A DNA stretch of 64,000 nt from the NCBI GenBank assembly GCA_038727095.1, contig JAVYWK010000004.1, positions 23,802 through 87,801 on the forward strand, given 5' to 3'. Shown in pieces: positions 1 to 64,000 of the stretch (positions are counted from its first letter, which is position 1; each line of letters begins with the position of its first letter). The notes beneath the pieces are model-generated. The model made no database searches and was not told the origin of the DNA. It saw only the letters and a list, made by a program, of their open reading frames with translations. The translations under genes and the position numbers were made by a program. This DNA comes from Thermofilaceae archaeon. GTDB lineage: Archaea > Thermoproteota > Thermoprotei > Thermofilales > Thermofilaceae.

Positions 1-70
1 GATCGCCCTCCGACAGGAGCTTCATCCCCCTCTCGTAGTAGCCCCATGCGATCTCTAGGTGCTTCGACAA
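1..70 (-). CDS. 5' end of a PaREP1/HEPN-like protein (runs off the window edge)
   Basis: Minus-strand TTG at 70, preceded by GGGGT, reads MSKHLEIAWGYYERGMKLLSEGD. This resembles the 'YLELAEKYLxEAxELLxKGD' start of PaREP1/HEPN proteins. Only 23 codons are visible. Confidence 0.45.
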   Translation of the reverse strand, partial: MSKHLEIAWGYYERGMKLLSEGD

Positions 71-189
71 CGCCGTACCCCCGCTCTGGGTGGAAACCTC
101 TGAACTCTTCGCCCGACGCCTCACCGGCGATCTGAACTTAATAGCAAACATTGGAATCTACCGAGGTATCATACACCGGGGGTACTTAA

Positions 190-207
190 CCACTGTGGCC
201 ACAGTGG
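190..207. promoter_or_regulatory. Perfect 18-bp palindrome, possible operator
   Basis: CCACTGTGGCCACAGTGG is its own reverse complement and lies between divergent genes. Confidence 0.4.
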
Positions 208-425
208 ACACTTAAAGCGTAACGTATGAATCGATTTGAAAAAACGCTGCGTCATCACGAGTTACGTTGACACCATTATGCCTCCCAACGATTTCGATCG
301 AACTCCCAATACCGGCTCAAAGGAAGCCGGCGTTCTTCGAAGCCAGGTGCGACGGCTTTCAGGGAAGGGACGCGCTAAACCGGGAAAGCGCTAGAGATTT
401 TACCCTCTATGTTTCATAAACTACC

Positions 426-788
426 GTGGCAGCCTGGACTCTCACCGGCTCGCTCGAGAACTGGCGGGTAGCGCTGGAGAAGGGCGTCTGGGGCGTGAGC
501 GAGAAGGCGAAGGGGCTGTGGGGTAAAGTGCAGCCCGGCGACAGAGTCGTATTCTACGCGGTGAAGACAGGCGTCATCGGCTACGGCGCCGTAGAAGGCA
601 AGTTCGTCAGCGAGGAGCCACTATGGCCCAGGGAGCAGCAGGAAGGCAAAACCCTCTGGCCCTACCGGCTCAAAATCCGAATTGAGAGGATCTTCGAAAA
701 CCCGAAACCCAGGCCCAAAGGCATGCTCGTCGCCTTCGCCATCAACAAGCTCAGCGAAGAACTCTTCAGAGAACTCGCGGAAAGCTAG
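426..788 (+). CDS. EVE domain protein (PUA-like reader of modified bases)
   Basis: Pattern 'ENWRVALEKGVWGV...KVQPGDRVVFY...GYGAV...EPLWP...WPYRLKI' is typical of EVE; 120 aa; lies ahead of a DNA methylase locus. Confidence 0.85.
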   Translation: MAAWTLTGSLENWRVALEKGVWGVSEKAKGLWGKVQPGDRVVFYAVKTGVIGYGAVEGKFVSEEPLWPREQQEGKTLWPYRLKIRIERIFENPKPRPKGMLVAFAINKLSEELFRELAES

Positions 789-926
789 CTACTGCAGCCC
801 CCAGACCGATCCCCAGCCCGAGCCCCGCCCTAGACGGCCGCGATAAAGAAAGCCTGCCAGCACTTCTTCTAGTACTTTCAATGAACTATAAGAGTGCCTC
901 AAATATGGAAAAGAGCTTTATCAGCC

Positions 927-1383
927 ATGCCAACTACGTATACGCGGCAGTTAGACCAGCTGATTGCCTCGTTCCTAGAGGGCCTCATCGCCCCCTACGC
1001 TGAGCTAGCCTCAAGCACGCTCTTCCTAGCGCTGAATGAAGTGCTTAGAAGCATATCAACCCTCTCGCCAATCGACGCCTCGCGCGACGTGTGGCTAAGC
1101 ACAGTTTTCCTAACCAATGTCGTCCTAGCGTTCACGATCCTCGATCTACTCAGGAACATCGCCTCCGGATTAATATACCCGGGTAGCGCGATCGCGGAAG
1201 CCATAGGAGCAGCAGTCTCGCTGCTCCTCTTAGCTAATGCCGCACCCCCCAATCCAACCTACAGCCATGGTGCTCACAGAGATCCTCCGAGACACCTACC
1301 GCTCAATCGCGCTCACCATCGAGACCCTTCTGCTCGGACCCTTAATCAGGTACACGGTGTCCAATCTTGTGGCAATGTGGTAA
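927..1383 (+). pseudogene. Small multi-pass membrane protein, frameshifted at a C6 tract
   Basis: Hydrophobic helices run up to LLLANAAP. Removing one C from the C6 run (1245-1250) continues as IQPTAMVLTEILRDTYRSIALTIETLLLGPLIRYTVSNLVAMW*. The tail given in the ORF track looks out of frame. Confidence 0.55.
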
Positions 1384-1629
1384 ATCCGAGAGGACTCTGG
1401 AGCTCTCGTCTACCTCGAATCGAGTTTCCTTTGATTGATCAAATTTTTATATGTACACATCAAGGATTAAGAATGATAGAAATATGGTTCCTGTAAAGTG
1501 GTCTTGTACATATGATGTCTATAAGGATGGTCGTTCTAAACGATGCGCACGACTCACGAACCTCCCGGATGTAGGGACTCTAGCTCAGGGGGAACAGAAT
1601 CCTCCGCGAGCAGTATAGGGTGAAGCATC

Positions 1630-4611
1630 ATGGAGCGTTACCTTGACAACTTGCCAACCACCTCGGAAATGGGGGAGGAGCGCTTCATAGAGTCCGAGAA
1701 ATTCCCCTTCTGGGAGATAAGCGAAGCCGCCGCCGTCGAAAAGGGGCCAGGTAGACCGCCCCACTGGGAAATGGTCTTCTGGTGGACTCGCAAACCGCTC
1801 ATCTCGGCTAGAGCCATCATCGCGGGCTGCCTACTCCCCAAGGATACGAATCCCAAAGCCTTCCTGAGGAACATCGGAATAGGCGGCAAAAAGAAAGCCG
1901 CTCATTACAACCCGCCCTTCTACAGGTTCCCAGGCGTCAAACTGCTCGACCCCTTCGCAGGCTTCGGCTCAATCCCCCTAGAAGCGACGCGCCTCGGCCT
2001 AGAAGCAACAGCGGTTGAGCTCCTTCCGACAGCCTACGTGTTCCTCAAAGCTGTGCTAGAGTACCCGGCGAAGTACGGTAGAAAGCTCGTAGAAGACGTG
2101 GAGAAGTGGGGGCAGTGGGTCATCGAGCAGCTCAAAAACGACCCGCTCATAAAGGAGCTCTACGATGAAGACGTAGCCGTCTACATCGGCTCCTGGGAGA
2201 TCAAGTGCCCCCACTGCGGGCGCTGGACTCCGCTCGTCGGGAACTGGTGGCTCGCGAGAGTAAAAGGCGATAAGGGCTACAAGAGGCTCGCGTGGATGGA
2301 GCCCGCCGTAGAGGACAGCGAAGTCAGGATCCGGGTCGTCGACTTGAACAGGATTCTGGGTGACAGAGCTGTAAGCAGCGCGCAAGTCTCCCGAACGAGA
2401 GTCGTAGCCGGAGGCAGGGAATTCAGAGTCCCAGAGGCTAACATCGAAGCGCGGCGCGAGAGAGCCACCTGCCTGCTCTGCCACCAGCCGATAATACAGG
2501 TGGATCCTCAGACCGGAAAGCACTACACCGATGCGAAGAATCTACCGAAAGAGGTTAGGGAAAGGCTCGAGGGCTACGTGAAATACGCCATAAAAACCTA
2601 CAACCAAAGCCTAGAGCAGGAGGACATAACGCCTCTCGCAAGGCAGAGGCTGCTCGTAAAAGTGAAGGTGAAAGACGGCGATTTAGAGTTCGAACCATGC
2701 GTGGAAAAAGACCAAGAGAAGCTTGAGCTGGCAAGAAGAGAAGTGAAGAAAATGCTGCAGGAAGGCGACCCGGATATTCCGGTTGAATTAACGGAACCAT
2801 ATTGTTCTTCAACATATCATACTATAGTTTGGGGGATTGACAAATTCTATAAGTTGTTTAATCCGCGCCAGCTTCTAACGCTAGTCAAGCTAGTCAAACT
2901 GATACGCGAGACGGGAAAGAAAATCGAAGAAGAAAAACAAGAGAAGGGACTAAATAAGAAAGAGACTCTTGAGTACGTGGAGGCAGTATTGGCATACCTA
3001 GCAATAGTACTAACAAGATATGTGGATTATAATTCGTTGTGCACTGTTTGGAATTACGGTGGTCGGCTACCCGCTCAAGTTGCCCATACGTTGTCGATGA
3101 GGGGAATAGCTATGATGTGGAATTGGGGCGATGTTTCTCCGTTCATAAAGATGAGCGGAACTGGCACATTTTCATCAAATATAGATAAGGCAGTTAAGAT
3201 GTTGTCTTACCTAGTCTCTAAGACTGACGACAATAATGGTTTAAGAAATATTGCAATTGTACTCGATGACGCTACAATTCTTAATAAACTCAATTTAAAT
3301 GAGCAAGCAGACCTAATTGTTACTGATCCGCCATATTATGACGATGTTCCTTACGCCGAGCTTAGCGATTTCTATTATGTTTGGCTTAAGAGGACTCTGA
3401 GCGACGTTAAAAATGGCAGGCTTGTGCCGCGTTTTCTGCCTGAGGCGTTTTTTGAGAGGGTTGGCGACAGCTGGGTTGAAGTTTCGACGCAGTGGGAGAA
3501 GTATGCGTTGAGCGAGGTTAGCCTTAATCCGCCGAGGCTTGGGCCTCATGCTACATACGAGGATGGTGTTAGGCACTTCCAAAGCTTGCTGAGCGCCTCG
3601 TTTGTTACCATGGCTTCCAGGCTTGTAGATGGTGGGTTGCTCGTCACATACTACGCGCACACGGATCCAAATGCATGGAAGGCGCTGCTTAAGGCTGGGT
3701 GGGAGGCGGCCGGCTTAAGAATTACGAACGCTTTTCCGATAACTACGGAGTCCGCTCAGAGTGTTGTTAAACGGGGTAAGCTTTCGATGGATACGAGCAT
3801 AGTTGTTGTCTGGCGTAAGGGCGTGTCGGGTTCGATAGATGCGTCTAAGCTTTACGAGGAGATGGTTGAGAAGGCTGCTGAGAGGGCTTCCCGCCTTATT
3901 GAGCTGGGTGTTACTGGGAGGGATCTCTTCATTAACACGTTGGCGGCTGCCTTAGCGGCTGCGACTCGTTACCGTGAGGTTATCTCGCTCGGCAGGCTCA
4001 GCGTTGACGAGCTGGTTGATAAGTATGTTTACCCTGCAGCTACTGTCGGGCTCGCCAGGGCTATCGCTGGTAGGAGTGAGGTTAAGGAGAGTGTTAGGAG
4101 CCCCGATGCGATGTTCTACATGCTGGTCAAGTGCTTGATGGCTGGTGCGAAGAGAAAAATCCTCGAGAGCACGGACCTCAGGCTTCTCTCTCTAGGGACT
4201 TCGCTCGACGTTAATGCGGCTATAAAGGACTGGCGTCTGCTAAAGGAGGAGAAGGGTGGGGAGGAGGCTGGCGCCAAAGTGGCTAAGGCGAAGAGGTTAG
4301 TCCTTCTCGAGCCGCAGTCGGCGGAGAAGGCTAAGGTGGCTGAGCTGCTCGAGGTTAGGGGTGTTGGGGTTTCCGAGCAACCTAGGATAAGGTGTACCGT
4401 CGATGTCCTTCACTTGCTCGAGTACTACGCGGTTGCGTATTCGGCGGCTGAGTTTGAGCGTAGGCTCGAGAAGCTGCGCGAAAACTATCCTGCTCAGGTC
4501 AACGAAGCGCTATCTCTAGCTAGGATATTCGTTAGGGTTCTTCCTGAGAGCGATCCGGAGAGGAAGCTGTGCGAGAGGATCCTTACACCGTCCCTTCTAC
4601 CTTTAGGGTGA
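1630..4611 (+). CDS. DUF1156-family adenine-specific DNA methyltransferase with Zn ribbon
   Basis: 'FWWTRKPL' N-terminal motif, SAM-binding 'LDPFAGFGSIPLEA', CPHCG and CLLC Zn ligands, 'LFNPRQLL', catalytic 'TDPPYYD', 'YAELSDFYYVW'. Confidence 0.93.
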   Translation: MERYLDNLPTTSEMGEERFIESEKFPFWEISEAAAVEKGPGRPPHWEMVFWWTRKPLISARAIIAGCLLPKDTNPKAFLRNIGIGGKKKAAHYNPPFYRFPGVKLLDPFAGFGSIPLEATRLGLEATAVELLPTAYVFLKAVLEYPAKYGRKLVEDVEKWGQWVIEQLKNDPLIKELYDEDVAVYIGSWEIKCPHCGRWTPLVGNWWLARVKGDKGYKRLAWMEPAVEDSEVRIRVVDLNRILGDRAVSSAQVSRTRVVAGGREFRVPEANIEARRERATCLLCHQPIIQVDPQTGKHYTDAKNLPKEVRERLEGYVKYAIKTYNQSLEQEDITPLARQRLLVKVKVKDGDLEFEPCVEKDQEKLELARREVKKMLQEGDPDIPVELTEPYCSSTYHTIVWGIDKFYKLFNPRQLLTLVKLVKLIRETGKKIEEEKQEKGLNKKETLEYVEAVLAYLAIVLTRYVDYNSLCTVWNYGGRLPAQVAHTLSMRGIAMMWNWGDVSPFIKMSGTGTFSSNIDKAVKMLSYLVSKTDDNNGLRNIAIVLDDATILNKLNLNEQADLIVTDPPYYDDVPYAELSDFYYVWLKRTLSDVKNGRLVPRFLPEAFFERVGDSWVEVSTQWEKYALSEVSLNPPRLGPHATYEDGVRHFQSLLSASFVTMASRLVDGGLLVTYYAHTDPNAWKALLKAGWEAAGLRITNAFPITTESAQSVVKRGKLSMDTSIVVVWRKGVSGSIDASKLYEEMVEKAAERASRLIELGVTGRDLFINTLAAALAAATRYREVISLGRLSVDELVDKYVYPAATVGLARAIAGRSEVKESVRSPDAMFYMLVKCLMAGAKRKILESTDLRLLSLGTSLDVNAAIKDWRLLKEEKGGEEAGAKVAKAKRLVLLEPQSAEKAKVAELLEVRGVGVSEQPRIRCTVDVLHLLEYYAVAYSAAEFERRLEKLRENYPAQVNEALSLARIFVRVLPESDPERKLCERILTPSLLPLG

Positions 4612-7600
4612 GGGGTGTGGGGATAGTTAGCCTGTATAGAAGCGGGAGGCTCAAGGTTTGGCAAGATGTCTTTAACAGGGCGTTGGACGATAAGGCAGCG
4701 CCGGATTTGGGAGACGTGGTTGAGGGTCGGGAGCCTCTGTACTCGAACCCGGACGAGTTTTTCGCTAGAACCTATATGACGAGGTCCTTGGAGAACTTGA
4801 TAAGGGAGGTTGCGGATGCCCTCGAGAACAGGGAGGGTGGATCGATCTTTCTGCTAACTTCGCTGTACGGTGGAGGGAAGACTCACGCGATGATCGCGCT
4901 GTACCACGCTTTCACCAGGCCCGAGTCGTTGATGAAAATCGATGATCGCCTGGCGGCAAGGGTTGCGAGTGTAAAGCCTCTGGTTGTGGCGATAGATGGC
5001 ACGAGAAAGAGCTTAGCCCCCACCCCTAGAGAACCTTACAGTGCTGGAGGTTTCACTATAAGGACTTTGTGGGGGATGCTCGCCTACAGGCTAGGGGCTT
5101 ACGCCCGGGTCATGGATCTGGACAAGCCCGAAGCTCATCCGCCTTTCGTGGACACTCTGATAGAGATTTTGAAGGAGCCGAAGAGGCCGGTTCTCATACT
5201 GATTGATGAGATAATGCCGCACATCTACACGGTTAGCAGAGCGGAGGAGCTGAAACGCTACGCTGAGAATATCATAATGTTCATGGGGTACTTGGCTAGG
5301 GCCGTTGAGAGGACTCCTAGAGTTGCGTTACTGGTTTCTCTTCAGCTGGAGCGGCGAGGCGACGAAATAGTTGAAGAGGAGATTTACGCTGGCTTGGCGG
5401 CGAGGCTTTACAACGAACTTCATAGGGAGACTACACGGGTGGTGACGCCGGTTACCCCAACCGATGTCGTCCAGATACTCAAGAAGAGGATCTTTCAAGA
5501 GATCCCGGAGGACGAAGCTAGTAGGGCTAGAGAACTCCTGTACTCGGCGTACAAGCAGTACCCGGAGCTCTTCGGCACCGAATCCGACTGGCAGTACTCG
5601 ATTGAGGAAGGGGGGAGGGTACTCTCGCCGAAGGATACATACCCCTTCCACCCCAAGTACATCGAGGTTATCCAGGAATTTATCTCGAGGAATAGAGACT
5701 TAAGGCGGACTAGAGACGCGATAAGGCTTACGAGGAAGGTTGTTAGAAGGATTCTGGGAGGTAGAGGGGATCCAACGTTCATAATGCCTTGGCACGTGGA
5801 CATAAGGGACCCGGATATAAGAAACCTTGTTTTAACAGAAAGCCGTAGGGAGTTTAGAGATGTTGCCTCGAGGGATATCGTGGATGAGGATGGAAGGCTC
5901 GGGGAGATAGCTGGGTGCAGTAGACCGGGGCTAGCTTACAGAGTGGCGGTATCAATCCTGCTTAAGGTTTACACGTATGAGACCTTCAAGATTCCGTTGA
6001 GGACTTTCCCAACCTTAAGGGATGTTGCACTCATGACCTATGATCCAGAGACGTTCTCTTCGGATGGTCTACAACCTCCAGATATAAAAACGACCTTAGA
6101 TGAGATGGTTACTCGTTTGAGTCATTTTAACTTCCAAGACGGAAGGTACTGGTTTGACCCGTATATTCCAATAACGGATTTGGTGGAGCGGAGAGCGAGC
6201 GAAATACTTACTGGTTCGCAGCTACCGCTTTATCGAGCGCTTGAAGGTTATGCAAGGAGGCTCTTGCTTAAACGGCCTAGGAGAGGTGAGCGTTCCGAGT
6301 GGAAGCCGTTTCTCTTCGATGAAAGAAGGACGTACATAATCGGTTACGGGGACTTGGCCTACATGGAGGGGGAGATCGAGGATAGGCCGGAGCATTGCCT
6401 TGTCGTACTCGTTAAGCCAGAGGATAGTATATCAAAGGATGAAGTTGAAAATATAATTCTAAAGTACAGGGGAGGTTTGAGAAACTACAAAAATACGATC
6501 GCTGTGGTTCTTCCTAGACCTGGTGTCGACTTTGGGAGGCTACTTAGTCTTGCAGCGAAGATTGAGGCTGCGAGGAAGGTTGGTGAGGAGTTGAGGGAGT
6601 TTTTCAAGGGAGATGAGGAACTGTTGAGGATCAGGCGGGAGAAGCTGGAGCAGTATAGGGGAGAAGTGGAAGGTAACCTCACTAGAGAGTTGCTTTTCGC
6701 TTTAACGCGCGTTGCTTACCCGAAAATGGAGGATGGGCGCGATACGGTTCAATACGTTACGGGGACTCCTCTTGAGGCGATTATAGAGCAAGTCGAGTCT
6801 GCGCTTGAGGATCCATCCACGGGACCTAAGCTGCGGAGGAGGATAAGCTTTGAGGATCTCACGACATTCCTGAACAGGCTGCTTCAATGGGATATCGTTA
6901 ACGGGGATAGGCCTATCGAGTTTGGGAGGATTCTCGAGGTCTTCTATGCCAGTACTGCTGCCCCCTTCACTAGGAGAGATGTTGTAGAGGGCGCGATTCT
7001 CGAGGGGCTTAGGAACCTAGCGATTGGAGTGAGGATGGGAGGTGAAGTGTACTGGAAGAGCTTGGGTGGGAAAGAGGCGAAACTGCCCGATCGTTTACGT
7101 GACGATGCGGAGATACTGCCGCTTAAGCTGGCGGCTCGAGATTTCGCTGAGAGGCTGTTATCTAAGGAGGGGCAATTCCCCGAGGAGGGTAAGCTTCGCG
7201 TGGTATGGTATGAAGTTGAGTACGGGGGTCAACGCTTCAGGCTCAGGGACCTTGTGGATCAGCCCGGGTGGGTTGAGATCCTTAAAGAGGGCGTGGTTTA
7301 CGAGAGAAGCGAGGTTATTGAGCGAGGGTTCGTGGTCAATGTCCAGCCGAGCTTAGTTGAAGTGGATGAAGGTAGGGCTGTTGAGGTAGAGGTTTCTGTA
7401 GAGCCCGTTGGTGGGTACGATTCAGAGGTTAAGCTTCGAGTGGACGAGGGTACGGTTACGCCGTCCTCGGGTAGGCCGCCGTTTACGGCGAAGTGGAGGA
7501 TCGGGCCGCTAGCGGCTGGTAGGCATGCGATCAGGGTTGTAGCGGAGGGCGATGGGTACAGCAGGGAAGGGATTCTCACGGTATCTGTTAGGAGTTTGGA

Positions 7601-7970
7601 GGAGGAGGTTATTGTCAAGAGGCTTGATTTTAGCCATGTTGAGGCAAAACTCGCTGAAATCTCCGTGAGGGATTTAATGTACGCTCAGATGGCTCTCAGT
7701 AGGATTGCCCAGTTCAACGCGAAGGCGAAAGTGGATCTATCCGTTAGGATCAGTGGCAGCATAGTATTGAACGGCTCCGATGTTGATGCTAAGCTTGCTG
7801 AGCTCGTTATCCAGAGAATATCCGATCTGTCGAGGCTCGCTCCCACAGAGGCAACGGTATCGATAAAGATTGTTGAGCCGCTAGTACTGCACGCAGGGGG
7901 GATAGCAGCGCTCAATGTTCTCGCTGATAAAGCCGACTTTAAGCTAAGGATTAGGAGAGGCGCGAGCTAG
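4608..7970 (+). CDS. DUF499-family AAA+ ATPase with C-terminal Ig-like extension
   Basis: 'FFARTYMT', Walker A 'YGGGKTH', Walker B 'LILIDE', 'YPFHP', 'RTRDAIRL'. Start overlaps the methylase stop (GTGA at 4608-4611); exact start uncertain. Confidence 0.92.
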   Translation: MRGVGIVSLYRSGRLKVWQDVFNRALDDKAAPDLGDVVEGREPLYSNPDEFFARTYMTRSLENLIREVADALENREGGSIFLLTSLYGGGKTHAMIALYHAFTRPESLMKIDDRLAARVASVKPLVVAIDGTRKSLAPTPREPYSAGGFTIRTLWGMLAYRLGAYARVMDLDKPEAHPPFVDTLIEILKEPKRPVLILIDEIMPHIYTVSRAEELKRYAENIIMFMGYLARAVERTPRVALLVSLQLERRGDEIVEEEIYAGLAARLYNELHRETTRVVTPVTPTDVVQILKKRIFQEIPEDEASRARELLYSAYKQYPELFGTESDWQYSIEEGGRVLSPKDTYPFHPKYIEVIQEFISRNRDLRRTRDAIRLTRKVVRRILGGRGDPTFIMPWHVDIRDPDIRNLVLTESRREFRDVASRDIVDEDGRLGEIAGCSRPGLAYRVAVSILLKVYTYETFKIPLRTFPTLRDVALMTYDPETFSSDGLQPPDIKTTLDEMVTRLSHFNFQDGRYWFDPYIPITDLVERRASEILTGSQLPLYRALEGYARRLLLKRPRRGERSEWKPFLFDERRTYIIGYGDLAYMEGEIEDRPEHCLVVLVKPEDSISKDEVENIILKYRGGLRNYKNTIAVVLPRPGVDFGRLLSLAAKIEAARKVGEELREFFKGDEELLRIRREKLEQYRGEVEGNLTRELLFALTRVAYPKMEDGRDTVQYVTGTPLEAIIEQVESALEDPSTGPKLRRRISFEDLTTFLNRLLQWDIVNGDRPIEFGRILEVFYASTAAPFTRRDVVEGAILEGLRNLAIGVRMGGEVYWKSLGGKEAKLPDRLRDDAEILPLKLAARDFAERLLSKEGQFPEEGKLRVVWYEVEYGGQRFRLRDLVDQPGWVEILKEGVVYERSEVIERGFVVNVQPSLVEVDEGRAVEVEVSVEPVGGYDSEVKLRVDEGTVTPSSGRPPFTAKWRIGPLAAGRHAIRVVAEGDGYSREGILTVSVRSLEEEVIVKRLDFSHVEAKLAEISVRDLMYAQMALSRIAQFNAKAKVDLSVRISGSIVLNGSDVDAKLAELVIQRISDLSRLAPTEATVSIKIVEPLVLHAGGIAALNVLADKADFKLRIRRGAS

Positions 7971-8133
7971 GGCATAACCTACTTTCTAGTAGCGAGACTC
8001 CTCTGCTGCTTTATCTAGTCGTGTGTGGGCAGCTATATTAAATGGGAGGAGAACGGAGGTTGCGGTCGTGGTTGCCTAGCTCGAATGGGACCGTAAGCGT
8101 TTTTAAATATTAATTTAGAGTTGAGACGAGAGG

Positions 8134-11127
8134 ATGAAAGTAACGCTGTCTCTTAGAGAGGCTGCCCAGAGTCTTGTAGTAAACTTGATCGAGAATTTTA
8201 GTGTTCATCCCCTGATAGCACCCTTTCTCCGCACATCTAGAGAGAATCCCCCGCAGCTCTATCTCCATCAACATGAGGTTTTGGCTAGGCTTGCACCTAG
8301 GCTACCGATTAGGGCTCTCATTGCAGATGAGATAGGCCTCGGGAAGACCGTAACGGCAATAGCTGTTATGAAGTACCTTGAAGCCATTGGTAGGGTAAAG
8401 AGGACGCTTATTATCGTACCGAGGGTTCTTGTTCAACAGTGGCGTAAGGAGCTTATCAGAATGGGTATTCCCGCTTCTAGGATATTTCACCTGGAGCGTT
8501 CGACCATCAGGGGGTTGGAGGCGCAGGGGTTCCCTGAGGGGTGCTACATAGCTTCTATGGATCTACTAAAGAGGGAGAGGCACCTTGAGAGGGTTATTGA
8601 TGCTCCGTGGGATCTGATAATAGTCGATGAGGTGCACAGGTTTGGCCACAGGACTGAAAGGTTCTATAACATTGGAAAGCAGCTTATCGAAGCGCACCCT
8701 GAGAGGAATGTCCTATTCCTTTCAGCGACACCTCATAGGGGGGATGCCAGGGATTATATCGAGAGGCTTAAGCTGCTAGACCCCTTTCTAGAGGATTGGA
8801 GGGAGCTCGATCAGAGGAGTTTCTATGAGGCTACACACTCCGCGTTGCTCTTTAGGAGGACGAAGGAGGACATCAACAATGTTTACGAGGGGAAGCGTAT
8901 CTTCCCGCCCGCTCGATTCTATGCATGCTTAGTCGAATCAAGCGATCTGGAAAACAGGTTTGTCGAAGAGTTGGTCCGTTTCCTAAAGAGTAAGCTCGTA
9001 GAACTAGTGTACGAGAAGAGGCTTCTGAACGAGAGGGTTATTCCGCTGTTAACGGTTCTCGTGTTTAAGAGGGCTTCCTCAAGTCCGTACGCAGCTTACA
9101 CTACGATGCAGAGGTTGCTTGCCAGAAGAGCTGGGGTTGACGAACACAAGCTGAGGGGTCTTGTGGCGTCGGTTCGATCCTTCTTTAAGATCGGTTACGA
9201 GGAGTACGAGTACGAAGAGAGAGACCCTGACGAGGTGTTCAACGAGTTCCTTGAGGAAGCGTCGGCGCTGTTGAAACCAGGGGATGTCTCGAAGATAAGA
9301 GAGCTGAGGGATATGGCTGAAAGGATAATGAAGACGCGTGATACCAAGCTAAACGCGCTTTGCAGGCTGCTGGAGTGGGTTTCGGAGCAAGGGTTTAAGG
9401 CTGTGGTTTTCACCGAGTACAAGGATACGCTCCGGTACCTCTACGAACAGCTAACTCTCAGACACCCGGAGTGGGCGAAGGGCATTCTGACGCTGAGCTC
9501 GGAAGAGACTCGCAATGAAGAGGCTTTTCAGAAGATTAAGGAGCGATTCGAAAAGGATCCTAAAGCGTGGCTGCTTATAGCGACCGATGTTGTAGCGGAG
9601 GGCGTAAACCTCCAGGTTGCGAGCATCTTGATCAACTACGAGATCCCCTGGAGCCTCGTTAAGCTTGAGCAGAGGATAGGTAGGGTTTGGAGGCTGGGGC
9701 AGAAGAGGGAGGTTGAAGTCTACACGCTGTTCATGAGGAATGTTGCAGATGAGGCCGCCCTGAATGCCATGTACGTTAAACTCCTTAACTTGAAGAGAGC
9801 CGAGCTCAAGCCGAAACCCTTTACGGGAGAGGAGATACTGGTGTACAGCGAGGATAGGGAGATCTTCGAGGCGCCACCGCAGGTTGTGGTTGAAACAAGG
9901 AAAGGGAGGAAAGCTTTCAAGAGGGTTACGGAGTACAAGACCATCCAGACGTTTATCAAAGAGGGTAGTAAGGGGCTGGAAAGGCTGGTAATGAGAATTC
10001 TCGCAGCTAAGCAGGAGATCGAGAAGGAGTTGAAGAGTAAGGGTGTTCTCTACTTGCCTAAAACTAGAGAGGAGGCTGAAAGGGCACCTGGGGCTCTTGG
10101 CTTCAGAAATCCTTCCGTCCTTATGGAGGCGATGAAACGGCTGGTTAAGGGAGCGGCCCCACTCTTGGGTTTAACAGTTCAAGAGAGGGAGGGGGGCGCT
10201 CTCAGTATCGCTCATGGTGTTGAGATGCCAACAACCCTCTACACTCTCGACGACTTTTTCGGCCTCTTTCGCGCAAAGAGGGGGGCGCCTCCTGTAACCA
10301 TTGTCTCTTACGGCGAGATGAGCGATGAGCTTCTACTATTAAACGTGAAAGTAACGTGTAAGGGCATCCCGATTTACTGCGAACCCGTAGGGGTTTACCG
10401 CAGAAGCGGTAGAGTTCTGAGAGGGGAAGAGCTAATTCTCGATGTCTCTAAGGCTCTTTCCAGTTGCATCGGGGTTTCCGAAGAGGATGTGCCAAACCTT
10501 TCGGTTAACCTAATGGCCCTTATTGAATCCAGGGTTAAGAGCTCTCTGAGCAGCATATTATCTCCTTGGTCTGATTACAGGTACAAGCTCGTAACGAGAT
10601 GCCTTCGCGACCGCGATACGTGGTTCGATACGCACGATTACGTTTTTGAATTTTCCAGACCGTTTGGCTGCATAAAGTTCGTTGAGATACCGCGCGGTGA
10701 GAAAATCGAACTTCCTGAGGAAGTTAAGCGGGAAATTGAAAAGAAAGCTGTTGAATTAGTGCTAAATTCTGAAAGGGAGGAAGGAAGAATAGCGGAAATT
10801 GTTCCAGAAAGCGAGCATTATGACGTTAAAAGCATAGATCCGAGAAGCGGTGAGATTAGAAAAATTGAGGTAAAAGGTCATGCTGGCCCCGAGATTTACG
10901 GCGAGCTCACGAGCTCTGAAGCCGAGCTCGCTAGAAGGGAGAGGGATAGCTATTGGCTTTACATAGTCTACGATATCATGAGCGGTTCACCAAAGCTCCT
11001 TCGCTTCAGGAACCCGCTAGAGACGATGAATTGGAGGGAAATCGAAAAGGTTGAGACGAAAATCGAGAAGCGAGTTATACTTTGGCCTAGGAGCACAACA
11101 GCGTACGGTGAGGTGGGCCGTGGTTAA
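8134..11127 (+). CDS. SNF2-family helicase with C-terminal DUF3883 (PD-(D/E)xK) nuclease
   Basis: 'LIADEIGLGKT', 'IVDEVH', 'LSATPH', 'FRRTKE', 'TDVVAEGVNLQ', 'EQRIGRVWRLGQ'; C-terminal 'HYDVKS...IEVKG...LTSSE...YWLYIV'. Confidence 0.93.
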   Translation: MKVTLSLREAAQSLVVNLIENFSVHPLIAPFLRTSRENPPQLYLHQHEVLARLAPRLPIRALIADEIGLGKTVTAIAVMKYLEAIGRVKRTLIIVPRVLVQQWRKELIRMGIPASRIFHLERSTIRGLEAQGFPEGCYIASMDLLKRERHLERVIDAPWDLIIVDEVHRFGHRTERFYNIGKQLIEAHPERNVLFLSATPHRGDARDYIERLKLLDPFLEDWRELDQRSFYEATHSALLFRRTKEDINNVYEGKRIFPPARFYACLVESSDLENRFVEELVRFLKSKLVELVYEKRLLNERVIPLLTVLVFKRASSSPYAAYTTMQRLLARRAGVDEHKLRGLVASVRSFFKIGYEEYEYEERDPDEVFNEFLEEASALLKPGDVSKIRELRDMAERIMKTRDTKLNALCRLLEWVSEQGFKAVVFTEYKDTLRYLYEQLTLRHPEWAKGILTLSSEETRNEEAFQKIKERFEKDPKAWLLIATDVVAEGVNLQVASILINYEIPWSLVKLEQRIGRVWRLGQKREVEVYTLFMRNVADEAALNAMYVKLLNLKRAELKPKPFTGEEILVYSEDREIFEAPPQVVVETRKGRKAFKRVTEYKTIQTFIKEGSKGLERLVMRILAAKQEIEKELKSKGVLYLPKTREEAERAPGALGFRNPSVLMEAMKRLVKGAAPLLGLTVQEREGGALSIAHGVEMPTTLYTLDDFFGLFRAKRGAPPVTIVSYGEMSDELLLLNVKVTCKGIPIYCEPVGVYRRSGRVLRGEELILDVSKALSSCIGVSEEDVPNLSVNLMALIESRVKSSLSSILSPWSDYRYKLVTRCLRDRDTWFDTHDYVFEFSRPFGCIKFVEIPRGEKIELPEEVKREIEKKAVELVLNSEREEGRIAEIVPESEHYDVKSIDPRSGEIRKIEVKGHAGPEIYGELTSSEAELARRERDSYWLYIVYDIMSGSPKLLRFRNPLETMNWREIEKVETKIEKRVILWPRSTTAYGEVGRG

Positions 11128-12325
11128 TGTCAGGGTGCTGAGTGGGAAGGGTCATGTTGGCGGAAACTTCATTAGGGTGGAGGATGGAGATCGAGTACTG
11201 ATATTCGATCAGGGTATAAGGTTCGACGTTTTAGCTCGCTACTACGGCGGCTTCATTGCGCCTAGGAGCCTACACGAGCTTCGGGAGGTTGGCGCGATAC
11301 CCAAAGCCGAATGGTACGCTGGCGCTTCAGCAGTGTATATTTCCCACATGCATCTGGATCATCTGGGCCTGCTCGCGAACATACCCGCGAAGGTTAAGGT
11401 TTACATTCCAAGCCTGAGCGTGTACGAGATCTTGGAGGAAAAGTGGCGGGATTCGCCCACTTGGCTTTCGATGGTTCCTAGGAAATACTACGTGGAACTT
11501 GAAGAGGTAAGACCCCTAGAAGCGGACGAGAATAACGTCATGCCGCTGCCCGTTTCTCACAGCGCATACCCGGCGTACGCATTCCTGTACTTCGGGAGTG
11601 ATGAAACAGTGCTGTATACGGGCGATTTCAGGGTTGAGGGCTTTCACTCTGATGAGCTGTGGGATCGTCCATTGATGCTGGATTATCTCAGCGAGAATCG
11701 GGACATCAGGGTCGATAGGTTGGTGATAGAGGGTACGAACTTAGGCGTTCACAGGTCTCCCATATCTCCGGCTGAGGAGGAATCCATGTTCAAGAGGATA
11801 CTATCTGTGCACTCTCTCGTCGTCACAACTATGCACCCGCTTGACGCAGAGTACGCGCTCTTCGTAGCCAGTCTCGCAAGAGATTACAATAGACCCCTCT
11901 ACATAGCATCGGATGAGATTGCGAAACTGGTTGAACTAACCGATTTGCCTACAGACGCGATGATTCTCGATAAGTATGTGAAAGCGATGTCTCGCCTAGA
12001 AAGGGCTGAGGTTGCCGATATTGGGGATAGCGCGCTGATCATCGCGCCCTACAGCAGAATTGTGGATCTACTGAGGGATTTACGAGCAGAAGGCAACTTG
12101 CCGCCTAACGCTGCAGTTACACTCTCGGAGCCGGAACCGCAGGTTGAGGAGGCTCAGGAGTACGGTGCACTCATGAACTGGTTCGCCAAGCTAGGTGTTC
12201 AAAGTTACGCAATGAGGGTTTCAGGCCACTACTACCCTTACCAGCTGAACAAAATCGTGAGAATATTAAAGCCGAAGGAAATCGAACTAGTGCACAGCAC
12301 TCGTACAAGTATCAGCCACGCGTGA
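11120..12325 (+). CDS. MBL-fold beta-CASP (RNase J-like) nuclease
   Basis: 'VGGNFI', 'FDQG', 'ISHMHLDHLG', 'VSHSAY', 'YTGDFR', 'IEGTN', 'VSGH', 'LVH'. GTG start with GAGGTG site overlaps the helicase stop. Confidence 0.88.
   Translation: MVNVRVLSGKGHVGGNFIRVEDGDRVLIFDQGIRFDVLARYYGGFIAPRSLHELREVGAIPKAEWYAGASAVYISHMHLDHLGLLANIPAKVKVYIPSLSVYEILEEKWRDSPTWLSMVPRKYYVELEEVRPLEADENNVMPLPVSHSAYPAYAFLYFGSDETVLYTGDFRVEGFHSDELWDRPLMLDYLSENRDIRVDRLVIEGTNLGVHRSPISPAEEESMFKRILSVHSLVVTTMHPLDAEYALFVASLARDYNRPLYIASDEIAKLVELTDLPTDAMILDKYVKAMSRLERAEVADIGDSALIIAPYSRIVDLLRDLRAEGNLPPNAAVTLSEPEPQVEEAQEYGALMNWFAKLGVQSYAMRVSGHYYPYQLNKIVRILKPKEIELVHSTRTSISHA
12160..12235 (+). repeat. 76-bp direct repeat, copy 1 (in the 3' end of the MBL gene)
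   Basis: Matches 12737-12812 at 73 of 76 positions. Confidence 0.92.
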
Positions 12326-12659
12326 CAGGCCTCCAGTAATCTCTTCCTGGGTACTCGATGATCCAAAGAACCCTGCTCGCTGGAGGCTTGTCCCGAGGGA
12401 TGCGCTGGAGCGGCTTGGGGTTCGAGTGCTGCCCGGTCCTCAGAAGCTGAGTGGGGAGGTTGTGGGCGCTCTGAAGGGTCTCCTGACTGTGCGTGTATCG
12501 CCGTAGCGCCCGGTTAGAGGTTGAAGTTTAGATCTGCACTAAATTGTTTCTCTGTTTTTCCTAGCGGATGGGGGTGGGGAGGCAGGGTGCTCGATGGGGG
12601 TTTTGCGCGTGGGTTCGCCGCTGTTTTCACGTGATTAGGCTTTCAAGTTAGGGGGTAGC

Positions 12660-12734
12660 TTGGGGTATTTTTCGCCTGAGCCGAAGAGGAGTAGGGAGGA
12701 TTTCTTCGATATGGAGCAGGAGCTGCGGGTTTAG
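12660..12734 (+). pseudogene. N-terminal remnant of an archaeal ATPase (Arch_ATPase-type)
   Basis: Reads MGYFSPEPKRSREDFFDMEQELRV*, matching the 'FDPxPKxxREDLFDRExEL' start of crenarchaeal ATP-binding proteins. It stops where the MBL repeat begins. Confidence 0.6.
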
Positions 12735-12736
12735 GG

Positions 12737-12928
12737 GTACAGTGCACTCATGAACTGGTTCACCAAGCTAGGTGTTCAAAGTTACGCCATGAGGGTTTCA
12801 GGCCACTACTACGCTCACGAGCTTAGGCGCTAGAGCTGATTAGGCCGGAGGGCATCATCCCTGTTCACACTGAGGCCCCAGATCTGTTGCTTGACTTGGC
12901 CAGGAGATTTAGAACTTGGTTTAGCTAG
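12737..12928 (+). pseudogene. Orphan alternative 3' end of the MBL nuclease (contains repeat copy 2)
   Basis: YSALMNWFTKLGVQSYAMRVSGHYYAHELRR, then after a frameshift LELIRPEGIIPVHTEAPDLLLDLARRFRTWFS*, which carries the beta-CASP 'IPVHTE' motif. Confidence 0.8.
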
Positions 12929-13095
12929 CTAGCTCCACCTCAAGGTGTTTGACGCGGTAAAGTGCGCGCTCTTCAATCTGTTTTGTGAACTCGACGCTGT
13001 CGCGGTTGGGCTCTATAGAAAATTGAACTTGTCTCCGTAGGTTGCTGGAAGATCGATTAGACTCAGCGGCGCAGTTTTTAAGTGAATGGTCTGGG

Positions 13096-14325
13096 TTAGA
13101 AGAATGAGTCGAGTTTATCTGATTTTGGTTTAAATTGTTCAGTTAGTTTGTTTATTCTCTTGATACTTTCAGCATCTTCTCTCAGTGACTTTTTGCTTTC
13201 TAGGTAATTGCGTGAGCTCTCGAAGGGACCCCATGCGCCTTCTTTGAGCGACTGTTGCAGTGTGAGTGCTTCACTGATGATGAGCTTCGCGTTGAAGCTT
13301 CGAATCCTTTTTGGTAGATTTCGGTCGTGAGGTTCTTCTGCGTCTTCGAGCAATTTCTGTAGCTGTTCTTTCTCGCGCGTTGAAAGGGCGTGCTCTGATA
13401 GTGCTCGTGGGAGAGAGACGTAGGCGTAGAAGTTCCTGCTTAGTATCTTTAACCTTTCTTCGAATTTTTTCTCCTTTTTGGATTTCTCTATTACTTCTCC
13501 GGGAATCGGTATTCTCTTATGGTTGGCTGCGTACGCATCTAATCGTACGAAGTACGATGCCAGGTCTCTTGCTGGTAACTCATCGTACTTTAACGCTAGT
13601 TTACTATACTTCACGTTTAGACCAAGGATGGCGACTGGTTCGCCTGTCTCGGCTTCGATGGCTCTAGCGAACCTTAGGATGAAGTTGTGGAACGTGTATC
13701 TGGATATTGGGTTTGACCCGTTGTAGTCGACGCATAGAAGGTTTGTTAGGTATCTTTCATTCTCGTTTGCGAAGCTCATGTACAGTTCTATGAGCTTTTC
13801 GAGGGTTTCGCGCGAAATGAACGGCGGAATCGTCAGAGCCACGTGAACCCCGTGTGTAGTTATTGCTTCGAGAAACTCCCTCGTAAAGCCGACGATGAAC
13901 TTCTCGTTAGACCGATGGAACGCGGGTGTGGCGACTACACCTGCTCTAGGGTTCGCTACTAGGTCGGCTGCGTATGTGCCGTAGGTGCGTATTTCGCTGT
14001 CTTCGCTGTAGTTACCCTCAAACAACGGTGTTATTACGACAAGCTGGTCTGCGGGTATTCTCCTGATTTTCCTGTTGATGCGCTGTTCGAAACGACGCTG
14101 GAGTGCCTCATCCTGCCTCATCCGTTTTAGAGCATCCGGTCTAAGTATGATGGGGATCTCGATTAAGCCCCTTAGATCTCTTTCCGTAACAACTACTCCG
14201 TCAATTTGGGAGGGGCTTACGGCGAAGCTTGGTGTACTGAAGGAGCTTGTACGATGTTTAATCTCGAGAGAGCGCGCAAGCGTGTCCGTGTCTTCTCTCG
14301 TGAGCTTGATGCTTATACCCGCCAT
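13096..14325 (-). CDS. Hypothetical protein, possible TGT/DpdA-like TIM barrel
   Basis: 409-aa ORF. Its start 'DTLARSLEIKHRTSSFSTPSFAV' resembles the TGT start 'xARxGxLxTxHGxIxTPxF', and the sequence alternates beta and alpha elements. The fold call is inference. Confidence 0.6.
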   Translation of the reverse strand: MAGISIKLTREDTDTLARSLEIKHRTSSFSTPSFAVSPSQIDGVVVTERDLRGLIEIPIILRPDALKRMRQDEALQRRFEQRINRKIRRIPADQLVVITPLFEGNYSEDSEIRTYGTYAADLVANPRAGVVATPAFHRSNEKFIVGFTREFLEAITTHGVHVALTIPPFISRETLEKLIELYMSFANENERYLTNLLCVDYNGSNPISRYTFHNFILRFARAIEAETGEPVAILGLNVKYSKLALKYDELPARDLASYFVRLDAYAANHKRIPIPGEVIEKSKKEKKFEERLKILSRNFYAYVSLPRALSEHALSTREKEQLQKLLEDAEEPHDRNLPKRIRSFNAKLIISEALTLQQSLKEGAWGPFESSRNYLESKKSLREDAESIKRINKLTEQFKPKSDKLDSFF

Positions 14326-14401
14326 AACAGATCGGCCTTTGCAATTGAGTTGGTGAGCAACGAGTAAAATTTAGAAGTTTCGCGTGGACGGAGCGGGTGA
14401 G

Positions 14402-15055
14402 ATGGGCAGTAAACCTCGCAGGAGGATAGATGCTAAAAGGGTTCTCGCGCAAACCCGGGAGGTTGCAGAGCCTGACTTGCTGGATTGGATTCTAGCTTTT
14501 TTCTACGCGAGTGAAGGCACGGTTCCCTCGAGAGTGCATCTGCAGAAGGCGCTTTTCATCGCGTCAAAGCATCTTCGTGATCTCGCTGAGGTTGCCGAGT
14601 TCAAGGCGTATAGGATGGGGGCGTGGAGCGATAGCGTTCATGACGCGTTGGAGCAGGCTCTAGCGAACGGGTGGGTTACCGAGCGGATGGGCCAGTTAGA
14701 ACTCTCGGAGTTGGCGTACGATAGAGCGAGATCATCGTGGCATTTGCTCAGCGAGAAGGATAGGAGCGTTCTCGGGGAGATCGCCCGCTTCATTAAGGGT
14801 ATGGATCGGGATGAGCTGCTGCTCTACACCTACCTGGTGTACGGTGGAGGAGAGAAGTCCGATGTGATCGATCGGCTGCTCAGGAGGCGAAGGGAGATAG
14901 CGGAGAGTTTGCTCGTGAAGGGGTTGATCTCCACCGGGCTGGCCGCAGAGCTCGCCGGGATGCCCTACACCGAGTTCGTAGACCACTTGAGGAGGAAGGG
15001 TGTCAAGCCGTTCACAGTTGACGCAGGAGACGTTGATGCAGCGGCGAGCCTCTAA
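14402..15055 (+). CDS. Antitoxin fusion: Panacea/SocA-like (DUF4065/YwgA) domain plus UPF0175 HTH
   Basis: 'SRVHLQKALF...FKAYRMGAWSDSVHDAL...GWV' followed by 'ISTGLAAELAGMPYTEFVDHLRRKGV'. Overlaps the PIN gene. Confidence 0.75.
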   Translation: MGSKPRRRIDAKRVLAQTREVAEPDLLDWILAFFYASEGTVPSRVHLQKALFIASKHLRDLAEVAEFKAYRMGAWSDSVHDALEQALANGWVTERMGQLELSELAYDRARSSWHLLSEKDRSVLGEIARFIKGMDRDELLLYTYLVYGGGEKSDVIDRLLRRRREIAESLLVKGLISTGLAAELAGMPYTEFVDHLRRKGVKPFTVDAGDVDAAASL

Positions 15056-15563
15056 GAAGTACGTCCTGGTAGTTGACACGTCGGTTCTCATAAGCCTACA
15101 CGAGCTTGGGTGCGTTGAGCTTCTAGAGAATCTCTCGAGCCTCCCTTTCGTAGATGTAGTCTTACCTGACACCGTTATGAACGAGCTTGCTAGAGCGAGA
15201 ACGCGAGTTCGCCTTTCGCAAGGATGCATACGCACTGAGCGAGCTGTGGTGAACACTCTACCCGATGATATCCCTAGAAGGCTGGGCAGAGGAGAGCGAG
15301 GAGTTATCGCAGTAGCTTACGAGCTTACGCAGCGCTCCGGAGCAATTGTCGTCGCGGTCACAGATGATGGCCAAGCGAGAGCTAAGTGTGAGAGGATAGG
15401 CGTGAAGGTTCACGGGACATTAGGGCTTATTGAGCTAGCCAAGAAGTGGGGGATTGTGACAAAGGAGGAAGCTTTACGAATTTTGGATCAAGTCCCTGGT
15501 ACGAAGCTCCACATAACTGTTGATGTTTTGACGATAGCGAAGGAAAAAATCCAGTCCCAGTAA
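15036..15563 (+). CDS. PIN-domain protein, DUF3368 family
   Basis: 'VVDTSVLISL', 'PDTVMNEL', 'LGRGERGVIAVA', 'TDDGQAR', 'VHGTLGLIELAKKWG'. Confidence 0.88.
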   Translation: MQRRASKKYVLVVDTSVLISLHELGCVELLENLSSLPFVDVVLPDTVMNELARARTRVRLSQGCIRTERAVVNTLPDDIPRRLGRGERGVIAVAYELTQRSGAIVVAVTDDGQARAKCERIGVKVHGTLGLIELAKKWGIVTKEEALRILDQVPGTKLHITVDVLTIAKEKIQSQ

Positions 15564-15634
15564 GTACAGGAAGAGTGAAGGGCTAAGGCTGGAAAGAGCT
15601 TGAAAATGATGCTTATAGTTAGGGGGGTGACTTG

Positions 15635-15694
15635 GTTAGGGGGGTAGCCTCTTCGGAGCCAAAGAGGTAGGAGGGGATTTCTTCGATATGGAGC
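15635..15694 (+). repeat. Degenerate second copy of the ATPase 5' remnant
   Basis: GGATTTCTTCGATATGGAGC is identical at 12698-12717 and 15675-15694; both copies are preceded by GTTAGGGGG(G)TAGC and GAGCC.AAGAGG. Confidence 0.75.
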
Positions 15695-15828
15695 GGGTAT
15701 TATTCGGAACCAGATCGACTTGGGTTTCCTCGAGGAGAGGGATTACGGCTAGGAGTAAGAGGGGGCTAGCGGCTCTAGTTAGTAGTACGCTTACCTTTGT
15801 GCGCTCCGGAGTGCTGAGCAGGTGCGTT

Positions 15829-17211
15829 TTATGCGGGAAATTTCTTCTTGATTACGACGTACGTGATGGCTGCGGCGGCGAGGGCTGCAGTTGAGGCTAG
15901 GGCTAGGATTGCGAGGTTCTGGAGGGTTTCCCCGGTTTTAGCGGCTGAAGCTTGGCTTAAGCCTACGTACTCGTTCGATCCTGCTACGAATTCGGGGTGG
16001 ACTCCGGTTACGCATCTTACGAGGGTTGCTCCCGGTACCTGGCTATAGGGGGTCCAATCGCCCTCGTACCAGACGAGCCGCTGGTTCCAGCCGGCGTAAC
16101 CGAGTTTCGCGGCTGCAGCGATTAGGGCTGTATCTGCCGGCTCCAAGCCGGAGACCACCCTGTTCTCGACCAGCCACTCCAGCTCGGCCTTCAGGGCTGC
16201 TTTCACCTCATCTTCGCTAACCTGCTCCGCGAGCGTTAGCCTCGAGTCGACGGTTTCCACTAACTCGCACTTCCGGATGAGCTCCGCGCCCAGGCTGATC
16301 GCCTCGAAGAGCTTCTCCAACCCCCCTTTCACTTCGCTCAAGTCGGCTGCCCCCTCGATGGTGATTTGGCAGAAGCCACTGCTCGAGCTTACGCGAACGG
16401 TGGCTCCACCGATCCTCTTCGTGAGAACTCCCTCCTCAAGCTCCCACCCTAACTCGCGGGGGAGGGGCATCCACGGTGTACAGCTGCACTCTATGTTTAA
16501 CCGCTCCACTGTGAGCGTGGTTTGAGTTGAAGTGGACCAGCTTAACGTGAGGGTGACCTCGTACGCTCCCGGTTTGACCAGCATCGGGGCATCGTAGCCC
16601 GGGATCAGTACGAGGATTCTGGCGCAACCTTCTCCCACGCTGAGCAGGCAGGGCATCGAGATTCTGTACTCGATACCTCTCTCAACTTCTTTCAGGAGGA
16701 GGCTGCCGCTGACGATGAGGCTCGCGTTCCCCTCGGTTTGCGCGGAGAGCACGGGTTTGAACTTCAGGTAGCAGGACGAGTTGAGGGTGAGCGTGCCTAA
16801 CGCTACTTCGGCATCCCCCTCACCGAGCGATACTGGCAGGCTGATGCTCTCCCTGAGATTCGAGTGGCAGGGTGGCGGTATGGAGCACGTGAGGGTTTTG
16901 TACTCCCTCCACGCGACTGGTGCCTGCACTCTAACGGCTAGGTGCTTCGCATCATCGTTGACCCTCTGCTCGGAGAGCACGACGATCAGCCGTGAGTCGA
17001 AGTGGCTTCGGTAGGCGTACCCAATGCCGTTCGCGTACTCGATCTCGCTCGCACCGGTGAGCTTGCTCAAATCGTACTCCACACCGGGCTTGTTCAATAC
17101 AACTTCTACAGCGTAGACATCCGCTGGACTGAAACAGGCAACCGCTAACTGCAGCGTTAAAGCGGTTGTAATCAGGATCACTGCTAAAGCGATCTTCCCA
17201 TCCGCTCCCAT
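15829..17211 (-). CDS. Cys-rich surface protein resembling the heavy-Cys/CGP-CTERM family
   Basis: Signal peptide, then 'ACFSPADVYAVEVVLNKPG', 'YRSHFDSRLIV', 'ELEWLVENRVVSGL', 'AKLGYAGWN'; C-terminal TM helix plus KKK. Confidence 0.75.
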   Translation of the reverse strand: MGADGKIALAVILITTALTLQLAVACFSPADVYAVEVVLNKPGVEYDLSKLTGASEIEYANGIGYAYRSHFDSRLIVVLSEQRVNDDAKHLAVRVQAPVAWREYKTLTCSIPPPCHSNLRESISLPVSLGEGDAEVALGTLTLNSSCYLKFKPVLSAQTEGNASLIVSGSLLLKEVERGIEYRISMPCLLSVGEGCARILVLIPGYDAPMLVKPGAYEVTLTLSWSTSTQTTLTVERLNIECSCTPWMPLPRELGWELEEGVLTKRIGGATVRVSSSSGFCQITIEGAADLSEVKGGLEKLFEAISLGAELIRKCELVETVDSRLTLAEQVSEDEVKAALKAELEWLVENRVVSGLEPADTALIAAAAKLGYAGWNQRLVWYEGDWTPYSQVPGATLVRCVTGVHPEFVAGSNEYVGLSQASAAKTGETLQNLAILALASTAALAAAAITYVVIKKKFPA

Positions 17212-17547
17212 TTTAGCTCTAGATCCCTATCCAAGTCCCCATAAAAAGACAGGAGTTCTGAACAGAGTGTTAACACCTGTAAACGCTCCTTTAACAGGTA
17301 GCCCTAACCCTGCGGCAACTGATGCGAAAGTGCGATATCCTCTACCCCTTTATCGGTTTAATCGCGCCCTACCGAGGCCGAGAACAGCCGATCCAAATAC
17401 TGGGGAGTAGCGTGCAGCTGAGGTTAAGATGGGGGCATCGTCGGGGTTATTCTAAACAGTTTTCGTAAACTTTCGGGTAGTACTGATGCTCAATCAAACA
17501 TGCAGTATGTTTATAAGTAGATTAACCCTATAAAATGGGCGTAAAGA

Positions 17548-17871
17548 ATGGCAAGTTGGGGATCAGCTTTTGTAGTTGCTTTAAAGATACTTCTGATGTG
17601 TGTTGTTTGGTATATTATCGGATTAATTATAATTGTCACAGGCCTAGCTGCTATGGGATCCTCACTTCAGGCTTTAATGCAGTCCATGATGGGTTCACCG
17701 TACGGGGTTCCTCAAGTTGATTTCACCGGCTTAGTTGCCGGCCTTGTGCTCATAATCGTCGGGCTGACTATCACATCGCTTGGGTCGATAGCGACCTTCC
17801 TCAAGTACTCGGCTGAGTACTACGCTAGAGAGATCATTCGATACTTTTCGCCTCCCCCACCTCCAACGTAA
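17548..17871 (+). CDS. Small two-TM membrane protein
   Basis: Two hydrophobic helices and a Pro-rich tail; TTTATAA box upstream. Confidence 0.75.
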   Translation: MASWGSAFVVALKILLMCVVWYIIGLIIIVTGLAAMGSSLQALMQSMMGSPYGVPQVDFTGLVAGLVLIIVGLTITSLGSIATFLKYSAEYYAREIIRYFSPPPPPT

Positions 17872-17983
17872 CTCTGGACTCTTGGAATCTAGTTCAACGT
17901 GCTGAGCGAGCAGTAAAGGCTGCAGAACCGGGAAAGTGGTAAGACTCAAAAGCTTCAAGTATCTCTAAAACATAATTCAAGGG

Positions 17984-20371
17984 ATGTGTAAGGCTTGGCT
18001 CTACGGCTTAATCGTTCTCGTGCTACTGGGCCTGCTAACAGAGGTTCCTAGGGCTGATCAAGGCGAATTGGAGTGGGTTGGTACTGTGTACATAAGGTTC
18101 GATGGTAGAGTTGAACCCTCTGACGCTCCCGTCGTGACTTACGATGGAGCTGTTTACACGCTGACCGGCAATATTGCGAGCTCGGAGCACGGGATAGTCG
18201 TGGAGAGGGACAATGTAATCCTCGAAGGAGCCGGCCACAGGATACGAGGGGGGCGCGAGGAGTACTATGCTGGCGTCTACCTCTTCCGCGTTAGGAACGT
18301 AACGGTCAGAAACGTGGTGGTCGAAAACTCTAGCACCGGGGTTTGGCTCTTCAAGTGCATTGACTGTTCAGTGAAAAATAGCAGGATTGTAAACTCGAAG
18401 TACGGGGTGTGGCTGACGAGTTCCACCGGCAGCACTATCAGCTGGAACACCCTGGAGGGCAACGAGTGGGGGATTGGGCTTCATTCTTCCCAGTTCAATA
18501 CTCTCGAGGGTAACGTGGTTACTGGAGGTTACATCGGCATCTACTTGGTCGACTCCTCCAACAGTAACATAGTTCGAGGAAACAATGCTTCCGGAAACGA
18601 GTTTGGCATAGCGGTTCTCTCCTCCTCGAATAACACGGTCTACGGGAACTTTGTAGCGGGCAACAGTTACGGAATCTTCCTCGAGGAATCTCGATGCAAC
18701 GTTGTTAAAGACAATACCGTGGAGGATAACTTCGACGGTCTCGTGCTCTCCAATTCGTCTCAAAACATAGTCGTTAGCAACAGAGTATCTGCTAACCGGG
18801 AGTCTGGAGTCTGGTTGTACAATTCCTCGGGGAACATCATTCGGATGAACGTTTTTACAAACAATCTATACGGTCTCTATCTGAAGCAGGGCTCGAATAG
18901 CAATTTGATTGAAGCGAACTCTTTCAGCAATTGTAGCCTGTACGTGAAGCAGTCCTACCGGAACACAGTCGCCGGTAACACGGTGAACGGAAAGCCGTTA
19001 ATCTACTTGGAAGGCGTCTCCCACGCCACCGTAAAGGGGGTGGCTGGGCAGGTCGTACTCGTCCAGTGCGATAGCGTGAAGGTAGAGGGTGTAAACGTGT
19101 CACGCACAACGGTTGGAATCCTCCTTTCGGAGACCAACCACACTGAAATCGTTGATAGCAGCGTATCGGAGAGCTACATAGGAGTCGGGATACTAAGTTC
19201 TCATGGCACAACCGTCAATAGGGTCAACTTAACGGGGAACAGGGAAGGGATTAGCTTAGATGATCAATCATCGAATAACCTCATAAACGGAAGCAGGGTG
19301 GTAGCGAACTGGCACGGCATCCTCCTGTTCATTAGCTCGAACAATACTGTTAGCTGGAGCATTATAACCAATAACACCCATGGGGTCACTTTAGTATCCT
19401 CCTCGCACATTGTCGTCTCCAGCAACACTATAGCGAACAACTCCTTCGGCGTATCCCTGCAAAACTCCTCTAGCAACCTTGTGCGCGGCAACAGGATTGC
19501 CCGCAACGAGTACGGGATAGACTTAGGCTTCTCCTCCTGTAGCAACATTATCGAAAGAAACCTCGTGAGAGAAAACGGGTTCGGTGTTCGTCTCAATAAC
19601 TCCTCGGGTAACAGCATCAGCGAGAACCTCATCTCGAGGAACAACATCGGCATACGCGTTGAGCGTTCCATCGGGAACATCATCGCGAGGAACGGCTTCC
19701 TCAGAAACCTCGTACAAGCCGATAACTACGATAGCACCAGCGAGTGGGATCTCGGCTACCCGGATGGGGGGAACTACTGGAGCGATTACAGGGGGGAAGA
19801 CTTCTACAGCGGCCCCAGCCAGGATCAAGCGGGGAGTGATGGGATAGGTGATAATCCCTACAGCATCGATGAGTGGAATAAGGATCGATACCCGATCATG
19901 CTTTTGAAGCACGCGGTCTCCTGGTACAGCGATGAACCCCCGTTTTGCGCCGTCAGGCTCCTTAAAGGTGATGGGGAAAGAGCTGAGGTAGCTGGGGGAG
20001 AGCTTCTCGAAGTATACCTTGGGGATTCATCCGATGACACGGGTATCAGGAGGATCCGCTTTACAAGCTACACGGTGATCGACGGCACTGTAAGGGAGGA
20101 ACGGGGCTCCTGGTACTACTGGGAAGCTAGTTACGGTAACTGGGACCCCTACAGGAAGGTCGCGACCTTCACGTTTATAGAACCGGGAACCGTAGAGTTA
20201 CGGGTGGAAGTTGAAGACGATTCAGGGCAGGTGTCGCAATGCCGCGTGACAATCATCGTTCAGCCCCCAACCCCAGCTTGGTACAACGCTCTGCTACGCC
20301 TTTTACCGCTCCTCATAACCTCCGTAGCTGTGTTTGCCGCAATCATAGTGTTAAAGCGAAGGAGAAGGTAG
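17984..20371 (+). CDS. Membrane-anchored parallel beta-helix (NosD/CASH) surface protein
   Basis: Many 'NxxGIxLxxSSNNxI' repeats, 'GGNYWSDY', 'DGIGDNPY', 'DRYP'; signal peptide, Ig/PKD-like domain, C-terminal TM plus KRRR. Confidence 0.9.
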   Translation: MCKAWLYGLIVLVLLGLLTEVPRADQGELEWVGTVYIRFDGRVEPSDAPVVTYDGAVYTLTGNIASSEHGIVVERDNVILEGAGHRIRGGREEYYAGVYLFRVRNVTVRNVVVENSSTGVWLFKCIDCSVKNSRIVNSKYGVWLTSSTGSTISWNTLEGNEWGIGLHSSQFNTLEGNVVTGGYIGIYLVDSSNSNIVRGNNASGNEFGIAVLSSSNNTVYGNFVAGNSYGIFLEESRCNVVKDNTVEDNFDGLVLSNSSQNIVVSNRVSANRESGVWLYNSSGNIIRMNVFTNNLYGLYLKQGSNSNLIEANSFSNCSLYVKQSYRNTVAGNTVNGKPLIYLEGVSHATVKGVAGQVVLVQCDSVKVEGVNVSRTTVGILLSETNHTEIVDSSVSESYIGVGILSSHGTTVNRVNLTGNREGISLDDQSSNNLINGSRVVANWHGILLFISSNNTVSWSIITNNTHGVTLVSSSHIVVSSNTIANNSFGVSLQNSSSNLVRGNRIARNEYGIDLGFSSCSNIIERNLVRENGFGVRLNNSSGNSISENLISRNNIGIRVERSIGNIIARNGFLRNLVQADNYDSTSEWDLGYPDGGNYWSDYRGEDFYSGPSQDQAGSDGIGDNPYSIDEWNKDRYPIMLLKHAVSWYSDEPPFCAVRLLKGDGERAEVAGGELLEVYLGDSSDDTGIRRIRFTSYTVIDGTVREERGSWYYWEASYGNWDPYRKVATFTFIEPGTVELRVEVEDDSGQVSQCRVTIIVQPPTPAWYNALLRLLPLLITSVAVFAAIIVLKRRRR

Positions 20372-20477
20372 TGCCTTTAGAAAGTGTCCGCTCAAACAGG
20401 CCTCACAGGGTTTGAATGTTGGGGGACTCTGTGCACGTAACAGTTCAACGTGTAGTGCTGCGATGATCGCTTCCCCT

Positions 20478-21305
20478 CTAGCCTTTAACCGTGAGCCTAG
20501 TCCATGCTGCAAACCGCCTACCCTCCGCTTCCATGTAGGGGAAGCGAGCTTCAATAACGTAGTCTCCCGCCTCACTTAAGCGTAAATCGTATTCGGCGGA
20601 GATGGACGCCGTGGCTTTCAGAACCCGTTCCTCGAGGACCTGTATACACGGCACGCTAGGGTCGAAACCTGCGGGGTAGACCTCGACGGGCTCAACCCCC
20701 TCTCTGTGTAGGAGGACTCTCGTGTCCGGGTGGCACGGCGTGGGGGAAATGTAGTTGAAGTCTTCGGGCATCAAGTTGAAAACCGTTACTCGAATTCTCC
20801 GCGTGGAGCCTACGTTAGCCACAGGTTCACCCACGTCGATGAAGATCAGGATATTGAGCTCGCTCGAAAGGGAGGCTGTTATAGCCTGCAGCAGTGCGTG
20901 GAGGTGCGACAGCTCGGGGGGTACTCTGCTGAGATCCGTCCACATGTAGGTGAGCGTTCTACCTCCTCTTCGGACAACCAGGCTGTAGGTGAAGTAGTCG
21001 GCACCCCCCTCCGGCTCCAGCTTCAAGCCGTTGGGGTGGGATGAGAGCAGTTTCTCCAACCTGCTGGTTAAACCGCTCAAAACCTGCTGGGGTAGTTTGG
21101 CGGACCTCACCATATTGCCTCTAACCCTGTACACCACGCCTCCGCCGGAACTGAGAACGATTCCGTCATTCCTACCCCAGAAGCCCCCCGTGATGCTGTA
21201 CTCGAGGGTGAAGCCGGCTTCCCCCCTCCTTAGGGATGATGTAATGAGGAGAATCATCACGGCAACAGTGGCGCAAACCCCTGCTAAGTATATGGTGGTT
21301 TTCAC
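20478..21305 (-). CDS. Membrane-anchored protein with emfourin-like and BsuPI-like (protease-inhibitor-like) domains
   Basis: N-terminal TM; 'YSITGGFWG...GADYFTYSLVV'; then 'VTVFN...PTPC...CIQVLEERVL...GDYVIEA'. Confidence 0.55.
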   Translation of the reverse strand: MKTTIYLAGVCATVAVMILLITSSLRRGEAGFTLEYSITGGFWGRNDGIVLSSGGGVVYRVRGNMVRSAKLPQQVLSGLTSRLEKLLSSHPNGLKLEPEGGADYFTYSLVVRRGGRTLTYMWTDLSRVPPELSHLHALLQAITASLSSELNILIFIDVGEPVANVGSTRRIRVTVFNLMPEDFNYISPTPCHPDTRVLLHREGVEPVEVYPAGFDPSVPCIQVLEERVLKATASISAEYDLRLSEAGDYVIEARFPYMEAEGRRFAAWTRLTVKG

Positions 21306-21402
21306 TATGTTCGTGGTTTAGAAGATTCCCAGCTGCTAATATATTCATCGTCCCGGCCGTTTAAGGTATCATCCATCGCGTTTAACGGGAGGTCTATAAG
21401 GC

Positions 21403-22935
21403 GTGCTCAGCGAGGTGCCTGTGCGCCCTTTAGCTGTTGTTGGAAGGGTTCTAGAGGGGTTCGACGAGAGTGGGAGGCCGATCTGGCATGACGGCATGGT
21501 GGTGGAGGGTGGCCGCGTGGTCTACCTGGGTTCTCGCGCGAGGGAGGTGGCGGGGCCCGGGGCTACGGTGTTGGAGGTGGACGGCGTTGTGCTGCCAGGC
21601 TTCACTGACTCCCATGCTCACCTTTCGAGCCTCGGTCTCTCGTTGAAGACGCTGGATTTGAGGGGTGTGGACTCGATCGGGGAGCTGAAGGGGAGGGTTG
21701 CGGATGCCGCGCGCAAGCTGGGTCCCGGTGCGTGGATCCTGGGTAGGGGTTGGGACCAGGAGTTGTTCAAGGAGGGTAGGTGGCCTACGCGGTGGGACCT
21801 CGATGAAGCGGCCCCCAGCAATCCGGTGCTGCTCGTCAGAGTGTGCGGCCACGCGGCTGTCGCGAACACGCTCGCTCTCGCTGCTGCTGGAATCACGGAT
21901 TCCACGCCCGACCCGCCCGGCGGCATTATCGAGAGGGAGGGTGGCAGAGTGACGGGCGTCCTGAAGGAGTCCGCCGTTGAGGTGGTGCTCGCCGTTGCCC
22001 AGAGGGGGTCTGCTGAGGCGATGGTCCGCGAGGGGGTTGAAGCCCTGCTGGCCAACGGGGTGACATGCGTCCACGCGATGTCCGTCAGAGGGGAGGAGCT
22101 GGCCGCGCTCGTGAAGCTCGCTGAATCGGGGGAGCTGCGCGTGCGCGTGAGAGCGTACCTCGACGCGAGCGTCCCTGATCTGAGGCCGCTGAGCTTGGGG
22201 TACCTGCGCGTGGTCGGCTTGAAGGCCTTCGCCGACGGCAGCTTGGGCGCTAGGACGGCCGCCCTCCGGGAGCCCTACAGCGACGACCCGGGGAACTCGG
22301 GTGTTCTTCTGATGGATCGAAGCGCGATCGCCCGCGCGCTGGAGATGGCTGGAAGGAGGGGTTTGCAGCTGGCGGTTCACGCGATCGGGGATAGAGCGCT
22401 CGAGGAGGTGGTTGAAGCGGCGAAGCTGGTGCGGGGGAGCCTCAGGGTTGAGCACGCTTCAGTGGCTCCGCCCGACCTACTGGACCAGCTGGCTGAGTTC
22501 GGTTTACCGGTGAGCGCTCAACCGAGGTTCATCATCAGCGACTGGTGGATCGTCTCGAGGCTGGGTATGCGGGCGCGCTGGGCCTACCCGTTCAGGAGCA
22601 TCCTCCAGCGCGGGATCGACCTCAGCTTCTCCTCTGACGCACCCGTCGAGCCCTGCAGCCCATGGGAGGGCGTCTACGCTGCCGTGACGAGGGGTTCCCT
22701 CGAGGGCCTGCCCGCGTCCCGGCTCTGGGCCTCCGAGGCCTTGAGCGTCGAGGAAGCCGTGAGGTGCTACACGGAGGTTGCGCCCAGGATCCTTGGCGAG
22801 GCTTACGGGAGGTTGAGCCCAGGCTACCCGGCGGACTTCATTGTGGTTGACGGGGACCCGTTCAGCCTACCGGGGGGAGAGGTCAGGCGAGTACGAGTGC
22901 TCGCTACCTACGTTGACGGCGTGAGGGTGCGCTAG
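21403..22935 (+). CDS. YtcJ-like amidohydrolase (amidohydrolase 3)
   Basis: 'PGFTDSHAH', 'GRGWDQ', 'RVCGHAAVAN', 'KAFADGSLGARTA', 'HAIGD', 'RVEHAS', 'SSDAPV'. Confidence 0.93.
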   Translation: MLSEVPVRPLAVVGRVLEGFDESGRPIWHDGMVVEGGRVVYLGSRAREVAGPGATVLEVDGVVLPGFTDSHAHLSSLGLSLKTLDLRGVDSIGELKGRVADAARKLGPGAWILGRGWDQELFKEGRWPTRWDLDEAAPSNPVLLVRVCGHAAVANTLALAAAGITDSTPDPPGGIIEREGGRVTGVLKESAVEVVLAVAQRGSAEAMVREGVEALLANGVTCVHAMSVRGEELAALVKLAESGELRVRVRAYLDASVPDLRPLSLGYLRVVGLKAFADGSLGARTAALREPYSDDPGNSGVLLMDRSAIARALEMAGRRGLQLAVHAIGDRALEEVVEAAKLVRGSLRVEHASVAPPDLLDQLAEFGLPVSAQPRFIISDWWIVSRLGMRARWAYPFRSILQRGIDLSFSSDAPVEPCSPWEGVYAAVTRGSLEGLPASRLWASEALSVEEAVRCYTEVAPRILGEAYGRLSPGYPADFIVVDGDPFSLPGGEVRRVRVLATYVDGVRVR

Positions 22936-22980
22936 GGCGGGCTGCGCGCACCTTATTAGAAGGTTCTCCTTCTGGTTACC

Positions 22981-23274
22981 GTGTTTGCCGTGGGCGAGGC
23001 CCGTCTGAAGGCTGTGAAGGGGCTCATCAGGGCGAGGGTGGTGGTCGATAGGGGTAGGGGCATCGTCGTAGATGCGAGCATTAGCGGGGACTTCTTCGTG
23101 TACCCGGAGGATTGCGTCTTCCGGCTTGAGGAGGAGCTTAGGGGGGCTCCGGTCGGCGAGGTGAGGGAGAGGGTTGAGCGTGCGCTGAGCGGGGTGAAGC
23201 TCGTCGGCTCGACGGTGGAGGACTTCGTTAGGGTGGTCGAGGAGGCCGTGAGGGCTGCCGGGTGGGGCGGGTGA
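22981..23274 (+). CDS. lplB: Lipoate-protein ligase accessory (C-terminal domain) subunit
   Basis: 'KGLIRA...ISGDFFVYPED...LEEELRG'; lies near lplA. Confidence 0.8.
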   Translation: MFAVGEARLKAVKGLIRARVVVDRGRGIVVDASISGDFFVYPEDCVFRLEEELRGAPVGEVRERVERALSGVKLVGSTVEDFVRVVEEAVRAAGWGG

Positions 23275-23840
23275 GGTCGCGCTGCAGGGCGTTCTGGGCT
23301 AGCGTGAGCGGGCTGGCCAGGAGGGCTTGGGAGGAGAGGAAGCGGTACCGCATGCTGACCCTGCAGGAGGCGCTGCTGCTCCTCCTCAACATCTCCGTGC
23401 TACCGGTGATGCTCTGGACCTCCAGTCTGCTTCTGACTGGCGCGAGCGTCTTCCTCGCCCGATCCTTCTACCCCCACGCGGCGCTGGTGATCTTTGTCAA
23501 CAACCTGATGGCTGCGGGGCTGATATCGCTCACAGCTACGACTGCGAGGAGGCTCTCCTGGGTTTGGGCGCTCTCGAGCGAGGCTGTGAGCAGGAACGCT
23601 GGTAAAGCGGCGCTGCTCTTCACCACCTGCGTCTTTGCTGCCTCTCTCTACATGAGGAGGAACATCGTATCCCCGATCCTCTTCCTCCTCCCGCACTTCT
23701 GGCTGGAGTACATGGCCTTGGCGGTGGCCGCGTACGCCGGCTTCAAGCCCTCACCGAGAGCCTTCGCCGCGTCCGCAGCCCTCCTAGCGGTGGCCGCGCT
23801 GTTCGAGGTTGCCGCAGCCGCAACCTTCGCGAGCCGTTGA
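23262..23840 (+). CDS. SpoIIM/DUF95-like membrane protein
   Basis: Multi-pass; 'IFVNNL', 'LLPHFWLEY', 'LLAVAALFEV'. Confidence 0.7.
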   Translation: MGRVRSRCRAFWASVSGLARRAWEERKRYRMLTLQEALLLLLNISVLPVMLWTSSLLLTGASVFLARSFYPHAALVIFVNNLMAAGLISLTATTARRLSWVWALSSEAVSRNAGKAALLFTTCVFAASLYMRRNIVSPILFLLPHFWLEYMALAVAAYAGFKPSPRAFAASAALLAVAALFEVAAAATFASR

Positions 23841-23849
23841 GGTGCCCCC

Positions 23850-24665
23850 ATGGTGAGGGAGCTGAGGATTCTCTTGTATGAGACCCCCGGCGACCCCTTC
23901 ATGAACCTGGCTTTCGAGGAGGCGCTCGCGAGAGTTAGGGGCGCGGGCCTGACTCCCGACACCCTTCGGATCTGGAGGAACGCGAGAGCCGTCGTCATCG
24001 GCTACTTCCAGAGGGCTGAGGAAGAGGTGGACCTGGCTGAGGCGGAGAGGCTCAGAGTCAGCGTCGTCAGGCGGTTCACGGGTGGGGGAGCGGTCTACCA
24101 CGATCTCGGCAACGTGAACTACGCGCTCGCCGTTAGCCTCCCCTCCAGCGACCCCGAGGGCTACGCCTACGGCTACCTGCTGCGCGGGACTCTAAGGGCG
24201 CTGGAGAAGCTGGGGGTTAGAGCGTCCGTGGAGAACGTGAACGACGTGGTCGCCGCCGGCAGGAAGGTCTCGGGGACGGCTGCCAGCTTCAGGTGGAACT
24301 GCTGCTTCCTTCACGGCACGCTCCTCGTCGACGCCGACCTCGACGCGCTCTCGAGGCTCCTGAAGCCCGCGGTGGAGAAGCTGTCCAGTAGGGGGGTTTC
24401 AGACGTGAAGCGTAGGGTCGTGAACCTCTCGGAGCTGCTGGGGGTGAAGCCCAGCTACCGGAGGATCGTCTCGGCGCTCGTGGAGGGGTTCGCGGAGCTG
24501 CTGGGCGCTGAGGCCTACTTCGACCTACCCCTAAGGGAGGAGCTCGAGGTTGCCGAGCTTCTGTACGAGCGGAAGTACCGCAGGGTTGAGTGGAACTTGA
24601 GGAGGGCTCCGCACAGCGCGTTCGCGGGGCTGGAGGAGGAGATCAGGGGGGTTTTGAGAGGCTGA
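23850..24665 (+). CDS. lplA: Lipoate-protein ligase A catalytic subunit
   Basis: 'NLAFEEAL', 'VVIGYFQ', 'RRFTGGGAVYHDLGNVNY', 'NDV...RKVSGTA', 'HGTLL'. Confidence 0.93.
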   Translation: MVRELRILLYETPGDPFMNLAFEEALARVRGAGLTPDTLRIWRNARAVVIGYFQRAEEEVDLAEAERLRVSVVRRFTGGGAVYHDLGNVNYALAVSLPSSDPEGYAYGYLLRGTLRALEKLGVRASVENVNDVVAAGRKVSGTAASFRWNCCFLHGTLLVDADLDALSRLLKPAVEKLSSRGVSDVKRRVVNLSELLGVKPSYRRIVSALVEGFAELLGAEAYFDLPLREELEVAELLYERKYRRVEWNLRRAPHSAFAGLEEEIRGVLRG

Positions 24666-25707
24666 CGACCTGCATCCGGAAGGGGTCGGGTATCGCCCCC
24701 CACTCGGGCCTGAAAGCCGCGTACTCCTCCCCGTGTCCATCGTTAATGTCGTAGAAGATCCATACCCCTATGGCCCGATCGGCCCCCCTGATGAGTTGGA
24801 GCTTCCTGGAGATGCCCTCAAGCCACTCCTTCGGCGTTCTAGCCCCGTGGTAGCCGGTGACCACCATCTGGCAGGGGAGCAGGTTCGAGTAGGCGCTGAG
24901 CGCGTCCTCCGAGTAGAGCTCGGTGACGACGAGGAACGGGGGATCCTTCGCCGCAAGGTCCACGGCGACCCTGACGAAGGGCTGGTCGATCCACGCCGCG
25001 TACAGGGGCTTCAGCCGGTCGGGCAGCGAGTTGTAGAAGCTGAGGACGTCGTCGGCGTCCATCCTGTCGATCCAGCCGTACCAGACCGCGATCCTCCAGG
25101 TCGAGTTGAGCTGGGAGAGGAAGTCCATCACGCTGAGAACCAGCCTGTTCATCCGGGTGCCGGGGACCAGGTACTCTCGCTCAGCGCCGTACTTCCACTT
25201 GGGGAGGAGGGCCCACATGATCCTCAGCCCTTGCTCGGCCGCGATGCTGTCGAGGAGCTTCAGGTTGCTGTAGTAGAGCTCGGTGTCGTCGGCCGGTACG
25301 ACGATGATGACCGTGTTGTAGACCATCGATATCGCCCGGAAGTCCTCCTCCACGTAGCTGCGGTAAGCGCTGAGGTTCGCGTAGACGTAGAAGTAGATCC
25401 TATCCCCGTAGCGCTCCCTCCACTCCGGCGAGCACGCCCCGGAAGGGAGGATGTAGGCGATCGCCCTCACCCCGGGGGGAACGGTGCAGCCGGCGCTGGC
25501 GCCAGTGGTCTCCCTCAAGGCCTCTTCCAACTCTCGAAGCCTCTCCTGCAGCTGCTGCCGAACCCTCTCAACCTCCCTCAAGGTTTCCGAAAGCTCGTTC
25601 AGCCTTCTCGTTAACTCGGCCATCCTCATCAGGACGACTGCGGTTACTAGAAGAGAGGTTGCCGCGACGATTAAAGCTGCCGCTGCTACAACGTAGCGAA
25701 CGTCCAC
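24643..25707 (-). CDS. Membrane-anchored coiled-coil protein with a possible glycoside-hydrolase-like TIM barrel
   Basis: N-terminal TM, heptad stalk, then an aromatic-rich alpha/beta domain ('VVTELY', 'IGVWIFYD'). Confidence 0.6.
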   Translation of the reverse strand: MDVRYVVAAAALIVAATSLLVTAVVLMRMAELTRRLNELSETLREVERVRQQLQERLRELEEALRETTGASAGCTVPPGVRAIAYILPSGACSPEWRERYGDRIYFYVYANLSAYRSYVEEDFRAISMVYNTVIIVVPADDTELYYSNLKLLDSIAAEQGLRIMWALLPKWKYGAEREYLVPGTRMNRLVLSVMDFLSQLNSTWRIAVWYGWIDRMDADDVLSFYNSLPDRLKPLYAAWIDQPFVRVAVDLAAKDPPFLVVTELYSEDALSAYSNLLPCQMVVTGYHGARTPKEWLEGISRKLQLIRGADRAIGVWIFYDINDGHGEEYAAFRPEWGAIPDPFRMQVVSLSKPP

Positions 25708-25894
25708 GGGGGGGGCCTAAGCTGCAGCCTTTTATAAGTGCGCCCCCGATTTATTTCTGAAAACCAACTTGTTCTCAATAGGTTCATCGTTAATGACGGT
25801 GGAATATGTTATAAACAAATAGTTAAATGCTTTAATTCATTGTTTTTCTTATGAAGCCGTTAACTATTTATATCTACCGAGTTCTAACTTGTCG

Positions 25895-26563
25895 ATGCAT
25901 ATGGAGCCAGGAAGGTTCCCCCTGATAGGGGAGAAAGTACCATCATTTACAGCAAAGACAACGCACGGTGTGATAAACTTCCCAGATGATTACAAAGGCA
26001 AATGGATCGTCCTCTTCAGCCACCCAGCCGACTTCACGCCGGTCTGCACCACGGAGTTCGTAGCCTTCCAGAAGAGGTTCGAGGAGTTCCAGAAGTTCAA
26101 CGTGCAGCTCATCGGCCTCAGCATCGACCAGGTGTTCAGCCACATCAAGTGGGTTGAGTGGATCAAGGAGAAGCTGGGCGTCGAGATAAAGTTCCCGATC
26201 ATCGCCGACGACACGGGTGAGATCGCGAAGAAGTACGGCATGATCCACCCCGGCAAGGGGACGAACACGGTTAGAGCGGTCTTCATCATCGACCCCAACG
26301 GGATACTCAGAGCGGTGTTCTACTACCCGCAGGAGCTTGGGAGGAACATCGATGAGATCCTGAGGGCCGTCAAGGCTCTCCAGGTGAGCGACCAGCACAA
26401 GGTGGCCATGCCGGCGAACTGGCCGAACAACGAGCTGATCGGCGACAAAGTCATCATCCCACCCGCTACAGACGAAAAGACGGCCAAGGAGAGACTAGAG
26501 AGAGCCGCGAGAAAGGAGATCGAGTGCTACGACTGGTGGTTCTGTTACAAATCTATAAAGTAA
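25895..26563 (+). CDS. Peroxiredoxin (archaeal Prx6-type)
   Basis: '[15 protein letters not shown]', 'YPQELGRN', 'PANWP', 'CYDWWFC'; TTTATAT box upstream. Confidence 0.96.
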
Positions 26564-26577
26564 AGAGCATGACCATA

Positions 26578-26597
26578 TATTTTTCTTTTTATTTTTA
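26578..26597 (+). terminator. Oligo-T terminator candidate
   Basis: T-rich run just after the peroxiredoxin stop. Confidence 0.5.
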
Positions 26598-26982
26598 AGT
26601 AAACTAATTTAACATGCAAACAGTATATTCTCGCTAGTTGTAAGTTAAAAGATCGTAAGAACTGTAAATTATACTGCTTCTTTTTCAGAGGCGAATTATT
26701 TGCTACTTTTTCTTAACATTAGAACGTAATAAAATTGGGGTAAAAGGGTGATCATTGCGATGTACTGCAGACGAAGGGGCTTGGTATGCAAGTAGCGGGA
26801 AAGTACATCAGTGCGTTAATTTCGCAGACAAGCAGGAGAAACTTATGGAAGGAAACTGCGAGGAAGCTCAGCAAGCTTCTAGATGCCTCCCGAGAATGCT
26901 GCTGGAGCCTTTATGGTTTTCCTTGTTGCTTAAGCTAAAATATTTAATCAAAAATAAAGAAGATCATTAAGTTTTCATTTTA

Positions 26983-27927
26983 TTAGGCAGCTTTTACAGT
27001 AAATCTTAGATTAAAGGCGTTAGCAGGAGAAATGATGTCGCCGTCTTTAATAGGAACCCTTCCCTTTCCCCTAATATCCTCTCCATTTACGAAAGTTCCA
27101 TTCGTGCTCCCTTCATCGATTATTACAAAACTACCGCTGATATAGTCATAGTCGATCGTAAACTGGCCGCGCGGCATACGACGACTAATAAGAGAAAGGA
27201 CGCTTGATGGTACTATACCGGTGAAATCCTCCCTACCAAATCGCGCTGGAAGGCTGGTTATCGGAATCACTTTGTCCCCCAGCTCCAGCATCGCTACAAG
27301 CCTCATCGTCTCCCCACTAGGCGCGGGTACTGAAACAGTTGCACCAGGAACCCCTGTTACCACTGTTGGGCCTTCAACCGGTGCTACTCGCTCAGCCCCA
27401 GTAGGCGGCGGTTGGGGGGCAAGCGATGTTCTCCTCCGAAGAAGCACCACAGCGCCAACAGCAGCGAGAAGAACCACAGCTGGTATAATTGCCCAGATTA
27501 GCGGGAATTCTTCAATGACTTCAAATGGAAGATCCCCTTCTTCAAGCCTCCCAGTAGCTGGATCCCAAACTCTAACACGTATAGCATACTTTCCAGTAAC
27601 ATCCGTCGGTGCAATATCATACCTTGCTATTACCCTCTCAGCGTTCAACGCAACACGAGTGCGTGACAAAAGTGTAAGCGGTGTCCTACCAGCCTCAGGA
27701 GGGAAAAACAGTAAAACCTCGACTTCTATGGTTGCTCCAGTAATCGGTGGTCGTGCTACTACGTAAACCGTGTCCCCTCGTTTAAACTGGTTTTCCTCGG
27801 CTCCGATAGGGACTTTTGAGAGATAGAAGTACACGTCACGAAGAGTCACTAGAGGGGCAGCAGCTAAATAAACGGCGAAGAAGATTGAAAGGGTGATGAA
27901 TGCCGCAATTTTACTTATTTTCACCAT
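26983..27927 (-). CDS. Single-pass membrane protein: Ig-like ectodomain, TM, Pro/Thr linker, FHA domain
   Basis: Signal peptide; 'FKRGDTVYV...GKYAIRV'; TM plus RRR; 'FGREDF...ISRR...DEGSTNGTFVNG...IKDGDII'. Confidence 0.88.
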   Translation of the reverse strand: MVKISKIAAFITLSIFFAVYLAAAPLVTLRDVYFYLSKVPIGAEENQFKRGDTVYVVARPPITGATIEVEVLLFFPPEAGRTPLTLLSRTRVALNAERVIARYDIAPTDVTGKYAIRVRVWDPATGRLEEGDLPFEVIEEFPLIWAIIPAVVLLAAVGAVVLLRRRTSLAPQPPPTGAERVAPVEGPTVVTGVPGATVSVPAPSGETMRLVAMLELGDKVIPITSLPARFGREDFTGIVPSSVLSLISRRMPRGQFTIDYDYISGSFVIIDEGSTNGTFVNGEDIRGKGRVPIKDGDIISPANAFNLRFTVKAA

Positions 27928-28112
27928 CGATTAAAAAGAAAAGCAGATATATAAATGTTTTACGCTACAGAATTACAATTACCCAATTAGACAACATTAA
28001 GGCCGCGCACTAGTAATAGAGCAAATGGAAGCTCGTTTCTGCTGGAAGGATTAGACGAGCGAAACCTGTAGACTCACGAAGGCTAGTGTACTCGCTATGC
28101 AGTGCCTACGAT

Positions 28113-29354
28113 TTAAGCCGAGCTTTCCCTTATTCTAAAAGTTAATACTAAGTAAGGAGGATGTTTTAGAGACGAACCATAGGCTACGTATATGAGCGCC
28201 TTTTTCCCAAGTTCTACAGGCTGACTCTCAACACCTCTACCCTTCCACACCTCGATTAAATGGCCTTCAACGCGGATAGCTGTTCTATTAAGCGATCCTA
28301 AATCCTTGATAAACCATTTCCCGCCTTTATAAAATATTTCAAAATGGTTTCTAGAGATCCACTTGTACGGGTCTATCACTCTTACTTCCATAATATCTCC
28401 CCGCCTATCGACCACAACTTTCGCTCTCTTAGGTTCGATTGATGAAAACCCCGCACTCGTTTGCTCCTCTTTTTCAGCTAGCCTTCCGAAACGAACAACA
28501 GGTGCCTCAAGCGCGATTTCTTCGCCCAGTACTTCGAGTACTGGCACATCGCTTGGAAGACGCTTTTCCTCACCCTCGAGAGCCAAGATCATGTCTTTCG
28601 CTGATAGAAACCTATCTCCCGGATCCCAGCTCATTGCTTTCATCACAATTGACCTCGTCTCATCGCTTACATCTCGATTGAACATGCCAGGATCTGGAGG
28701 CGAAGGGTATCGCTGTTTTGGGTAGCCAGGCATCGCCAGCTGGGGTGGTTGACCTGTTAAAAGATAGAAGAGTAGAGCACCTGTGGACCAGATATCCGCT
28801 TGAGGGGAGGAAAGCCCGTTAAACTGCTCGGGCGCAGTGTAACCGCCCGGCGAATAAACGATCTCACTAATGCCTGAACGGTTAAAGTATGTGCTCGTCC
28901 CAAAGTCGATCACCTTCGCTGGGAAGAGCTCTACTGGTGTTATTACATTCTTTGGTTTTATATCTCTATGAACAACATTAAGCGAGTGAATGTAATCAAG
29001 AGCTAAAAGAACCTGCTCGATAACCTTCTTAGCTTCACGCTCGTCCAGTCTCCTGCGGAGTCGAAGATCTTCCGTGTTTAATCCTTGCACATATTCTAAA
29101 ACTAGAAAAGGAGTTGTCCCAATGCTGCCGCTATCAACATAAGACACCACGTGCGAGTGATTGAGCTTTAATAGTACTTCAATCTCATACTGCAATTTCG
29201 CCAGCGATACGGGGTCTCTCTTAGAAATTTTAACAACAACGTTACCTCTTGAGGAAGAAGCGAGGTAAACATCGCTCATCCCCCCACTGCCTAACAGCTG
29301 TAAAACGCGGTATTCCTCATGTTTACCAACGAGCGTGGAGCCAATTAGGCTCAT
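28113..29354 (-). CDS. Hanks-type Ser/Thr protein kinase with C-terminal FHA domain
   Basis: 'LGSGGMSDVY', 'VVVK', 'HRDIKPKN', 'DFG', 'GYTAPEQ', 'DIWSTG'; FHA 'FGR...ISRNHF...DLGSLNRT'. Confidence 0.95.
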   Translation of the reverse strand: MSLIGSTLVGKHEEYRVLQLLGSGGMSDVYLASSSRGNVVVKISKRDPVSLAKLQYEIEVLLKLNHSHVVSYVDSGSIGTTPFLVLEYVQGLNTEDLRLRRRLDEREAKKVIEQVLLALDYIHSLNVVHRDIKPKNVITPVELFPAKVIDFGTSTYFNRSGISEIVYSPGGYTAPEQFNGLSSPQADIWSTGALLFYLLTGQPPQLAMPGYPKQRYPSPPDPGMFNRDVSDETRSIVMKAMSWDPGDRFLSAKDMILALEGEEKRLPSDVPVLEVLGEEIALEAPVVRFGRLAEKEEQTSAGFSSIEPKRAKVVVDRRGDIMEVRVIDPYKWISRNHFEIFYKGGKWFIKDLGSLNRTAIRVEGHLIEVWKGRGVESQPVELGKKALIYVAYGSSLKHPPYLVLTFRIRESSA

Positions 29355-29788
29355 TTAAGTCATACCCTGAACTAAAGCCAAATTTATATATTTTTGCACT
29401 AAATAATAGCACGAATTTGGTACACAAATTTCTGTTTTCTTACTATAAAGATTCTTAAAAACTCTCTATAATCATCCGATTACATTCTTTTCTCTTGCCG
29501 TTTTTTTTAACAGCAGCAAAGCTAGAACATGATTGAATGCCCCACAATGCACCACGGTGAAACCAGATTTCGATGCAGCTTCTTAAGGACTGTCGCTTAG
29601 TATGGAGAAGCTTGCTACTACGACTATTTCTCTGTTACATAGCAGAGATCCCTAAAGTCGATTCTTACAGCATGATTGTAGTCAAAAAATTTAAAACGAA
29701 AAGCTACATCTTAATCACTATTAGTACAAGGATACACGATTATACTTTCCAAAAAAGGATTAATCCTCGTTTTCCGGTTTCGATACGC

Positions 29789-30418
29789 TTAGCCACTGAC
29801 TGTTCTGAAGACTAAGTTGATTACGCCTGCAGGGCTAATTACGTCTCCATCCTTAAGCTCCTGCATCCCCATACCTCTTATCTGCCTACCATTCAGCAGT
29901 GTACCATTGGTGCTGCTTGAGTCTTCAATATAGAATCGCCCTCCCCTGAACCTGATGATGAACTGCGGCCTACTTTGACTGATCGTATCAAGAAGCCCTG
30001 CTGGAACAATTCCGGCAAAATCGCTCCGGTAGAATGGTTGATCAATAGAGGAAACAATTAACCTACCGTTAGGAGCTTCAAGGTAAGCTAATGCCACTCT
30101 AGTGGTTGAAACCGGTTGAGCAACGACTCTTGTGGGAGAAGGAGCCGAAGGAATAGCAGCTGTTCCGCTAGGTTCAGTGACCGGCTGAACATAATGGGGA
30201 GCTTCTCGAGGCGTGGGGGCTCTTCTCTGCGCATTATAAATAAGCAAACCCCCCGCCGCCAGCATTATTAGTCCAATAAATAACATTGGAAGGCCGATGA
30301 TACCTCCTCCCGGAAAGCCACTGAGCATCAGACCAAAGAATATTCCTATAAGGGCAAGGATAATCAATATCACAGCGACGACTATACTGGCAGCAGTGGT
30401 ACCTCTCTCGCCCATCAA
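29789..30418 (-). CDS. Two-TM membrane protein with Pro/Thr linker and degenerate FHA domain
   Basis: Hydrophobic hairpin; 'FYRSDF...ISQ...DSSSTNGTLLNG...LKDGDVI'. Confidence 0.87.
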   Translation of the reverse strand: MMGERGTTAASIVVAVILIILALIGIFFGLMLSGFPGGGIIGLPMLFIGLIMLAAGGLLIYNAQRRAPTPREAPHYVQPVTEPSGTAAIPSAPSPTRVVAQPVSTTRVALAYLEAPNGRLIVSSIDQPFYRSDFAGIVPAGLLDTISQSRPQFIIRFRGGRFYIEDSSSTNGTLLNGRQIRGMGMQELKDGDVISPAGVINLVFRTVSG

Positions 30419-30550
30419 GAGCTAAATTCGTTAAGGGTTATATTTATATTTTTCTACGAGAAAATACATAGCGAATCACTCGGGCTTTTCCGACGTACAG
30501 AAGAATAAACATTAGCCATGCAGAGACTATTAATGTAATGAATATATTAT

Positions 30551-32716
30551 TTAAAAAGTTAATCTTTTAAGATTTTCTAACTTAATTTTTATTTTTTCGA
30601 TTTCTTTAATATACTCATTTTTTAACTGATCATAGATTTCATCAGATATCTGGCCTGATGCTTTCATCACTTCAAGCTTGTTGAGATACTCAACGTACTT
30701 ACTTAACTCGACCTCCAACTTCTTAATTTCTTGCTCCGCAACGATCGTCTTAGCAGCTGTTTCAGCTGTTGCTTGGATAATTTGTGTTTCACCTTTACTA
30801 GTTAACTTTAAGAATTTTGCAAAAATAGTTGCAACCTGCGGAGGAGGATGGAGTTTACCTACCCTCGTTAAGTAGACGAAGGCGAAGGTTCCTAGTACAA
30901 CAGCCACTGCAACGATAACGATGGCTAAAGCTGTGTAGTCAGTCCTCCATCGTGCTCTCACGTAAACGGGAGACTCAACCGATCCCTGGAGGTAACCCAT
31001 CCGCAAGTCCATCCAAACTTGTCTGAGACCTGTGGTCGAAAAACCATCTAGAACATAAGCTACAGGAAAGCCTACCCTCGATGCGGAAAGCCTAATCGTG
31101 ATTAAAGCACCTTCCTCAGCCCAGCAGCCATCACTCCAGAAGGAACAACCATCTATCGAGTACTCGACGTTAATGTCCGGGTCGAAGGATACCTTAAACG
31201 CTTTCTTCCATATAACCGTCAGTTTCTTAGGTGAATCCACTGTGAAACGGATGACAGGATCTCTTGAGGAAATATCACCTTCCCAACCTTTAAAGATAAT
31301 AACTTCATTTTCTTGTAAAGGTATCATCTCACGAGTAATTCTGACTTCAGCCGTTGAGCCAGCAGAGTACCAACCTCCTCCTACAGCGGCATTTAGTGGG
31401 TCTTCAACAGTTACCATATACTCTCTTATCCACTTAGCTTGTAAGTTAATTGGTTTGTCGACGGTTATCACTAACCTGTTTGATCTACTATACAGTCTTT
31501 CTTCGTCGTACCAGCCTTGAAACACATCTCTTACATCCGTTCTCACTGTTTTAAAATCGGCAGCGTTAGCTTCAATCTTCGTACCTTCACGGTACCAGCC
31601 TTCCACATCTTCATCCCCTCCCTTAATTGAGACGTAAAATTCTTTAAACTCATAGAGTCGAACAATTATCGACACGGGTTTTTCATTGCTATCGATGTTC
31701 ACGTCGACGGGGTTACCAAAGTACTCTTTCCCAGATATTATCCACTTATCGACTGAGTAAGCAATTCTCTCTGCAGAACTTACGAGCCTTGAGGGGGCAT
31801 CCACGCGGAGAGTATGCATACCAGCTTGCAACCAGTGCTCTCCAGGCGAGAAGGGACTACCATCGATGATAACCGTTGTATTCAGTACTACTTTTACCAT
31901 CTTTGTATAGTGGAAGGTAAGCTTCGCCGACTCTGAAGTTGTGAAAGAGCTTTGAGAAGCTACATACTTTACACCAGAACCTGCGCTAATCTCTGGATCC
32001 ACTGATACAGTGTAACTTGCTTTCTTGACAGTAACCTCTAGAGGTTGATTCAGTGCTGCCTTGCCTTTCAATGCTTTGTTAATGTACACTTGTGTCCCGA
32101 TTCCAGAAGGTAGACCTGAGACTTCAACTCTAATCGTGATAATTGGCGAGAAGTAGATTGTGTAGCGAAGTGGAGCTTGATCATAGGTGGGGTTAATCCA
32201 GTGTACCTCGTTAAAGCCTCGGGAAGTTGGAGGTGGATCAACGCTATGGAAAGGTATACTAAAGTACACATGCACTTCATCAATCCAGCCTCCTTGCGGT
32301 TTAAAAATGTCTTGAAAAGTTAATGAATCTAATTCATCGTTGTAAAAGCCTGACTCAGAAAGAGAGAAGCGAAGGGTAACATAAACCTTTCTTTCATTAT
32401 CATTAATACCGTAATCCCAAATCGAAAATCTACTTAACCTAAACATATATGCAATTCTATTTATTAAGCCTTGATAATAAAAATCTTTGTATTCATAAAA
32501 ACATGATTTCCATGATTCCCAATCAAAAACTATAGGTTTAAACCATGCCATAACGCGGACATCGTCACGACCGTACACCCAGATATCATTGCCCAGGTAC
32601 CGCGTAACTTCGCACATGGCTTGGGCCTGCGTCGAGAGAGCTAGTGCCGAGAATCGAAGTACGATTGCCAAGAGCAAGAAAGCGGGGATAGCGATGCATA
32701 AACGATGGATTTTCAC
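30551..32716 (-). CDS. Surface protein: ectodomain, beta-repeats, TM, cytoplasmic CdvA/SHOCT-like coiled coil
   Basis: Signal peptide; 'GWY...FxGW...VDxPxxLxAxW' repeats; TM; tail 'EYLNKLEVMKASGQISDEIYDQLKNEY'. Confidence 0.8.
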   Translation of the reverse strand: MKIHRLCIAIPAFLLLAIVLRFSALALSTQAQAMCEVTRYLGNDIWVYGRDDVRVMAWFKPIVFDWESWKSCFYEYKDFYYQGLINRIAYMFRLSRFSIWDYGINDNERKVYVTLRFSLSESGFYNDELDSLTFQDIFKPQGGWIDEVHVYFSIPFHSVDPPPTSRGFNEVHWINPTYDQAPLRYTIYFSPIITIRVEVSGLPSGIGTQVYINKALKGKAALNQPLEVTVKKASYTVSVDPEISAGSGVKYVASQSSFTTSESAKLTFHYTKMVKVVLNTTVIIDGSPFSPGEHWLQAGMHTLRVDAPSRLVSSAERIAYSVDKWIISGKEYFGNPVDVNIDSNEKPVSIIVRLYEFKEFYVSIKGGDEDVEGWYREGTKIEANAADFKTVRTDVRDVFQGWYDEERLYSRSNRLVITVDKPINLQAKWIREYMVTVEDPLNAAVGGGWYSAGSTAEVRITREMIPLQENEVIIFKGWEGDISSRDPVIRFTVDSPKKLTVIWKKAFKVSFDPDINVEYSIDGCSFWSDGCWAEEGALITIRLSASRVGFPVAYVLDGFSTTGLRQVWMDLRMGYLQGSVESPVYVRARWRTDYTALAIVIVAVAVVLGTFAFVYLTRVGKLHPPPQVATIFAKFLKLTSKGETQIIQATAETAAKTIVAEQEIKKLEVELSKYVEYLNKLEVMKASGQISDEIYDQLKNEYIKEIEKIKIKLENLKRLTF

Positions 32717-33162
32717 ATATTTAACCTTTCTGCCCTATATAAAAATTTTACTTTGTTAGTACTCCTAGATTACTGTTGTAGTTAATTTATACATTATCTT
32801 TTTTGATTACCTTGTTAAATAAAACATAAATATAGGGAATATTTAGATAATTAGTATCATAGAATCTATAAATATTTTAGTCACAATATTTTTATTTTTT
32901 ATTAATTATGAATAATTTTCTAATATATTAGCATTTCTAGTTAACAGTAAAATTACCAAAATTTATAAAAAATGACTAACTGGCCGTGCGTCTTTTACAA
33001 TCTTAATATTATGGAATTAACTTTCCGAAGTAAATGTTTGTATTTCAGAATTTTACTTAAACAATTCTTAGGCATTTTACATCATATAATGATTTCTCAT
33101 TGTTCGATTTCTGAAAATATTCTTTGGAAATTTTATGAATATACTAAGTAATTGATATACAG

Positions 33163-33885
33163 TTATCTTCTTATAAGTTTATTAATTTCGCTTTTACTAT
33201 AGATTCCTGCTATGCTTCCATCGACAAGTCGTACAGCATTGTCACAGTAATCGAGTAATTCTAGATTATGTGTAGCCATTACTACCGTTAAGTTCAACTC
33301 CTCAATCAACTTCCTGAAGAGGTTGATGACTATCCTCGCGTTGCTCGAGTCAAGGTTCCCCGTTGGCTCGTCGGCTAAGAGCAGCTTGGGTTGAGTCACT
33401 ATCGCTCTCGCAATTGCTACGCGTTGCTGCTCGCCACCGCTGAGCTCTGTCGGCCTGTGCCTGGCTCTATGCTCGAGGCCTACGAGCTTCAAAGCCTCCA
33501 ACGCTCTCCTCCTACGCTCCTTCGGGTCGACTCCTCGAGCCACGAGCGGCAGCTCCACGTTCTCCAGGGCGGTGAGCCTCGGGATCAGGTGGAAGAATTG
33601 GAAGACGAAGCCCACGTACTCGTTCCTGTACCTGCTCAGCTCCCTGTCACTCTTCAGCGAGCTGACCTCAATACCCCCCACTCTGACGAGGCCGCGCGTC
33701 GGCCTGTCGAGGCCCCCTATGAGGTGGAGCAGCGTGCTCTTCCCGGAGCCGCTGGGCCCCACAACGGCGAGGAACTCCCCTCGATCGACCTCGAGGTTGA
33801 CGCCCCTCAAGGCCTGGACTTTGGCCTTCCCGAGCTCGTACTCCTTCCAAAGGTCCCGTACCTCCACCATCGGCATCGCGATCAC
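33163..33885 (-). CDS. ABC transporter ATP-binding protein (LolD/MacB-type)
   Basis: 'GPSGSGKST', 'LSGGEQQRVAIARA', 'LLADEPTGNLD', 'ATH'. Confidence 0.95.
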   Translation of the reverse strand: MIAMPMVEVRDLWKEYELGKAKVQALRGVNLEVDRGEFLAVVGPSGSGKSTLLHLIGGLDRPTRGLVRVGGIEVSSLKSDRELSRYRNEYVGFVFQFFHLIPRLTALENVELPLVARGVDPKERRRRALEALKLVGLEHRARHRPTELSGGEQQRVAIARAIVTQPKLLLADEPTGNLDSSNARIVINLFRKLIEELNLTVVMATHNLELLDYCDNAVRLVDGSIAGIYSKSEINKLIRR

Positions 33886-35054
33886 TCGTACCGTAGGGCC
33901 TTCACAGGGTCAAGCCTTGCAGCCGTCCGGGCGGGGACAGCGGCTGCCAGGACGTTTGCGAGCAGGGGGGCTGACAGGGCGATGAGCAGTAGCTCGGGTG
34001 TGAGGCTCGGGGTTAGCCTGATCATGAATAGGGGGATCGAGAGGAACCGCGAGGCTGCTAGGCTGAATACTAGGCCGGCGCACCCGCCGATCAGCGAGAC
34101 GAGGGCTGCCTCTGCCAGGAAGATGAGGAGCACGTCTTGCGAGGTGAAGCCGACGGCTTTCAGCACGCCGATCTCCTTGACCCGCTGCACAACGCTGATC
34201 GCGGTGCTGTCGAAGATCCAGAGCGCTGTGATGCCGACGCTGAGCACCGAGATGAACGCTAGGAATCCGCTGAGGGCGTTTACGAATATCCCGAGCTGGT
34301 TGACCATCGCGATCGGGCTGAACACGTTGGATCGAGGTGGTGCGAGAGCCCTAGCGTAGTCGGTGATCTGCTGCGCGAGCGAGGGGTCCTCCAGCACGAG
34401 GATTGCAGCCTGGTAAACCCTCCTACCGCTCACGTACGTGGTGTAAGCCTGGGGGTCCATGAAGATGGAGTCGTCAACCGAGATCCAGGTTCTGAAGCCG
34501 AAGGGTCTCGCCAGGCCGGCGATGATGACGCTCAAGCTCTTCCCACCGATCGATAGGGTAAGCGCTCCACCTATCTCGTGCATCCGAGCCCCGGTACTCT
34601 GGTCCATCCACAGGTTCGCGCCGAGGATGACGCCCAACCCCTGCGGGGTTTGAACACCTTCCTCGACGAAAGTGCTCAAGTCGGCCAAGCCGAGCAGCTC
34701 GGGCAAGTGCTCGGGTGCAACGGAGATCACCGTCACCGTCCTATAGCCCGCAGGAGTCGCTAGGGTGGCTTGAGCCGTTGAGACCCCAAAGCAGGTTCTA
34801 ACGCCGGGTATGGTGGAGAATAGCGCTAGGTCAGCATCTGTGAGGCCCGGAGCTGGGTTCGTTACGATCACCGAGTTGGCGGCTAGGGTTCTCCCTAGAA
34901 GCTCGGTGAACGCCTGCTGGAAGGCGCTGCCCAGGCCGAGAGCGAGCGAGAGCGCTGTCACGGCTATCGCGACACCGACGGCTGCTCCGGCAGCCCTACC
35001 CTTCCTCTCGCTCAACCCCCTCAGCGCGTACCACGCGTAGTCAACTACTCTCAC
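33882..35054 (-). CDS. ABC transporter permease (MacB/FtsX-type)
   Basis: 'QRVKEIGVLKAVG', 'FLAEA', 'PARTAARLDPVKALRYE'. Confidence 0.93.
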   Translation of the reverse strand: MRVVDYAWYALRGLSERKGRAAGAAVGVAIAVTALSLALGLGSAFQQAFTELLGRTLAANSVIVTNPAPGLTDADLALFSTIPGVRTCFGVSTAQATLATPAGYRTVTVISVAPEHLPELLGLADLSTFVEEGVQTPQGLGVILGANLWMDQSTGARMHEIGGALTLSIGGKSLSVIIAGLARPFGFRTWISVDDSIFMDPQAYTTYVSGRRVYQAAILVLEDPSLAQQITDYARALAPPRSNVFSPIAMVNQLGIFVNALSGFLAFISVLSVGITALWIFDSTAISVVQRVKEIGVLKAVGFTSQDVLLIFLAEAALVSLIGGCAGLVFSLAASRFLSIPLFMIRLTPSLTPELLLIALSAPLLANVLAAAVPARTAARLDPVKALRYE

Positions 35055-36576
35055 GTTTTCTCCCCCTTCTGAGGAGAATGAAGCCGAGCGCGGCGACGAC
35101 CAGGACGATTATTATCGCCCACGGCACGCTGCGTGGGTTCTCGCGCGCGTTCGTCGCGGGTGGCGCCTCCCTAACGACCACTGAAATGTCCCTTGAAACC
35201 GTTATCTTCTCCCCGTAGTACCCCTGGTAGGTGATCGTCGCCCTGACGGTGTACAGGCCAGGCTGAGCGGCGCGGAGGGAGAAGGGGACGGCCGTCGGCG
35301 TGTAGGGGCTAAGCTGTCCGAGGAACTGGCTGACGCCCCTGAGCGGCACCAACCCCTGCGGGGGTGTAAGCGTGACATTGACGCCGAAGATGGGAGCCGA
35401 GCCCAGGTTCATCAGGGTTAACGAGATCGTAGCGATCGCCCCGGCGGCGGGCTCGGACGGCGTGACCTCTATCGATGTTACCTCCACTCTGGCGACCTCG
35501 AGGGCTACGAAGCTGAGCGAATCCCTCAGCACCTTCAGGTTCCCATCGCTGCCGATGTAGGTGAGCGTGTAGGGGATGGACCTAGCCCCCCTCTCACCGT
35601 AGGGGACCTTCACCTCCACCTCCGCTCTAGCTTCGCTGCCCGGCGCCACGTCGCCGATGTGCAGGATTGCCGGCTCCACCGAGACTGCCGAGCCGGGCTG
35701 CGACCAGATGTAGAGCGTCGCGTTCCTCGCGGTGTCGCTACCGATGTTCCGGACGACGATCGACGCGCGAGTTGTGGAGGCTGTCGGCAGCGTCTGTGGC
35801 TCCAGGTAGACGAGCAGTGCCCCGGTGCCGGCTACGAGCGCGTACGTGAGCGCCCTCTCGGTGTACGAGCCTGTGGAATCGACGTAGCTGAGCGTGATCG
35901 TCAGCGTCACGGGGTTGGAGAGGGGGAGCAGCTGGAAGGTTAGAACACTCGATTCCCCAGCCTTCAGTGGGCCGAAGCGGGTTCTCAACGGGCTGGCCGC
36001 TCCCAAGGGTGCGGCTCCTGAGGGGGTGAGGGAGAGCTCGAGCCACTCGACGGTGGAGCCCCTCCCGTTGGTGATGGTTAGGGTCACGTTGGAGGCCACG
36101 CCCAGCGTCAGGCTCGCAGGGGTAACTGACACCTCTATGAGGGGCTCGAAGGGCGGGTTCAGGGTGATGCTGAGGGAGGCGGAGCCCGGTATGCGGTTGA
36201 CGATGACGCCCGTCGCCGCCTGTCGGGCTGTCGAATCGTAGTAGACGAGGATGCTGAGCGTGCAGAGTTTGTCATCGGTGAACCTCAAGGCGACATCCAT
36301 GCTCCTAGCTGCGCCGGGCGCGAGCGCGCCGAGAGGGATTCTATCAACGCCCACAAGCTGGCAGCTGCCGTAGCTGCGTACGACAGCCTCCGAGTTCAGC
36401 AGAGTGTCACCGCCGTATGCCGCGATGGAAAGCCTGGCGACGCCAACGTCCCCGGGCTCGACGGGCCTTCTGACCCATGAGAGTGAGATGAGTGAGAGCT
36501 GAGGTTGAGCCATTGAGATGGCCGTGAAAGCCAGGATCGCTGCCGCCATGAGAGCCGGTGCAACCTTCGTGAGCAC
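35041..36576 (-). CDS. COG1361-like S-layer-domain protein (tandem Ig-like domains, C-terminal TM)
   Basis: Signal peptide; repeated 'NxG...GxLxPG' Ig modules; the usual neighbour of MacB-type ABC genes in archaea. Confidence 0.8.
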   Translation of the reverse strand: MLTKVAPALMAAAILAFTAISMAQPQLSLISLSWVRRPVEPGDVGVARLSIAAYGGDTLLNSEAVVRSYGSCQLVGVDRIPLGALAPGAARSMDVALRFTDDKLCTLSILVYYDSTARQAATGVIVNRIPGSASLSITLNPPFEPLIEVSVTPASLTLGVASNVTLTITNGRGSTVEWLELSLTPSGAAPLGAASPLRTRFGPLKAGESSVLTFQLLPLSNPVTLTITLSYVDSTGSYTERALTYALVAGTGALLVYLEPQTLPTASTTRASIVVRNIGSDTARNATLYIWSQPGSAVSVEPAILHIGDVAPGSEARAEVEVKVPYGERGARSIPYTLTYIGSDGNLKVLRDSLSFVALEVARVEVTSIEVTPSEPAAGAIATISLTLMNLGSAPIFGVNVTLTPPQGLVPLRGVSQFLGQLSPYTPTAVPFSLRAAQPGLYTVRATITYQGYYGEKITVSRDISVVVREAPPATNARENPRSVPWAIIIVLVVAALGFILLRRGRKRESS

Positions 36577-36607
36577 GCGGGGATCGCTGGAGGGCTGGTT
36601 TTGTGCT

Positions 36608-37087
36608 TTATGGTGGCCTCCTCAAGCTGAGGGCTAGGAGCACCAGGATCGCCACTAGCAACACCGCTAAGCCGAAATCGAGCACGAGCGACAGCGACTC
36701 CGCCGCGGCGGTGACGGCTGCCGTGACCGGTAGAGCGAGCGCGGCGACCCCGGTCACCTGCTCAAACTTCCTCCTCAAGTAGCCCAGGTTACGCGCCGGG
36801 CCCGCCCTAGCCACCAGATCCCCTAGCTCCGCAAGGTACAGTGACGCGAGCGTCAGCAGAGCAGCTTGAACCAAGCTCCGTTCCAGGCTCATCGCGACGA
36901 GGGTGGGTAGCTGCAAGGCGACGGCCAGCGCTACGAGTGTTCGAGACCGTCTCAGCAGCGCCAGCGCGAAGATGGCGGCCGAGAGGAGGGGGGCAGGCGC
37001 CGTCTGGGGGTGGGAGAGGCTCAGTAGGGTTGAGAGGAGGATCCAGGACGCCACGAGAGAGGCGCGCACGAGATCCAGATTCACCAC
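36608..37087 (-). CDS. Multi-pass membrane protein
   Basis: Hydrophobic ORF in the operon between DUF58 and the COG1361-like gene. Confidence 0.7.
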   Translation of the reverse strand: MVNLDLVRASLVASWILLSTLLSLSHPQTAPAPLLSAAIFALALLRRSRTLVALAVALQLPTLVAMSLERSLVQAALLTLASLYLAELGDLVARAGPARNLGYLRRKFEQVTGVAALALPVTAAVTAAAESLSLVLDFGLAVLLVAILVLLALSLRRPP

Positions 37088-38337
37088 CCCCCTCTAAGAG
37101 CCCGGCGCCTCGACGCCTTGAGCAGGAGTGCGCCCGGGGCCCAGTCGACGACGCGGCAAACGCCGCTCAGCTTGACTATGAGGCTCGTCCTCTCCACCTC
37201 GAGGATGCGCTGCGCTGCACTACCATCCCCCCTGAACGGGTTGGGGGAGATGACGAGCACGGAGTACTTCGGAGCCAAGTTGAAGATCGAGATGGCGATG
37301 TTACTGTCGAGGAGCGGGCTGATGACGATTAGCTCCGCGTTGGGCTTCAAGAGGTAGGGTGCGAGCATGTTGAGAGCGTAGTCGAGCGGAGCCGGCTCGC
37401 CGGCCTCCAGCCTCGTCAACTCGTAGAGGACCCTATCCAAATGCCTCCTCCCAAAGCCCGGCCTGACCCACGAGGACTCCCTGCCCCTCGTGACGAGGCC
37501 CACCCTGTTGCCGGACCTCAAGAGGCTCAGCGCTAGGGAGGCGGCCAGCGAGACCTCTGCTTCAACCACCTCCTCAACGGTGGCGGGGTCGAGGACCCCG
37601 AGGAGGCCGGCGTCCACGACGAGCAGCACGTCTGTAACCCTCTCCTCTACCTGCTCGTTGACAAGCAGCTTGCCCAGCCTGGCGGAGGCCCTCCAGTTCA
37701 CCCTCCGCAGCTCGTCCCCCGGCGCGTACTCCCTCACCCCGTAGAACTCGTAACCCCTACCGCTGCGCCTCGAAGCCACCTCGCCGGGCCAAACGCCAGT
37801 GTAGCTGGCGGCCAGCTTGATCCCCTTCGTGCTCATCAGCTTCGGCAGGGCTACGACCTCGCTCGGATCGGAGGCGACGCTCTCCTCGACAAACAGGCCG
37901 AGAGCATCGCTGAAGACCGCGAGCGTGGGGCCGAGCTGGTAGAAGCCCCTCTTCGGCAGCAGAACCTCGTACTCGAGGCTCGCCCGCTCCCTGAGGTTGA
38001 GCAGGAAGGTCGACCCTCCCCCGACGATTGGCGCGGTCGACGGCTCCCGCAGCTCCACGAGGCACGGCTTGTCGCTTGCCACCTCCAAGCGAACCTTCAC
38101 TCTCTCGCCCGGCATCGCCCTGGTCCTCTCGACGACCCTCGAGACTTTAACGCTGGCCCGCTGGGTGAATAGGCTTGAGAAGCCAACCATCAGCGCCGCC
38201 GGAACGGTTAGGGCGATCGGCCTGAAGTCCCTCATCAGGATTGCGGAGGTTATCAGGGCTAGGATGAGAGCCACGTAGAGCAGCGCCTTTGCGGTCGGCC
38301 TACAACCCCTTCGGGACGGGGACCGCGTTGAGGACAT
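37081..38337 (-). CDS. DUF58 family protein (MoxR partner)
   Basis: 'GYEFYGVREYAPGDELRRVNWRASAR', 'LLVVD', 'GNRVGL'. Start position uncertain. Confidence 0.92.
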   Translation of the reverse strand: MSSTRSPSRRGCRPTAKALLYVALILALITSAILMRDFRPIALTVPAALMVGFSSLFTQRASVKVSRVVERTRAMPGERVKVRLEVASDKPCLVELREPSTAPIVGGGSTFLLNLRERASLEYEVLLPKRGFYQLGPTLAVFSDALGLFVEESVASDPSEVVALPKLMSTKGIKLAASYTGVWPGEVASRRSGRGYEFYGVREYAPGDELRRVNWRASARLGKLLVNEQVEERVTDVLLVVDAGLLGVLDPATVEEVVEAEVSLAASLALSLLRSGNRVGLVTRGRESSWVRPGFGRRHLDRVLYELTRLEAGEPAPLDYALNMLAPYLLKPNAELIVISPLLDSNIAISIFNLAPKYSVLVISPNPFRGDGSAAQRILEVERTSLIVKLSGVCRVVDWAPGALLLKASRRRALRGGW

Positions 38338-39250
38338 CCCTGATCACGCTCTCCGGCTCGACACCCTTCACCCACTGCTCCGCCCTGAGGACGAGCCGGT
38401 GGGCTAGAGCTTCGACGGCAAGCTCCTTCACGTCATCGGGGATCACGTAGTCCCTACCCGCCACCGCAGCCCTCGCCCGCGCCAGCTTCATCAGGATCTC
38501 AGCGCCCCTCGGGCTCACGCCCACCTCCACGCGGGGGTGCTGCCTCGTAGCCCTCACGATCGCCACGATGTAGCTGAGGATGGACTCGTCAACGTGCACC
38601 CTCTCAACCGCCCGCTGCATCTCAACCACCTCCTCCCTTGTAGCGACCACTTCGACGCGCACCTCGTCGCTCCCCCTCCTGATCCTCCTCCGCAGGATCT
38701 CCACCTCCTCGCTCTCATCGGGGTAGCCGACTCGCAGCCTCATCGCGAACCTGTCCAGCTGCGCCTCCGGGAGGGGGTAGACGCCTTCGAACTCAATCGG
38801 GTTCTGCGTCGCAATGACGAGGAAGGGCTCCTCCAGCCTGTACGTCACGCCGTCGAGAGTCACCTGCCGCTCCTGCATTGCTTCGAGGAGCGCGCTCTGA
38901 GTCTTCGGCGGAGCCCTGTTGATCTCGTCGGCCAGCAGGATGTTGGTGAAAATGGGGCCCCTCCTCAGCTCGAAATCGCCGGTCCTCTGGTTGTAAACGT
39001 AGCTGCCCGTGATATCCGCGGGCAGGAGGTCGGGGGTGAACTGGACGCGCTTGAATTGGAGCCCCAGCGACTGCGCCAGCGTCTTCGCCATCAAAGTCTT
39101 AGCGAGACCAGGGTAATCCTCGATCAAAACGTGACCCCTAGCGAGCAGAGCCACAAGGAGCTTCTCGACTACCACCTTCTTGCCCACAATTACTTTGCCA
39201 ACCTCACCTAAAACTCTCACACAGATTTCGCCAATCTCCCGTACTTCCAT
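38300..39250 (-). CDS. moxR: MoxR-family AAA+ ATPase
   Basis: 'GHVLIEDYPGLAKT', 'RVQFTPDLLPADITG', 'LADEINRAPPKTQSALLEAM', 'ATQNPIE', 'LPEAQLDRF'. Confidence 0.95.
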   Translation of the reverse strand: MEVREIGEICVRVLGEVGKVIVGKKVVVEKLLVALLARGHVLIEDYPGLAKTLMAKTLAQSLGLQFKRVQFTPDLLPADITGSYVYNQRTGDFELRRGPIFTNILLADEINRAPPKTQSALLEAMQERQVTLDGVTYRLEEPFLVIATQNPIEFEGVYPLPEAQLDRFAMRLRVGYPDESEEVEILRRRIRRGSDEVRVEVVATREEVVEMQRAVERVHVDESILSYIVAIVRATRQHPRVEVGVSPRGAEILMKLARARAAVAGRDYVIPDDVKELAVEALAHRLVLRAEQWVKGVEPESVIRDVLNAVPVPKGL

Positions 39251-39600
39251 CCCGTCGCCCTGTAATAGAGCTTTTTAAAACATTCAGCAACCCTAAATGC
39301 AAGCGGCAGGGGTCGTTAAGCTGACATTCTTTCTTAGAATCTAACGCTAACATCTAAAAACTAACATTTAACTAAGTTTTACTAATCTATGACAACTAAC
39401 ATTATCCTTTTTATAAATAGATACCAAACCTAACAAGTATGTTATACATCTAACACGTACAGTATTTTTAACCAATTGTTTCCTTTACTTAGTCTTTACT
39501 TTAAAAGTAAAAGTTTACATTGAAAATTAGAGTAGAATAGCTGTCCATCAGCATAGAAAATTGAATTTCAAGTAGATATTTTGTCACCATATCATCCTAA

Positions 39601-40168
39601 TCAATCCACGTAAGTTTTACAATTTAAACAATACTGTCGATTAATTAAACGTAAAATGACAACCTGTGCTCCACATTTTGGGCAAATCGAACGATTAGAC
39701 GCGGTACGTGCCAGACTGGAAGACTGCAACGCCACTGGCATCGAAACGGAAGGTGCCTTCGGAGGCCCGCTTAGAAGTAAAGAGTAGCTCGCGTGGAGCT
39801 CCTCGTCCAGCATGCGAAAAGAAAACGGACCAACTCTCCAGAAGCCTGCGAAAGTCAGCGAACCTTTCGACAGATAGGGAATCGGATCGTGCTATAGCAA
39901 GCCTATAAATAGCGATCAACTTGTCGATTTCAGCTTGAAATTCATCCATTGAAATCGTACTTCTTCTAGCTAAGCTTAACCGCCACTCATTCAGCATTCG
40001 CGCAAAGATATGGAGGGTTCCCCTGCTAGCGTTAGCGGTTGAGTACTTGGCAATAAACCAGTTAAATTGCGTGTTAAACAGCTTGGAAACGATACGATGA
40101 GTATCGACTACGTTGGAACTCTCAGTTCTCTCAGGCATGGTGGAATCCATCGTACAGCATAGATCCAT
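39601..40168 (-). pseudogene. Helical protein with C-terminal Zn ribbon, split by a 1-nt frameshift
   Basis: Removing one A from the A4 run at 39817-39820 joins the two ORFs (..WSVFF-RMLDEELH..), ending CPKCG-x12-YCLNCKTYVD. Confidence 0.6.
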
Positions 40169-40942
40169 TAGTTCGTAATTAAGATTACTCTGTAATTAAG
40201 ATTGCAATACATATGATAGCTAAATACATCGAGGCTAAATTCCCAAGAGTTATTTAGCAGATTTTGCTGGTTTCCTTCACAGTCTTTAAGGCAATAAGCA
40301 GGTAACATCCCGAACTAAATCAGAGATTGGTGCTCCGAGTATATTGCCGCTAGCTGACTCCGATTCTACTCTTCGTCAAGTATGCGAAAATGATGTTGTT
40401 GTATGGAATTGCGAGCTTTTCATCCCATTTCCCGCTGAAATAAACTCATGTTTTTATGATCATTTCCATGACCTTACCCTAGAAACTTTCGACGTGTATC
40501 ATCTTAAACAGACACCGATGGAACTTGAAGGACTTAAGTAGATTATCCAATAGGCGCGATCAAACCTCCTCCAACTGTGGAAAAGTACTCGCACCGGTTG
40601 TAATCATTGTTCAGCTTATTGCGGTCTCGCGACTATGCGTGGAGCGGCGAAGTTTTCTCATTGATCTATAGTTAAGTACCGTTGCTCTCTCTTAGCCTGG
40701 CCAGATATGGAGAATCACTGCACGGTAGCTAACACAGCATTTGAATCACAACATTACGCTATCAGGGCATCGAATTAGTGATTCGAACGTAAACCTGATC
40801 AAATGTATAACATGCATTAGGAGTAGGCATAGAGAACATATTGTCGCTAATGCTATAGGGGAGATCTTTCAAGGGTATTTTCGCAGAAATATAGTGGCCT
40901 GCTAGTGTAGCGAGCCTTATATAGGGGTGAACCAGTGAAGTT

Positions 40943-42193
40943 ATGATGTCTCACCAGCTTCTTTACAGTGCTTTAGGTGCATTCTCGCCACGTGACGAGT
41001 TTGCAGTGACAGCTAGAATCGACTTCCTGCACGAGCTGAGCAACTTTAGGGTTCGCTTTCTAGGAGTCGGCGATCTCGGTGGGATGTGGAACTTATACGC
41101 TTCAACCTTATTCGACAAGACTTTCTCATCCTCTCACGTCACGTCTTACGCGATCCTTATCGGGGATACGATCTACGCTGCTGGAGGTTACTGCTACGCT
41201 ATGCTGAACGGGAAGTGGCGAGAGCTCGCACAGCCTCCTCAATCCCAGCTTAGTATTGCGAGCGGCTGGTTAATTGTTTCAGCAGAGAAACTTGAAACGA
41301 ATGAATTAAGAAAATTCTCGAAATTGATGGTTGAAAACCCAATACCGGAGTTTGCGGCGAGGCTTATAGCGGAGGAAGAGAAAATCCCTGTTGCGTTGGC
41401 AGCAATTAAAAGCAGGATAACGATCGATCGGCTCAGAGGTTTAAGAGCGATGTGGTGTACAACCGACATAGGGATGGTTAGAAGAAATAACGAGGATGGC
41501 GTCTCGTGCATATCCCTCAGGGTATCGGACAGGGGGTTAAGCAGTAGCCACCGTCTTTTAGCAGTCGCAGATGGAGCCGGCGGCCACGGCCATGGAGAAA
41601 TCGCGAGCCTTATTACGCTCCAAGAGGTTATCTACAGGGCTGGGGAGGCTATTCTACTGAAGGGCGGCTTAATAGACTTGGGACAACTACGGGAGATCGT
41701 TCTTCAGGCCAATGAGCGAGTGCTGCTTGCTAGGCAGGAGAGAAGGTCAAACATGGCTACCACGTTAACCATAATGCTGGTTACCAACAGCGACATATAC
41801 ACTGCTCATGTCGGAGATAGCAGAGCCTACTACATAGACCAGAACAACATCGAACAACTTACAGAGGATCATAAGTACATTGAAGAACTTGTAAAGAAGG
41901 GTGTGATAACGAGGCAGCAGGCACGCGTTCATCCGCAGAGAAACATTATAACAAGCGCTCTAGGCATGCCCCAACCCAGAGTAGATGTAATGCACCACCC
42001 GAAAACTTACTCGCCGGGTGCTCGACTCCTCGTCTGCAGCGATGGACTCTCCGATCTCCTCGAAGACTGGGAAATCCATAAAATCGTAACAAGCACGCTC
42101 GCCCCGAACCTCGCTGCCCGTCAGCTCGTAAACGCAGCTAAACAGAGAGGGGGCTACGACAACATATCCGTCGCCTTAGACTTCTTCCTCTAA
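40943..42193 (+). CDS. PP2C/PPM Ser/Thr protein phosphatase with N-terminal extension
   Basis: 'TDIGMVRRNNED', 'VADGAGGH', 'HVGDSRAY', 'LTEDH', 'RNIITSALG', 'CSDGL', 'GGYDNIS'. Confidence 0.95.
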   Translation: MMSHQLLYSALGAFSPRDEFAVTARIDFLHELSNFRVRFLGVGDLGGMWNLYASTLFDKTFSSSHVTSYAILIGDTIYAAGGYCYAMLNGKWRELAQPPQSQLSIASGWLIVSAEKLETNELRKFSKLMVENPIPEFAARLIAEEEKIPVALAAIKSRITIDRLRGLRAMWCTTDIGMVRRNNEDGVSCISLRVSDRGLSSSHRLLAVADGAGGHGHGEIASLITLQEVIYRAGEAILLKGGLIDLGQLREIVLQANERVLLARQERRSNMATTLTIMLVTNSDIYTAHVGDSRAYYIDQNNIEQLTEDHKYIEELVKKGVITRQQARVHPQRNIITSALGMPQPRVDVMHHPKTYSPGARLLVCSDGLSDLLEDWEIHKIVTSTLAPNLAARQLVNAAKQRGGYDNISVALDFFL

Positions 42194-42632
42194 ATACACT
42201 CAAGAAGCCCAAATTTTTCGATGAAGTGTAGAATAACAGCCGAAGACTACTGATTTGAAGAAATACCCATCGAGCTCCAGGGCAAAAGCATACCTTTCGC
42301 AACCAGGCGAGCTCTCTAATGCTCGCTCAAAGTAGAACAGGTTGTATCCAGAGCCTCTACGTACTTATAACCTGAACCACCCTAATGCTAACTGGGGAAT
42401 ATGCGATGCTAGTTCCGAGATAAAATCTCGATCTCATGCAACAGTCTCAATGAAATTGATCCACAACTCTATTAATCTAAACCGACAAATCCCTTCAAAG
42501 GAAAATAGTTATTATTAACCTTTGCCTTCAGAATCCTAACGCTAAAACAGTCTACTTACTCTTTAAAACCCATGCTAGCTGCATTTGAACCTTAAGATAA
42601 AGCATATTAGCATGCCAAAATGATCACTCGAT

Positions 42633-44261
42633 GTGATACATGTGCAAAAATGCTTTGCATTACAAGCTGTGCTAACCCTTACGCTTTTAACTACTTTACT
42701 GCTCGGCTCCCATTTTGCAGCGGGTCAACCACAACGGATGCAGGTAAGGATTAATCAGAGCGAAACGGACAGGATAAGTTTAACTAATGCCACTCTTCTA
42801 ATAGAAGTCAACATCGACTTGACAGGCGTCACGATAAGAAATCAAGTAGATGATATAAAGTTAATAGTTTCGATTCCCAAAATCCTTGAAAATAAAATAG
42901 CTATAAAAGATTTCTCTCTTACACAAAGAGATGGTAATATTATTTTCGAGAAGATCGTGAGTAATGTCAATATAACTGAGCGAGAAATATTTCAGGATAG
43001 GTTTTTAATTAATTTTACGAATATAGATTGCGAAATAATATCAAAAATTTTATCAGCAAAATATAACGTAACAATACGTGTTGAACTAGTAAGAAATGAG
43101 AAACCTATTAGTGAAACAAACATTAGACTTGAAATAGAACCTGAAAAAGCATGGCAAGTATGCTTCCAGAAATTCCTAAGCTTGGAAGATGCTGCCTGTA
43201 GATGGGTTAATGGAAATCTAAATTTATCTTTAACAATTTCCTTTAGTACTAGTAGTAGACCTCCGGACAGCTTGACAATCAACGTTACGAAATACAGTAT
43301 TGAAGGCTGCATACCCCAACCATTATGTGTTGTTGAGGAAGGTAGGGCAGTCATTAATGTTACTAACATCTCTAACAATAAGTTTAATTTGACTATAATA
43401 TTTTCGCAGAATGATTCACTAAAAATTCTAAAAGATGAAAAACTTATGGTTCTAATAAAGCTATATCAGAAAGAAATTAGTAAATCTCTTGAGCCAGAGA
43501 TATCCATCGAGAAACTAAGTTTCGATAAAAGTATGCTTATTCTCCATTTACGGAACAATGGTAGCCTACCTTTTAATACCTCAGAACGTATTCTTTTTGA
43601 TCACGAGAATATTCAAATCACAGAATTAGAATCGGAAGAAATTGTAAATCCTAATAGATCTATAGAGCTAAAGTATAATATTACAGTTAAAAGCAGCAAA
43701 AACTTAGAAAATATTTTAAAAATAGAATATAATCTCAGTAAAAATAAATATAGAGAAATTGTTTTCAATATCAACCTTAGCATATTAAAAGCGCATTTTA
43801 TACAGAGTAATGAATTAGAAATAACCATAAGGATTGATACTAGTAATTCTAGTTTACATTTAAATATACTGAAAGAGTATCCGCTAAATGTTAGCATTAA
43901 AGGATTAAGTATACTAAATTGCAGTTCAAGCGAATTGCTCTGCGAGGGGAGAAATGACTATGCAATAGCTTATGGAAATATAACATTACCTAAAGATATA
44001 ACTCTGAGACTATCGGTTAAAGATAATGGCGGTCCTGAAAACCGCAACGTCACTATTATTCTCAGCGAAAACCTTCAATCACATACTACGGTGAAGGTAT
44101 ACGAACAGAGGCGCGACATGCTGCCGTTTTTGAGTTTAGCTATCGTGATTGTTGTAGTCGTACTTATATCGGTGGTTCTATTGTCGAGGAAGCGTGTAAG
44201 CAGGGCACCCGCTGAAGTGTACGTGGAAGAAGTTGAGGAGCCCTTTTTCGACTTAGGATAG
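42633..44261 (+). CDS. Membrane-anchored surface glycoprotein
   Basis: Signal peptide, many N-x-S/T sequons, C-terminal TM, then RKR and an acidic tail; the core is very AT-rich. Confidence 0.75.
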   Translation: MIHVQKCFALQAVLTLTLLTTLLLGSHFAAGQPQRMQVRINQSETDRISLTNATLLIEVNIDLTGVTIRNQVDDIKLIVSIPKILENKIAIKDFSLTQRDGNIIFEKIVSNVNITEREIFQDRFLINFTNIDCEIISKILSAKYNVTIRVELVRNEKPISETNIRLEIEPEKAWQVCFQKFLSLEDAACRWVNGNLNLSLTISFSTSSRPPDSLTINVTKYSIEGCIPQPLCVVEEGRAVINVTNISNNKFNLTIIFSQNDSLKILKDEKLMVLIKLYQKEISKSLEPEISIEKLSFDKSMLILHLRNNGSLPFNTSERILFDHENIQITELESEEIVNPNRSIELKYNITVKSSKNLENILKIEYNLSKNKYREIVFNINLSILKAHFIQSNELEITIRIDTSNSSLHLNILKEYPLNVSIKGLSILNCSSSELLCEGRNDYAIAYGNITLPKDITLRLSVKDNGGPENRNVTIILSENLQSHTTVKVYEQRRDMLPFLSLAIVIVVVVLISVVLLSRKRVSRAPAEVYVEEVEEPFFDLG

Positions 44262-44704
44262 GAACTATAGGTAGCGAGCTAAAGAATAAGTGGAAAAGGG
44301 TTAACTATTACTGTAGGGGCCCCTTAATACGATCTCGCTGATCTGCTTAACTTCTGGGAAAGGAGACGTAGAAGTCTGAGGAAATACTTCATTGACTAGA
44401 TTTAACCCCTTAGTTTTAAAAGGTTGTTACCGCTTAGGTATGGGCGAGTACAGCTCTTCATGATATGGGGATTACACCTATAGCGGAGAAGGGGGGGATG
44501 ATGGCTAACGCTTCAATAGCCTTGAAGTTGTTTCAATCAGGTAATTTACTGGGTGCCTAGTACAGCTACTCCATCGCCTCATGCTCGTCATTAGCTCGAT
44601 TAAGAGTGCGAAGAAAAGGTTAATGAAAAGCAAAGGCCACTATTTAGAGCTTATACGACATAGATCCTTGATTCCGCGTAAATTTTTTAGGCACTTCCTT
44701 TAAC

Positions 44705-46510
44705 GTGATACTGATGGAATTCTCGTCCAGCAAGATATCCTCATCGTTTTTGCTTTTCCCACTGTTCCGGAAAAAGATTTTTGTAAAATTGTTCAATGTT
44801 ATTATTTTATTACTATTAATGTTGCCTATAAATCGCAGTTCGATGTATGCTCTTGGCATATCAACTAGTAAAATCTTATCTCTTAGAGCTGAAAATCAAA
44901 TTACACTTACTCAAGCTTCTTCGATTTATAATGAAATCTTGTTTATCTCAGAGAAAGTGGCAACAAACGTAATAATAAATGCTGTCCCAGAAAGAGATGG
45001 ATATAAATGGCCCATTCAGTTTAGAAACACGTATTTCAATCCAGGATTTCACTCGGGCGCTGCAGGTGTTGGAACATTTCTCCTCTCGTTGTATGCCGCT
45101 ACGAGGAATACGACTTATCTTAAATACGCGGAGGGGGCAGCTAAATGGATAATCTCCATAGCAAAGAAGAATCCCGATGACTCTGTAACCTGGTGTTCAT
45201 ATGATGATGAAAAATGCTGGTTTTTAACACCAGATAAAGAGGTATCAGGGATCATAAAGTTCTTTCTACGATTACATAATATTACGGGAAATAATATATA
45301 TCTTGATTATGCAGAAAGAGGAGCAAAATGGATAATTAATAGTGCACTAGTAAAGGATCGTATAGGGGTGTACGTTTTATACAATCCGCCGAGACAGGCT
45401 GCTTTTGGAGTTTACAGCTATGTTCAGCGTGATGTTGGAACTTTGATGATAGATCTTTACATCATAACTAAGAATACGAAATATTTGGATACCGCTAAAT
45501 CTATAGGAGAATGGATTCTTTTTACTAGTGAATGTGATCAATACTTATGCAAATGGTACGATGATAGAGGGTATGGGAACATTTACACTATTGAAGGTGC
45601 TTCTCTCATAGCTGACTTTTTATATGAACTATACAAGGTCACAGGCGACCATAAATATATGCAAGTAGCTGAAAAAATCGTTAACTGGATAGAAAGACAA
45701 GGAAAAAGAATTGATAATTATAGAATAAAGTTCCCTAACCATAGAGGTAAGTACTTAACAGTTATAGATGGTTATTGGGATAGACCGTTTTTCCCTATGA
45801 CACCGGCAGATATCTTTGTAAAATCCTACCTGATTACAAAAAATGTTTCTCGCCTCGATATAGCCAAATCGTATGCAAATTGGTTGATCTCGTTATCCAG
45901 CATTGAAGGCGATCAAGCGAGAGTACCCTTCTCAGAAGAACAAAGATTATACCATGCATGGATCAACGCCCGTATATTTAATTTCATTATTCTTCTCTAT
46001 AACCAAACGAAAGAGTTAGTTTATTTAGAGTTCGCATCTAAACTTCTGAACTACATACTAAGTACAGCGGTAGAAGATAGGGGATTCAAGTGGCCCAGAC
46101 TTGATGGAAAAGCCTGGATTACTTTTGGACTGGGAGAAGGTTCGTGCGCTATTGGTTATTATTTGCTATCGTCGTTACCGTCTATGAGCATAGTCTCTCC
46201 CGCCAAGTATAGAGTTGATGTGGATTCTTCACCTAGGTTGGGAAGTGTAGAGGTAAACGGTGTTAGGGTTGGTTTGCCTTATTCGGACTGGTTTAAGGAA
46301 GGAGATACCATAAGCATAGCTGTTCAAAGCGTTATTTTCATTGAATCTTCTCCTAAAACGAGGAGGGCGTACGTATTCTCTGGATGGAATGATGGTACTA
46401 CGACCCCTATTCGATTGATTAAAGTTGATAAGCCGCTAAGCCTCGTAGCTATGTATCAGTTAACAGTTATGCACTTCGTAAATGTATACTGTAAATATGC
46501 AAGAAGCTGA
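44705..46510 (+). CDS. Secreted LanC-like (alpha/alpha toroid) protein; 5' part of a frameshifted surface protein
   Basis: 'GFHSGAAGVGTFLLSLY..T....YL..A...A.WI' repeats, then a beta-repeat like those in 30551-32716. The true start may be downstream of 44705. Confidence 0.75.
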   Translation: MILMEFSSSKISSSFLLFPLFRKKIFVKLFNVIILLLLMLPINRSSMYALGISTSKILSLRAENQITLTQASSIYNEILFISEKVATNVIINAVPERDGYKWPIQFRNTYFNPGFHSGAAGVGTFLLSLYAATRNTTYLKYAEGAAKWIISIAKKNPDDSVTWCSYDDEKCWFLTPDKEVSGIIKFFLRLHNITGNNIYLDYAERGAKWIINSALVKDRIGVYVLYNPPRQAAFGVYSYVQRDVGTLMIDLYIITKNTKYLDTAKSIGEWILFTSECDQYLCKWYDDRGYGNIYTIEGASLIADFLYELYKVTGDHKYMQVAEKIVNWIERQGKRIDNYRIKFPNHRGKYLTVIDGYWDRPFFPMTPADIFVKSYLITKNVSRLDIAKSYANWLISLSSIEGDQARVPFSEEQRLYHAWINARIFNFIILLYNQTKELVYLEFASKLLNYILSTAVEDRGFKWPRLDGKAWITFGLGEGSCAIGYYLLSSLPSMSIVSPAKYRVDVDSSPRLGSVEVNGVRVGLPYSDWFKEGDTISIAVQSVIFIESSPKTRRAYVFSGWNDGTTTPIRLIKVDKPLSLVAMYQLTVMHFVNVYCKYARS

Positions 46511-47036
46511 GAGAAGTGTTACAGGCTCGGGATGGTATAAGGAGGGAGAGAAAGCAAAAGTTTCCGCTGAACCCGTGATACCTGTTAGCGACAATGTCAG
46601 ACTGGTTTTCGTGGAGTGGGCTGGTTTAAGCTCTAAGTCGATTGAAGAGGTGCTAGTTAACTCCCCTAAGGAGTTGAAAGCTATCTACAAGAGACAGTAC
46701 CGCGTGATTGTCATTAAACCAGAGATCACTACGAGCGGCTTAACCGTTAAAACAATAATCTTTGAGGATTACTTAATAGAAAATTCCCTTCTTAGTTCGC
46801 TTCCTGATATTACCGTTGTTCCTCTGATAATAGTCGATAGATTTGTTGGATACGAAGAATCAGGTCGCTTTCTAGGGGAGCACTTGATTGTTGATAGGCC
46901 TCTACGTTTAACAGCGAGGTACCAGAGAGATTACACGGGGTTATTCGCTTTAATCGCACTAAGCGTTGTGCTAGGGTTATCCTTTTCGTATATAGGAAGG
47001 GTCTGCTTAAGAAGGGGGTCTTTGAATCGGCAGTAG
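46482..47036 (+). pseudogene. Frameshifted continuation (beta-repeats plus TM) of the LanC-like surface protein
   Basis: Begins mid-repeat ('VTGSGWYKEG'); ends 'RYQRDYTGL'-TM, parallel to 'RWRTDYTAL'-TM in 30551-32716. Confidence 0.7.
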
Positions 47037-47055
47037 CTGGTTCGAGTGCTGCAAC

Positions 47056-47253
47056 ATGGAAGCGGCTGAAAGTAAGATCAGAGAGTATCGAAATTTCCTA
47101 TTGAAGCTTGAACAATTGCATGAGAAGGGTGGGGTAACGGATGAAGTTTACCAAGAATTAAAGAAAATATATAGTAAAGAACTGGAGAAATACGAAGAAG
47201 AACTAAAGAAAATCAAAGGAAAATTAGATAAGATTAAAATACAGAAGTTTTAA
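47056..47253 (+). CDS. CdvA/SHOCT-like coiled coil, probably the detached tail of the upstream gene
   Basis: 'LLKLEQLHEKGGVTDEVYQELKKIYSKELEKYE', similar to the tail of 30551-32716. Confidence 0.65.
   Translation: MEAAESKIREYRNFLLKLEQLHEKGGVTDEVYQELKKIYSKELEKYEEELKKIKGKLDKIKIQKF
47101..47197 (+). repeat. 97-bp perfect inverted repeat, arm 1
   Basis: Exact reverse complement of 48314-48410. Confidence 0.95.
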
Positions 47254-47960
47254 TTGTTGCTTGCCGTAATTTCTATCAAGCCTTATTTCCTGAAGTAGGA
47301 GCAGTTCCCGGTTTATAGCCCTTACTAATTACTTAACTCTACAGACAGTACGGCTTGAAGTTGCTTATAAGTTAAAAACTCTAATTCAATCTTTTTCGTA
47401 ATCTTCAATGGCGTAAGAATTCGAACTGTTAAGTTTCACGCAAAAACAGTAGTTAATATTTTCGACAAGCCATGATTTCCTACATGCTTAATTGCCATAA
47501 GAACATTGAGGTGTACTTTCGATCGACATCTCTTATTTGAGGGATGCAGTAGGCGTGTTCCGCTCTTTCAATCAACGTACGCGAAAACGAATGTGGCTTC
47601 GCTTAGATCGGAGTGTTAAACCTGCTCCCATTTTAAGCGTTTCTGACTAAGGGTTGGTTTAGTATTATATATTCGCTTTGTGATGCAAACCACAGTGAAG
47701 TCGATAAGCCTTTTAAGTTTAGAATACGTTAGCAGTGTGGTGCGCGGTTATCTACTTATTACAAATTCTAGCAGTCCTAACCCTATCAAATACCAATTTC
47801 TAGCGAAGCTTCACTAAATATGAAATAAAAAATTATATTCAATATTCTATAATATAATGATAACTGATGGTATTTAATGAAAACAGTTTTGCTTAATACA
47901 TATTTAAAAAGAGGGACTATAAAATATTTATCATTAACATTTTATCGGAAAATAATTTAC

Positions 47961-48464
47961 TTATTTTGAGCCTGAATAGTAACCTGCTATTATCGATATT
48001 ATCGATACTATAAGTATGATTAGAGAAAGTATTGGATTCGATACAATAAATAATACTATAACCGTGATTAGGTAAAGCATTGGAATGCCAAGTACTATGG
48101 AAAAAAGTATGGTAAAAAGGATGAGAAGTATGTTTTTGTCCTTTATCCGATCTGAGTCACTTCTTTTTATTACTTTCGTTTTGCGAGGAGGTGAATACAC
48201 CTTAGTTCCCAGTACAGGCTCTGGTAATGCTGACGCTTGTAAGCCCTGTGTCACCCTTACAACTCGTGTTTGTTCCCCTCCTTCAAGCCTCTTCTTTAAC
48301 TCATCAAGTGCGACTTCGTATTTCTCCAGTTCTTTACTATATATTTTCTTTAATTCTTGGTAAACTTCATCCGTTACCCCACCCTTCTCATGCAATTGTT
48401 CAAGCTTCAACAAGTATTCTTTCAGCTCTCTAATTTTAGCCTCCAATGCCTCTATCTCGCTCAC
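47961..48464 (-). CDS. CdvA/SHOCT-like coiled coil, Thr-motif linker, two C-terminal TM helices
   Basis: Same 32-aa coil as 47056-47253; 'EQTRVV', 'GTKVY', 'KTKVI'; hydrophobic C-terminus; GGGGTGA site upstream. Confidence 0.8.
   Translation of the reverse strand: MSEIEALEAKIRELKEYLLKLEQLHEKGGVTDEVYQELKKIYSKELEKYEVALDELKKRLEGGEQTRVVRVTQGLQASALPEPVLGTKVYSPPRKTKVIKRSDSDRIKDKNILLILFTILFSIVLGIPMLYLITVIVLFIVSNPILSLIILIVSIISIIAGYYSGSK
48314..48410 (-). repeat. 97-bp perfect inverted repeat, arm 2
   Basis: Exact reverse complement of 47101-47197. Confidence 0.95.
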
Positions 48465-48962
48465 AGCTCACCCCCTCTAGAAGTCATTGTTGCTTGCCTC
48501 CCAGCTTGAATTAATTTAATAACCATCAAGGTATCACCACTGGATCCTGAAATATTTAAATAAAATACTATATAAGAATTTTGGTACGAATATCGCTATT
48601 AATTGCGCAAGCGAAATACCATATGAGCATCGGTGGTATATGCTGTTTCGAGCTACTTGATCTTCGGCTGTCAGAAATAAACTAGAAATAAGTTATAGCA
48701 TCTTTTAGGGGATAAGTTTGGTAATGAAAATTATTAGTAGACATTTTCGTATAGAAACTTTATAGATTAACAGAAGATTAGGCTAGAAGCTTAAGTCCAT
48801 GAGAGTTTCTTTAACTCTTCGGCTTGGCTTGAAGAATATATACGCGAGAGAAGGATGCCGGGAAAATAGGTGAAGGGAATCATGCAGGTGTGAGGATATG
48901 GACGTATTTATTCAGGCTGTTATCCCTTTCGGTGTTAACAATTCTAAAAAAAGAGTGAATGG

Positions 48963-51900
48963 TTAGACTTTTTTACCGTAATTGGCTACTACTATTGCCA
49001 GATCCTTATAGTCTACTGTTCCATCCTCGTTTATGTCTGCATCATAATTGTACTCGGGCTGGCCGATCATGGATCCATATGATGATGTGAGGATGGCGAT
49101 ATCCCTGTAATTGACCTTCCAGTCCAAGTTTATGTCGCCAAGCAGTATCACTGTTAAGCGGAGAGGGTAGGTGAATGGAAGATAGCCCTCTTTAACCACG
49201 TTTATGTCGATCTTGTGGACGCCTGCGTCCAAGCCGGTTATTACAGTCGCGTAGGATCCGTCTCCTCTATCTTCGAGAAGGTGAACTTTTCCTCCTATTG
49301 TAGCTGTTGTGCTTGCGCCTTTAACGGCTTTTCCCTCGATATTGAAAGCGCGAACTACCACCATAAACGCTCTACCTGGCTTCAGCCTCGTGACGTTGAC
49401 GGTGGCAACGGCGAACAGGGCGTCAAAAGCGACACTGATCGGGATGTACACCCTGGAGGTAGCCACTGTGACCAATAAGCCGCCGGAGTATAGCCACAGG
49501 GAGGGGGACGGCGGCGCGGCGAACTTGATCCTTACGGGAATCTCCTGTCCCTCCTTCACGCTGAGGATCTCTTGGGGCTCTACTGACGCTACAACATCTT
49601 TTACATTGCCCACAACTGACACTTTAAGAGAGTGCAAGTCCATCGCTGCCTTGAGCTTCACTACAACCTCTTTGCTCTCTCCGACTCCCAGCTTCAAGTC
49701 CAGCCTATCAACGTTGGTGGTTATGCTCGGCTTCAGCAGCACCATACGGTACTCTAAACCTTGCTGTGGTGCTTCTACCCCCCGTACGTAGATCTTCCAG
49801 TCCCCCACTTCGGGGTTGTAGACAGAGACTGAGATGTAGCCAATATCTTCGGTGTAAACGACATTACTTTCGTAGAATGATAGCTTGTACCCGCTGGGGG
49901 AAACCAGCTCTACGCTCAACTTGCTCCCGCTGTAGGATAGCTTAACCCCAAGGTAGGGGGTTCCCGCGGACACGGTTGCTGAAACCTCCTTTATTTCTCC
50001 GACTCTAATTCTATCCACTATAACTCTTTCAGCAGCTAAGCCGATGATCCTCTGAGATAAGCTGATGTAGAGCCTCTGAAGGTCTTCAGGACTAGGCGAG
50101 TAAAAGTACTGGCCACCAGTCATCTCCGCTACTTTTCTCATCCTATCCTCATCTATATCCTTCTTTTCCCCGAAACCAAGGGTGTATACTCGCACCCCCA
50201 GCGAGCGAGCTCTATTAGCGGCTTCCTCCGGAGTATGTGTACCAGCGTTGTGCATTCCATCGGTCAGCAGAATGACCGCTCTTACTCCCGTTACGGCCGT
50301 TAAATGATCCAGCGCTAGCCATAACCCATCCCCAATTGCCGTACTTCCTCCGGGCTCAAGCTGGTTTATCGCTTCATATAGCACACTTCTATTACTAGTC
50401 AGGTCGCTCACAAGTTGAGCTATAGTAGAGAACTTGACTAGACCCACTCGATCACTCCTCGATATTAAGGAGACAAAGCTCTTGGCAGCTTGCTTTGCCG
50501 CATCGATTTTCCTCGCACCCTTGAACTGGTCGGCCATGCTTCCGGAGACGTCGATGACGAGGAACACATTGATTCCACCTTCTGTAGATTCTTTCCCTCC
50601 CCTTCTCCTAGCCATGTCGATTCTGTACTTGTCGAACTCACCGTACACCAGGCATGTGTAACTTATCATATTGGCTATTATTGAATCGTATTCTTTTTTA
50701 TATTCTTTGAGCATATTTTCAAAATTGTTACGTATCTCATTTGCATTAGTAAGTCCCCATAATTTTAATAATTCTGAATACATATTCCCGAGCGTGTTAT
50801 CGCTGAGACTGAGTATTCCTTCGCAATACTCGATGAGAATCGTGTATAGTAGGTACTTTAAGTATAGCAAGGATAGTACGTTGTCCAACGTTGGTATTTC
50901 TTCATTATTAAGCAGTTTGCTAAGTTTATGATGCATGACGTGGAAAAGTTCTCTAGCTAGTAAAGAGTGAGATGTGTGCAAGCCGAGGAAGGTTGTAAGA
51001 TCGTCATTGAGCGAGACGATGTAATCCTTTATAGCGCTAATCATCGAGCCTATCGCTATGTTCCTTAGGCTTCTTAACGCGTAATACTGTACGAAGGTGT
51101 TTAAATAATCGGGTTGCAACTGGCCGCTCCATAATCCTGATGATAAACGGGAAAACTCAGCGAAATGTCCAACGGGGTTTTGACTGTTACGGAATAACAG
51201 GTATGCCCCAGTGTTTCTCAATAACAATCCTCCCACTAGACTCTCGATCCCCTTAATGAGGTCTGGATTGGCTGCGGCGGTAGCGTACGCAACCATGAAA
51301 TAATACTCGATCAAATCCGAGGATTTGTCTAGAGAATCCATCCCCTTTCTAATACTTTTAATGAGTTCCTTGAATTTTTCATCAGTTGTTTTAGTTATGA
51401 TATTTTGTAGTTCCCCAAGGGCTTCATCATCATAGCTTAGCATAAGGGCTAAAGCCCAAAATAGCTTGGGATTTTTTTCTGGACTTAACTTGAACTTCTC
51501 TTGTAGTTTATTCAAGTCTGAAACTAAATCAAGAGTGCACTTGGCTATCAGTAGCGCCCAGCCGATTACACCGGCAGGAGGTACCAAGACGGCAAGTATG
51601 ATTCCGGTTCCAATGTTGATGAAAATGATCTTCCATTTTTCCCTTTCGTATAGTTGCAAACCTGTCACGTAAGATTGATTCCAGTAGAGTTTGAGATTAT
51701 GGTAGCTATGCACCTCATCAAAGTCTTTTTCGAGTGGTTTGTGTTTGTCGAAAGCGAGTAGCGATATTAGCTGAAGAGCAAGGTCATCGGCTTTAGGTGT
51801 TGTCATCCAGTCATCCCCCAGAACTACCGATTTGTGACTCTGCGAGTATATTATGTAATGACCGGAAGAAAGGTAATACACACTTAGTTCAACGTCTCCA

Positions 51901-52103
51901 AACTTGAGGTTTCTTTTTTCAGTTATTGTCTCTCCATTCAATAAGTACTTTTTAACCTCTTCATCTACGCTATCAATAGAGCGCGCTAGAGGTTGAGGGA
52001 TTACTGTGGATTGCAGTATCAGTAGTACCAGTATGATCGCCATGAGTCTCTTAGATCCTTTTCCCTCAAGTTTGACCAAGGCTTTGAAACTAAGCATTTC
52101 CAC
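48963..52103 (-). CDS. Secreted protein: unknown helical domain, vWA, Ig-like domains, dockerin
   Basis: Signal peptide; MIDAS 'DVSGSM...GSTAIGDG...ILLTDG'; C-terminal duplicated Ca-binding loops 'GDINLDWKVNYRDI' and 'ADINEDGTVDYKDL'. Confidence 0.88.
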   Translation of the reverse strand: MEMLSFKALVKLEGKGSKRLMAIILVLLILQSTVIPQPLARSIDSVDEEVKKYLLNGETITEKRNLKFGDVELSVYYLSSGHYIIYSQSHKSVVLGDDWMTTPKADDLALQLISLLAFDKHKPLEKDFDEVHSYHNLKLYWNQSYVTGLQLYEREKWKIIFINIGTGIILAVLVPPAGVIGWALLIAKCTLDLVSDLNKLQEKFKLSPEKNPKLFWALALMLSYDDEALGELQNIITKTTDEKFKELIKSIRKGMDSLDKSSDLIEYYFMVAYATAAANPDLIKGIESLVGGLLLRNTGAYLLFRNSQNPVGHFAEFSRLSSGLWSGQLQPDYLNTFVQYYALRSLRNIAIGSMISAIKDYIVSLNDDLTTFLGLHTSHSLLARELFHVMHHKLSKLLNNEEIPTLDNVLSLLYLKYLLYTILIEYCEGILSLSDNTLGNMYSELLKLWGLTNANEIRNNFENMLKEYKKEYDSIIANMISYTCLVYGEFDKYRIDMARRRGGKESTEGGINVFLVIDVSGSMADQFKGARKIDAAKQAAKSFVSLISRSDRVGLVKFSTIAQLVSDLTSNRSVLYEAINQLEPGGSTAIGDGLWLALDHLTAVTGVRAVILLTDGMHNAGTHTPEEAANRARSLGVRVYTLGFGEKKDIDEDRMRKVAEMTGGQYFYSPSPEDLQRLYISLSQRIIGLAAERVIVDRIRVGEIKEVSATVSAGTPYLGVKLSYSGSKLSVELVSPSGYKLSFYESNVVYTEDIGYISVSVYNPEVGDWKIYVRGVEAPQQGLEYRMVLLKPSITTNVDRLDLKLGVGESKEVVVKLKAAMDLHSLKVSVVGNVKDVVASVEPQEILSVKEGQEIPVRIKFAAPPSPSLWLYSGGLLVTVATSRVYIPISVAFDALFAVATVNVTRLKPGRAFMVVVRAFNIEGKAVKGASTTATIGGKVHLLEDRGDGSYATVITGLDAGVHKIDINVVKEGYLPFTYPLRLTVILLGDINLDWKVNYRDIAILTSSYGSMIGQPEYNYDADINEDGTVDYKDLAIVVANYGKKV

Positions 52104-52992
52104 TCACCCTGAAGTAGAGATCGAAAGCTCCTTGGACGCTGATCGAATCCCCGTTATTGAGTTTCACGTACCCTCTGCCTTTTATCGGGATACTGTTGAC
52201 CAAGGTGGGGTTTGTGCTGTAGGCATCAATTATGTACCATCCATCGCGGCCTTTAACTATCCTGAACTGCCCACCCTTAGATCTCCTCGTGATGTAGGCC
52301 AGTTTATCAGGAGCTAAGAAGCCAGCGAAGTCCTCCCTTCCGTACACTCTATCCTTGCTGGTTGTGCGGAACACAACTCTACCGCTCCTATCGATGAGGC
52401 TATAAGCTGTAGCCGTTTTCTTCAGCTGTTGCACGGCTAGCGTTGCTGCAACAACTGCTAGGGTTGAGAGAACTAGGACTACAATCCACGTAAAGGGAAG
52501 GCCGCTTTCTCTTTTGACTATGCTGTAGGGTGTAGCTCTCCTTGTACTTACTCTCGCCGTGTTTGGCTCAAGAAGTACTTGCAGGTCGTTTCCCTTGGCA
52601 TCGGCGGCCACAAGGTAGATGAGCGTCACGCTAGCTGGTGCGTCTAGCTTGTACCTGAATTTGAGCTCAGCTATAACTGTCTCATTAGGCTGAGTTTTTA
52701 AAGTGTAAAAAACGTACGCTTTCTGCGTTTCCAGTATTACCCATTCGTTGACGGGGGTGACGTTTAGAAGTTCTAGTGAATCTGTGGTGTATGATAGGTT
52801 AAATTCACCGGCTTTTACGAGGCTTCCCCCCTCAAGTATAACCAGCTTCAGTATGAATATACCACCCGGTTCAACTTCGACCCCTTCGGGGATGAGTCCA
52901 GCTTTGACACTGATAATGGGCTGTGAAAAGGAAACGGTGAGGATTGTTAGCAACAGCGTGCAAGTAAAGATACTCTTCCCCCCCATTAACAC
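52090..52992 (-). CDS. Cohesin-like ectodomain, TM, FHA domain
   Basis: 'VEPGGIFILKLVI...KAGEFNLSYTTDSLELLNV...IAELKF...AADAKGN' follows the cohesin pattern; TM; FHA 'YGREDF...ITRR...DAYSTNPTLVN...LNNGDSI'. Confidence 0.8.
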   Translation of the reverse strand: MLMGGKSIFTCTLLLTILTVSFSQPIISVKAGLIPEGVEVEPGGIFILKLVILEGGSLVKAGEFNLSYTTDSLELLNVTPVNEWVILETQKAYVFYTLKTQPNETVIAELKFRYKLDAPASVTLIYLVAADAKGNDLQVLLEPNTARVSTRRATPYSIVKRESGLPFTWIVVLVLSTLAVVAATLAVQQLKKTATAYSLIDRSGRVVFRTTSKDRVYGREDFAGFLAPDKLAYITRRSKGGQFRIVKGRDGWYIIDAYSTNPTLVNSIPIKGRGYVKLNNGDSISVQGAFDLYFRVSGNA

Positions 52993-53181
52993 CCCCTAGC
53001 TTCAGTTAGGTCGATTTAAGTTTGAACCTAAACCGAGAAATCCTTGAAAAGGTATTAACTTCCTCCATCCTTCTTTGCGGTCTGCTTTAAGCAAAGGATG
53101 GAGAGTAATCGAATTGACCAGCAGAAGAATTCCATTTTTCAGTGGATACGCTATTTCCATGCTCTCGATAGTAAAATAGGT

Positions 53182-53202
53182 TTAAGGGTTATATATAACC
53201 TT
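53182..53202. promoter_or_regulatory. Palindromic TATA element upstream of the cohesin-FHA/vWA-dockerin operon
   Basis: GGTTATATATAACC is a perfect palindrome; TTAAGGGTTATAT also occurs upstream of 29789-30418 (30431-30443). Confidence 0.5.
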
Positions 53203-53281
53203 CGTTTTAGTTAAACTTTTAAATCCAATAAAGGATTCGTCGCATACGCTCAAAATAACTCTGATATTAGCGACAGAGAGT

Positions 53282-54412
53282 TTAAGAAGGAAGTTCCCTT
53301 AGGATCTCCAGAAGCCTAGGGATGTTGTAGAGGGCTGGTCTTTCCTCTCTTATCTCGCCCGTTAGTTTCTGGAGAACTCGTAGCCCTGCGCCGATTAGGT
53401 CAAGAGCTTCGCCGATAGAACGTCGTGTTTCCTCGTTTATACCATCCATCGATAGGCTACTTAATCTATCATGAAGCGACTCCAACTCCTTCAACAGGTT
53501 CTCACCAGCTTCGGGAGTTTTCAACTCGTTTCCTAGAGCTTCTACCCTTCCTCTGAGCTCCTGTATCATCTTTTCTAAGCGTGCAATCTCGATACGGTAC
53601 TTCCCCTCCCCTTCAATAAGAGCTTTGGCCTTGAAAATCTGCAAGGATTTCTCGGCTTGATTCAACTCGTCTACCAGCTTTTTAAGTAAGGCTTCACGCT
53701 CCTTCGCGATAGCATCGGGTTGCTGTGGAAATCCAGCCTTGCTGGCAAGCCGCAGAATCCTCTGTGCAAGCTCCCTCGATTTTTTCTCCAAATCCTCTAG
53801 TTCAGCCCTGTGGTTGACCCCCCTTATCCTCGAATCAAGCTCTAACGCCTCGCTGCTTACTCTAAGCCTTTCAAGCTCATCCCTGATCATCCTTAGAGCT
53901 GTAATCAGTGCTCTTGCATAATTCTTCAATGCATTCCCAACTTTCAGGAATATACCCGTGTATACTTTTAGCAACTCGCTGTAAACCTTATCATCAACCT
54001 TACCCTTTTCTTCTCTCAGCTTCTCCAGACGATCGCATTCCGTTCTGAAAGCTTTCAATAGATCCGTGAGGTTTTGAGATGGTAGAGGCTCCAGATCCTT
54101 CGTCGCGTCGGGGCTGGTGACGTCAACTATCTCCCTCCACTTTTTACTGTACTCTGTTTCAGTTATCAAGCCCATAATGAAGGATGCATCGAGCTCGTTC
54201 AGCCTAGATTTCAGCCTGTTAACGACCGAATCTGAGGGAGGGATCTTAAGAATGGTTAAGTAGCCTTCATCCTCCAACATGAAGAGAGCTTCTTCAAGCT
54301 CTCTCCTTGACACTCTCAACCTCTCTAGAGCATCGTCAATTTTGAAGACCACCCTTTCACTCTTAAACTCTTTCAAATAATTGAGCAGTCTTGATTTCAA
54401 GTCCTCCATCAT
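53282..54412 (-). CDS. Soluble protein: winged helix plus CdvA-like coiled coils
   Basis: 'RLLNYLK...ALERLRVSRRELEEALFMLEDEGYL', then 'LNELDASFIMGLITETEY' and 'LEKLREEKGKVDDKVYSELLKVY' with long heptad runs. Confidence 0.75.
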   Translation of the reverse strand: MMEDLKSRLLNYLKEFKSERVVFKIDDALERLRVSRRELEEALFMLEDEGYLTILKIPPSDSVVNRLKSRLNELDASFIMGLITETEYSKKWREIVDVTSPDATKDLEPLPSQNLTDLLKAFRTECDRLEKLREEKGKVDDKVYSELLKVYTGIFLKVGNALKNYARALITALRMIRDELERLRVSSEALELDSRIRGVNHRAELEDLEKKSRELAQRILRLASKAGFPQQPDAIAKEREALLKKLVDELNQAEKSLQIFKAKALIEGEGKYRIEIARLEKMIQELRGRVEALGNELKTPEAGENLLKELESLHDRLSSLSMDGINEETRRSIGEALDLIGAGLRVLQKLTGEIREERPALYNIPRLLEILRELPS

Positions 54413-54728
54413 GTTCAGCTAAAAAAGAGAAGATAAAAACTTCGCTCTACGAAGCTAATGATGCTCACCATTGGTTAAAGACCCCTACATAAGGAGGCAG
54501 AGAACAAGAGTACGGTGAACCTCTCGCGGTAGTATGATCCTCTACCCCCACAGTTTCGAGAGTTCTCTCAAGGCTTGCGTACTCGCTAGACCTCTTTTTT
54601 GCTCTTCTCGAAAATTGCTTTAATGGCCACGTTAAAATTGCCCTAAGGGCTGCTAGTAACCATCCAAGTTAAGGCTCTGAGCGGAGCTTTTGTCAGTGAT
54701 GAGGGTTAAAAAGGTGTAAGGTTGAAGG

Positions 54729-54986
54729 ATGGGTGTGAGTTCAGAATACGTAGAAGTGCTTTTAAGGAAAAAGCCAGTAGAGGATGAATGCGTGGTTCTC
54801 CTCAAAGGAGAAGGGGTCTGCAAAATCGTTAAAATATACAGTGTTTCGGGGGTCAGCCTGCGTGATACTGGAAAGCCAACGACCCCCTCAGGGCCAGTAT
54901 GTCCTTACTGCGGAGGTAAGCCTATGCTTCTGCGCAGTATTGGTAGATGGTATTGTTTTAATTGTAAGAAATACATTTTCCAGTGA
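54729..54986 (+). CDS. Small Zn-ribbon protein
   Basis: C-terminal CPYCG-x12-YCFNCKKYIF. Confidence 0.7.
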   Translation: MGVSSEYVEVLLRKKPVEDECVVLLKGEGVCKIVKIYSVSGVSLRDTGKPTTPSGPVCPYCGGKPMLLRSIGRWYCFNCKKYIFQ

Positions 54987-55516
54987 CTAGGCAAGTAAGA
55001 TGTTAGCAGGCTCGATAAGAGGCCGAGATTTAGAATAAAAATAAGCAAAAGAGGATAGACGAAAGGAGGTTCTTGAAGTATAATTAACTAATTATTTGGA
55101 AATATTACTAAGTTTATAAGCAATATATCTGTTATTTTAAAGAAATATCATAAGCTTGCAAAATAATTTTTAATATTAAATTTTAATCTAATTTAACATA
55201 ATGGTCATTGATATACCGTTATCCGTATATGATATGGCAACTCTCTTCCTTTAACTCATTACTGATTTCAATAGTTAACTAGCTTTGAACAGTGACTATT
55301 ATCCTATGGTATCTCACAAATACACATTGCTACGATACCGAAGATTACAGTTAGAGTTTTCTCGAGAGGAGGAAGCCTAGATCGTGAGCATAAATGGATT
55401 TGGAAGGTGAAGCAGAGGTTACATGCTAGTATGAGGGGTATGAATTCAGTCTTAGTAGTGATAAATGTGCTCTATATCCAGCGTTAAATGTTCAGATCTA
55501 AAGCTTTGCATATTAC

Positions 55517-56149
55517 TCAACTTCTCGGTGAATGGCATTCATCGGTAATGATAAATTTTAGTAGTTCATCTGAAACTTTCTTCCATCCTTTTACTCTTCT
55601 ATCCCTCATTAGACGAATGTAGTTACACATTTTTTCCCTACTGCAGCAGCGTAGTAGGACAGGTAGGATTTCGGAGCGGGCTGGGTGCTTGAAGTAGATC
55701 AGGTCGATGGCCGTCTTCTCGGGGTCTGAAACTCTCACTTCCTCGCCGAGCTCCTCGACGTGGAGGTAGGTGTAGCCGAAGTACATCTTCTCCGAGATCC
55801 TCCTCAGGATTACCTTGTAGCCCGCAACCTCGCGCACTCCACCTCTAACGGTTGACGAGACGCAGGGTGAGAGGATGACCACGGCGGTCACCTGGTTCCA
55901 GGCCCCGTGTAGGAAGGCGGCCGCGCCCAGCCCGACGTAGGCTTTGGGTAGGGCTTTCACTGCCAGGTAGGGGGATTTCTTGAAGGAGTATACCCCCTTG
56001 AAGACCTCGACGATCTCCCCCCTCTTCTTCAGGTTGTGGATGAGGACTTTCGCGTAGCTCCCCCCTACGATCGACTTCACTGTCCTGTACGTGAAGAGCG
56101 TTGAGCGGTGCAGCAGCTCCAGCTGCCTAGCGTACTTTTTGCGAGGCAA
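55517..56149 (-). CDS. AbiEi-like type IV antitoxin / transcriptional regulator
   Basis: N-terminal wHTH ('LKKRGEIVEVFKGVY'), 'AAFLHG', 'VSDPEKTAIDLIY'. Confidence 0.85.
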   Translation of the reverse strand: MPRKKYARQLELLHRSTLFTYRTVKSIVGGSYAKVLIHNLKKRGEIVEVFKGVYSFKKSPYLAVKALPKAYVGLGAAAFLHGAWNQVTAVVILSPCVSSTVRGGVREVAGYKVILRRISEKMYFGYTYLHVEELGEEVRVSDPEKTAIDLIYFKHPARSEILPVLLRCCSREKMCNYIRLMRDRRVKGWKKVSDELLKFIITDECHSPRS

Positions 56150-56780
56150 CCCTCCTCACCTTCTCCACAATCGTTCTGAAGCTGGGAGCCCTACCGGCTA
56201 GGATCAGCTCGTCAAGGAGGCTGTAGTCCTCGGGCGGCTCAGTGAGCGCGGCGAGGAGGGATTGGGCGGCTCTCCGCAGCCTCTCCGCGTCTTCGCAGAA
56301 GTCCAGCATGTAGTAGGCGTCGTAGAGATCCCTAGCCTTGCGCCTGTCGATGTAGGCTGAGACCTTCTCCTCAAGCAGGGCGCAGGGGGAGAGGGCTTTA
56401 ACGACGAGCTTCGTACCGTCCACGAGCCAGTACTCCGCCTCCACTGCATCCACCTCCTTTAAGGGGCGAGCCGCTTCAACCTCAACGGTTTCTCCATCGC
56501 TGACGCGGAGGTACAAGTATCCGGATCCCGTGATCATGGAGTGGGGGAGATTGAAGCTTCTGGAGAGAACCTCCGGTATTCTTTCGGGCTGCGGGCAGTA
56601 GAGGTCTATGTCGTAGGAGAACCTCTTACCACCGTACACCCTCCAGACGGCTGTCCCACCCCTAAGCACGAAGTCCACGTGCTTGGAAAGCTCCACTATC
56701 ACAGCGTCCTGGAGCTCGGCTATCCGCAGCATCTTTCCTCTCAGCATGTGTATGAGAGGGATTCTCGAGGCCATTTCCAT
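56127..56780 (-). CDS. AbiEii/AbiGii-like nucleotidyltransferase toxin
   Basis: 'VLRGGTA...RFSYDIDL', 'EKVSA', 'RKARDLYD'. Confidence 0.9.
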   Translation of the reverse strand: MEMASRIPLIHMLRGKMLRIAELQDAVIVELSKHVDFVLRGGTAVWRVYGGKRFSYDIDLYCPQPERIPEVLSRSFNLPHSMITGSGYLYLRVSDGETVEVEAARPLKEVDAVEAEYWLVDGTKLVVKALSPCALLEEKVSAYIDRRKARDLYDAYYMLDFCEDAERLRRAAQSLLAALTEPPEDYSLLDELILAGRAPSFRTIVEKVRRVASQKVR

Positions 56781-56786
56781 AGACTT

Positions 56787-56808
56787 AGGTTATAAAAGTA
56801 TATAACCT
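56787..56808. promoter_or_regulatory. Inverted-repeat operator candidate for the AbiE operon
   Basis: AGGTTATA-N6-TATAACCT sits just upstream of the toxin ATG and overlaps the TATA region. Confidence 0.55.
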
Positions 56809-56965
56809 TAATCCACCATAAACCGTCTAGGTGAGGCAAAAACGGAGGCCTGTCCCGCACCGGTGCCCCTCTACAAAGTTTGTGGCGCTGCTGGAGGCGC
56901 TGTCCAGCTGCGGTGGCAGCCCGATGCGTTAACCCTAATTACGGCCCCAATCCGACCGTTTCCGC

Positions 56966-57958
56966 GTGGGAAGGCTCCGGATCGGGTTTATCGGGAGTGG
57001 GGGTATTGCAGCCGCGCATGCCTCGCGTTTAGCCAGGATGGAGGATGTCGAGCTCGCGGCGTTCTCCGACGTGGATCTCGGTAGAGCGCGCATGCTCGCG
57101 GAGAGGTACGGTGGGAGAGCGTACGCGGATTGGAGGGAGATGCTGGAGCGCGAGAAGCTGGACGCCGTGTTCATCTGCCTGCCGCCCTTCGCGCACACGG
57201 ACGAGGTTGAGGTGGCGGCTGAGAGGGGCGTCCACGTTTACATCGAGAAACCGATCGCGCTCAGCGTGGAGCAGGCTTATCGGATGGTTAGGGCTGTGGA
57301 GAAGCACGGGGTGAAGAGCCAGGTCGGCTACCAGCTCCGCTTCAGCTTTGCAGGCGAGAGGACGAAGCAGCTGGTGGAGTCGGGCGAGCTGGGGAGGGTG
57401 GGCCTGGTCGCCGGGCTTTACTGGTGCCGCTTCATCCGCACGGACTGGTGGATCGACAAGACCAAGAGCGGCGGTCAGCTGGTGGAGCAGTCCACCCACC
57501 TCTACGATCTTCTGAGGTGGTTCTGCGGGGATGTCTCTCTGGTGTACGCGGAGATGGATAGGCTGTTCTACAGGGATCTCCCGGGGATGACGATTGAGGA
57601 TACCAGCGGCGTTGTGCTGCGCTTCAAGTCCGGTGCGATAGGCGTCGTTTCCTCAACCATCGGGGCGGTGCCGGATCAGTGGTGGGTGAAGTGGAGCATC
57701 GTCGGCAGCGACGCGACGCTGGAGGCGGAGGGTGCTGAGAGCCTGAGGATCTACCGGAGCGCTCGCAGGCCTTTGACCGTGGAGGAGTACAGGGAGTACG
57801 GGCGGGACCCGATGATGCTGGCTGAGAGGGACTTCATCGAGGCCATCCTGCACGATCGAGAGACGCGAGTACCCATAAGCGAGGGAGCGAAGACGCTGAA
57901 GCTGACTCTAGCGGCTGTCGAGTCGGCGGAGAAGAGGGTGCCGGTCCCCGTCGAGTAG
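56966..57958 (+). CDS. Gfo/Idh/MocA-family oxidoreductase
   Basis: 'IGSGGIA', 'HVYIEKP', 'SGGQLVEQSTHLYD'. Confidence 0.93.
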   Translation: MGRLRIGFIGSGGIAAAHASRLARMEDVELAAFSDVDLGRARMLAERYGGRAYADWREMLEREKLDAVFICLPPFAHTDEVEVAAERGVHVYIEKPIALSVEQAYRMVRAVEKHGVKSQVGYQLRFSFAGERTKQLVESGELGRVGLVAGLYWCRFIRTDWWIDKTKSGGQLVEQSTHLYDLLRWFCGDVSLVYAEMDRLFYRDLPGMTIEDTSGVVLRFKSGAIGVVSSTIGAVPDQWWVKWSIVGSDATLEAEGAESLRIYRSARRPLTVEEYREYGRDPMMLAERDFIEAILHDRETRVPISEGAKTLKLTLAAVESAEKRVPVPVE

Positions 57959-57960
57959 CC

Positions 57961-59049
57961 GTGCTGTCCTGGAGGGAGAACTACCTGCGAGCGGCCGACT
58001 TCGCGTACCCCGAGTACGTGCCCTGCGTAATCAGCGTGTTCTGGCCCGTTTGGAACACCTACAGGGAGAGGCTGGAGGAGGTGGCGGAGCGCTACCCACT
58101 GCTGTTCCCAGGCTTCAAGCGTGGAGCGTTGCGCTACGAGGGTGAGCCGGGCATCCCCTACACCGACGAGACCCTAGTGGACCCATTCGGTTGCGTCTGG
58201 CGCTTCAACGTTAAGGGGTACCAGGGGCAGGTTGTCAAGCACCCGCTGGAGGACTGGAGCATGTGGAGGAGTTATAGGCTCCCCGACCCCGACGAGGGGC
58301 TCCCCGTTGAAGGTAGCGCGAAGCTGGTGCCTTGGGAGACCGTTTGCGAGCAGATGGAGAGGGCGAGGGAGGCTGGAGCGCTGGTGGTAGCCCCCATGCC
58401 CCACGGCTTCTTCTTCCAGCGGCTGTACTACCTGCGCGGCTTCCGCAACCTCCTGAGGGATTTCGTCTTAAAGCCGCCGCAGCTGTACGAGCTGGTCGAA
58501 GCTTTGACGGAGTACAACATGGAGCTGCTGAAGCGCCTACTGAGGGTTCCGGGCGTGGACGTGGTCAGCTTCGGGGATGACTTGGGTACCCAGACGGGGA
58601 TGCCGATCAGCCCCGCCGCCTTCCGGGAGCTCATCTACCCAGCCTACAGGAGGTTCTTCTCATACGTCCACCAGCGCGGAGCACGCGTGAGGTTGCACAC
58701 CGACGGCCGCGTGATGGAGGTGGCCGGCCAGCTCCTGGAGGCTGGCGTCGACATCCTGAACATTCAGGACCGCGTCAACGGGCTGGAGAGCATTAGGAGG
58801 GAGCTGCGGGGTAAGGTGTGCATCGACCTCGACATCGACAGGCAGGTTCTCATACCCTTCGGCAGGCCCAGCGAGGTAAAGTCCTACGTTAAGACTGTTA
58901 TCGAGGCATTGGGGTCTGAGAGGGGAGGCCTCATGCTCTACGCTGAGGTGCACCCACCCACGCCGCTCGAGAACATCGAGGCGCTGGCGGAAGCCATGAC
59001 GGAGTACATGTGGCTGAGAGGGGCGAGCGGTGCAGGGGTCGGAGGCTAA
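57961..59049 (+). CDS. Uroporphyrinogen decarboxylase-like (URO-D/MtaA) family protein
   Basis: 'DPFGCVW', 'YLRGF', 'FGDDLGTQ...ISP', 'LHTDG', 'TPLENI'. Confidence 0.88.
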   Translation: MLSWRENYLRAADFAYPEYVPCVISVFWPVWNTYRERLEEVAERYPLLFPGFKRGALRYEGEPGIPYTDETLVDPFGCVWRFNVKGYQGQVVKHPLEDWSMWRSYRLPDPDEGLPVEGSAKLVPWETVCEQMERAREAGALVVAPMPHGFFFQRLYYLRGFRNLLRDFVLKPPQLYELVEALTEYNMELLKRLLRVPGVDVVSFGDDLGTQTGMPISPAAFRELIYPAYRRFFSYVHQRGARVRLHTDGRVMEVAGQLLEAGVDILNIQDRVNGLESIRRELRGKVCIDLDIDRQVLIPFGRPSEVKSYVKTVIEALGSERGGLMLYAEVHPPTPLENIEALAEAMTEYMWLRGASGAGVGG

Positions 59050-59789
59050 GCCTGGCCCACGGGTCTCGGGGCAACCTCCTTGTCTAAGCGTCTCGGGGTT
59101 GCAAGCAACTCCTGTACGAGCACCCAGGCCAGGAGCTTGAGCGTGGCTGAGAGTATCCTAGCGTTGGCCCTCAATGCTCCGCCGATCCTGGGCTTAGCTC
59201 TACGGGGTGGCGGCTCGTAGATCACCTCCCCAACCCTTAGCTTTCTCAGCCACGCGTGCGCGAGCAGCTCGCCCCCGAAGGTTTCGCCGAGCCTCAACTC
59301 GTAGCCGGCAAAGAGGCTGCGCTTGTAGACGCGGAAGTTCGAGAACACGTCCTTCACGCCGAAAAGCCTGCCGAGAGTTGCTGAGGCGAAGCGCTCGGAG
59401 ATTCGGGGTAGCCTGCTCCTCGAAGCGACGAGTACGTCGAAACCCCCACGCTCAAAGGTTTCCAGCAGCAGTGGAACGAGCTCCGGGGGGTTCTCGAGGT
59501 CTGCGTCAATCGTGACTACAGTTTCGTGCCTCGCCACCCTGATCCCCTCCAGGAGGCTTCTCGTCTGTCCAGCCCTCTTCACTAGGATCGCCCTATCGGC
59601 GAGCTCCAGCGCCACATCGTACGTCCCGTCGGGCGACGAGTCGTCAACGACTATGATCTCGTGCTCCACGCCTGCGAGAGCTTTGCGGAGCCTCTCGATC
59701 AGGGGCCTAATGTTCTCCCTCTCACAGTATGTGGCAGTGACGATTGAAACACCATCCAATTTGATCCAAGCACCCGCTAAGCACACCAT
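59046..59789 (-). CDS. GT2 glycosyltransferase (Dpm1-like)
   Basis: 'TYCERENI', 'IIVVDDSSPDGT', 'TIDADLENPPE', 'VASR'. Start uncertain. Confidence 0.88.
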   Translation of the reverse strand: MVCLAGAWIKLDGVSIVTATYCERENIRPLIERLRKALAGVEHEIIVVDDSSPDGTYDVALELADRAILVKRAGQTRSLLEGIRVARHETVVTIDADLENPPELVPLLLETFERGGFDVLVASRSRLPRISERFASATLGRLFGVKDVFSNFRVYKRSLFAGYELRLGETFGGELLAHAWLRKLRVGEVIYEPPPRRAKPRIGGALRANARILSATLKLLAWVLVQELLATPRRLDKEVAPRPVGQA

Positions 59790-60216
59790 CTTAGCGTTAG
59801 CGGTGGAGGCCGGCCCCCTGTACGCGAGTCGCGCTGGTAAAGAGGGCGGCAAGGCGCTTCCCGAGGCTAGTGAAGCAGGGTAGGCTGCCTCAATTACGAA
59901 TCCGAAGCAGCCGTGAAGGGGTTTGGCCTGCTAGCGCATTGAAGTTCGCGGAGTCAAGGTCGACTGAGGGTCAGGACAATGAGGTGGAGCAAGAACCTTT
60001 ACGGGAGTTAGTGAGCTCAAACCTTGCGCTGCATCACCTACTTCGACACAGGGGCTGTGATGCCGCCGATTTTGATCGCTTCTAATCTGCGTCCGTGGGG
60101 TACGAACAGCGGGAAAGAGCGGAGTCGCGTCGACTGAATTCCGTACCTGCACTCGCCTGCTAGGGCTCCGGGGAGTTAAAGTGGGAAAGTTTAAAATTGT
60201 GGGTCACACATTTTCA

Positions 60217-60501
60217 ATGATGGAGACGACCAGGGTGGATAGCAGGGGTAGGATCGTGCTGCCCCGGAGCGTGAGGGCCGCTCTCGGAGTAAAGCCGGGA
60301 GATGTAGTGGTGATCCAATTGGAGGGTGATCGAGCTGTCCTAAGGAAGGCATGCGACCCGGAGGAGGTGCTTGAGAAGCTCTTGGGGGACTTGACCTTCA
60401 GTAGAGAGCTCCGCAGAGCTGCTGAGAGGATGGCTCTAGAGGTGGTCGAGAGTGAGCCTCGTGGAGACAGGCTTCCTACTCGCGCTCAACCCCCGGGATA
60501 G
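60217..60501 (+). CDS. AbrB/MazE/SpoVT-type antitoxin
   Basis: 'TRVDSRGRIVLPRSVRAALGVKPGD'. Confidence 0.88.
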   Translation: MMETTRVDSRGRIVLPRSVRAALGVKPGDVVVIQLEGDRAVLRKACDPEEVLEKLLGDLTFSRELRRAAERMALEVVESEPRGDRLPTRAQPPG

Positions 60502-60677
60502 GAACCACGCTTGGGTGCTCAATCTGCTGAAGGAGGCGAAGAGCGGGAGGTCTCAGGGAGCGGTACCCCGAGCTGACGTTCTTCGACTCGTTGCATGCCG
60601 CTGTTGCTATCTCCAACAAGCTCGAGTACCGCGACCTGGACGAGACGGTTCGGAGAGTCGTCGAGGAGGAATCCTGA
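60452..60677 (+). pseudogene. PIN (VapC-like) toxin with internal deletion and frameshift
   Basis: MSLVETGFLLALNPRDRNH...KSGR joins out of frame (about 60550) to LRERYPELTFFDSLHAAVA...EEES*; the middle of the domain is missing. Confidence 0.75.
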
Positions 60678-60723
60678 TGGGGACGCGAGCTAGCCATGGG
60701 GACGCGCTCCCGCTAGCAGCTCT

Positions 60724-61155
60724 TCACGGGTCGACTGAGATCTGGGCTGCTGCTTGCAGCAGCTTCGAGGCTAGGGTCAGCATGTCCCTGTACTTCCCTT
60801 TGCTCAGGATCGAGTGGACAAGCTCCTTGTTTATGCCTAAGTAGCCGTGGACTACAACGTTGCGGAAGCCGGCGATCTTGCGGAGCAGTGCGGCTTCCTC
60901 CCTCGAGAGCGCCCCACACCCTTCGAGCATACCGGCGGCCTCGGAGTAGCTAGAGGGCGGTTTCTCGCCGAGGAGGGAGAGAAGCCGGTAACCCATGTCC
61001 AGTATCGCTTGAGCAGCCGTCTGCAGCATGTGGAGCACGGCGTTCATTAAAACGTAGTCCGCGAGAATCTCGTCGGCCCCGCGCTCAGCTACGAGCTTAT
61101 CCAACCACTCGACGTTCCTCTTCACCAGGTCGGAGAGCTCGGCAATCCTACCCAC
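60724..61155 (-). CDS. HEPN (DUF86/HepT) RNase toxin
   Basis: Rx4H motif in 'GFRNVVVHGY'; 'LQTAAQAILD'. Confidence 0.9.
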   Translation of the reverse strand: MGRIAELSDLVKRNVEWLDKLVAERGADEILADYVLMNAVLHMLQTAAQAILDMGYRLLSLLGEKPPSSYSEAAGMLEGCGALSREEAALLRKIAGFRNVVVHGYLGINKELVHSILSKGKYRDMLTLASKLLQAAAQISVDP

Positions 61156-61600
61156 TCCCAGTGCACCTGGCGTAGGCTTCCGCGTACTTCCTTAAGTAAT
61201 CGAGTTTGCGCAGCTGCACTAGGTGGTCGGCGTAGAGGGAGGCGATACGCGCTAAATCCTCGGCATAGGCCTCAGCGTCACCCCAGACGAGAAAGCCGTG
61301 CGCTAGAGCCTCGTAGAGGAAGGAAAGGTTCTCGCACTTCTCCACGTCTAGCAGCGCGAGGTCCACGCGGTCGATGGGGAACCCGAGGCAATCGGCTACT
61401 TCAACCGCGAGCTCGGGCAGGGCTTCGAGGAGCTTGCCAGCTTGACGGGGCTTCGGCCTTAAGCCTACATCGATGTCGCTGTCAACTCGAGGGGTACCTC
61501 GAGCCAATGAGCCGAAGATCACAGCGTAGAGCACCAGATCTCTGTAGCCAGCCAACACCCCAGCTAGGCGCGCTACCACCGCGTTTAGGTCTAAGTGCAT
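61148..61600 (-). CDS. Minimal nucleotidyltransferase (MntA-type antitoxin)
   Basis: 'IFGSLARG...SDIDVG', 'VDL'; overlaps the HEPN gene. Confidence 0.9.
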   Translation of the reverse strand: MHLDLNAVVARLAGVLAGYRDLVLYAVIFGSLARGTPRVDSDIDVGLRPKPRQAGKLLEALPELAVEVADCLGFPIDRVDLALLDVEKCENLSFLYEALAHGFLVWGDAEAYAEDLARIASLYADHLVQLRKLDYLRKYAEAYARCTGSG

Positions 61601-61716
61601 CCCTGCGAATCCCCCTATGTTAAGTTATCAAGATTTCGTGGAGTGCGACTCTGAGCGAAAATCGGTTTAGGTTACAAAACTTAAAAATTAAAAGAAAAAT
61701 TCTTGGAATGGTTAGG

Positions 61717-62880
61717 TTATGAGTATGCTACATGGACCCTCCTACCAGTTCTAGCGGATTCCAGGATGGCGTCCATGATTACGTTGCAGCGGTAGCCGTC
61801 CTCAAAGGTCGCACCTATCGGTCCGACGTCCTCGTCTTTGACAATGCAGTTGAGGAAGTGGTACACCTCGTTGATGAACGTGTGCTCCCACCCGATTATG
61901 TGGCCCGGCGGCCAGTACCTATCGATGTACGGGTGCCTCCTCTCCGTGACGAGAACGGTGCTCCAGCCGGTCAAACCCTTCTCCTCCCACTCCCTCAGGT
62001 AGACTCGGAGCTCGTTTAAGCGCTCCAGGTTGAACTCGATGGATCCGTGCTCGCCGTTGATCTCGAAGTTGTTGTAGTTCTTCCTGCCGGTGGCGAACCT
62101 GGAGGCCTCGAGCGTGCCGATCGCCCCGTTCTCGAACTCGACGGTGGCCGCGAAGGCGTCCTCGACGGTCACTCTTCCCTTCTTCGACGGGTCCTCGGCC
62201 AACGGGCGCTCCTCAATGAACGTCCTCACAACACCCGTTACAGCGGTGATCTCACCGACTAGGAAGCGGGCTAGGTCGATGATGTGGCTCCCCAAGTCGC
62301 CTAGGGGCCCGCTACCCGCCTCCTCAGCCCTCAGCCTCCATGTGAGCGGGGCACTGGGGTTGACGAGCCAATCCTGCAGGTATCTGGCCCTGAAGTGGTA
62401 GATCCTACCCAGAACCCCCGACTTGACCAGCTGCCTTGCTAGCTGGACGGCCGGAACGAAGCGGTAGTTGAAGGCGACCATCGTCTTCACCTTCGCCCTT
62501 CTCGCCGCATCGCGGAGCACGCGGGCTTCCTCCGCGTTCCTCGCGAGAGGTTTCTCGCAGAGCACGTGCTTCCCAGCCTCCAACGCCTCCAGTGTCGGCT
62601 CTAGGTGCATGTTGTTGGGGAGCGAGTTGTCGACGATCTCCACCTCCGGGTCCCTAACGGCGGCGCGCCAATCTGTCGTGTACCTCTTAAAGCCGTAGTT
62701 CCTCGCGGCCTCCCTAACCCTGTCCTCGTGCCTGCCGTAAATGACAACCAGCTCGGGGATGGCGGGGAGTGGGTGGAAGAAGTGGGGCACTGCCTTGTAC
62801 GCGTGCGAGTGCGCCTTACCCATGAAGGCGTAGCCGAGCAGCGCTACCCCGATCCTCCTGGGCTCTCCCGAGCTTACCAC
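61717..62880 (-). CDS. Gfo/Idh/MocA-family oxidoreductase
   Basis: 'GYAFMGKAHS', 'HVLCEKP', 'GPLGDLGSHIID', 'GHIIGWEH'. Confidence 0.94.
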   Translation of the reverse strand: MVSSGEPRRIGVALLGYAFMGKAHSHAYKAVPHFFHPLPAIPELVVIYGRHEDRVREAARNYGFKRYTTDWRAAVRDPEVEIVDNSLPNNMHLEPTLEALEAGKHVLCEKPLARNAEEARVLRDAARRAKVKTMVAFNYRFVPAVQLARQLVKSGVLGRIYHFRARYLQDWLVNPSAPLTWRLRAEEAGSGPLGDLGSHIIDLARFLVGEITAVTGVVRTFIEERPLAEDPSKKGRVTVEDAFAATVEFENGAIGTLEASRFATGRKNYNNFEINGEHGSIEFNLERLNELRVYLREWEEKGLTGWSTVLVTERRHPYIDRYWPPGHIIGWEHTFINEVYHFLNCIVKDEDVGPIGATFEDGYRCNVIMDAILESARTGRRVHVAYS

Positions 62881-63839
62881 CAGGGTTTCACCTCCGGCGG
62901 CTCAACCTTTACGAGGGGTTTGAGGAAGGCGATCGCCTGCTCCACGCCCGAGTCTCTGCTGAAGCACGGGTCCTCGTGCTCGACGCTTAGGACGTAGTTG
63001 TACCCGATCTCGAGGAGGGCTGTGATCACCCTGCGCCACGGCACTTGACCCCAGCCGACCGTCCTGAAGCGGACGGGCCTCGCAACGCGGTTCCACGGGC
63101 CGTAGGCGAGCACACCGGTCCGCATGGCCTCGTGCGGAACCACTTCAACATCCTTGGCGTGGACGTGGTATATTCGGTCGCGCAGCTCGTAGATGAAGAG
63201 GGGCGGGTCCATCCCCTGCCAGAGCAGGTGTGAGGGGTCGTAGTTGAAGCCTAAAGCCTTGTGGTAGCCCGCAGCCTCGAGGAGGGCTTTCGCGCTATCC
63301 AAGTTGTAGTTTAGCTCCATCGGGTGCGTCTCGAAGGCGATCCTGACCCCGTGCTCCGCCGCGTAGTCCAGGATGGGTAGCCACCGCTCCTTGAACAAGT
63401 CAAAGTACCTGCGCCAAATCTCCTCGTTGGTTGGAGGGTAGTTGTACCACTTGCCCCAGTCTGGCACGCCGGTGAAGGAGCAGACCACGGGGACATCGAG
63501 CGCCTGCGCGGCCTCTATCGTCCTCTTCATGCGCTGGACGCCGTACTTCACCTTCTCCTCCGCCGTACCCTTATACCAGATGTCCGTCGATTCGTCGTGC
63601 GGCCCGAGGATCAGCTGCCCCTCAAGGTGGTTGCTCAAAGCCGAGATGATCATCCCGTACTTGCCGACTAGGTTCCTGATCTCGCCCGCTCCACCGGTTG
63701 CAACCCTATCTATGTCGATGTGGTTCGACCCCCTCCAGCCGGCCAGCTCCACGGCTTCGTAGCCGATGCGAGAGACGTACTCGAGAACCCTCTCGAGGGG
63801 CCGGTCGTTGTAGAGGACCGTGAAAATCCCAACCTTCAT
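62874..63839 (-). CDS. Sugar phosphate isomerase/epimerase (AP-endonuclease-2 TIM barrel)
   Basis: 'AFETHP', 'NYDPSH', 'HVHAKD', 'LSVEHED'. Confidence 0.93.
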   Translation of the reverse strand: MKVGIFTVLYNDRPLERVLEYVSRIGYEAVELAGWRGSNHIDIDRVATGGAGEIRNLVGKYGMIISALSNHLEGQLILGPHDESTDIWYKGTAEEKVKYGVQRMKRTIEAAQALDVPVVCSFTGVPDWGKWYNYPPTNEEIWRRYFDLFKERWLPILDYAAEHGVRIAFETHPMELNYNLDSAKALLEAAGYHKALGFNYDPSHLLWQGMDPPLFIYELRDRIYHVHAKDVEVVPHEAMRTGVLAYGPWNRVARPVRFRTVGWGQVPWRRVITALLEIGYNYVLSVEHEDPCFSRDSGVEQAIAFLKPLVKVEPPEVKPWW

Positions 63840-63932
63840 CCCGCCTCAATCGTCTAAGCGCTTCTCTCGTATAAAACGATTGCCGAACTAAAGCGATTAT
63901 AGCCCGGCCAAGCTCGGGCTAAACGCTTATCT

Positions 63933-63964
63933 ATGGTGTACCATGGTATACCGAGGTGTACCAT
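63933..63964. promoter_or_regulatory. Cluster of GGTRTACC near-palindromes, probable operator
   Basis: GGTGTACC, GGTATACC and GGTGTACC in tandem, just before a small ORF. Confidence 0.45.
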
Positions 63965-63965
63965 A

Positions 63966-64000
63966 TTGTCTGTGACCATCACGGTGAAGGTGAGGAAGAG
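63966..64000 (+). CDS. 5' end of a probable RHH/VapB-like antitoxin (runs off the window edge)
   Basis: TTG start after GAGGTG reads MSVTITVKVRK, a typical RHH beta-strand. Only 11 codons are visible. Confidence 0.4.
   Translation, partial: MSVTITVKVRK

Follow-up and report, generated by a model that had tools for sequence, protein, structure and literature searches.

PpkA of the T6SS has an outer vWA domain, and Rv1747, an FHA-bearing membrane protein of Mycobacterium tuberculosis, clusters in a phosphorylation-dependent manner. In the archaellum regulation of Sulfolobus acidocaldarius by ArnA/ArnB, the FHA domain is described as binding the vWA partner at a Thr-rich region that is phosphorylated (PMC5007285, PMC4858521); the Arn network, which also includes the ArnC/ArnD kinases and a phosphatase (see also PMC6509490), resembles the locus described here in its Thermoproteota origin and in its FHA, vWA, Zn-ribbon, Hanks-type kinase and phosphatase components. 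In the T6SS, the action of PpkA is followed by binding of Fha to a phosphothreonine in TssL, a membrane protein, and this binding is reported to trigger assembly of the envelope complex (PMC3953482); the proposed likeness lies in a Hanks kinase and a PP2C phosphatase (PpkA, PppA) governing FHA-phosphothreonine binding on the cytoplasmic part of a membrane protein. Rv1747 is an ABC transporter whose linker threonines are phosphorylated by PknF (PMC8339232); its likeness to the present locus lies in a membrane FHA protein with an unstructured Thr-containing linker that is, or here would be, a target of a neighbouring kinase.

The locus analysed here lies within the window, a 64,000-nucleotide stretch of DNA from a Thermofilaceae archaeon, and is a variation on the known FHA/vWA/kinase theme (ArnA/ArnB, T6SS PpkA-Fha). 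The Arn proteins are soluble and ArnA has its Zn ribbon and FHA domain in one chain, whereas in the cluster the Zn ribbons are separate, the FHA domains are fused to TM anchors and, in two proteins, to ectodomains (a cohesin in one case), the vWA protein combines TM segments and three β-sandwich domains with a dockerin, the kinase itself bears an FHA domain, and the phosphatase is a PP2C. Unlike the T6SS, the cluster is archaeal, is without T6SS genes, has a soluble kinase with membrane-anchored FHA proteins, and includes cohesin-dockerin and coil-tail proteins for which the T6SS has no counterpart. Whereas Rv1747 is a transporter that has two FHA domains, the cluster places FHA behind single-pass or hairpin anchors, combined with sensor-like ectodomains, and encodes several different FHA and tail proteins side by side. 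A sequence-only reading of this DNA knew of no characterised system with such an architecture, and a literature search found no description of one; the cluster has the look of a hitherto unstudied device for outside-to-inside signalling or assembly.

The genes had been read as one 28-kb island, which is wrong in detail: accessory DNA of low GC lies in two segments, 26554-33187 and 39167 to about 56 kb, with a native block between them, so that 33188-39166 is native DNA with accessory genes on either side. The native block (about 33163-39250) encodes, by Pfam, ABC, FtsX, MoxR AAA_3, DUF58, a small membrane protein and a DUF11/CARDB surface protein, and matches the MoxR-DUF58(vWA)-Ig-like S-layer "putative secretion system" described for archaea in PMC5898192. 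It has a GC content of 63%, is native DNA of the genus, shared at 97% identity with another genome of that genus that is without the first accessory segment, and is missing from the related clusters of two other archaeal genomes, G019 and G231; though within the 28-kb span, the block is not a member of the FHA cluster. The accessory cluster is rare, horizontally transferred among hot-spring archaea, and split here into two segments; judged by contig depth, the island appears to be present in only a minority of the population and is therefore dispensable. An AbiEi/AbiEii pair borders the island; a defence-like DUF1156/DUF499/helicase cluster lies 15 kb upstream.

The writer proposed for this locus is g02 (28113-29354, minus strand), a 413 aa soluble Hanks-type Ser/Thr kinase with a C-terminal FHA domain; Pfam detects both domains (Pkinase E 3e-39, FHA E 4.9e-8), the Lys, HRDIKPKN, DFG and APE motifs are legible in the translation, and hydropathy finds no TM segment. 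Orthologues of g02 occur in 9 of 401 genomes of the phylum. Three membrane-anchored FHA readers had also been proposed, and FHA domains above the curated Pfam cut-off are present in g01, g03 and g19, with TM segments by hydropathy in each. g01 (26983-27927, minus strand) is a 314 aa protein with a signal/anchor, a β-rich ectodomain of ~105 aa, a TM segment at 135-166 and a Pro/Thr-rich linker preceding the C-terminal FHA domain (E 4.5e-10); its orthologues adjoin kinase-FHA in all 10 related contexts examined. g03 (29789-30418, minus strand; 209 aa) is the reader said to have no outside part, and indeed features a two-TM hairpin, a Pro/Thr linker and the FHA domain (E 6e-11) without an ectodomain; its homologues are 62% identical in G019 and 51% in G231. 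g19 (52090-52992, minus strand; 300 aa) has a signal peptide, a cohesin-fold ectodomain (residues 28-150), a TM segment (162-190) and an FHA domain (E 9.3e-6). Hydropathy places a signal/anchor and one TM segment ahead of the FHA domain in g01 and g19, and the FHA and coil regions of the membrane proteins are predicted to be cytoplasmic, a topology that fits the receptor-like transmembrane link originally suggested.

The ectodomain of g19 had been called cohesin-like; the Pfam Cohesin model does not detect it, though the fold agrees, as the AF2 model (pLDDT 81.8) is that of a cohesin and the best ~50 Foldseek PDB matches are all cohesins (E 1e-8). Among the structures matched is the non-cellulosomal Archaeoglobus fulgidus cohesin PDB 2xdh (Foldseek E 4.5e-7); in g19, by comparison, a TM helix connects the fused cohesin with an FHA domain in the cytoplasm. 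Only 10 relatives of g19, all archaeal, were found among 5.8e9 proteins, the FHA Gly-Arg, Ser/Thr and Asn positions being invariant in all 10 family members; a literature search found no paper describing the cohesin-TM-FHA architecture. The g19 ORF overlaps by 14 nt that of g18 (48963-52103, minus strand), a 1046 aa protein with an N-terminal TM segment, an all-α domain of ~500 aa containing a hydrophobic PP hairpin, a vWA domain (Pfam VWA 2.9e-23) with a legible, intact MIDAS, three β-sandwich domains and a two-repeat dockerin above the Pfam cut-off (Dockerin_1 7.8e-7), as assigned from Pfam and an AF2 model of mean pLDDT 60.7. The vWA-dockerin assignment is thus confirmed by Pfam; the description of g18 as secreted is doubtful given the N-terminal TM segment and hydrophobic hairpin seen by hydropathy, and its topology is ambiguous, for if residues 156-191 form one TM segment rather than a hairpin, the vWA and dockerin domains would be cytoplasmic. 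The N-domain of g18 has 11 matches in 1.84e9 representatives; eight of these are 827-1073 aa long (seven of them 1018-1073 aa) and align over the entire N-domain. The dockerin of g18 is the only one in its genome; G000 and G019 have one dockerin each and the island-less G002 and G010 have none. A cohesin-dockerin clip probably joins one pair of the surface proteins. The vWA partner adjoining kinase-FHA in G101 is a cytoplasmic protein in which a T/P linker joins vWA to FHA; across the wider family, then, vWA is not generally extracellular.

The proposed eraser is g12 (40943-42193, plus strand), a 416 aa PP2C phosphatase (Pfam PP2C 6e-17, PP2C_2 1.3e-14) with legible catalytic motifs, preceded by an N-terminal domain of ~170 aa whose fold is unassigned; it scores 207.9 bits against NCBIfam Stp1, below the 230 cut-off, and its homologues are 38% identical in G019 and 44% in G231. 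The two Zn ribbons also hold up as CxxC...CxxC proteins, with weak Pfam matches: g11 (39601-39813, minus strand; 70 aa; CPKCG...CLNC; DZR/S27a) has homologues in the G019 and G231 clusters, and g21 (54729-54986, plus strand; 85 aa; CPYCG...CFNC; Zn-ribbon families) in G019, G231 and G024. g04 (30551-32716, minus strand; 721 aa) has, by hydropathy, a signal peptide, a repeat ectodomain of ~560 aa, a TM segment at 590-620 and a cytoplasmic tail with GETQII/AET motifs and the shared coil motif; no Pfam family matches it, and its homologues adjoin the kinase in G019, G231, G037, G060, G101, G115 and G117. g13 (42633-44261, plus strand) is a 542 aa protein of uncertain cluster membership with a signal peptide, an NxS/T-rich ectodomain, a TM segment and a short acidic tail ending in DLG; no Pfam family and no BLAST homologue in G019 or G231 was found, and G231 encodes a 565 aa protein of like build whose tail also ends in DLG. 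g14 and g15 (44705-47036, plus strand) are two overlapping ORFs of 601 and 184 aa that together encode an anchored LanC-like/glycosidase-like (α/α)6 ectodomain, repeats and a TM segment; Pfam matches LANC_like (1.7e-9), GH76 and GH127, the LanL/LanM cyclase region is matched at 1e-15, g15 aligns with the repeat region of g04-like proteins, and single ORFs of the same build occur in related genomes. g20 (53282-54412, minus strand) is a soluble 376 aa protein with a long coiled coil holding degenerate copies of the coil motif and a possible N-terminal winged helix, suggested by weak MCM4_WHD/TrmB matches in g20 and its homologues (28% identical in G019, 26% in G231); no Pfam family matches at E 0.01.

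Nearly all accessory genes have homologues clustered in G019 (16.5 kb) and G231 (a 22.5 kb contig), one of which belongs to another family; writer, eraser, reader and surface genes occur together in both, as the earlier proposal of a common system demands. The accessory genes are a real, conserved, co-occurring set, and in the three full clusters the kinases group together as a clade (100/100) that spans families. Of 401 sampled Thermoproteota genomes, 9 have a simpler core of kinase-FHA, membrane FHA protein, repeat surface protein and often PP2C; in six genomes beyond those of the full clusters the repeat surface protein of this core has a Thr-rich tail, with PP2C present or absent. RNA-library contigs fall on g01, the kinase, the Zn-ribbon region and PP2C, a weak hint.

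The evidence is considered to favour, at about even odds, a phosphothreonine module that spans the membrane and is coupled to a group of proteins on the cell surface, in which FHA-mediated clustering of the surface complex is driven by the kinase and reversed by the phosphatase. Single-pass membrane proteins would form the surface complex with cohesin, small β, large repeat and LanC-like toroid ectodomains; g18 would be clipped through its dockerin to g19, its outward-facing MIDAS site serving as the ligand- or contact-binding part. The intracellular kinase-FHA is predicted to phosphorylate Thr of T-x-x-I/V/L motifs in juxtamembrane tails and linkers, and FHA domains, on the kinase as well as on the three membrane proteins, may bind these phosphothreonines in trans; phosphorylation is therefore proposed to cluster or assemble the complex and recruit further kinase. 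The coil motif may contribute oligomerization and the PP2C would reset the system; no output domain is evident in the cluster, the candidates being the Zn-ribbon proteins and g20 with its putative winged helix. Eighteen tails contain 72 Thr against 32 Ser, and T..[ILVMY] occurs 34 times versus 16.1 +/- 3.4 in shuffles (0 of 5000 reach 34), with the caveats that the narrower tail motif was chosen post hoc from the data and that homologous tails are not independent; such plentiful T-x-x-hydrophobic motifs, found in g17 among others, would fit FHA ligands. Of the original interpretation, the conserved set is supported and the topology fits a transmembrane link; the CdvA/ESCRT scaffold and the inclusion of the native block are not supported.

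The same domain vocabulary (FHA, vWA, Zn ribbon, ePK and phosphatase) could instead indicate an Arn-like cytoplasmic module, a phosphorylation-controlled repressor/activator complex that sets expression of a surface structure and is merely localised by its membrane anchors. ArnA/ArnB biology as outlined above, the G101 vWA-FHA protein, and P0014, a protein with a Zn ribbon linked to an FHA domain 50% identical to that of g19, agree with this; it is nonetheless improbable, as all three non-kinase FHA proteins in the window are membrane-anchored, Zn ribbons and FHA domains sit there on separate proteins, g18 has a dockerin and TM segments, a g19-family profile matches no ArnA chain in the PDB (E <= 1), leaving no sequence link to the solved ArnA FHA domain, and no DNA-binding domain is confirmed. 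Just as improbable is an anti-virus or inter-cell conflict system, in which a kinase-based sensor and switch would sense, through receptors on the surface, that a virus is attaching or entering and would set off a protective response. An accessory, low-GC island that is patchy across taxa and held by a minority of the population, with the defence-like genes at and near its border, would suit this, as would the kinase matches to PADLOC defence models (PD-T4-6 1e-48, mad6); however, what matches is the generic kinase domain, no PADLOC model matches 9 of the 10 island proteins that were scanned, the conserved set is without a nuclease, protease, pore or NTPase effector, and its members are mostly surface proteins.

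The least probable explanation, and a very unlikely one, is the scaffold first suggested, in which a kinase/FHA-driven CdvA-like coiled coil recruits ESCRT-III for membrane remodelling, secretion or division. Precedent is described in PMC11188069, where haloarchaeal loci encode FHA fused to a CdvA-like domain near Vps4, ESCRT-III, kinase and phosphatase, and Zn ribbon-coil-CdvA-like proteins occur in Thermoproteales. Four proteins do share a coil motif: g16 (47056-47253, plus strand; 65 aa; coil HMM 7.8e-19) consists of it alone and is 74% identical to the N-terminus of g17 (47961-48464, minus strand; 167 aa; 1e-18), in which a Thr-rich linker containing QTRVV and GTKVY and two C-terminal TM helices (hydropathy) follow, and g04 (4e-18) and g20 (3.9e-4) also match. 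The CdvA label is not supported, as the weak matches of g16 and g17 (model positions 6-47) and all others reach 15-20 bits (20.5 for g16) against a cut-off of 30, which is noise level: 10 of 14 control genomes, E. coli included, give equally weak matches. SHOCT yields one match (E 0.36), there is no PRC barrel, Snf7/ESCRT-III is not matched in four of the five cluster-bearing genomes (G000, G019, G101, G060) and reaches 20.7 bits in G231, and the coil motif, being present on native surface proteins outside the island and on an FtsX-like permease, is not island-specific; the calls of kinase-FHA, PP2C, three membrane-anchored FHA proteins, vWA-dockerin protein, two Zn ribbons and a shared coil motif in the sequence-only reading do hold. 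Only somewhat less unlikely is that there is no system at all but an island that varies between strains, whose cell-envelope genes are unrelated and with which a signalling cassette travels by chance. Variable islands often carry envelope genes, the gene order of the cluster is shuffled between genomes, and g13 and g14 have no clear counterparts in other clusters; against this, three genomes from two families share about 11 co-occurring gene families at protein identities of 26-57%, too diverged for recent block transfer unless something holds the set together. Moreover, signalling and surface genes share overlapping start/stop codons (in G019, the kinase, cohesin-TM-FHA and PP2C genes), the g18 N-domain family is never found apart from the same architecture, and kinase-FHA adjoins g18 in all three genomes that have it.

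The span read from sequence alone as one 28-kb transmembrane phosphothreonine signalling island (26983-54986) is not a single unit; it is a GC mosaic with a native block inside it. GC content is 43-47% at 26-34 kb, 63-65% at 34-38 kb and 36-46% at 40-56 kb, in a genome of ~57% GC overall. The same-genus relative G002 is 96-97% identical to the window at 20257-26553 and 33188-39166; its contig stops right at the other junction (window 39166), and a single 652-aa glycosidase-like gene occupies the site of genes g01-g04. This high-GC gene (locus L019, G002 contig C24, 7508-9466, plus strand) has a weak GH42 beta-galactosidase match (E 3.4e-4). The native block (33163-39250, minus strand) encodes an ABC ATPase, an FtsX/MacB permease, a DUF11/CARDB surface protein, a 159-aa membrane protein, DUF58 and MoxR proteins; the block is present in all four same-genus genomes, its proteins are 90-99% identical in G002, and its homologues are absent from the related clusters of G019 and G231. 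It matches the archaeal MoxR-vWA-Ig-like module of Makarova et al. 2015 (PMC5898192). The DNA of 39167-56000 matches none of the four same-genus genomes, where the kinase-FHA protein likewise finds no match and the vWA-dockerin protein finds generic vWA matches only (two of four). Two accessory segments therefore flank one native block, since G002 retains the block but is without g01-g04, and 39167-56000 is found in no same-genus genome.

At least one public sequencing run confirms that the accessory junctions are genuine. Contigs of run X6, which may be the source sample, bridge the junctions 26553/4 and 33187/8, and loose contig ends in runs X1 and X6 read into the island-less continuation. 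Summed contig depth in X1 and X5, a measure taken from contigs and adding up all organisms, drops several-fold from the native to the accessory parts. No tRNA genes, Rfam matches or direct repeats were detected at the borders of the accessory DNA, and thus no integration mechanism was found. The right border (55517-56780, minus strand) carries a weak AbiEi-like antitoxin (E 7e-4) and an AbiEii nucleotidyltransferase toxin (E 2.3e-16). About 15 kb off the island, four large consecutive genes (1630-12325, plus strand) encode a 993-aa DUF1156 methyltransferase-like protein, a 1133-aa DUF499 protein (E 3e-236), a 997-aa SNF2/ResIII helicase with NOV_C and a metallo-beta-lactamase-fold protein; this row looks like a defence-type cluster.

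The domains named by the sequence-only reading were nearly all borne out by ORF listing and Pfam scans. The first segment (genes within 26983-32716, minus strand) encodes g01, a 314-aa membrane-anchored FHA protein (FHA E 4.5e-10); g02, a 413-aa soluble Hanks-type kinase with a C-terminal FHA domain (Pkinase 3e-39, FHA 4.9e-8); g03, a 209-aa FHA protein with a 2-TM hairpin (6e-11); and g04, a single-TM surface protein of 721 aa whose cytoplasmic tail is 100 aa long. The kinase scores 135.5 bits with Pkinase, and its translation contains the catalytic motifs VVKISK, HRDIKPKN, DFG and APE. FHA domains contact phosphothreonine through the Arg of a Gly-Arg pair, a Ser/Thr and an Asn; the four FHA proteins of the window score 26.4-43.1 bits with PF00498 (curated cut-off 20.7), and residues G218, R219, T235, R236, S259 and N261 are invariant in 10/10 sequences of the g19 family. 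The GR, S and N are readable in the translations of g01 and the kinase, and in g03 YRS replaces GR and the His is absent.

The second segment (39601-54986) opens the remaining inventory with two Zn ribbons, g11 (70 aa) and g21 (85 aa), and the PP2C phosphatase g12 (PP2C 6e-17). With PF00481 g12 scores 62.6 bits, and the metal-binding Asp motifs (RNNED, DGAGGH, GDSR, DGLSD and GGYDN) can be read in its translation; its NCBIfam Stp1 score (207.9 bits) falls short of the equivalog cut-off (230), and no cluster protein was above the cut-offs in the NCBIfam scan. The segment further encodes g18 (1046 aa; vWA 2.9e-23, dockerin 7.8e-7), g19 (300 aa; signal peptide, ectodomain, TM and FHA, 9.3e-6), which overlaps g18 by 14 nt, the 376-aa soluble coiled-coil protein g20, and g17, a coil-linker-2TM protein whose N-terminus lies at 48285-48464 (minus strand). 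By hydropathy, all FHA domains and coil segments come after the last TM helix, on one and the same membrane side; this side must be the cytoplasm because the kinase works there.

The ORFs g14 and g15 (within 44705-47253, plus strand) encode an anchored (alpha/alpha)6 ectodomain of LanC-like or glycosidase-like type, behind which come repeats and a TM, and g16 (47056-47253, plus strand) is a 65-aa coil protein; together they have the build of one ectodomain-repeat-TM-coil protein, which is a single ORF in G019 (1117 aa) and in G231 (608 aa). In the window the three occupy three different frames, and the split may reflect a decayed gene or assembly errors. The repeats of g04, g14 and g15 bear a resemblance to B-repeats (InlB-like), a label that Pfam does not bear out, as it yields no such family for these proteins at E <= 0.01, and a protein atlas search with g20 and g04 gave no usable match. 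The g16 sequence and the g17 N-terminus are inverted copies, 74-82% identical, separated by a 0.7-kb gap with no ORF of at least 60 aa. The surface protein g13 (42633-44261, plus strand; 542 aa) and a 565-aa protein of G231 (locus L109, 1088-2785, minus strand) have no BLAST similarity and a common build: a signal peptide, an NxS/T-rich ectodomain, a TM and an acidic tail with a DLG end, which is possibly a C-terminal docking peptide.

The ectodomain of g19 is predicted to have a cohesin fold, and the cohesin-like label first given to the third membrane FHA protein was right. The AlphaFold2 model, built on ten family members (mean pLDDT 81.8), features a beta-sandwich at 28-150 (pLDDT above 87), a TM helix at 168-191 and an FHA sandwich at 196-297; about the first 50 Foldseek matches in the PDB are all cohesins (E down to 1e-8, probability 1.00, target TM-score 0.6-0.74), including a non-cellulosomal cohesin of Archaeoglobus fulgidus. 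The Pfam Cohesin model gives no match to g19. The g18 dockerin scores 29.6 bits with Dockerin_1 (cut-off 22.9), and two Ca-binding repeats, DINLDWKVNYRD and DINEDGTVDYKD, are found in its translation; g18 also has TM segments and three beta-sandwich domains, and its full-length AlphaFold2 model has low confidence over the N-terminal 370 residues and over the dockerin. A dedicated, putative cohesin-dockerin pairing of g18 with g19 is the natural reading, because g18 holds the only dockerin of its genome, the complete genome G019 likewise has exactly one, and neither of the island-less relatives G002 and G010 has any; the 14-nt overlap of the two genes is another genomic pointer. Complex prediction with the g19 cohesin (22-160) and g18 dockerin (975-1046) returned a score of 0.11 (mark 0.32) and counts neither way.

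The co-occurrence of these genes elsewhere, on which the single-system claim had depended, was found in two further genomes, where the set is reordered. G019, of the same family and a different genus, is a single contig of 1.63 Mb; its 16.5-kb cluster holds homologues of g01 (47% identical), g20 (28%), PP2C (38%), g19 (35%), the kinase-FHA (53%), g03 (62%), g04 (28%) and g18 (33%), together with two Zn-ribbon proteins and a membrane protein with the coil motif, and the ends of its kinase, cohesin-TM-FHA and PP2C genes overlap. G231, of another family of the phylum, has the same set in yet another order on a 22.5-kb contig of 38% GC, with a fourth membrane FHA protein and eight coil-motif proteins in addition. 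The kinase-FHA has orthologues at E <= 1e-40 in 9/401 phylum genomes; same-order genomes with the gene are G019 (also among the nine), G024, G037 and G031. Ten kinase contexts were compared (G019, G231, G060, G101, G115, G117, G114, G024, G037 and G031; G099 left out): an FHA protein lies beside the kinase in 10/10, and a g04-like repeat surface protein and a PP2C are present in 7/10 and 5/10, counts for which several contigs are short.

The g18 and g19 proteins are rare. The N-terminal 505 aa of g18 have 4 relatives in 5.8 billion proteins and 11 matches in 1.84 billion representatives, of which 8 (827-1073 aa; seven of them 1018-1073 aa) cover the whole N-domain, the rest being two fragments and one weak repetitive match; at full length g18 is found in 2/120 genomes of the class and 3/401 of the phylum sample, one further weak 59-residue match being discounted. 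In an alignment locus search with vWA MIDAS patterns, the match was confined to residues ~400-800 of g18, its vWA region, among the 80 loci listed, which are mostly bacterial, include no full-length g18 and say nothing about its distribution. For the g19 family, 5.8 billion proteins yield 10 relatives, among them, per source names, Thermofilaceae (91% identical), Desulfurococcaceae (75%), Ignisphaera (65%) and Infirmifilum (37%). A maximum-likelihood tree of 12 kinases groups the three full-cluster genomes, from two families, in a clade with 100/100 support, and the f3 and f15 versions form clades of their own. Taken with the low GC and with the lack of the cluster in near-identical relatives, this clade spanning families shows a full cluster that, on phylogeny and composition, moves horizontally; its GC and the g19 identities point to a low-GC Ignisphaera/Desulfurococcaceae-like lineage as the probable source.

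Candidate kinase substrates and FHA ligands are so far pointed to only by an enrichment of threonine motifs in the cytoplasmic tails. The 18 juxtamembrane tails or TM-to-FHA linkers of the three full clusters (737 residues) contain 72 Thr vs 32 Ser, and T-x-x-[ILVMY] occurs 34 times vs 16.1 +/- 3.4 in composition-preserving shuffles, a count reached in 0/5000, though homologous tails are not independent. FHA domains commonly prefer a hydrophobic residue at +3. The narrower motif [EGQ]T-x-x-[ILVMY], chosen post hoc, occurs 21 times vs 3.3 +/- 1.7 in shuffles and is present in 13/18 tails; ET-x-V-type motifs are also seen in g04-like tails of G037, G060 and G101 and in a native paralogue on contig C44 of the window's genome. 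The coil is defined by 13 segments from the three clusters with the common motif YL-x-KLE-x5-G-x-[IV]-[ST]-[DE]-x2-Y-x2-LK-x-EY; in the window's genome its HMM matches g16, g17, g04 and, weakly, g20, as well as three off-island proteins (a NosD-like repeat surface protein, an 893-aa surface protein and a 264-aa Cys-rich protein). By its sequence distribution the motif is a module used generally in the cytoplasmic tails of these archaea's surface proteins and not an island-specific scaffold, because native off-island proteins carry it. The off-island coil proteins lie at C44:6689-9082, C7:22067-22858 and C8:47686-53624, and the tail of the C44 protein also has ETKVV/ETRVA motifs.

The established part of a functional model comprises the domains, topology, intact catalytic and ligand-binding motifs, gene linkage and threonine-motif enrichment; the biochemical steps are what we infer from these. 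The best reading, which we hold to have an even chance, is a kinase/FHA-driven clustering of a surface complex with a PP2C reset. The membrane proteins would assemble as a surface complex, with g18 clipped onto g19 through its dockerin and its MIDAS site outside; the kinase-FHA would phosphorylate tail threonines, to which the FHA domains of neighbouring membrane proteins and of the kinase would bind in trans, and phosphorylation would therefore cluster the complex and recruit more kinase until PP2C resets the system. The closest mechanistic parallels are the threonine phosphorylation pathway of the T6SS, in which Fha binds a phosphothreonine of the membrane protein TssL (PMC3953482), and the FHA-bearing transporter Rv1747, whose linker threonines are phosphorylated by PknF (PMC8339232). 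The T6SS likeness is in mechanism only; no T6SS families are among the Pfam matches of the window ORFs. A bolder proposal, rather doubtful in our estimate, is an integrin-like device for outside-in adhesion signalling: an extracellular MIDAS-bearing vWA protein would be held by its dockerin on a cohesin-TM-FHA receptor, ligand or cell binding would lead a recruited kinase-FHA to phosphorylate receptor tails, and FHA-phosphothreonine bonds would form a membrane-proximal signalling cluster. If true, no transmembrane phosphothreonine receptor complex would have been described in archaea before it, and it would also pass between Thermofilaceae- and Ignisphaera/Desulfurococcaceae-like lineages.

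Other explanations fit the phosphothreonine-driven clustering less well. The ArnA/ArnB pair is the closest archaeal relative in kind, and an Arn-like cytoplasmic regulator is an unlikely reading of a cluster that lacks the defining architectures: ArnA joins a Zn ribbon and an FHA domain in one soluble protein, whereas g11 and g21 are separate here and the non-kinase FHA proteins have TM segments, and ArnB is a cytoplasmic vWA protein with a phosphorylated C-terminal region, unlike g18 with its TM segments, beta-sandwiches and dockerin. A cytoplasmic vWA-linker-FHA form occurs only in the distant G101 cluster; the g19 family profile found no ArnA chain in the PDB at E <= 1, the matches being Pml1 and other generic FHA chains. 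A role in defence or conflict, to which only the genomic context and a generic kinase match point, is improbable to the same degree, as in PADLOC only the kinase domain matches generic kinase models and 9/10 proteins scanned have no match. Haloarchaeal FHA-CdvA-like fusions with kinases adjoin ESCRT genes (Makarova et al. 2024, PMC11188069) and thus give precedent to the earlier idea of a CdvA/ESCRT scaffold; neither its CdvA/SHOCT-like label for the coil nor its ESCRT link found support here, and this is the least probable of the readings. The best island score with CdvA (PF18822) is 20.5 bits for g16 in the protein scan and 15.4-18.2 in the genome search (cut-off 30), the window's genome has no match over the cut-off, and equally weak matches occur in 10/14 control genomes; SHOCT (PF09851) matched one of ten coil-bearing proteins or segments (E 0.36, 11.1 bits vs a cut-off of 27). 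Snf7/ESCRT-III gave no match in four of the five cluster genomes (the window's, G019, G060 and G101), and Pfam scans of the window ORFs contained no PRC barrel. The best CdvA match of the genome, also under the cut-off (27 bits), is an FtsX-like 1089-aa permease on contig C8, adjacent to the coil protein there. A mere collection of unrelated genes is only slightly more credible; the gene cluster is real, conserved and mobile.

What is known of archaeal Ser/Thr phosphorylation comes mostly from the soluble Arn network in Sulfolobus, and the transfer of information from surface to cytoplasm in archaea is largely an open question. The cluster provides a compact, conserved and testable candidate with a kinase, a phosphatase, four FHA readers and candidate phospho-site tails. 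FHA/vWA/kinase/PP2C neighbourhoods are an already known theme; new are the cohesin-TM-FHA fusion, which through its putative pairing couples a cohesin-dockerin clip with phosphothreonine signalling, the group of membrane FHA readers whose ectodomains differ, and the retention of kinase-FHA, PP2C and tail proteins as a mobile cluster. Full-text literature searches returned no description of the cluster; the supplements of PMC5898192, PMC4858521 and PMC11188069 may list such arCOG neighbourhoods. Being mobile and present in only part of natural hot-spring populations, the cluster is also an example of an exchangeable surface-plus-signalling cassette. G019 may derive from a cultured strain, because its genome is complete in a single contig; if so, it would permit study of the cluster.

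In G101 (locus L122, contig C1, 12540-14102, plus strand) a 520-aa fusion of a cytoplasmic vWA domain, a T/P/Q-rich linker and an FHA domain resembles ArnB and ArnA joined into one chain; it adjoins a kinase-FHA, a PP2C, a membrane FHA and a small FHA protein. In G024 (loci L015 and L016, contig C17, 24731-25141, plus strand) a 136-aa protein 5 kb from the kinase-FHA has a C-terminal Zn ribbon of the g11/g21 type (CPxCG...WYCxNCxKY), and its N-terminal part looks PRC barrel-like by eye.

Contigs of the RNA library X17, a metatranscriptome, fall on g01 (3 differences in 800 nt), the kinase, the Zn-ribbon region and PP2C, and are a weak hint of cluster transcription. Depth across the island bins is 0-43, with little or no cover at, for example, 32671-33337 and 40008-40674; word depth on the covered island genes is 3-43 vs 2156 in the neighbouring peroxiredoxin bin. 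The gene just left of the island (25889-26563, plus strand), whose product we take by eye to be a peroxiredoxin, has by far the highest X17 contig depth.
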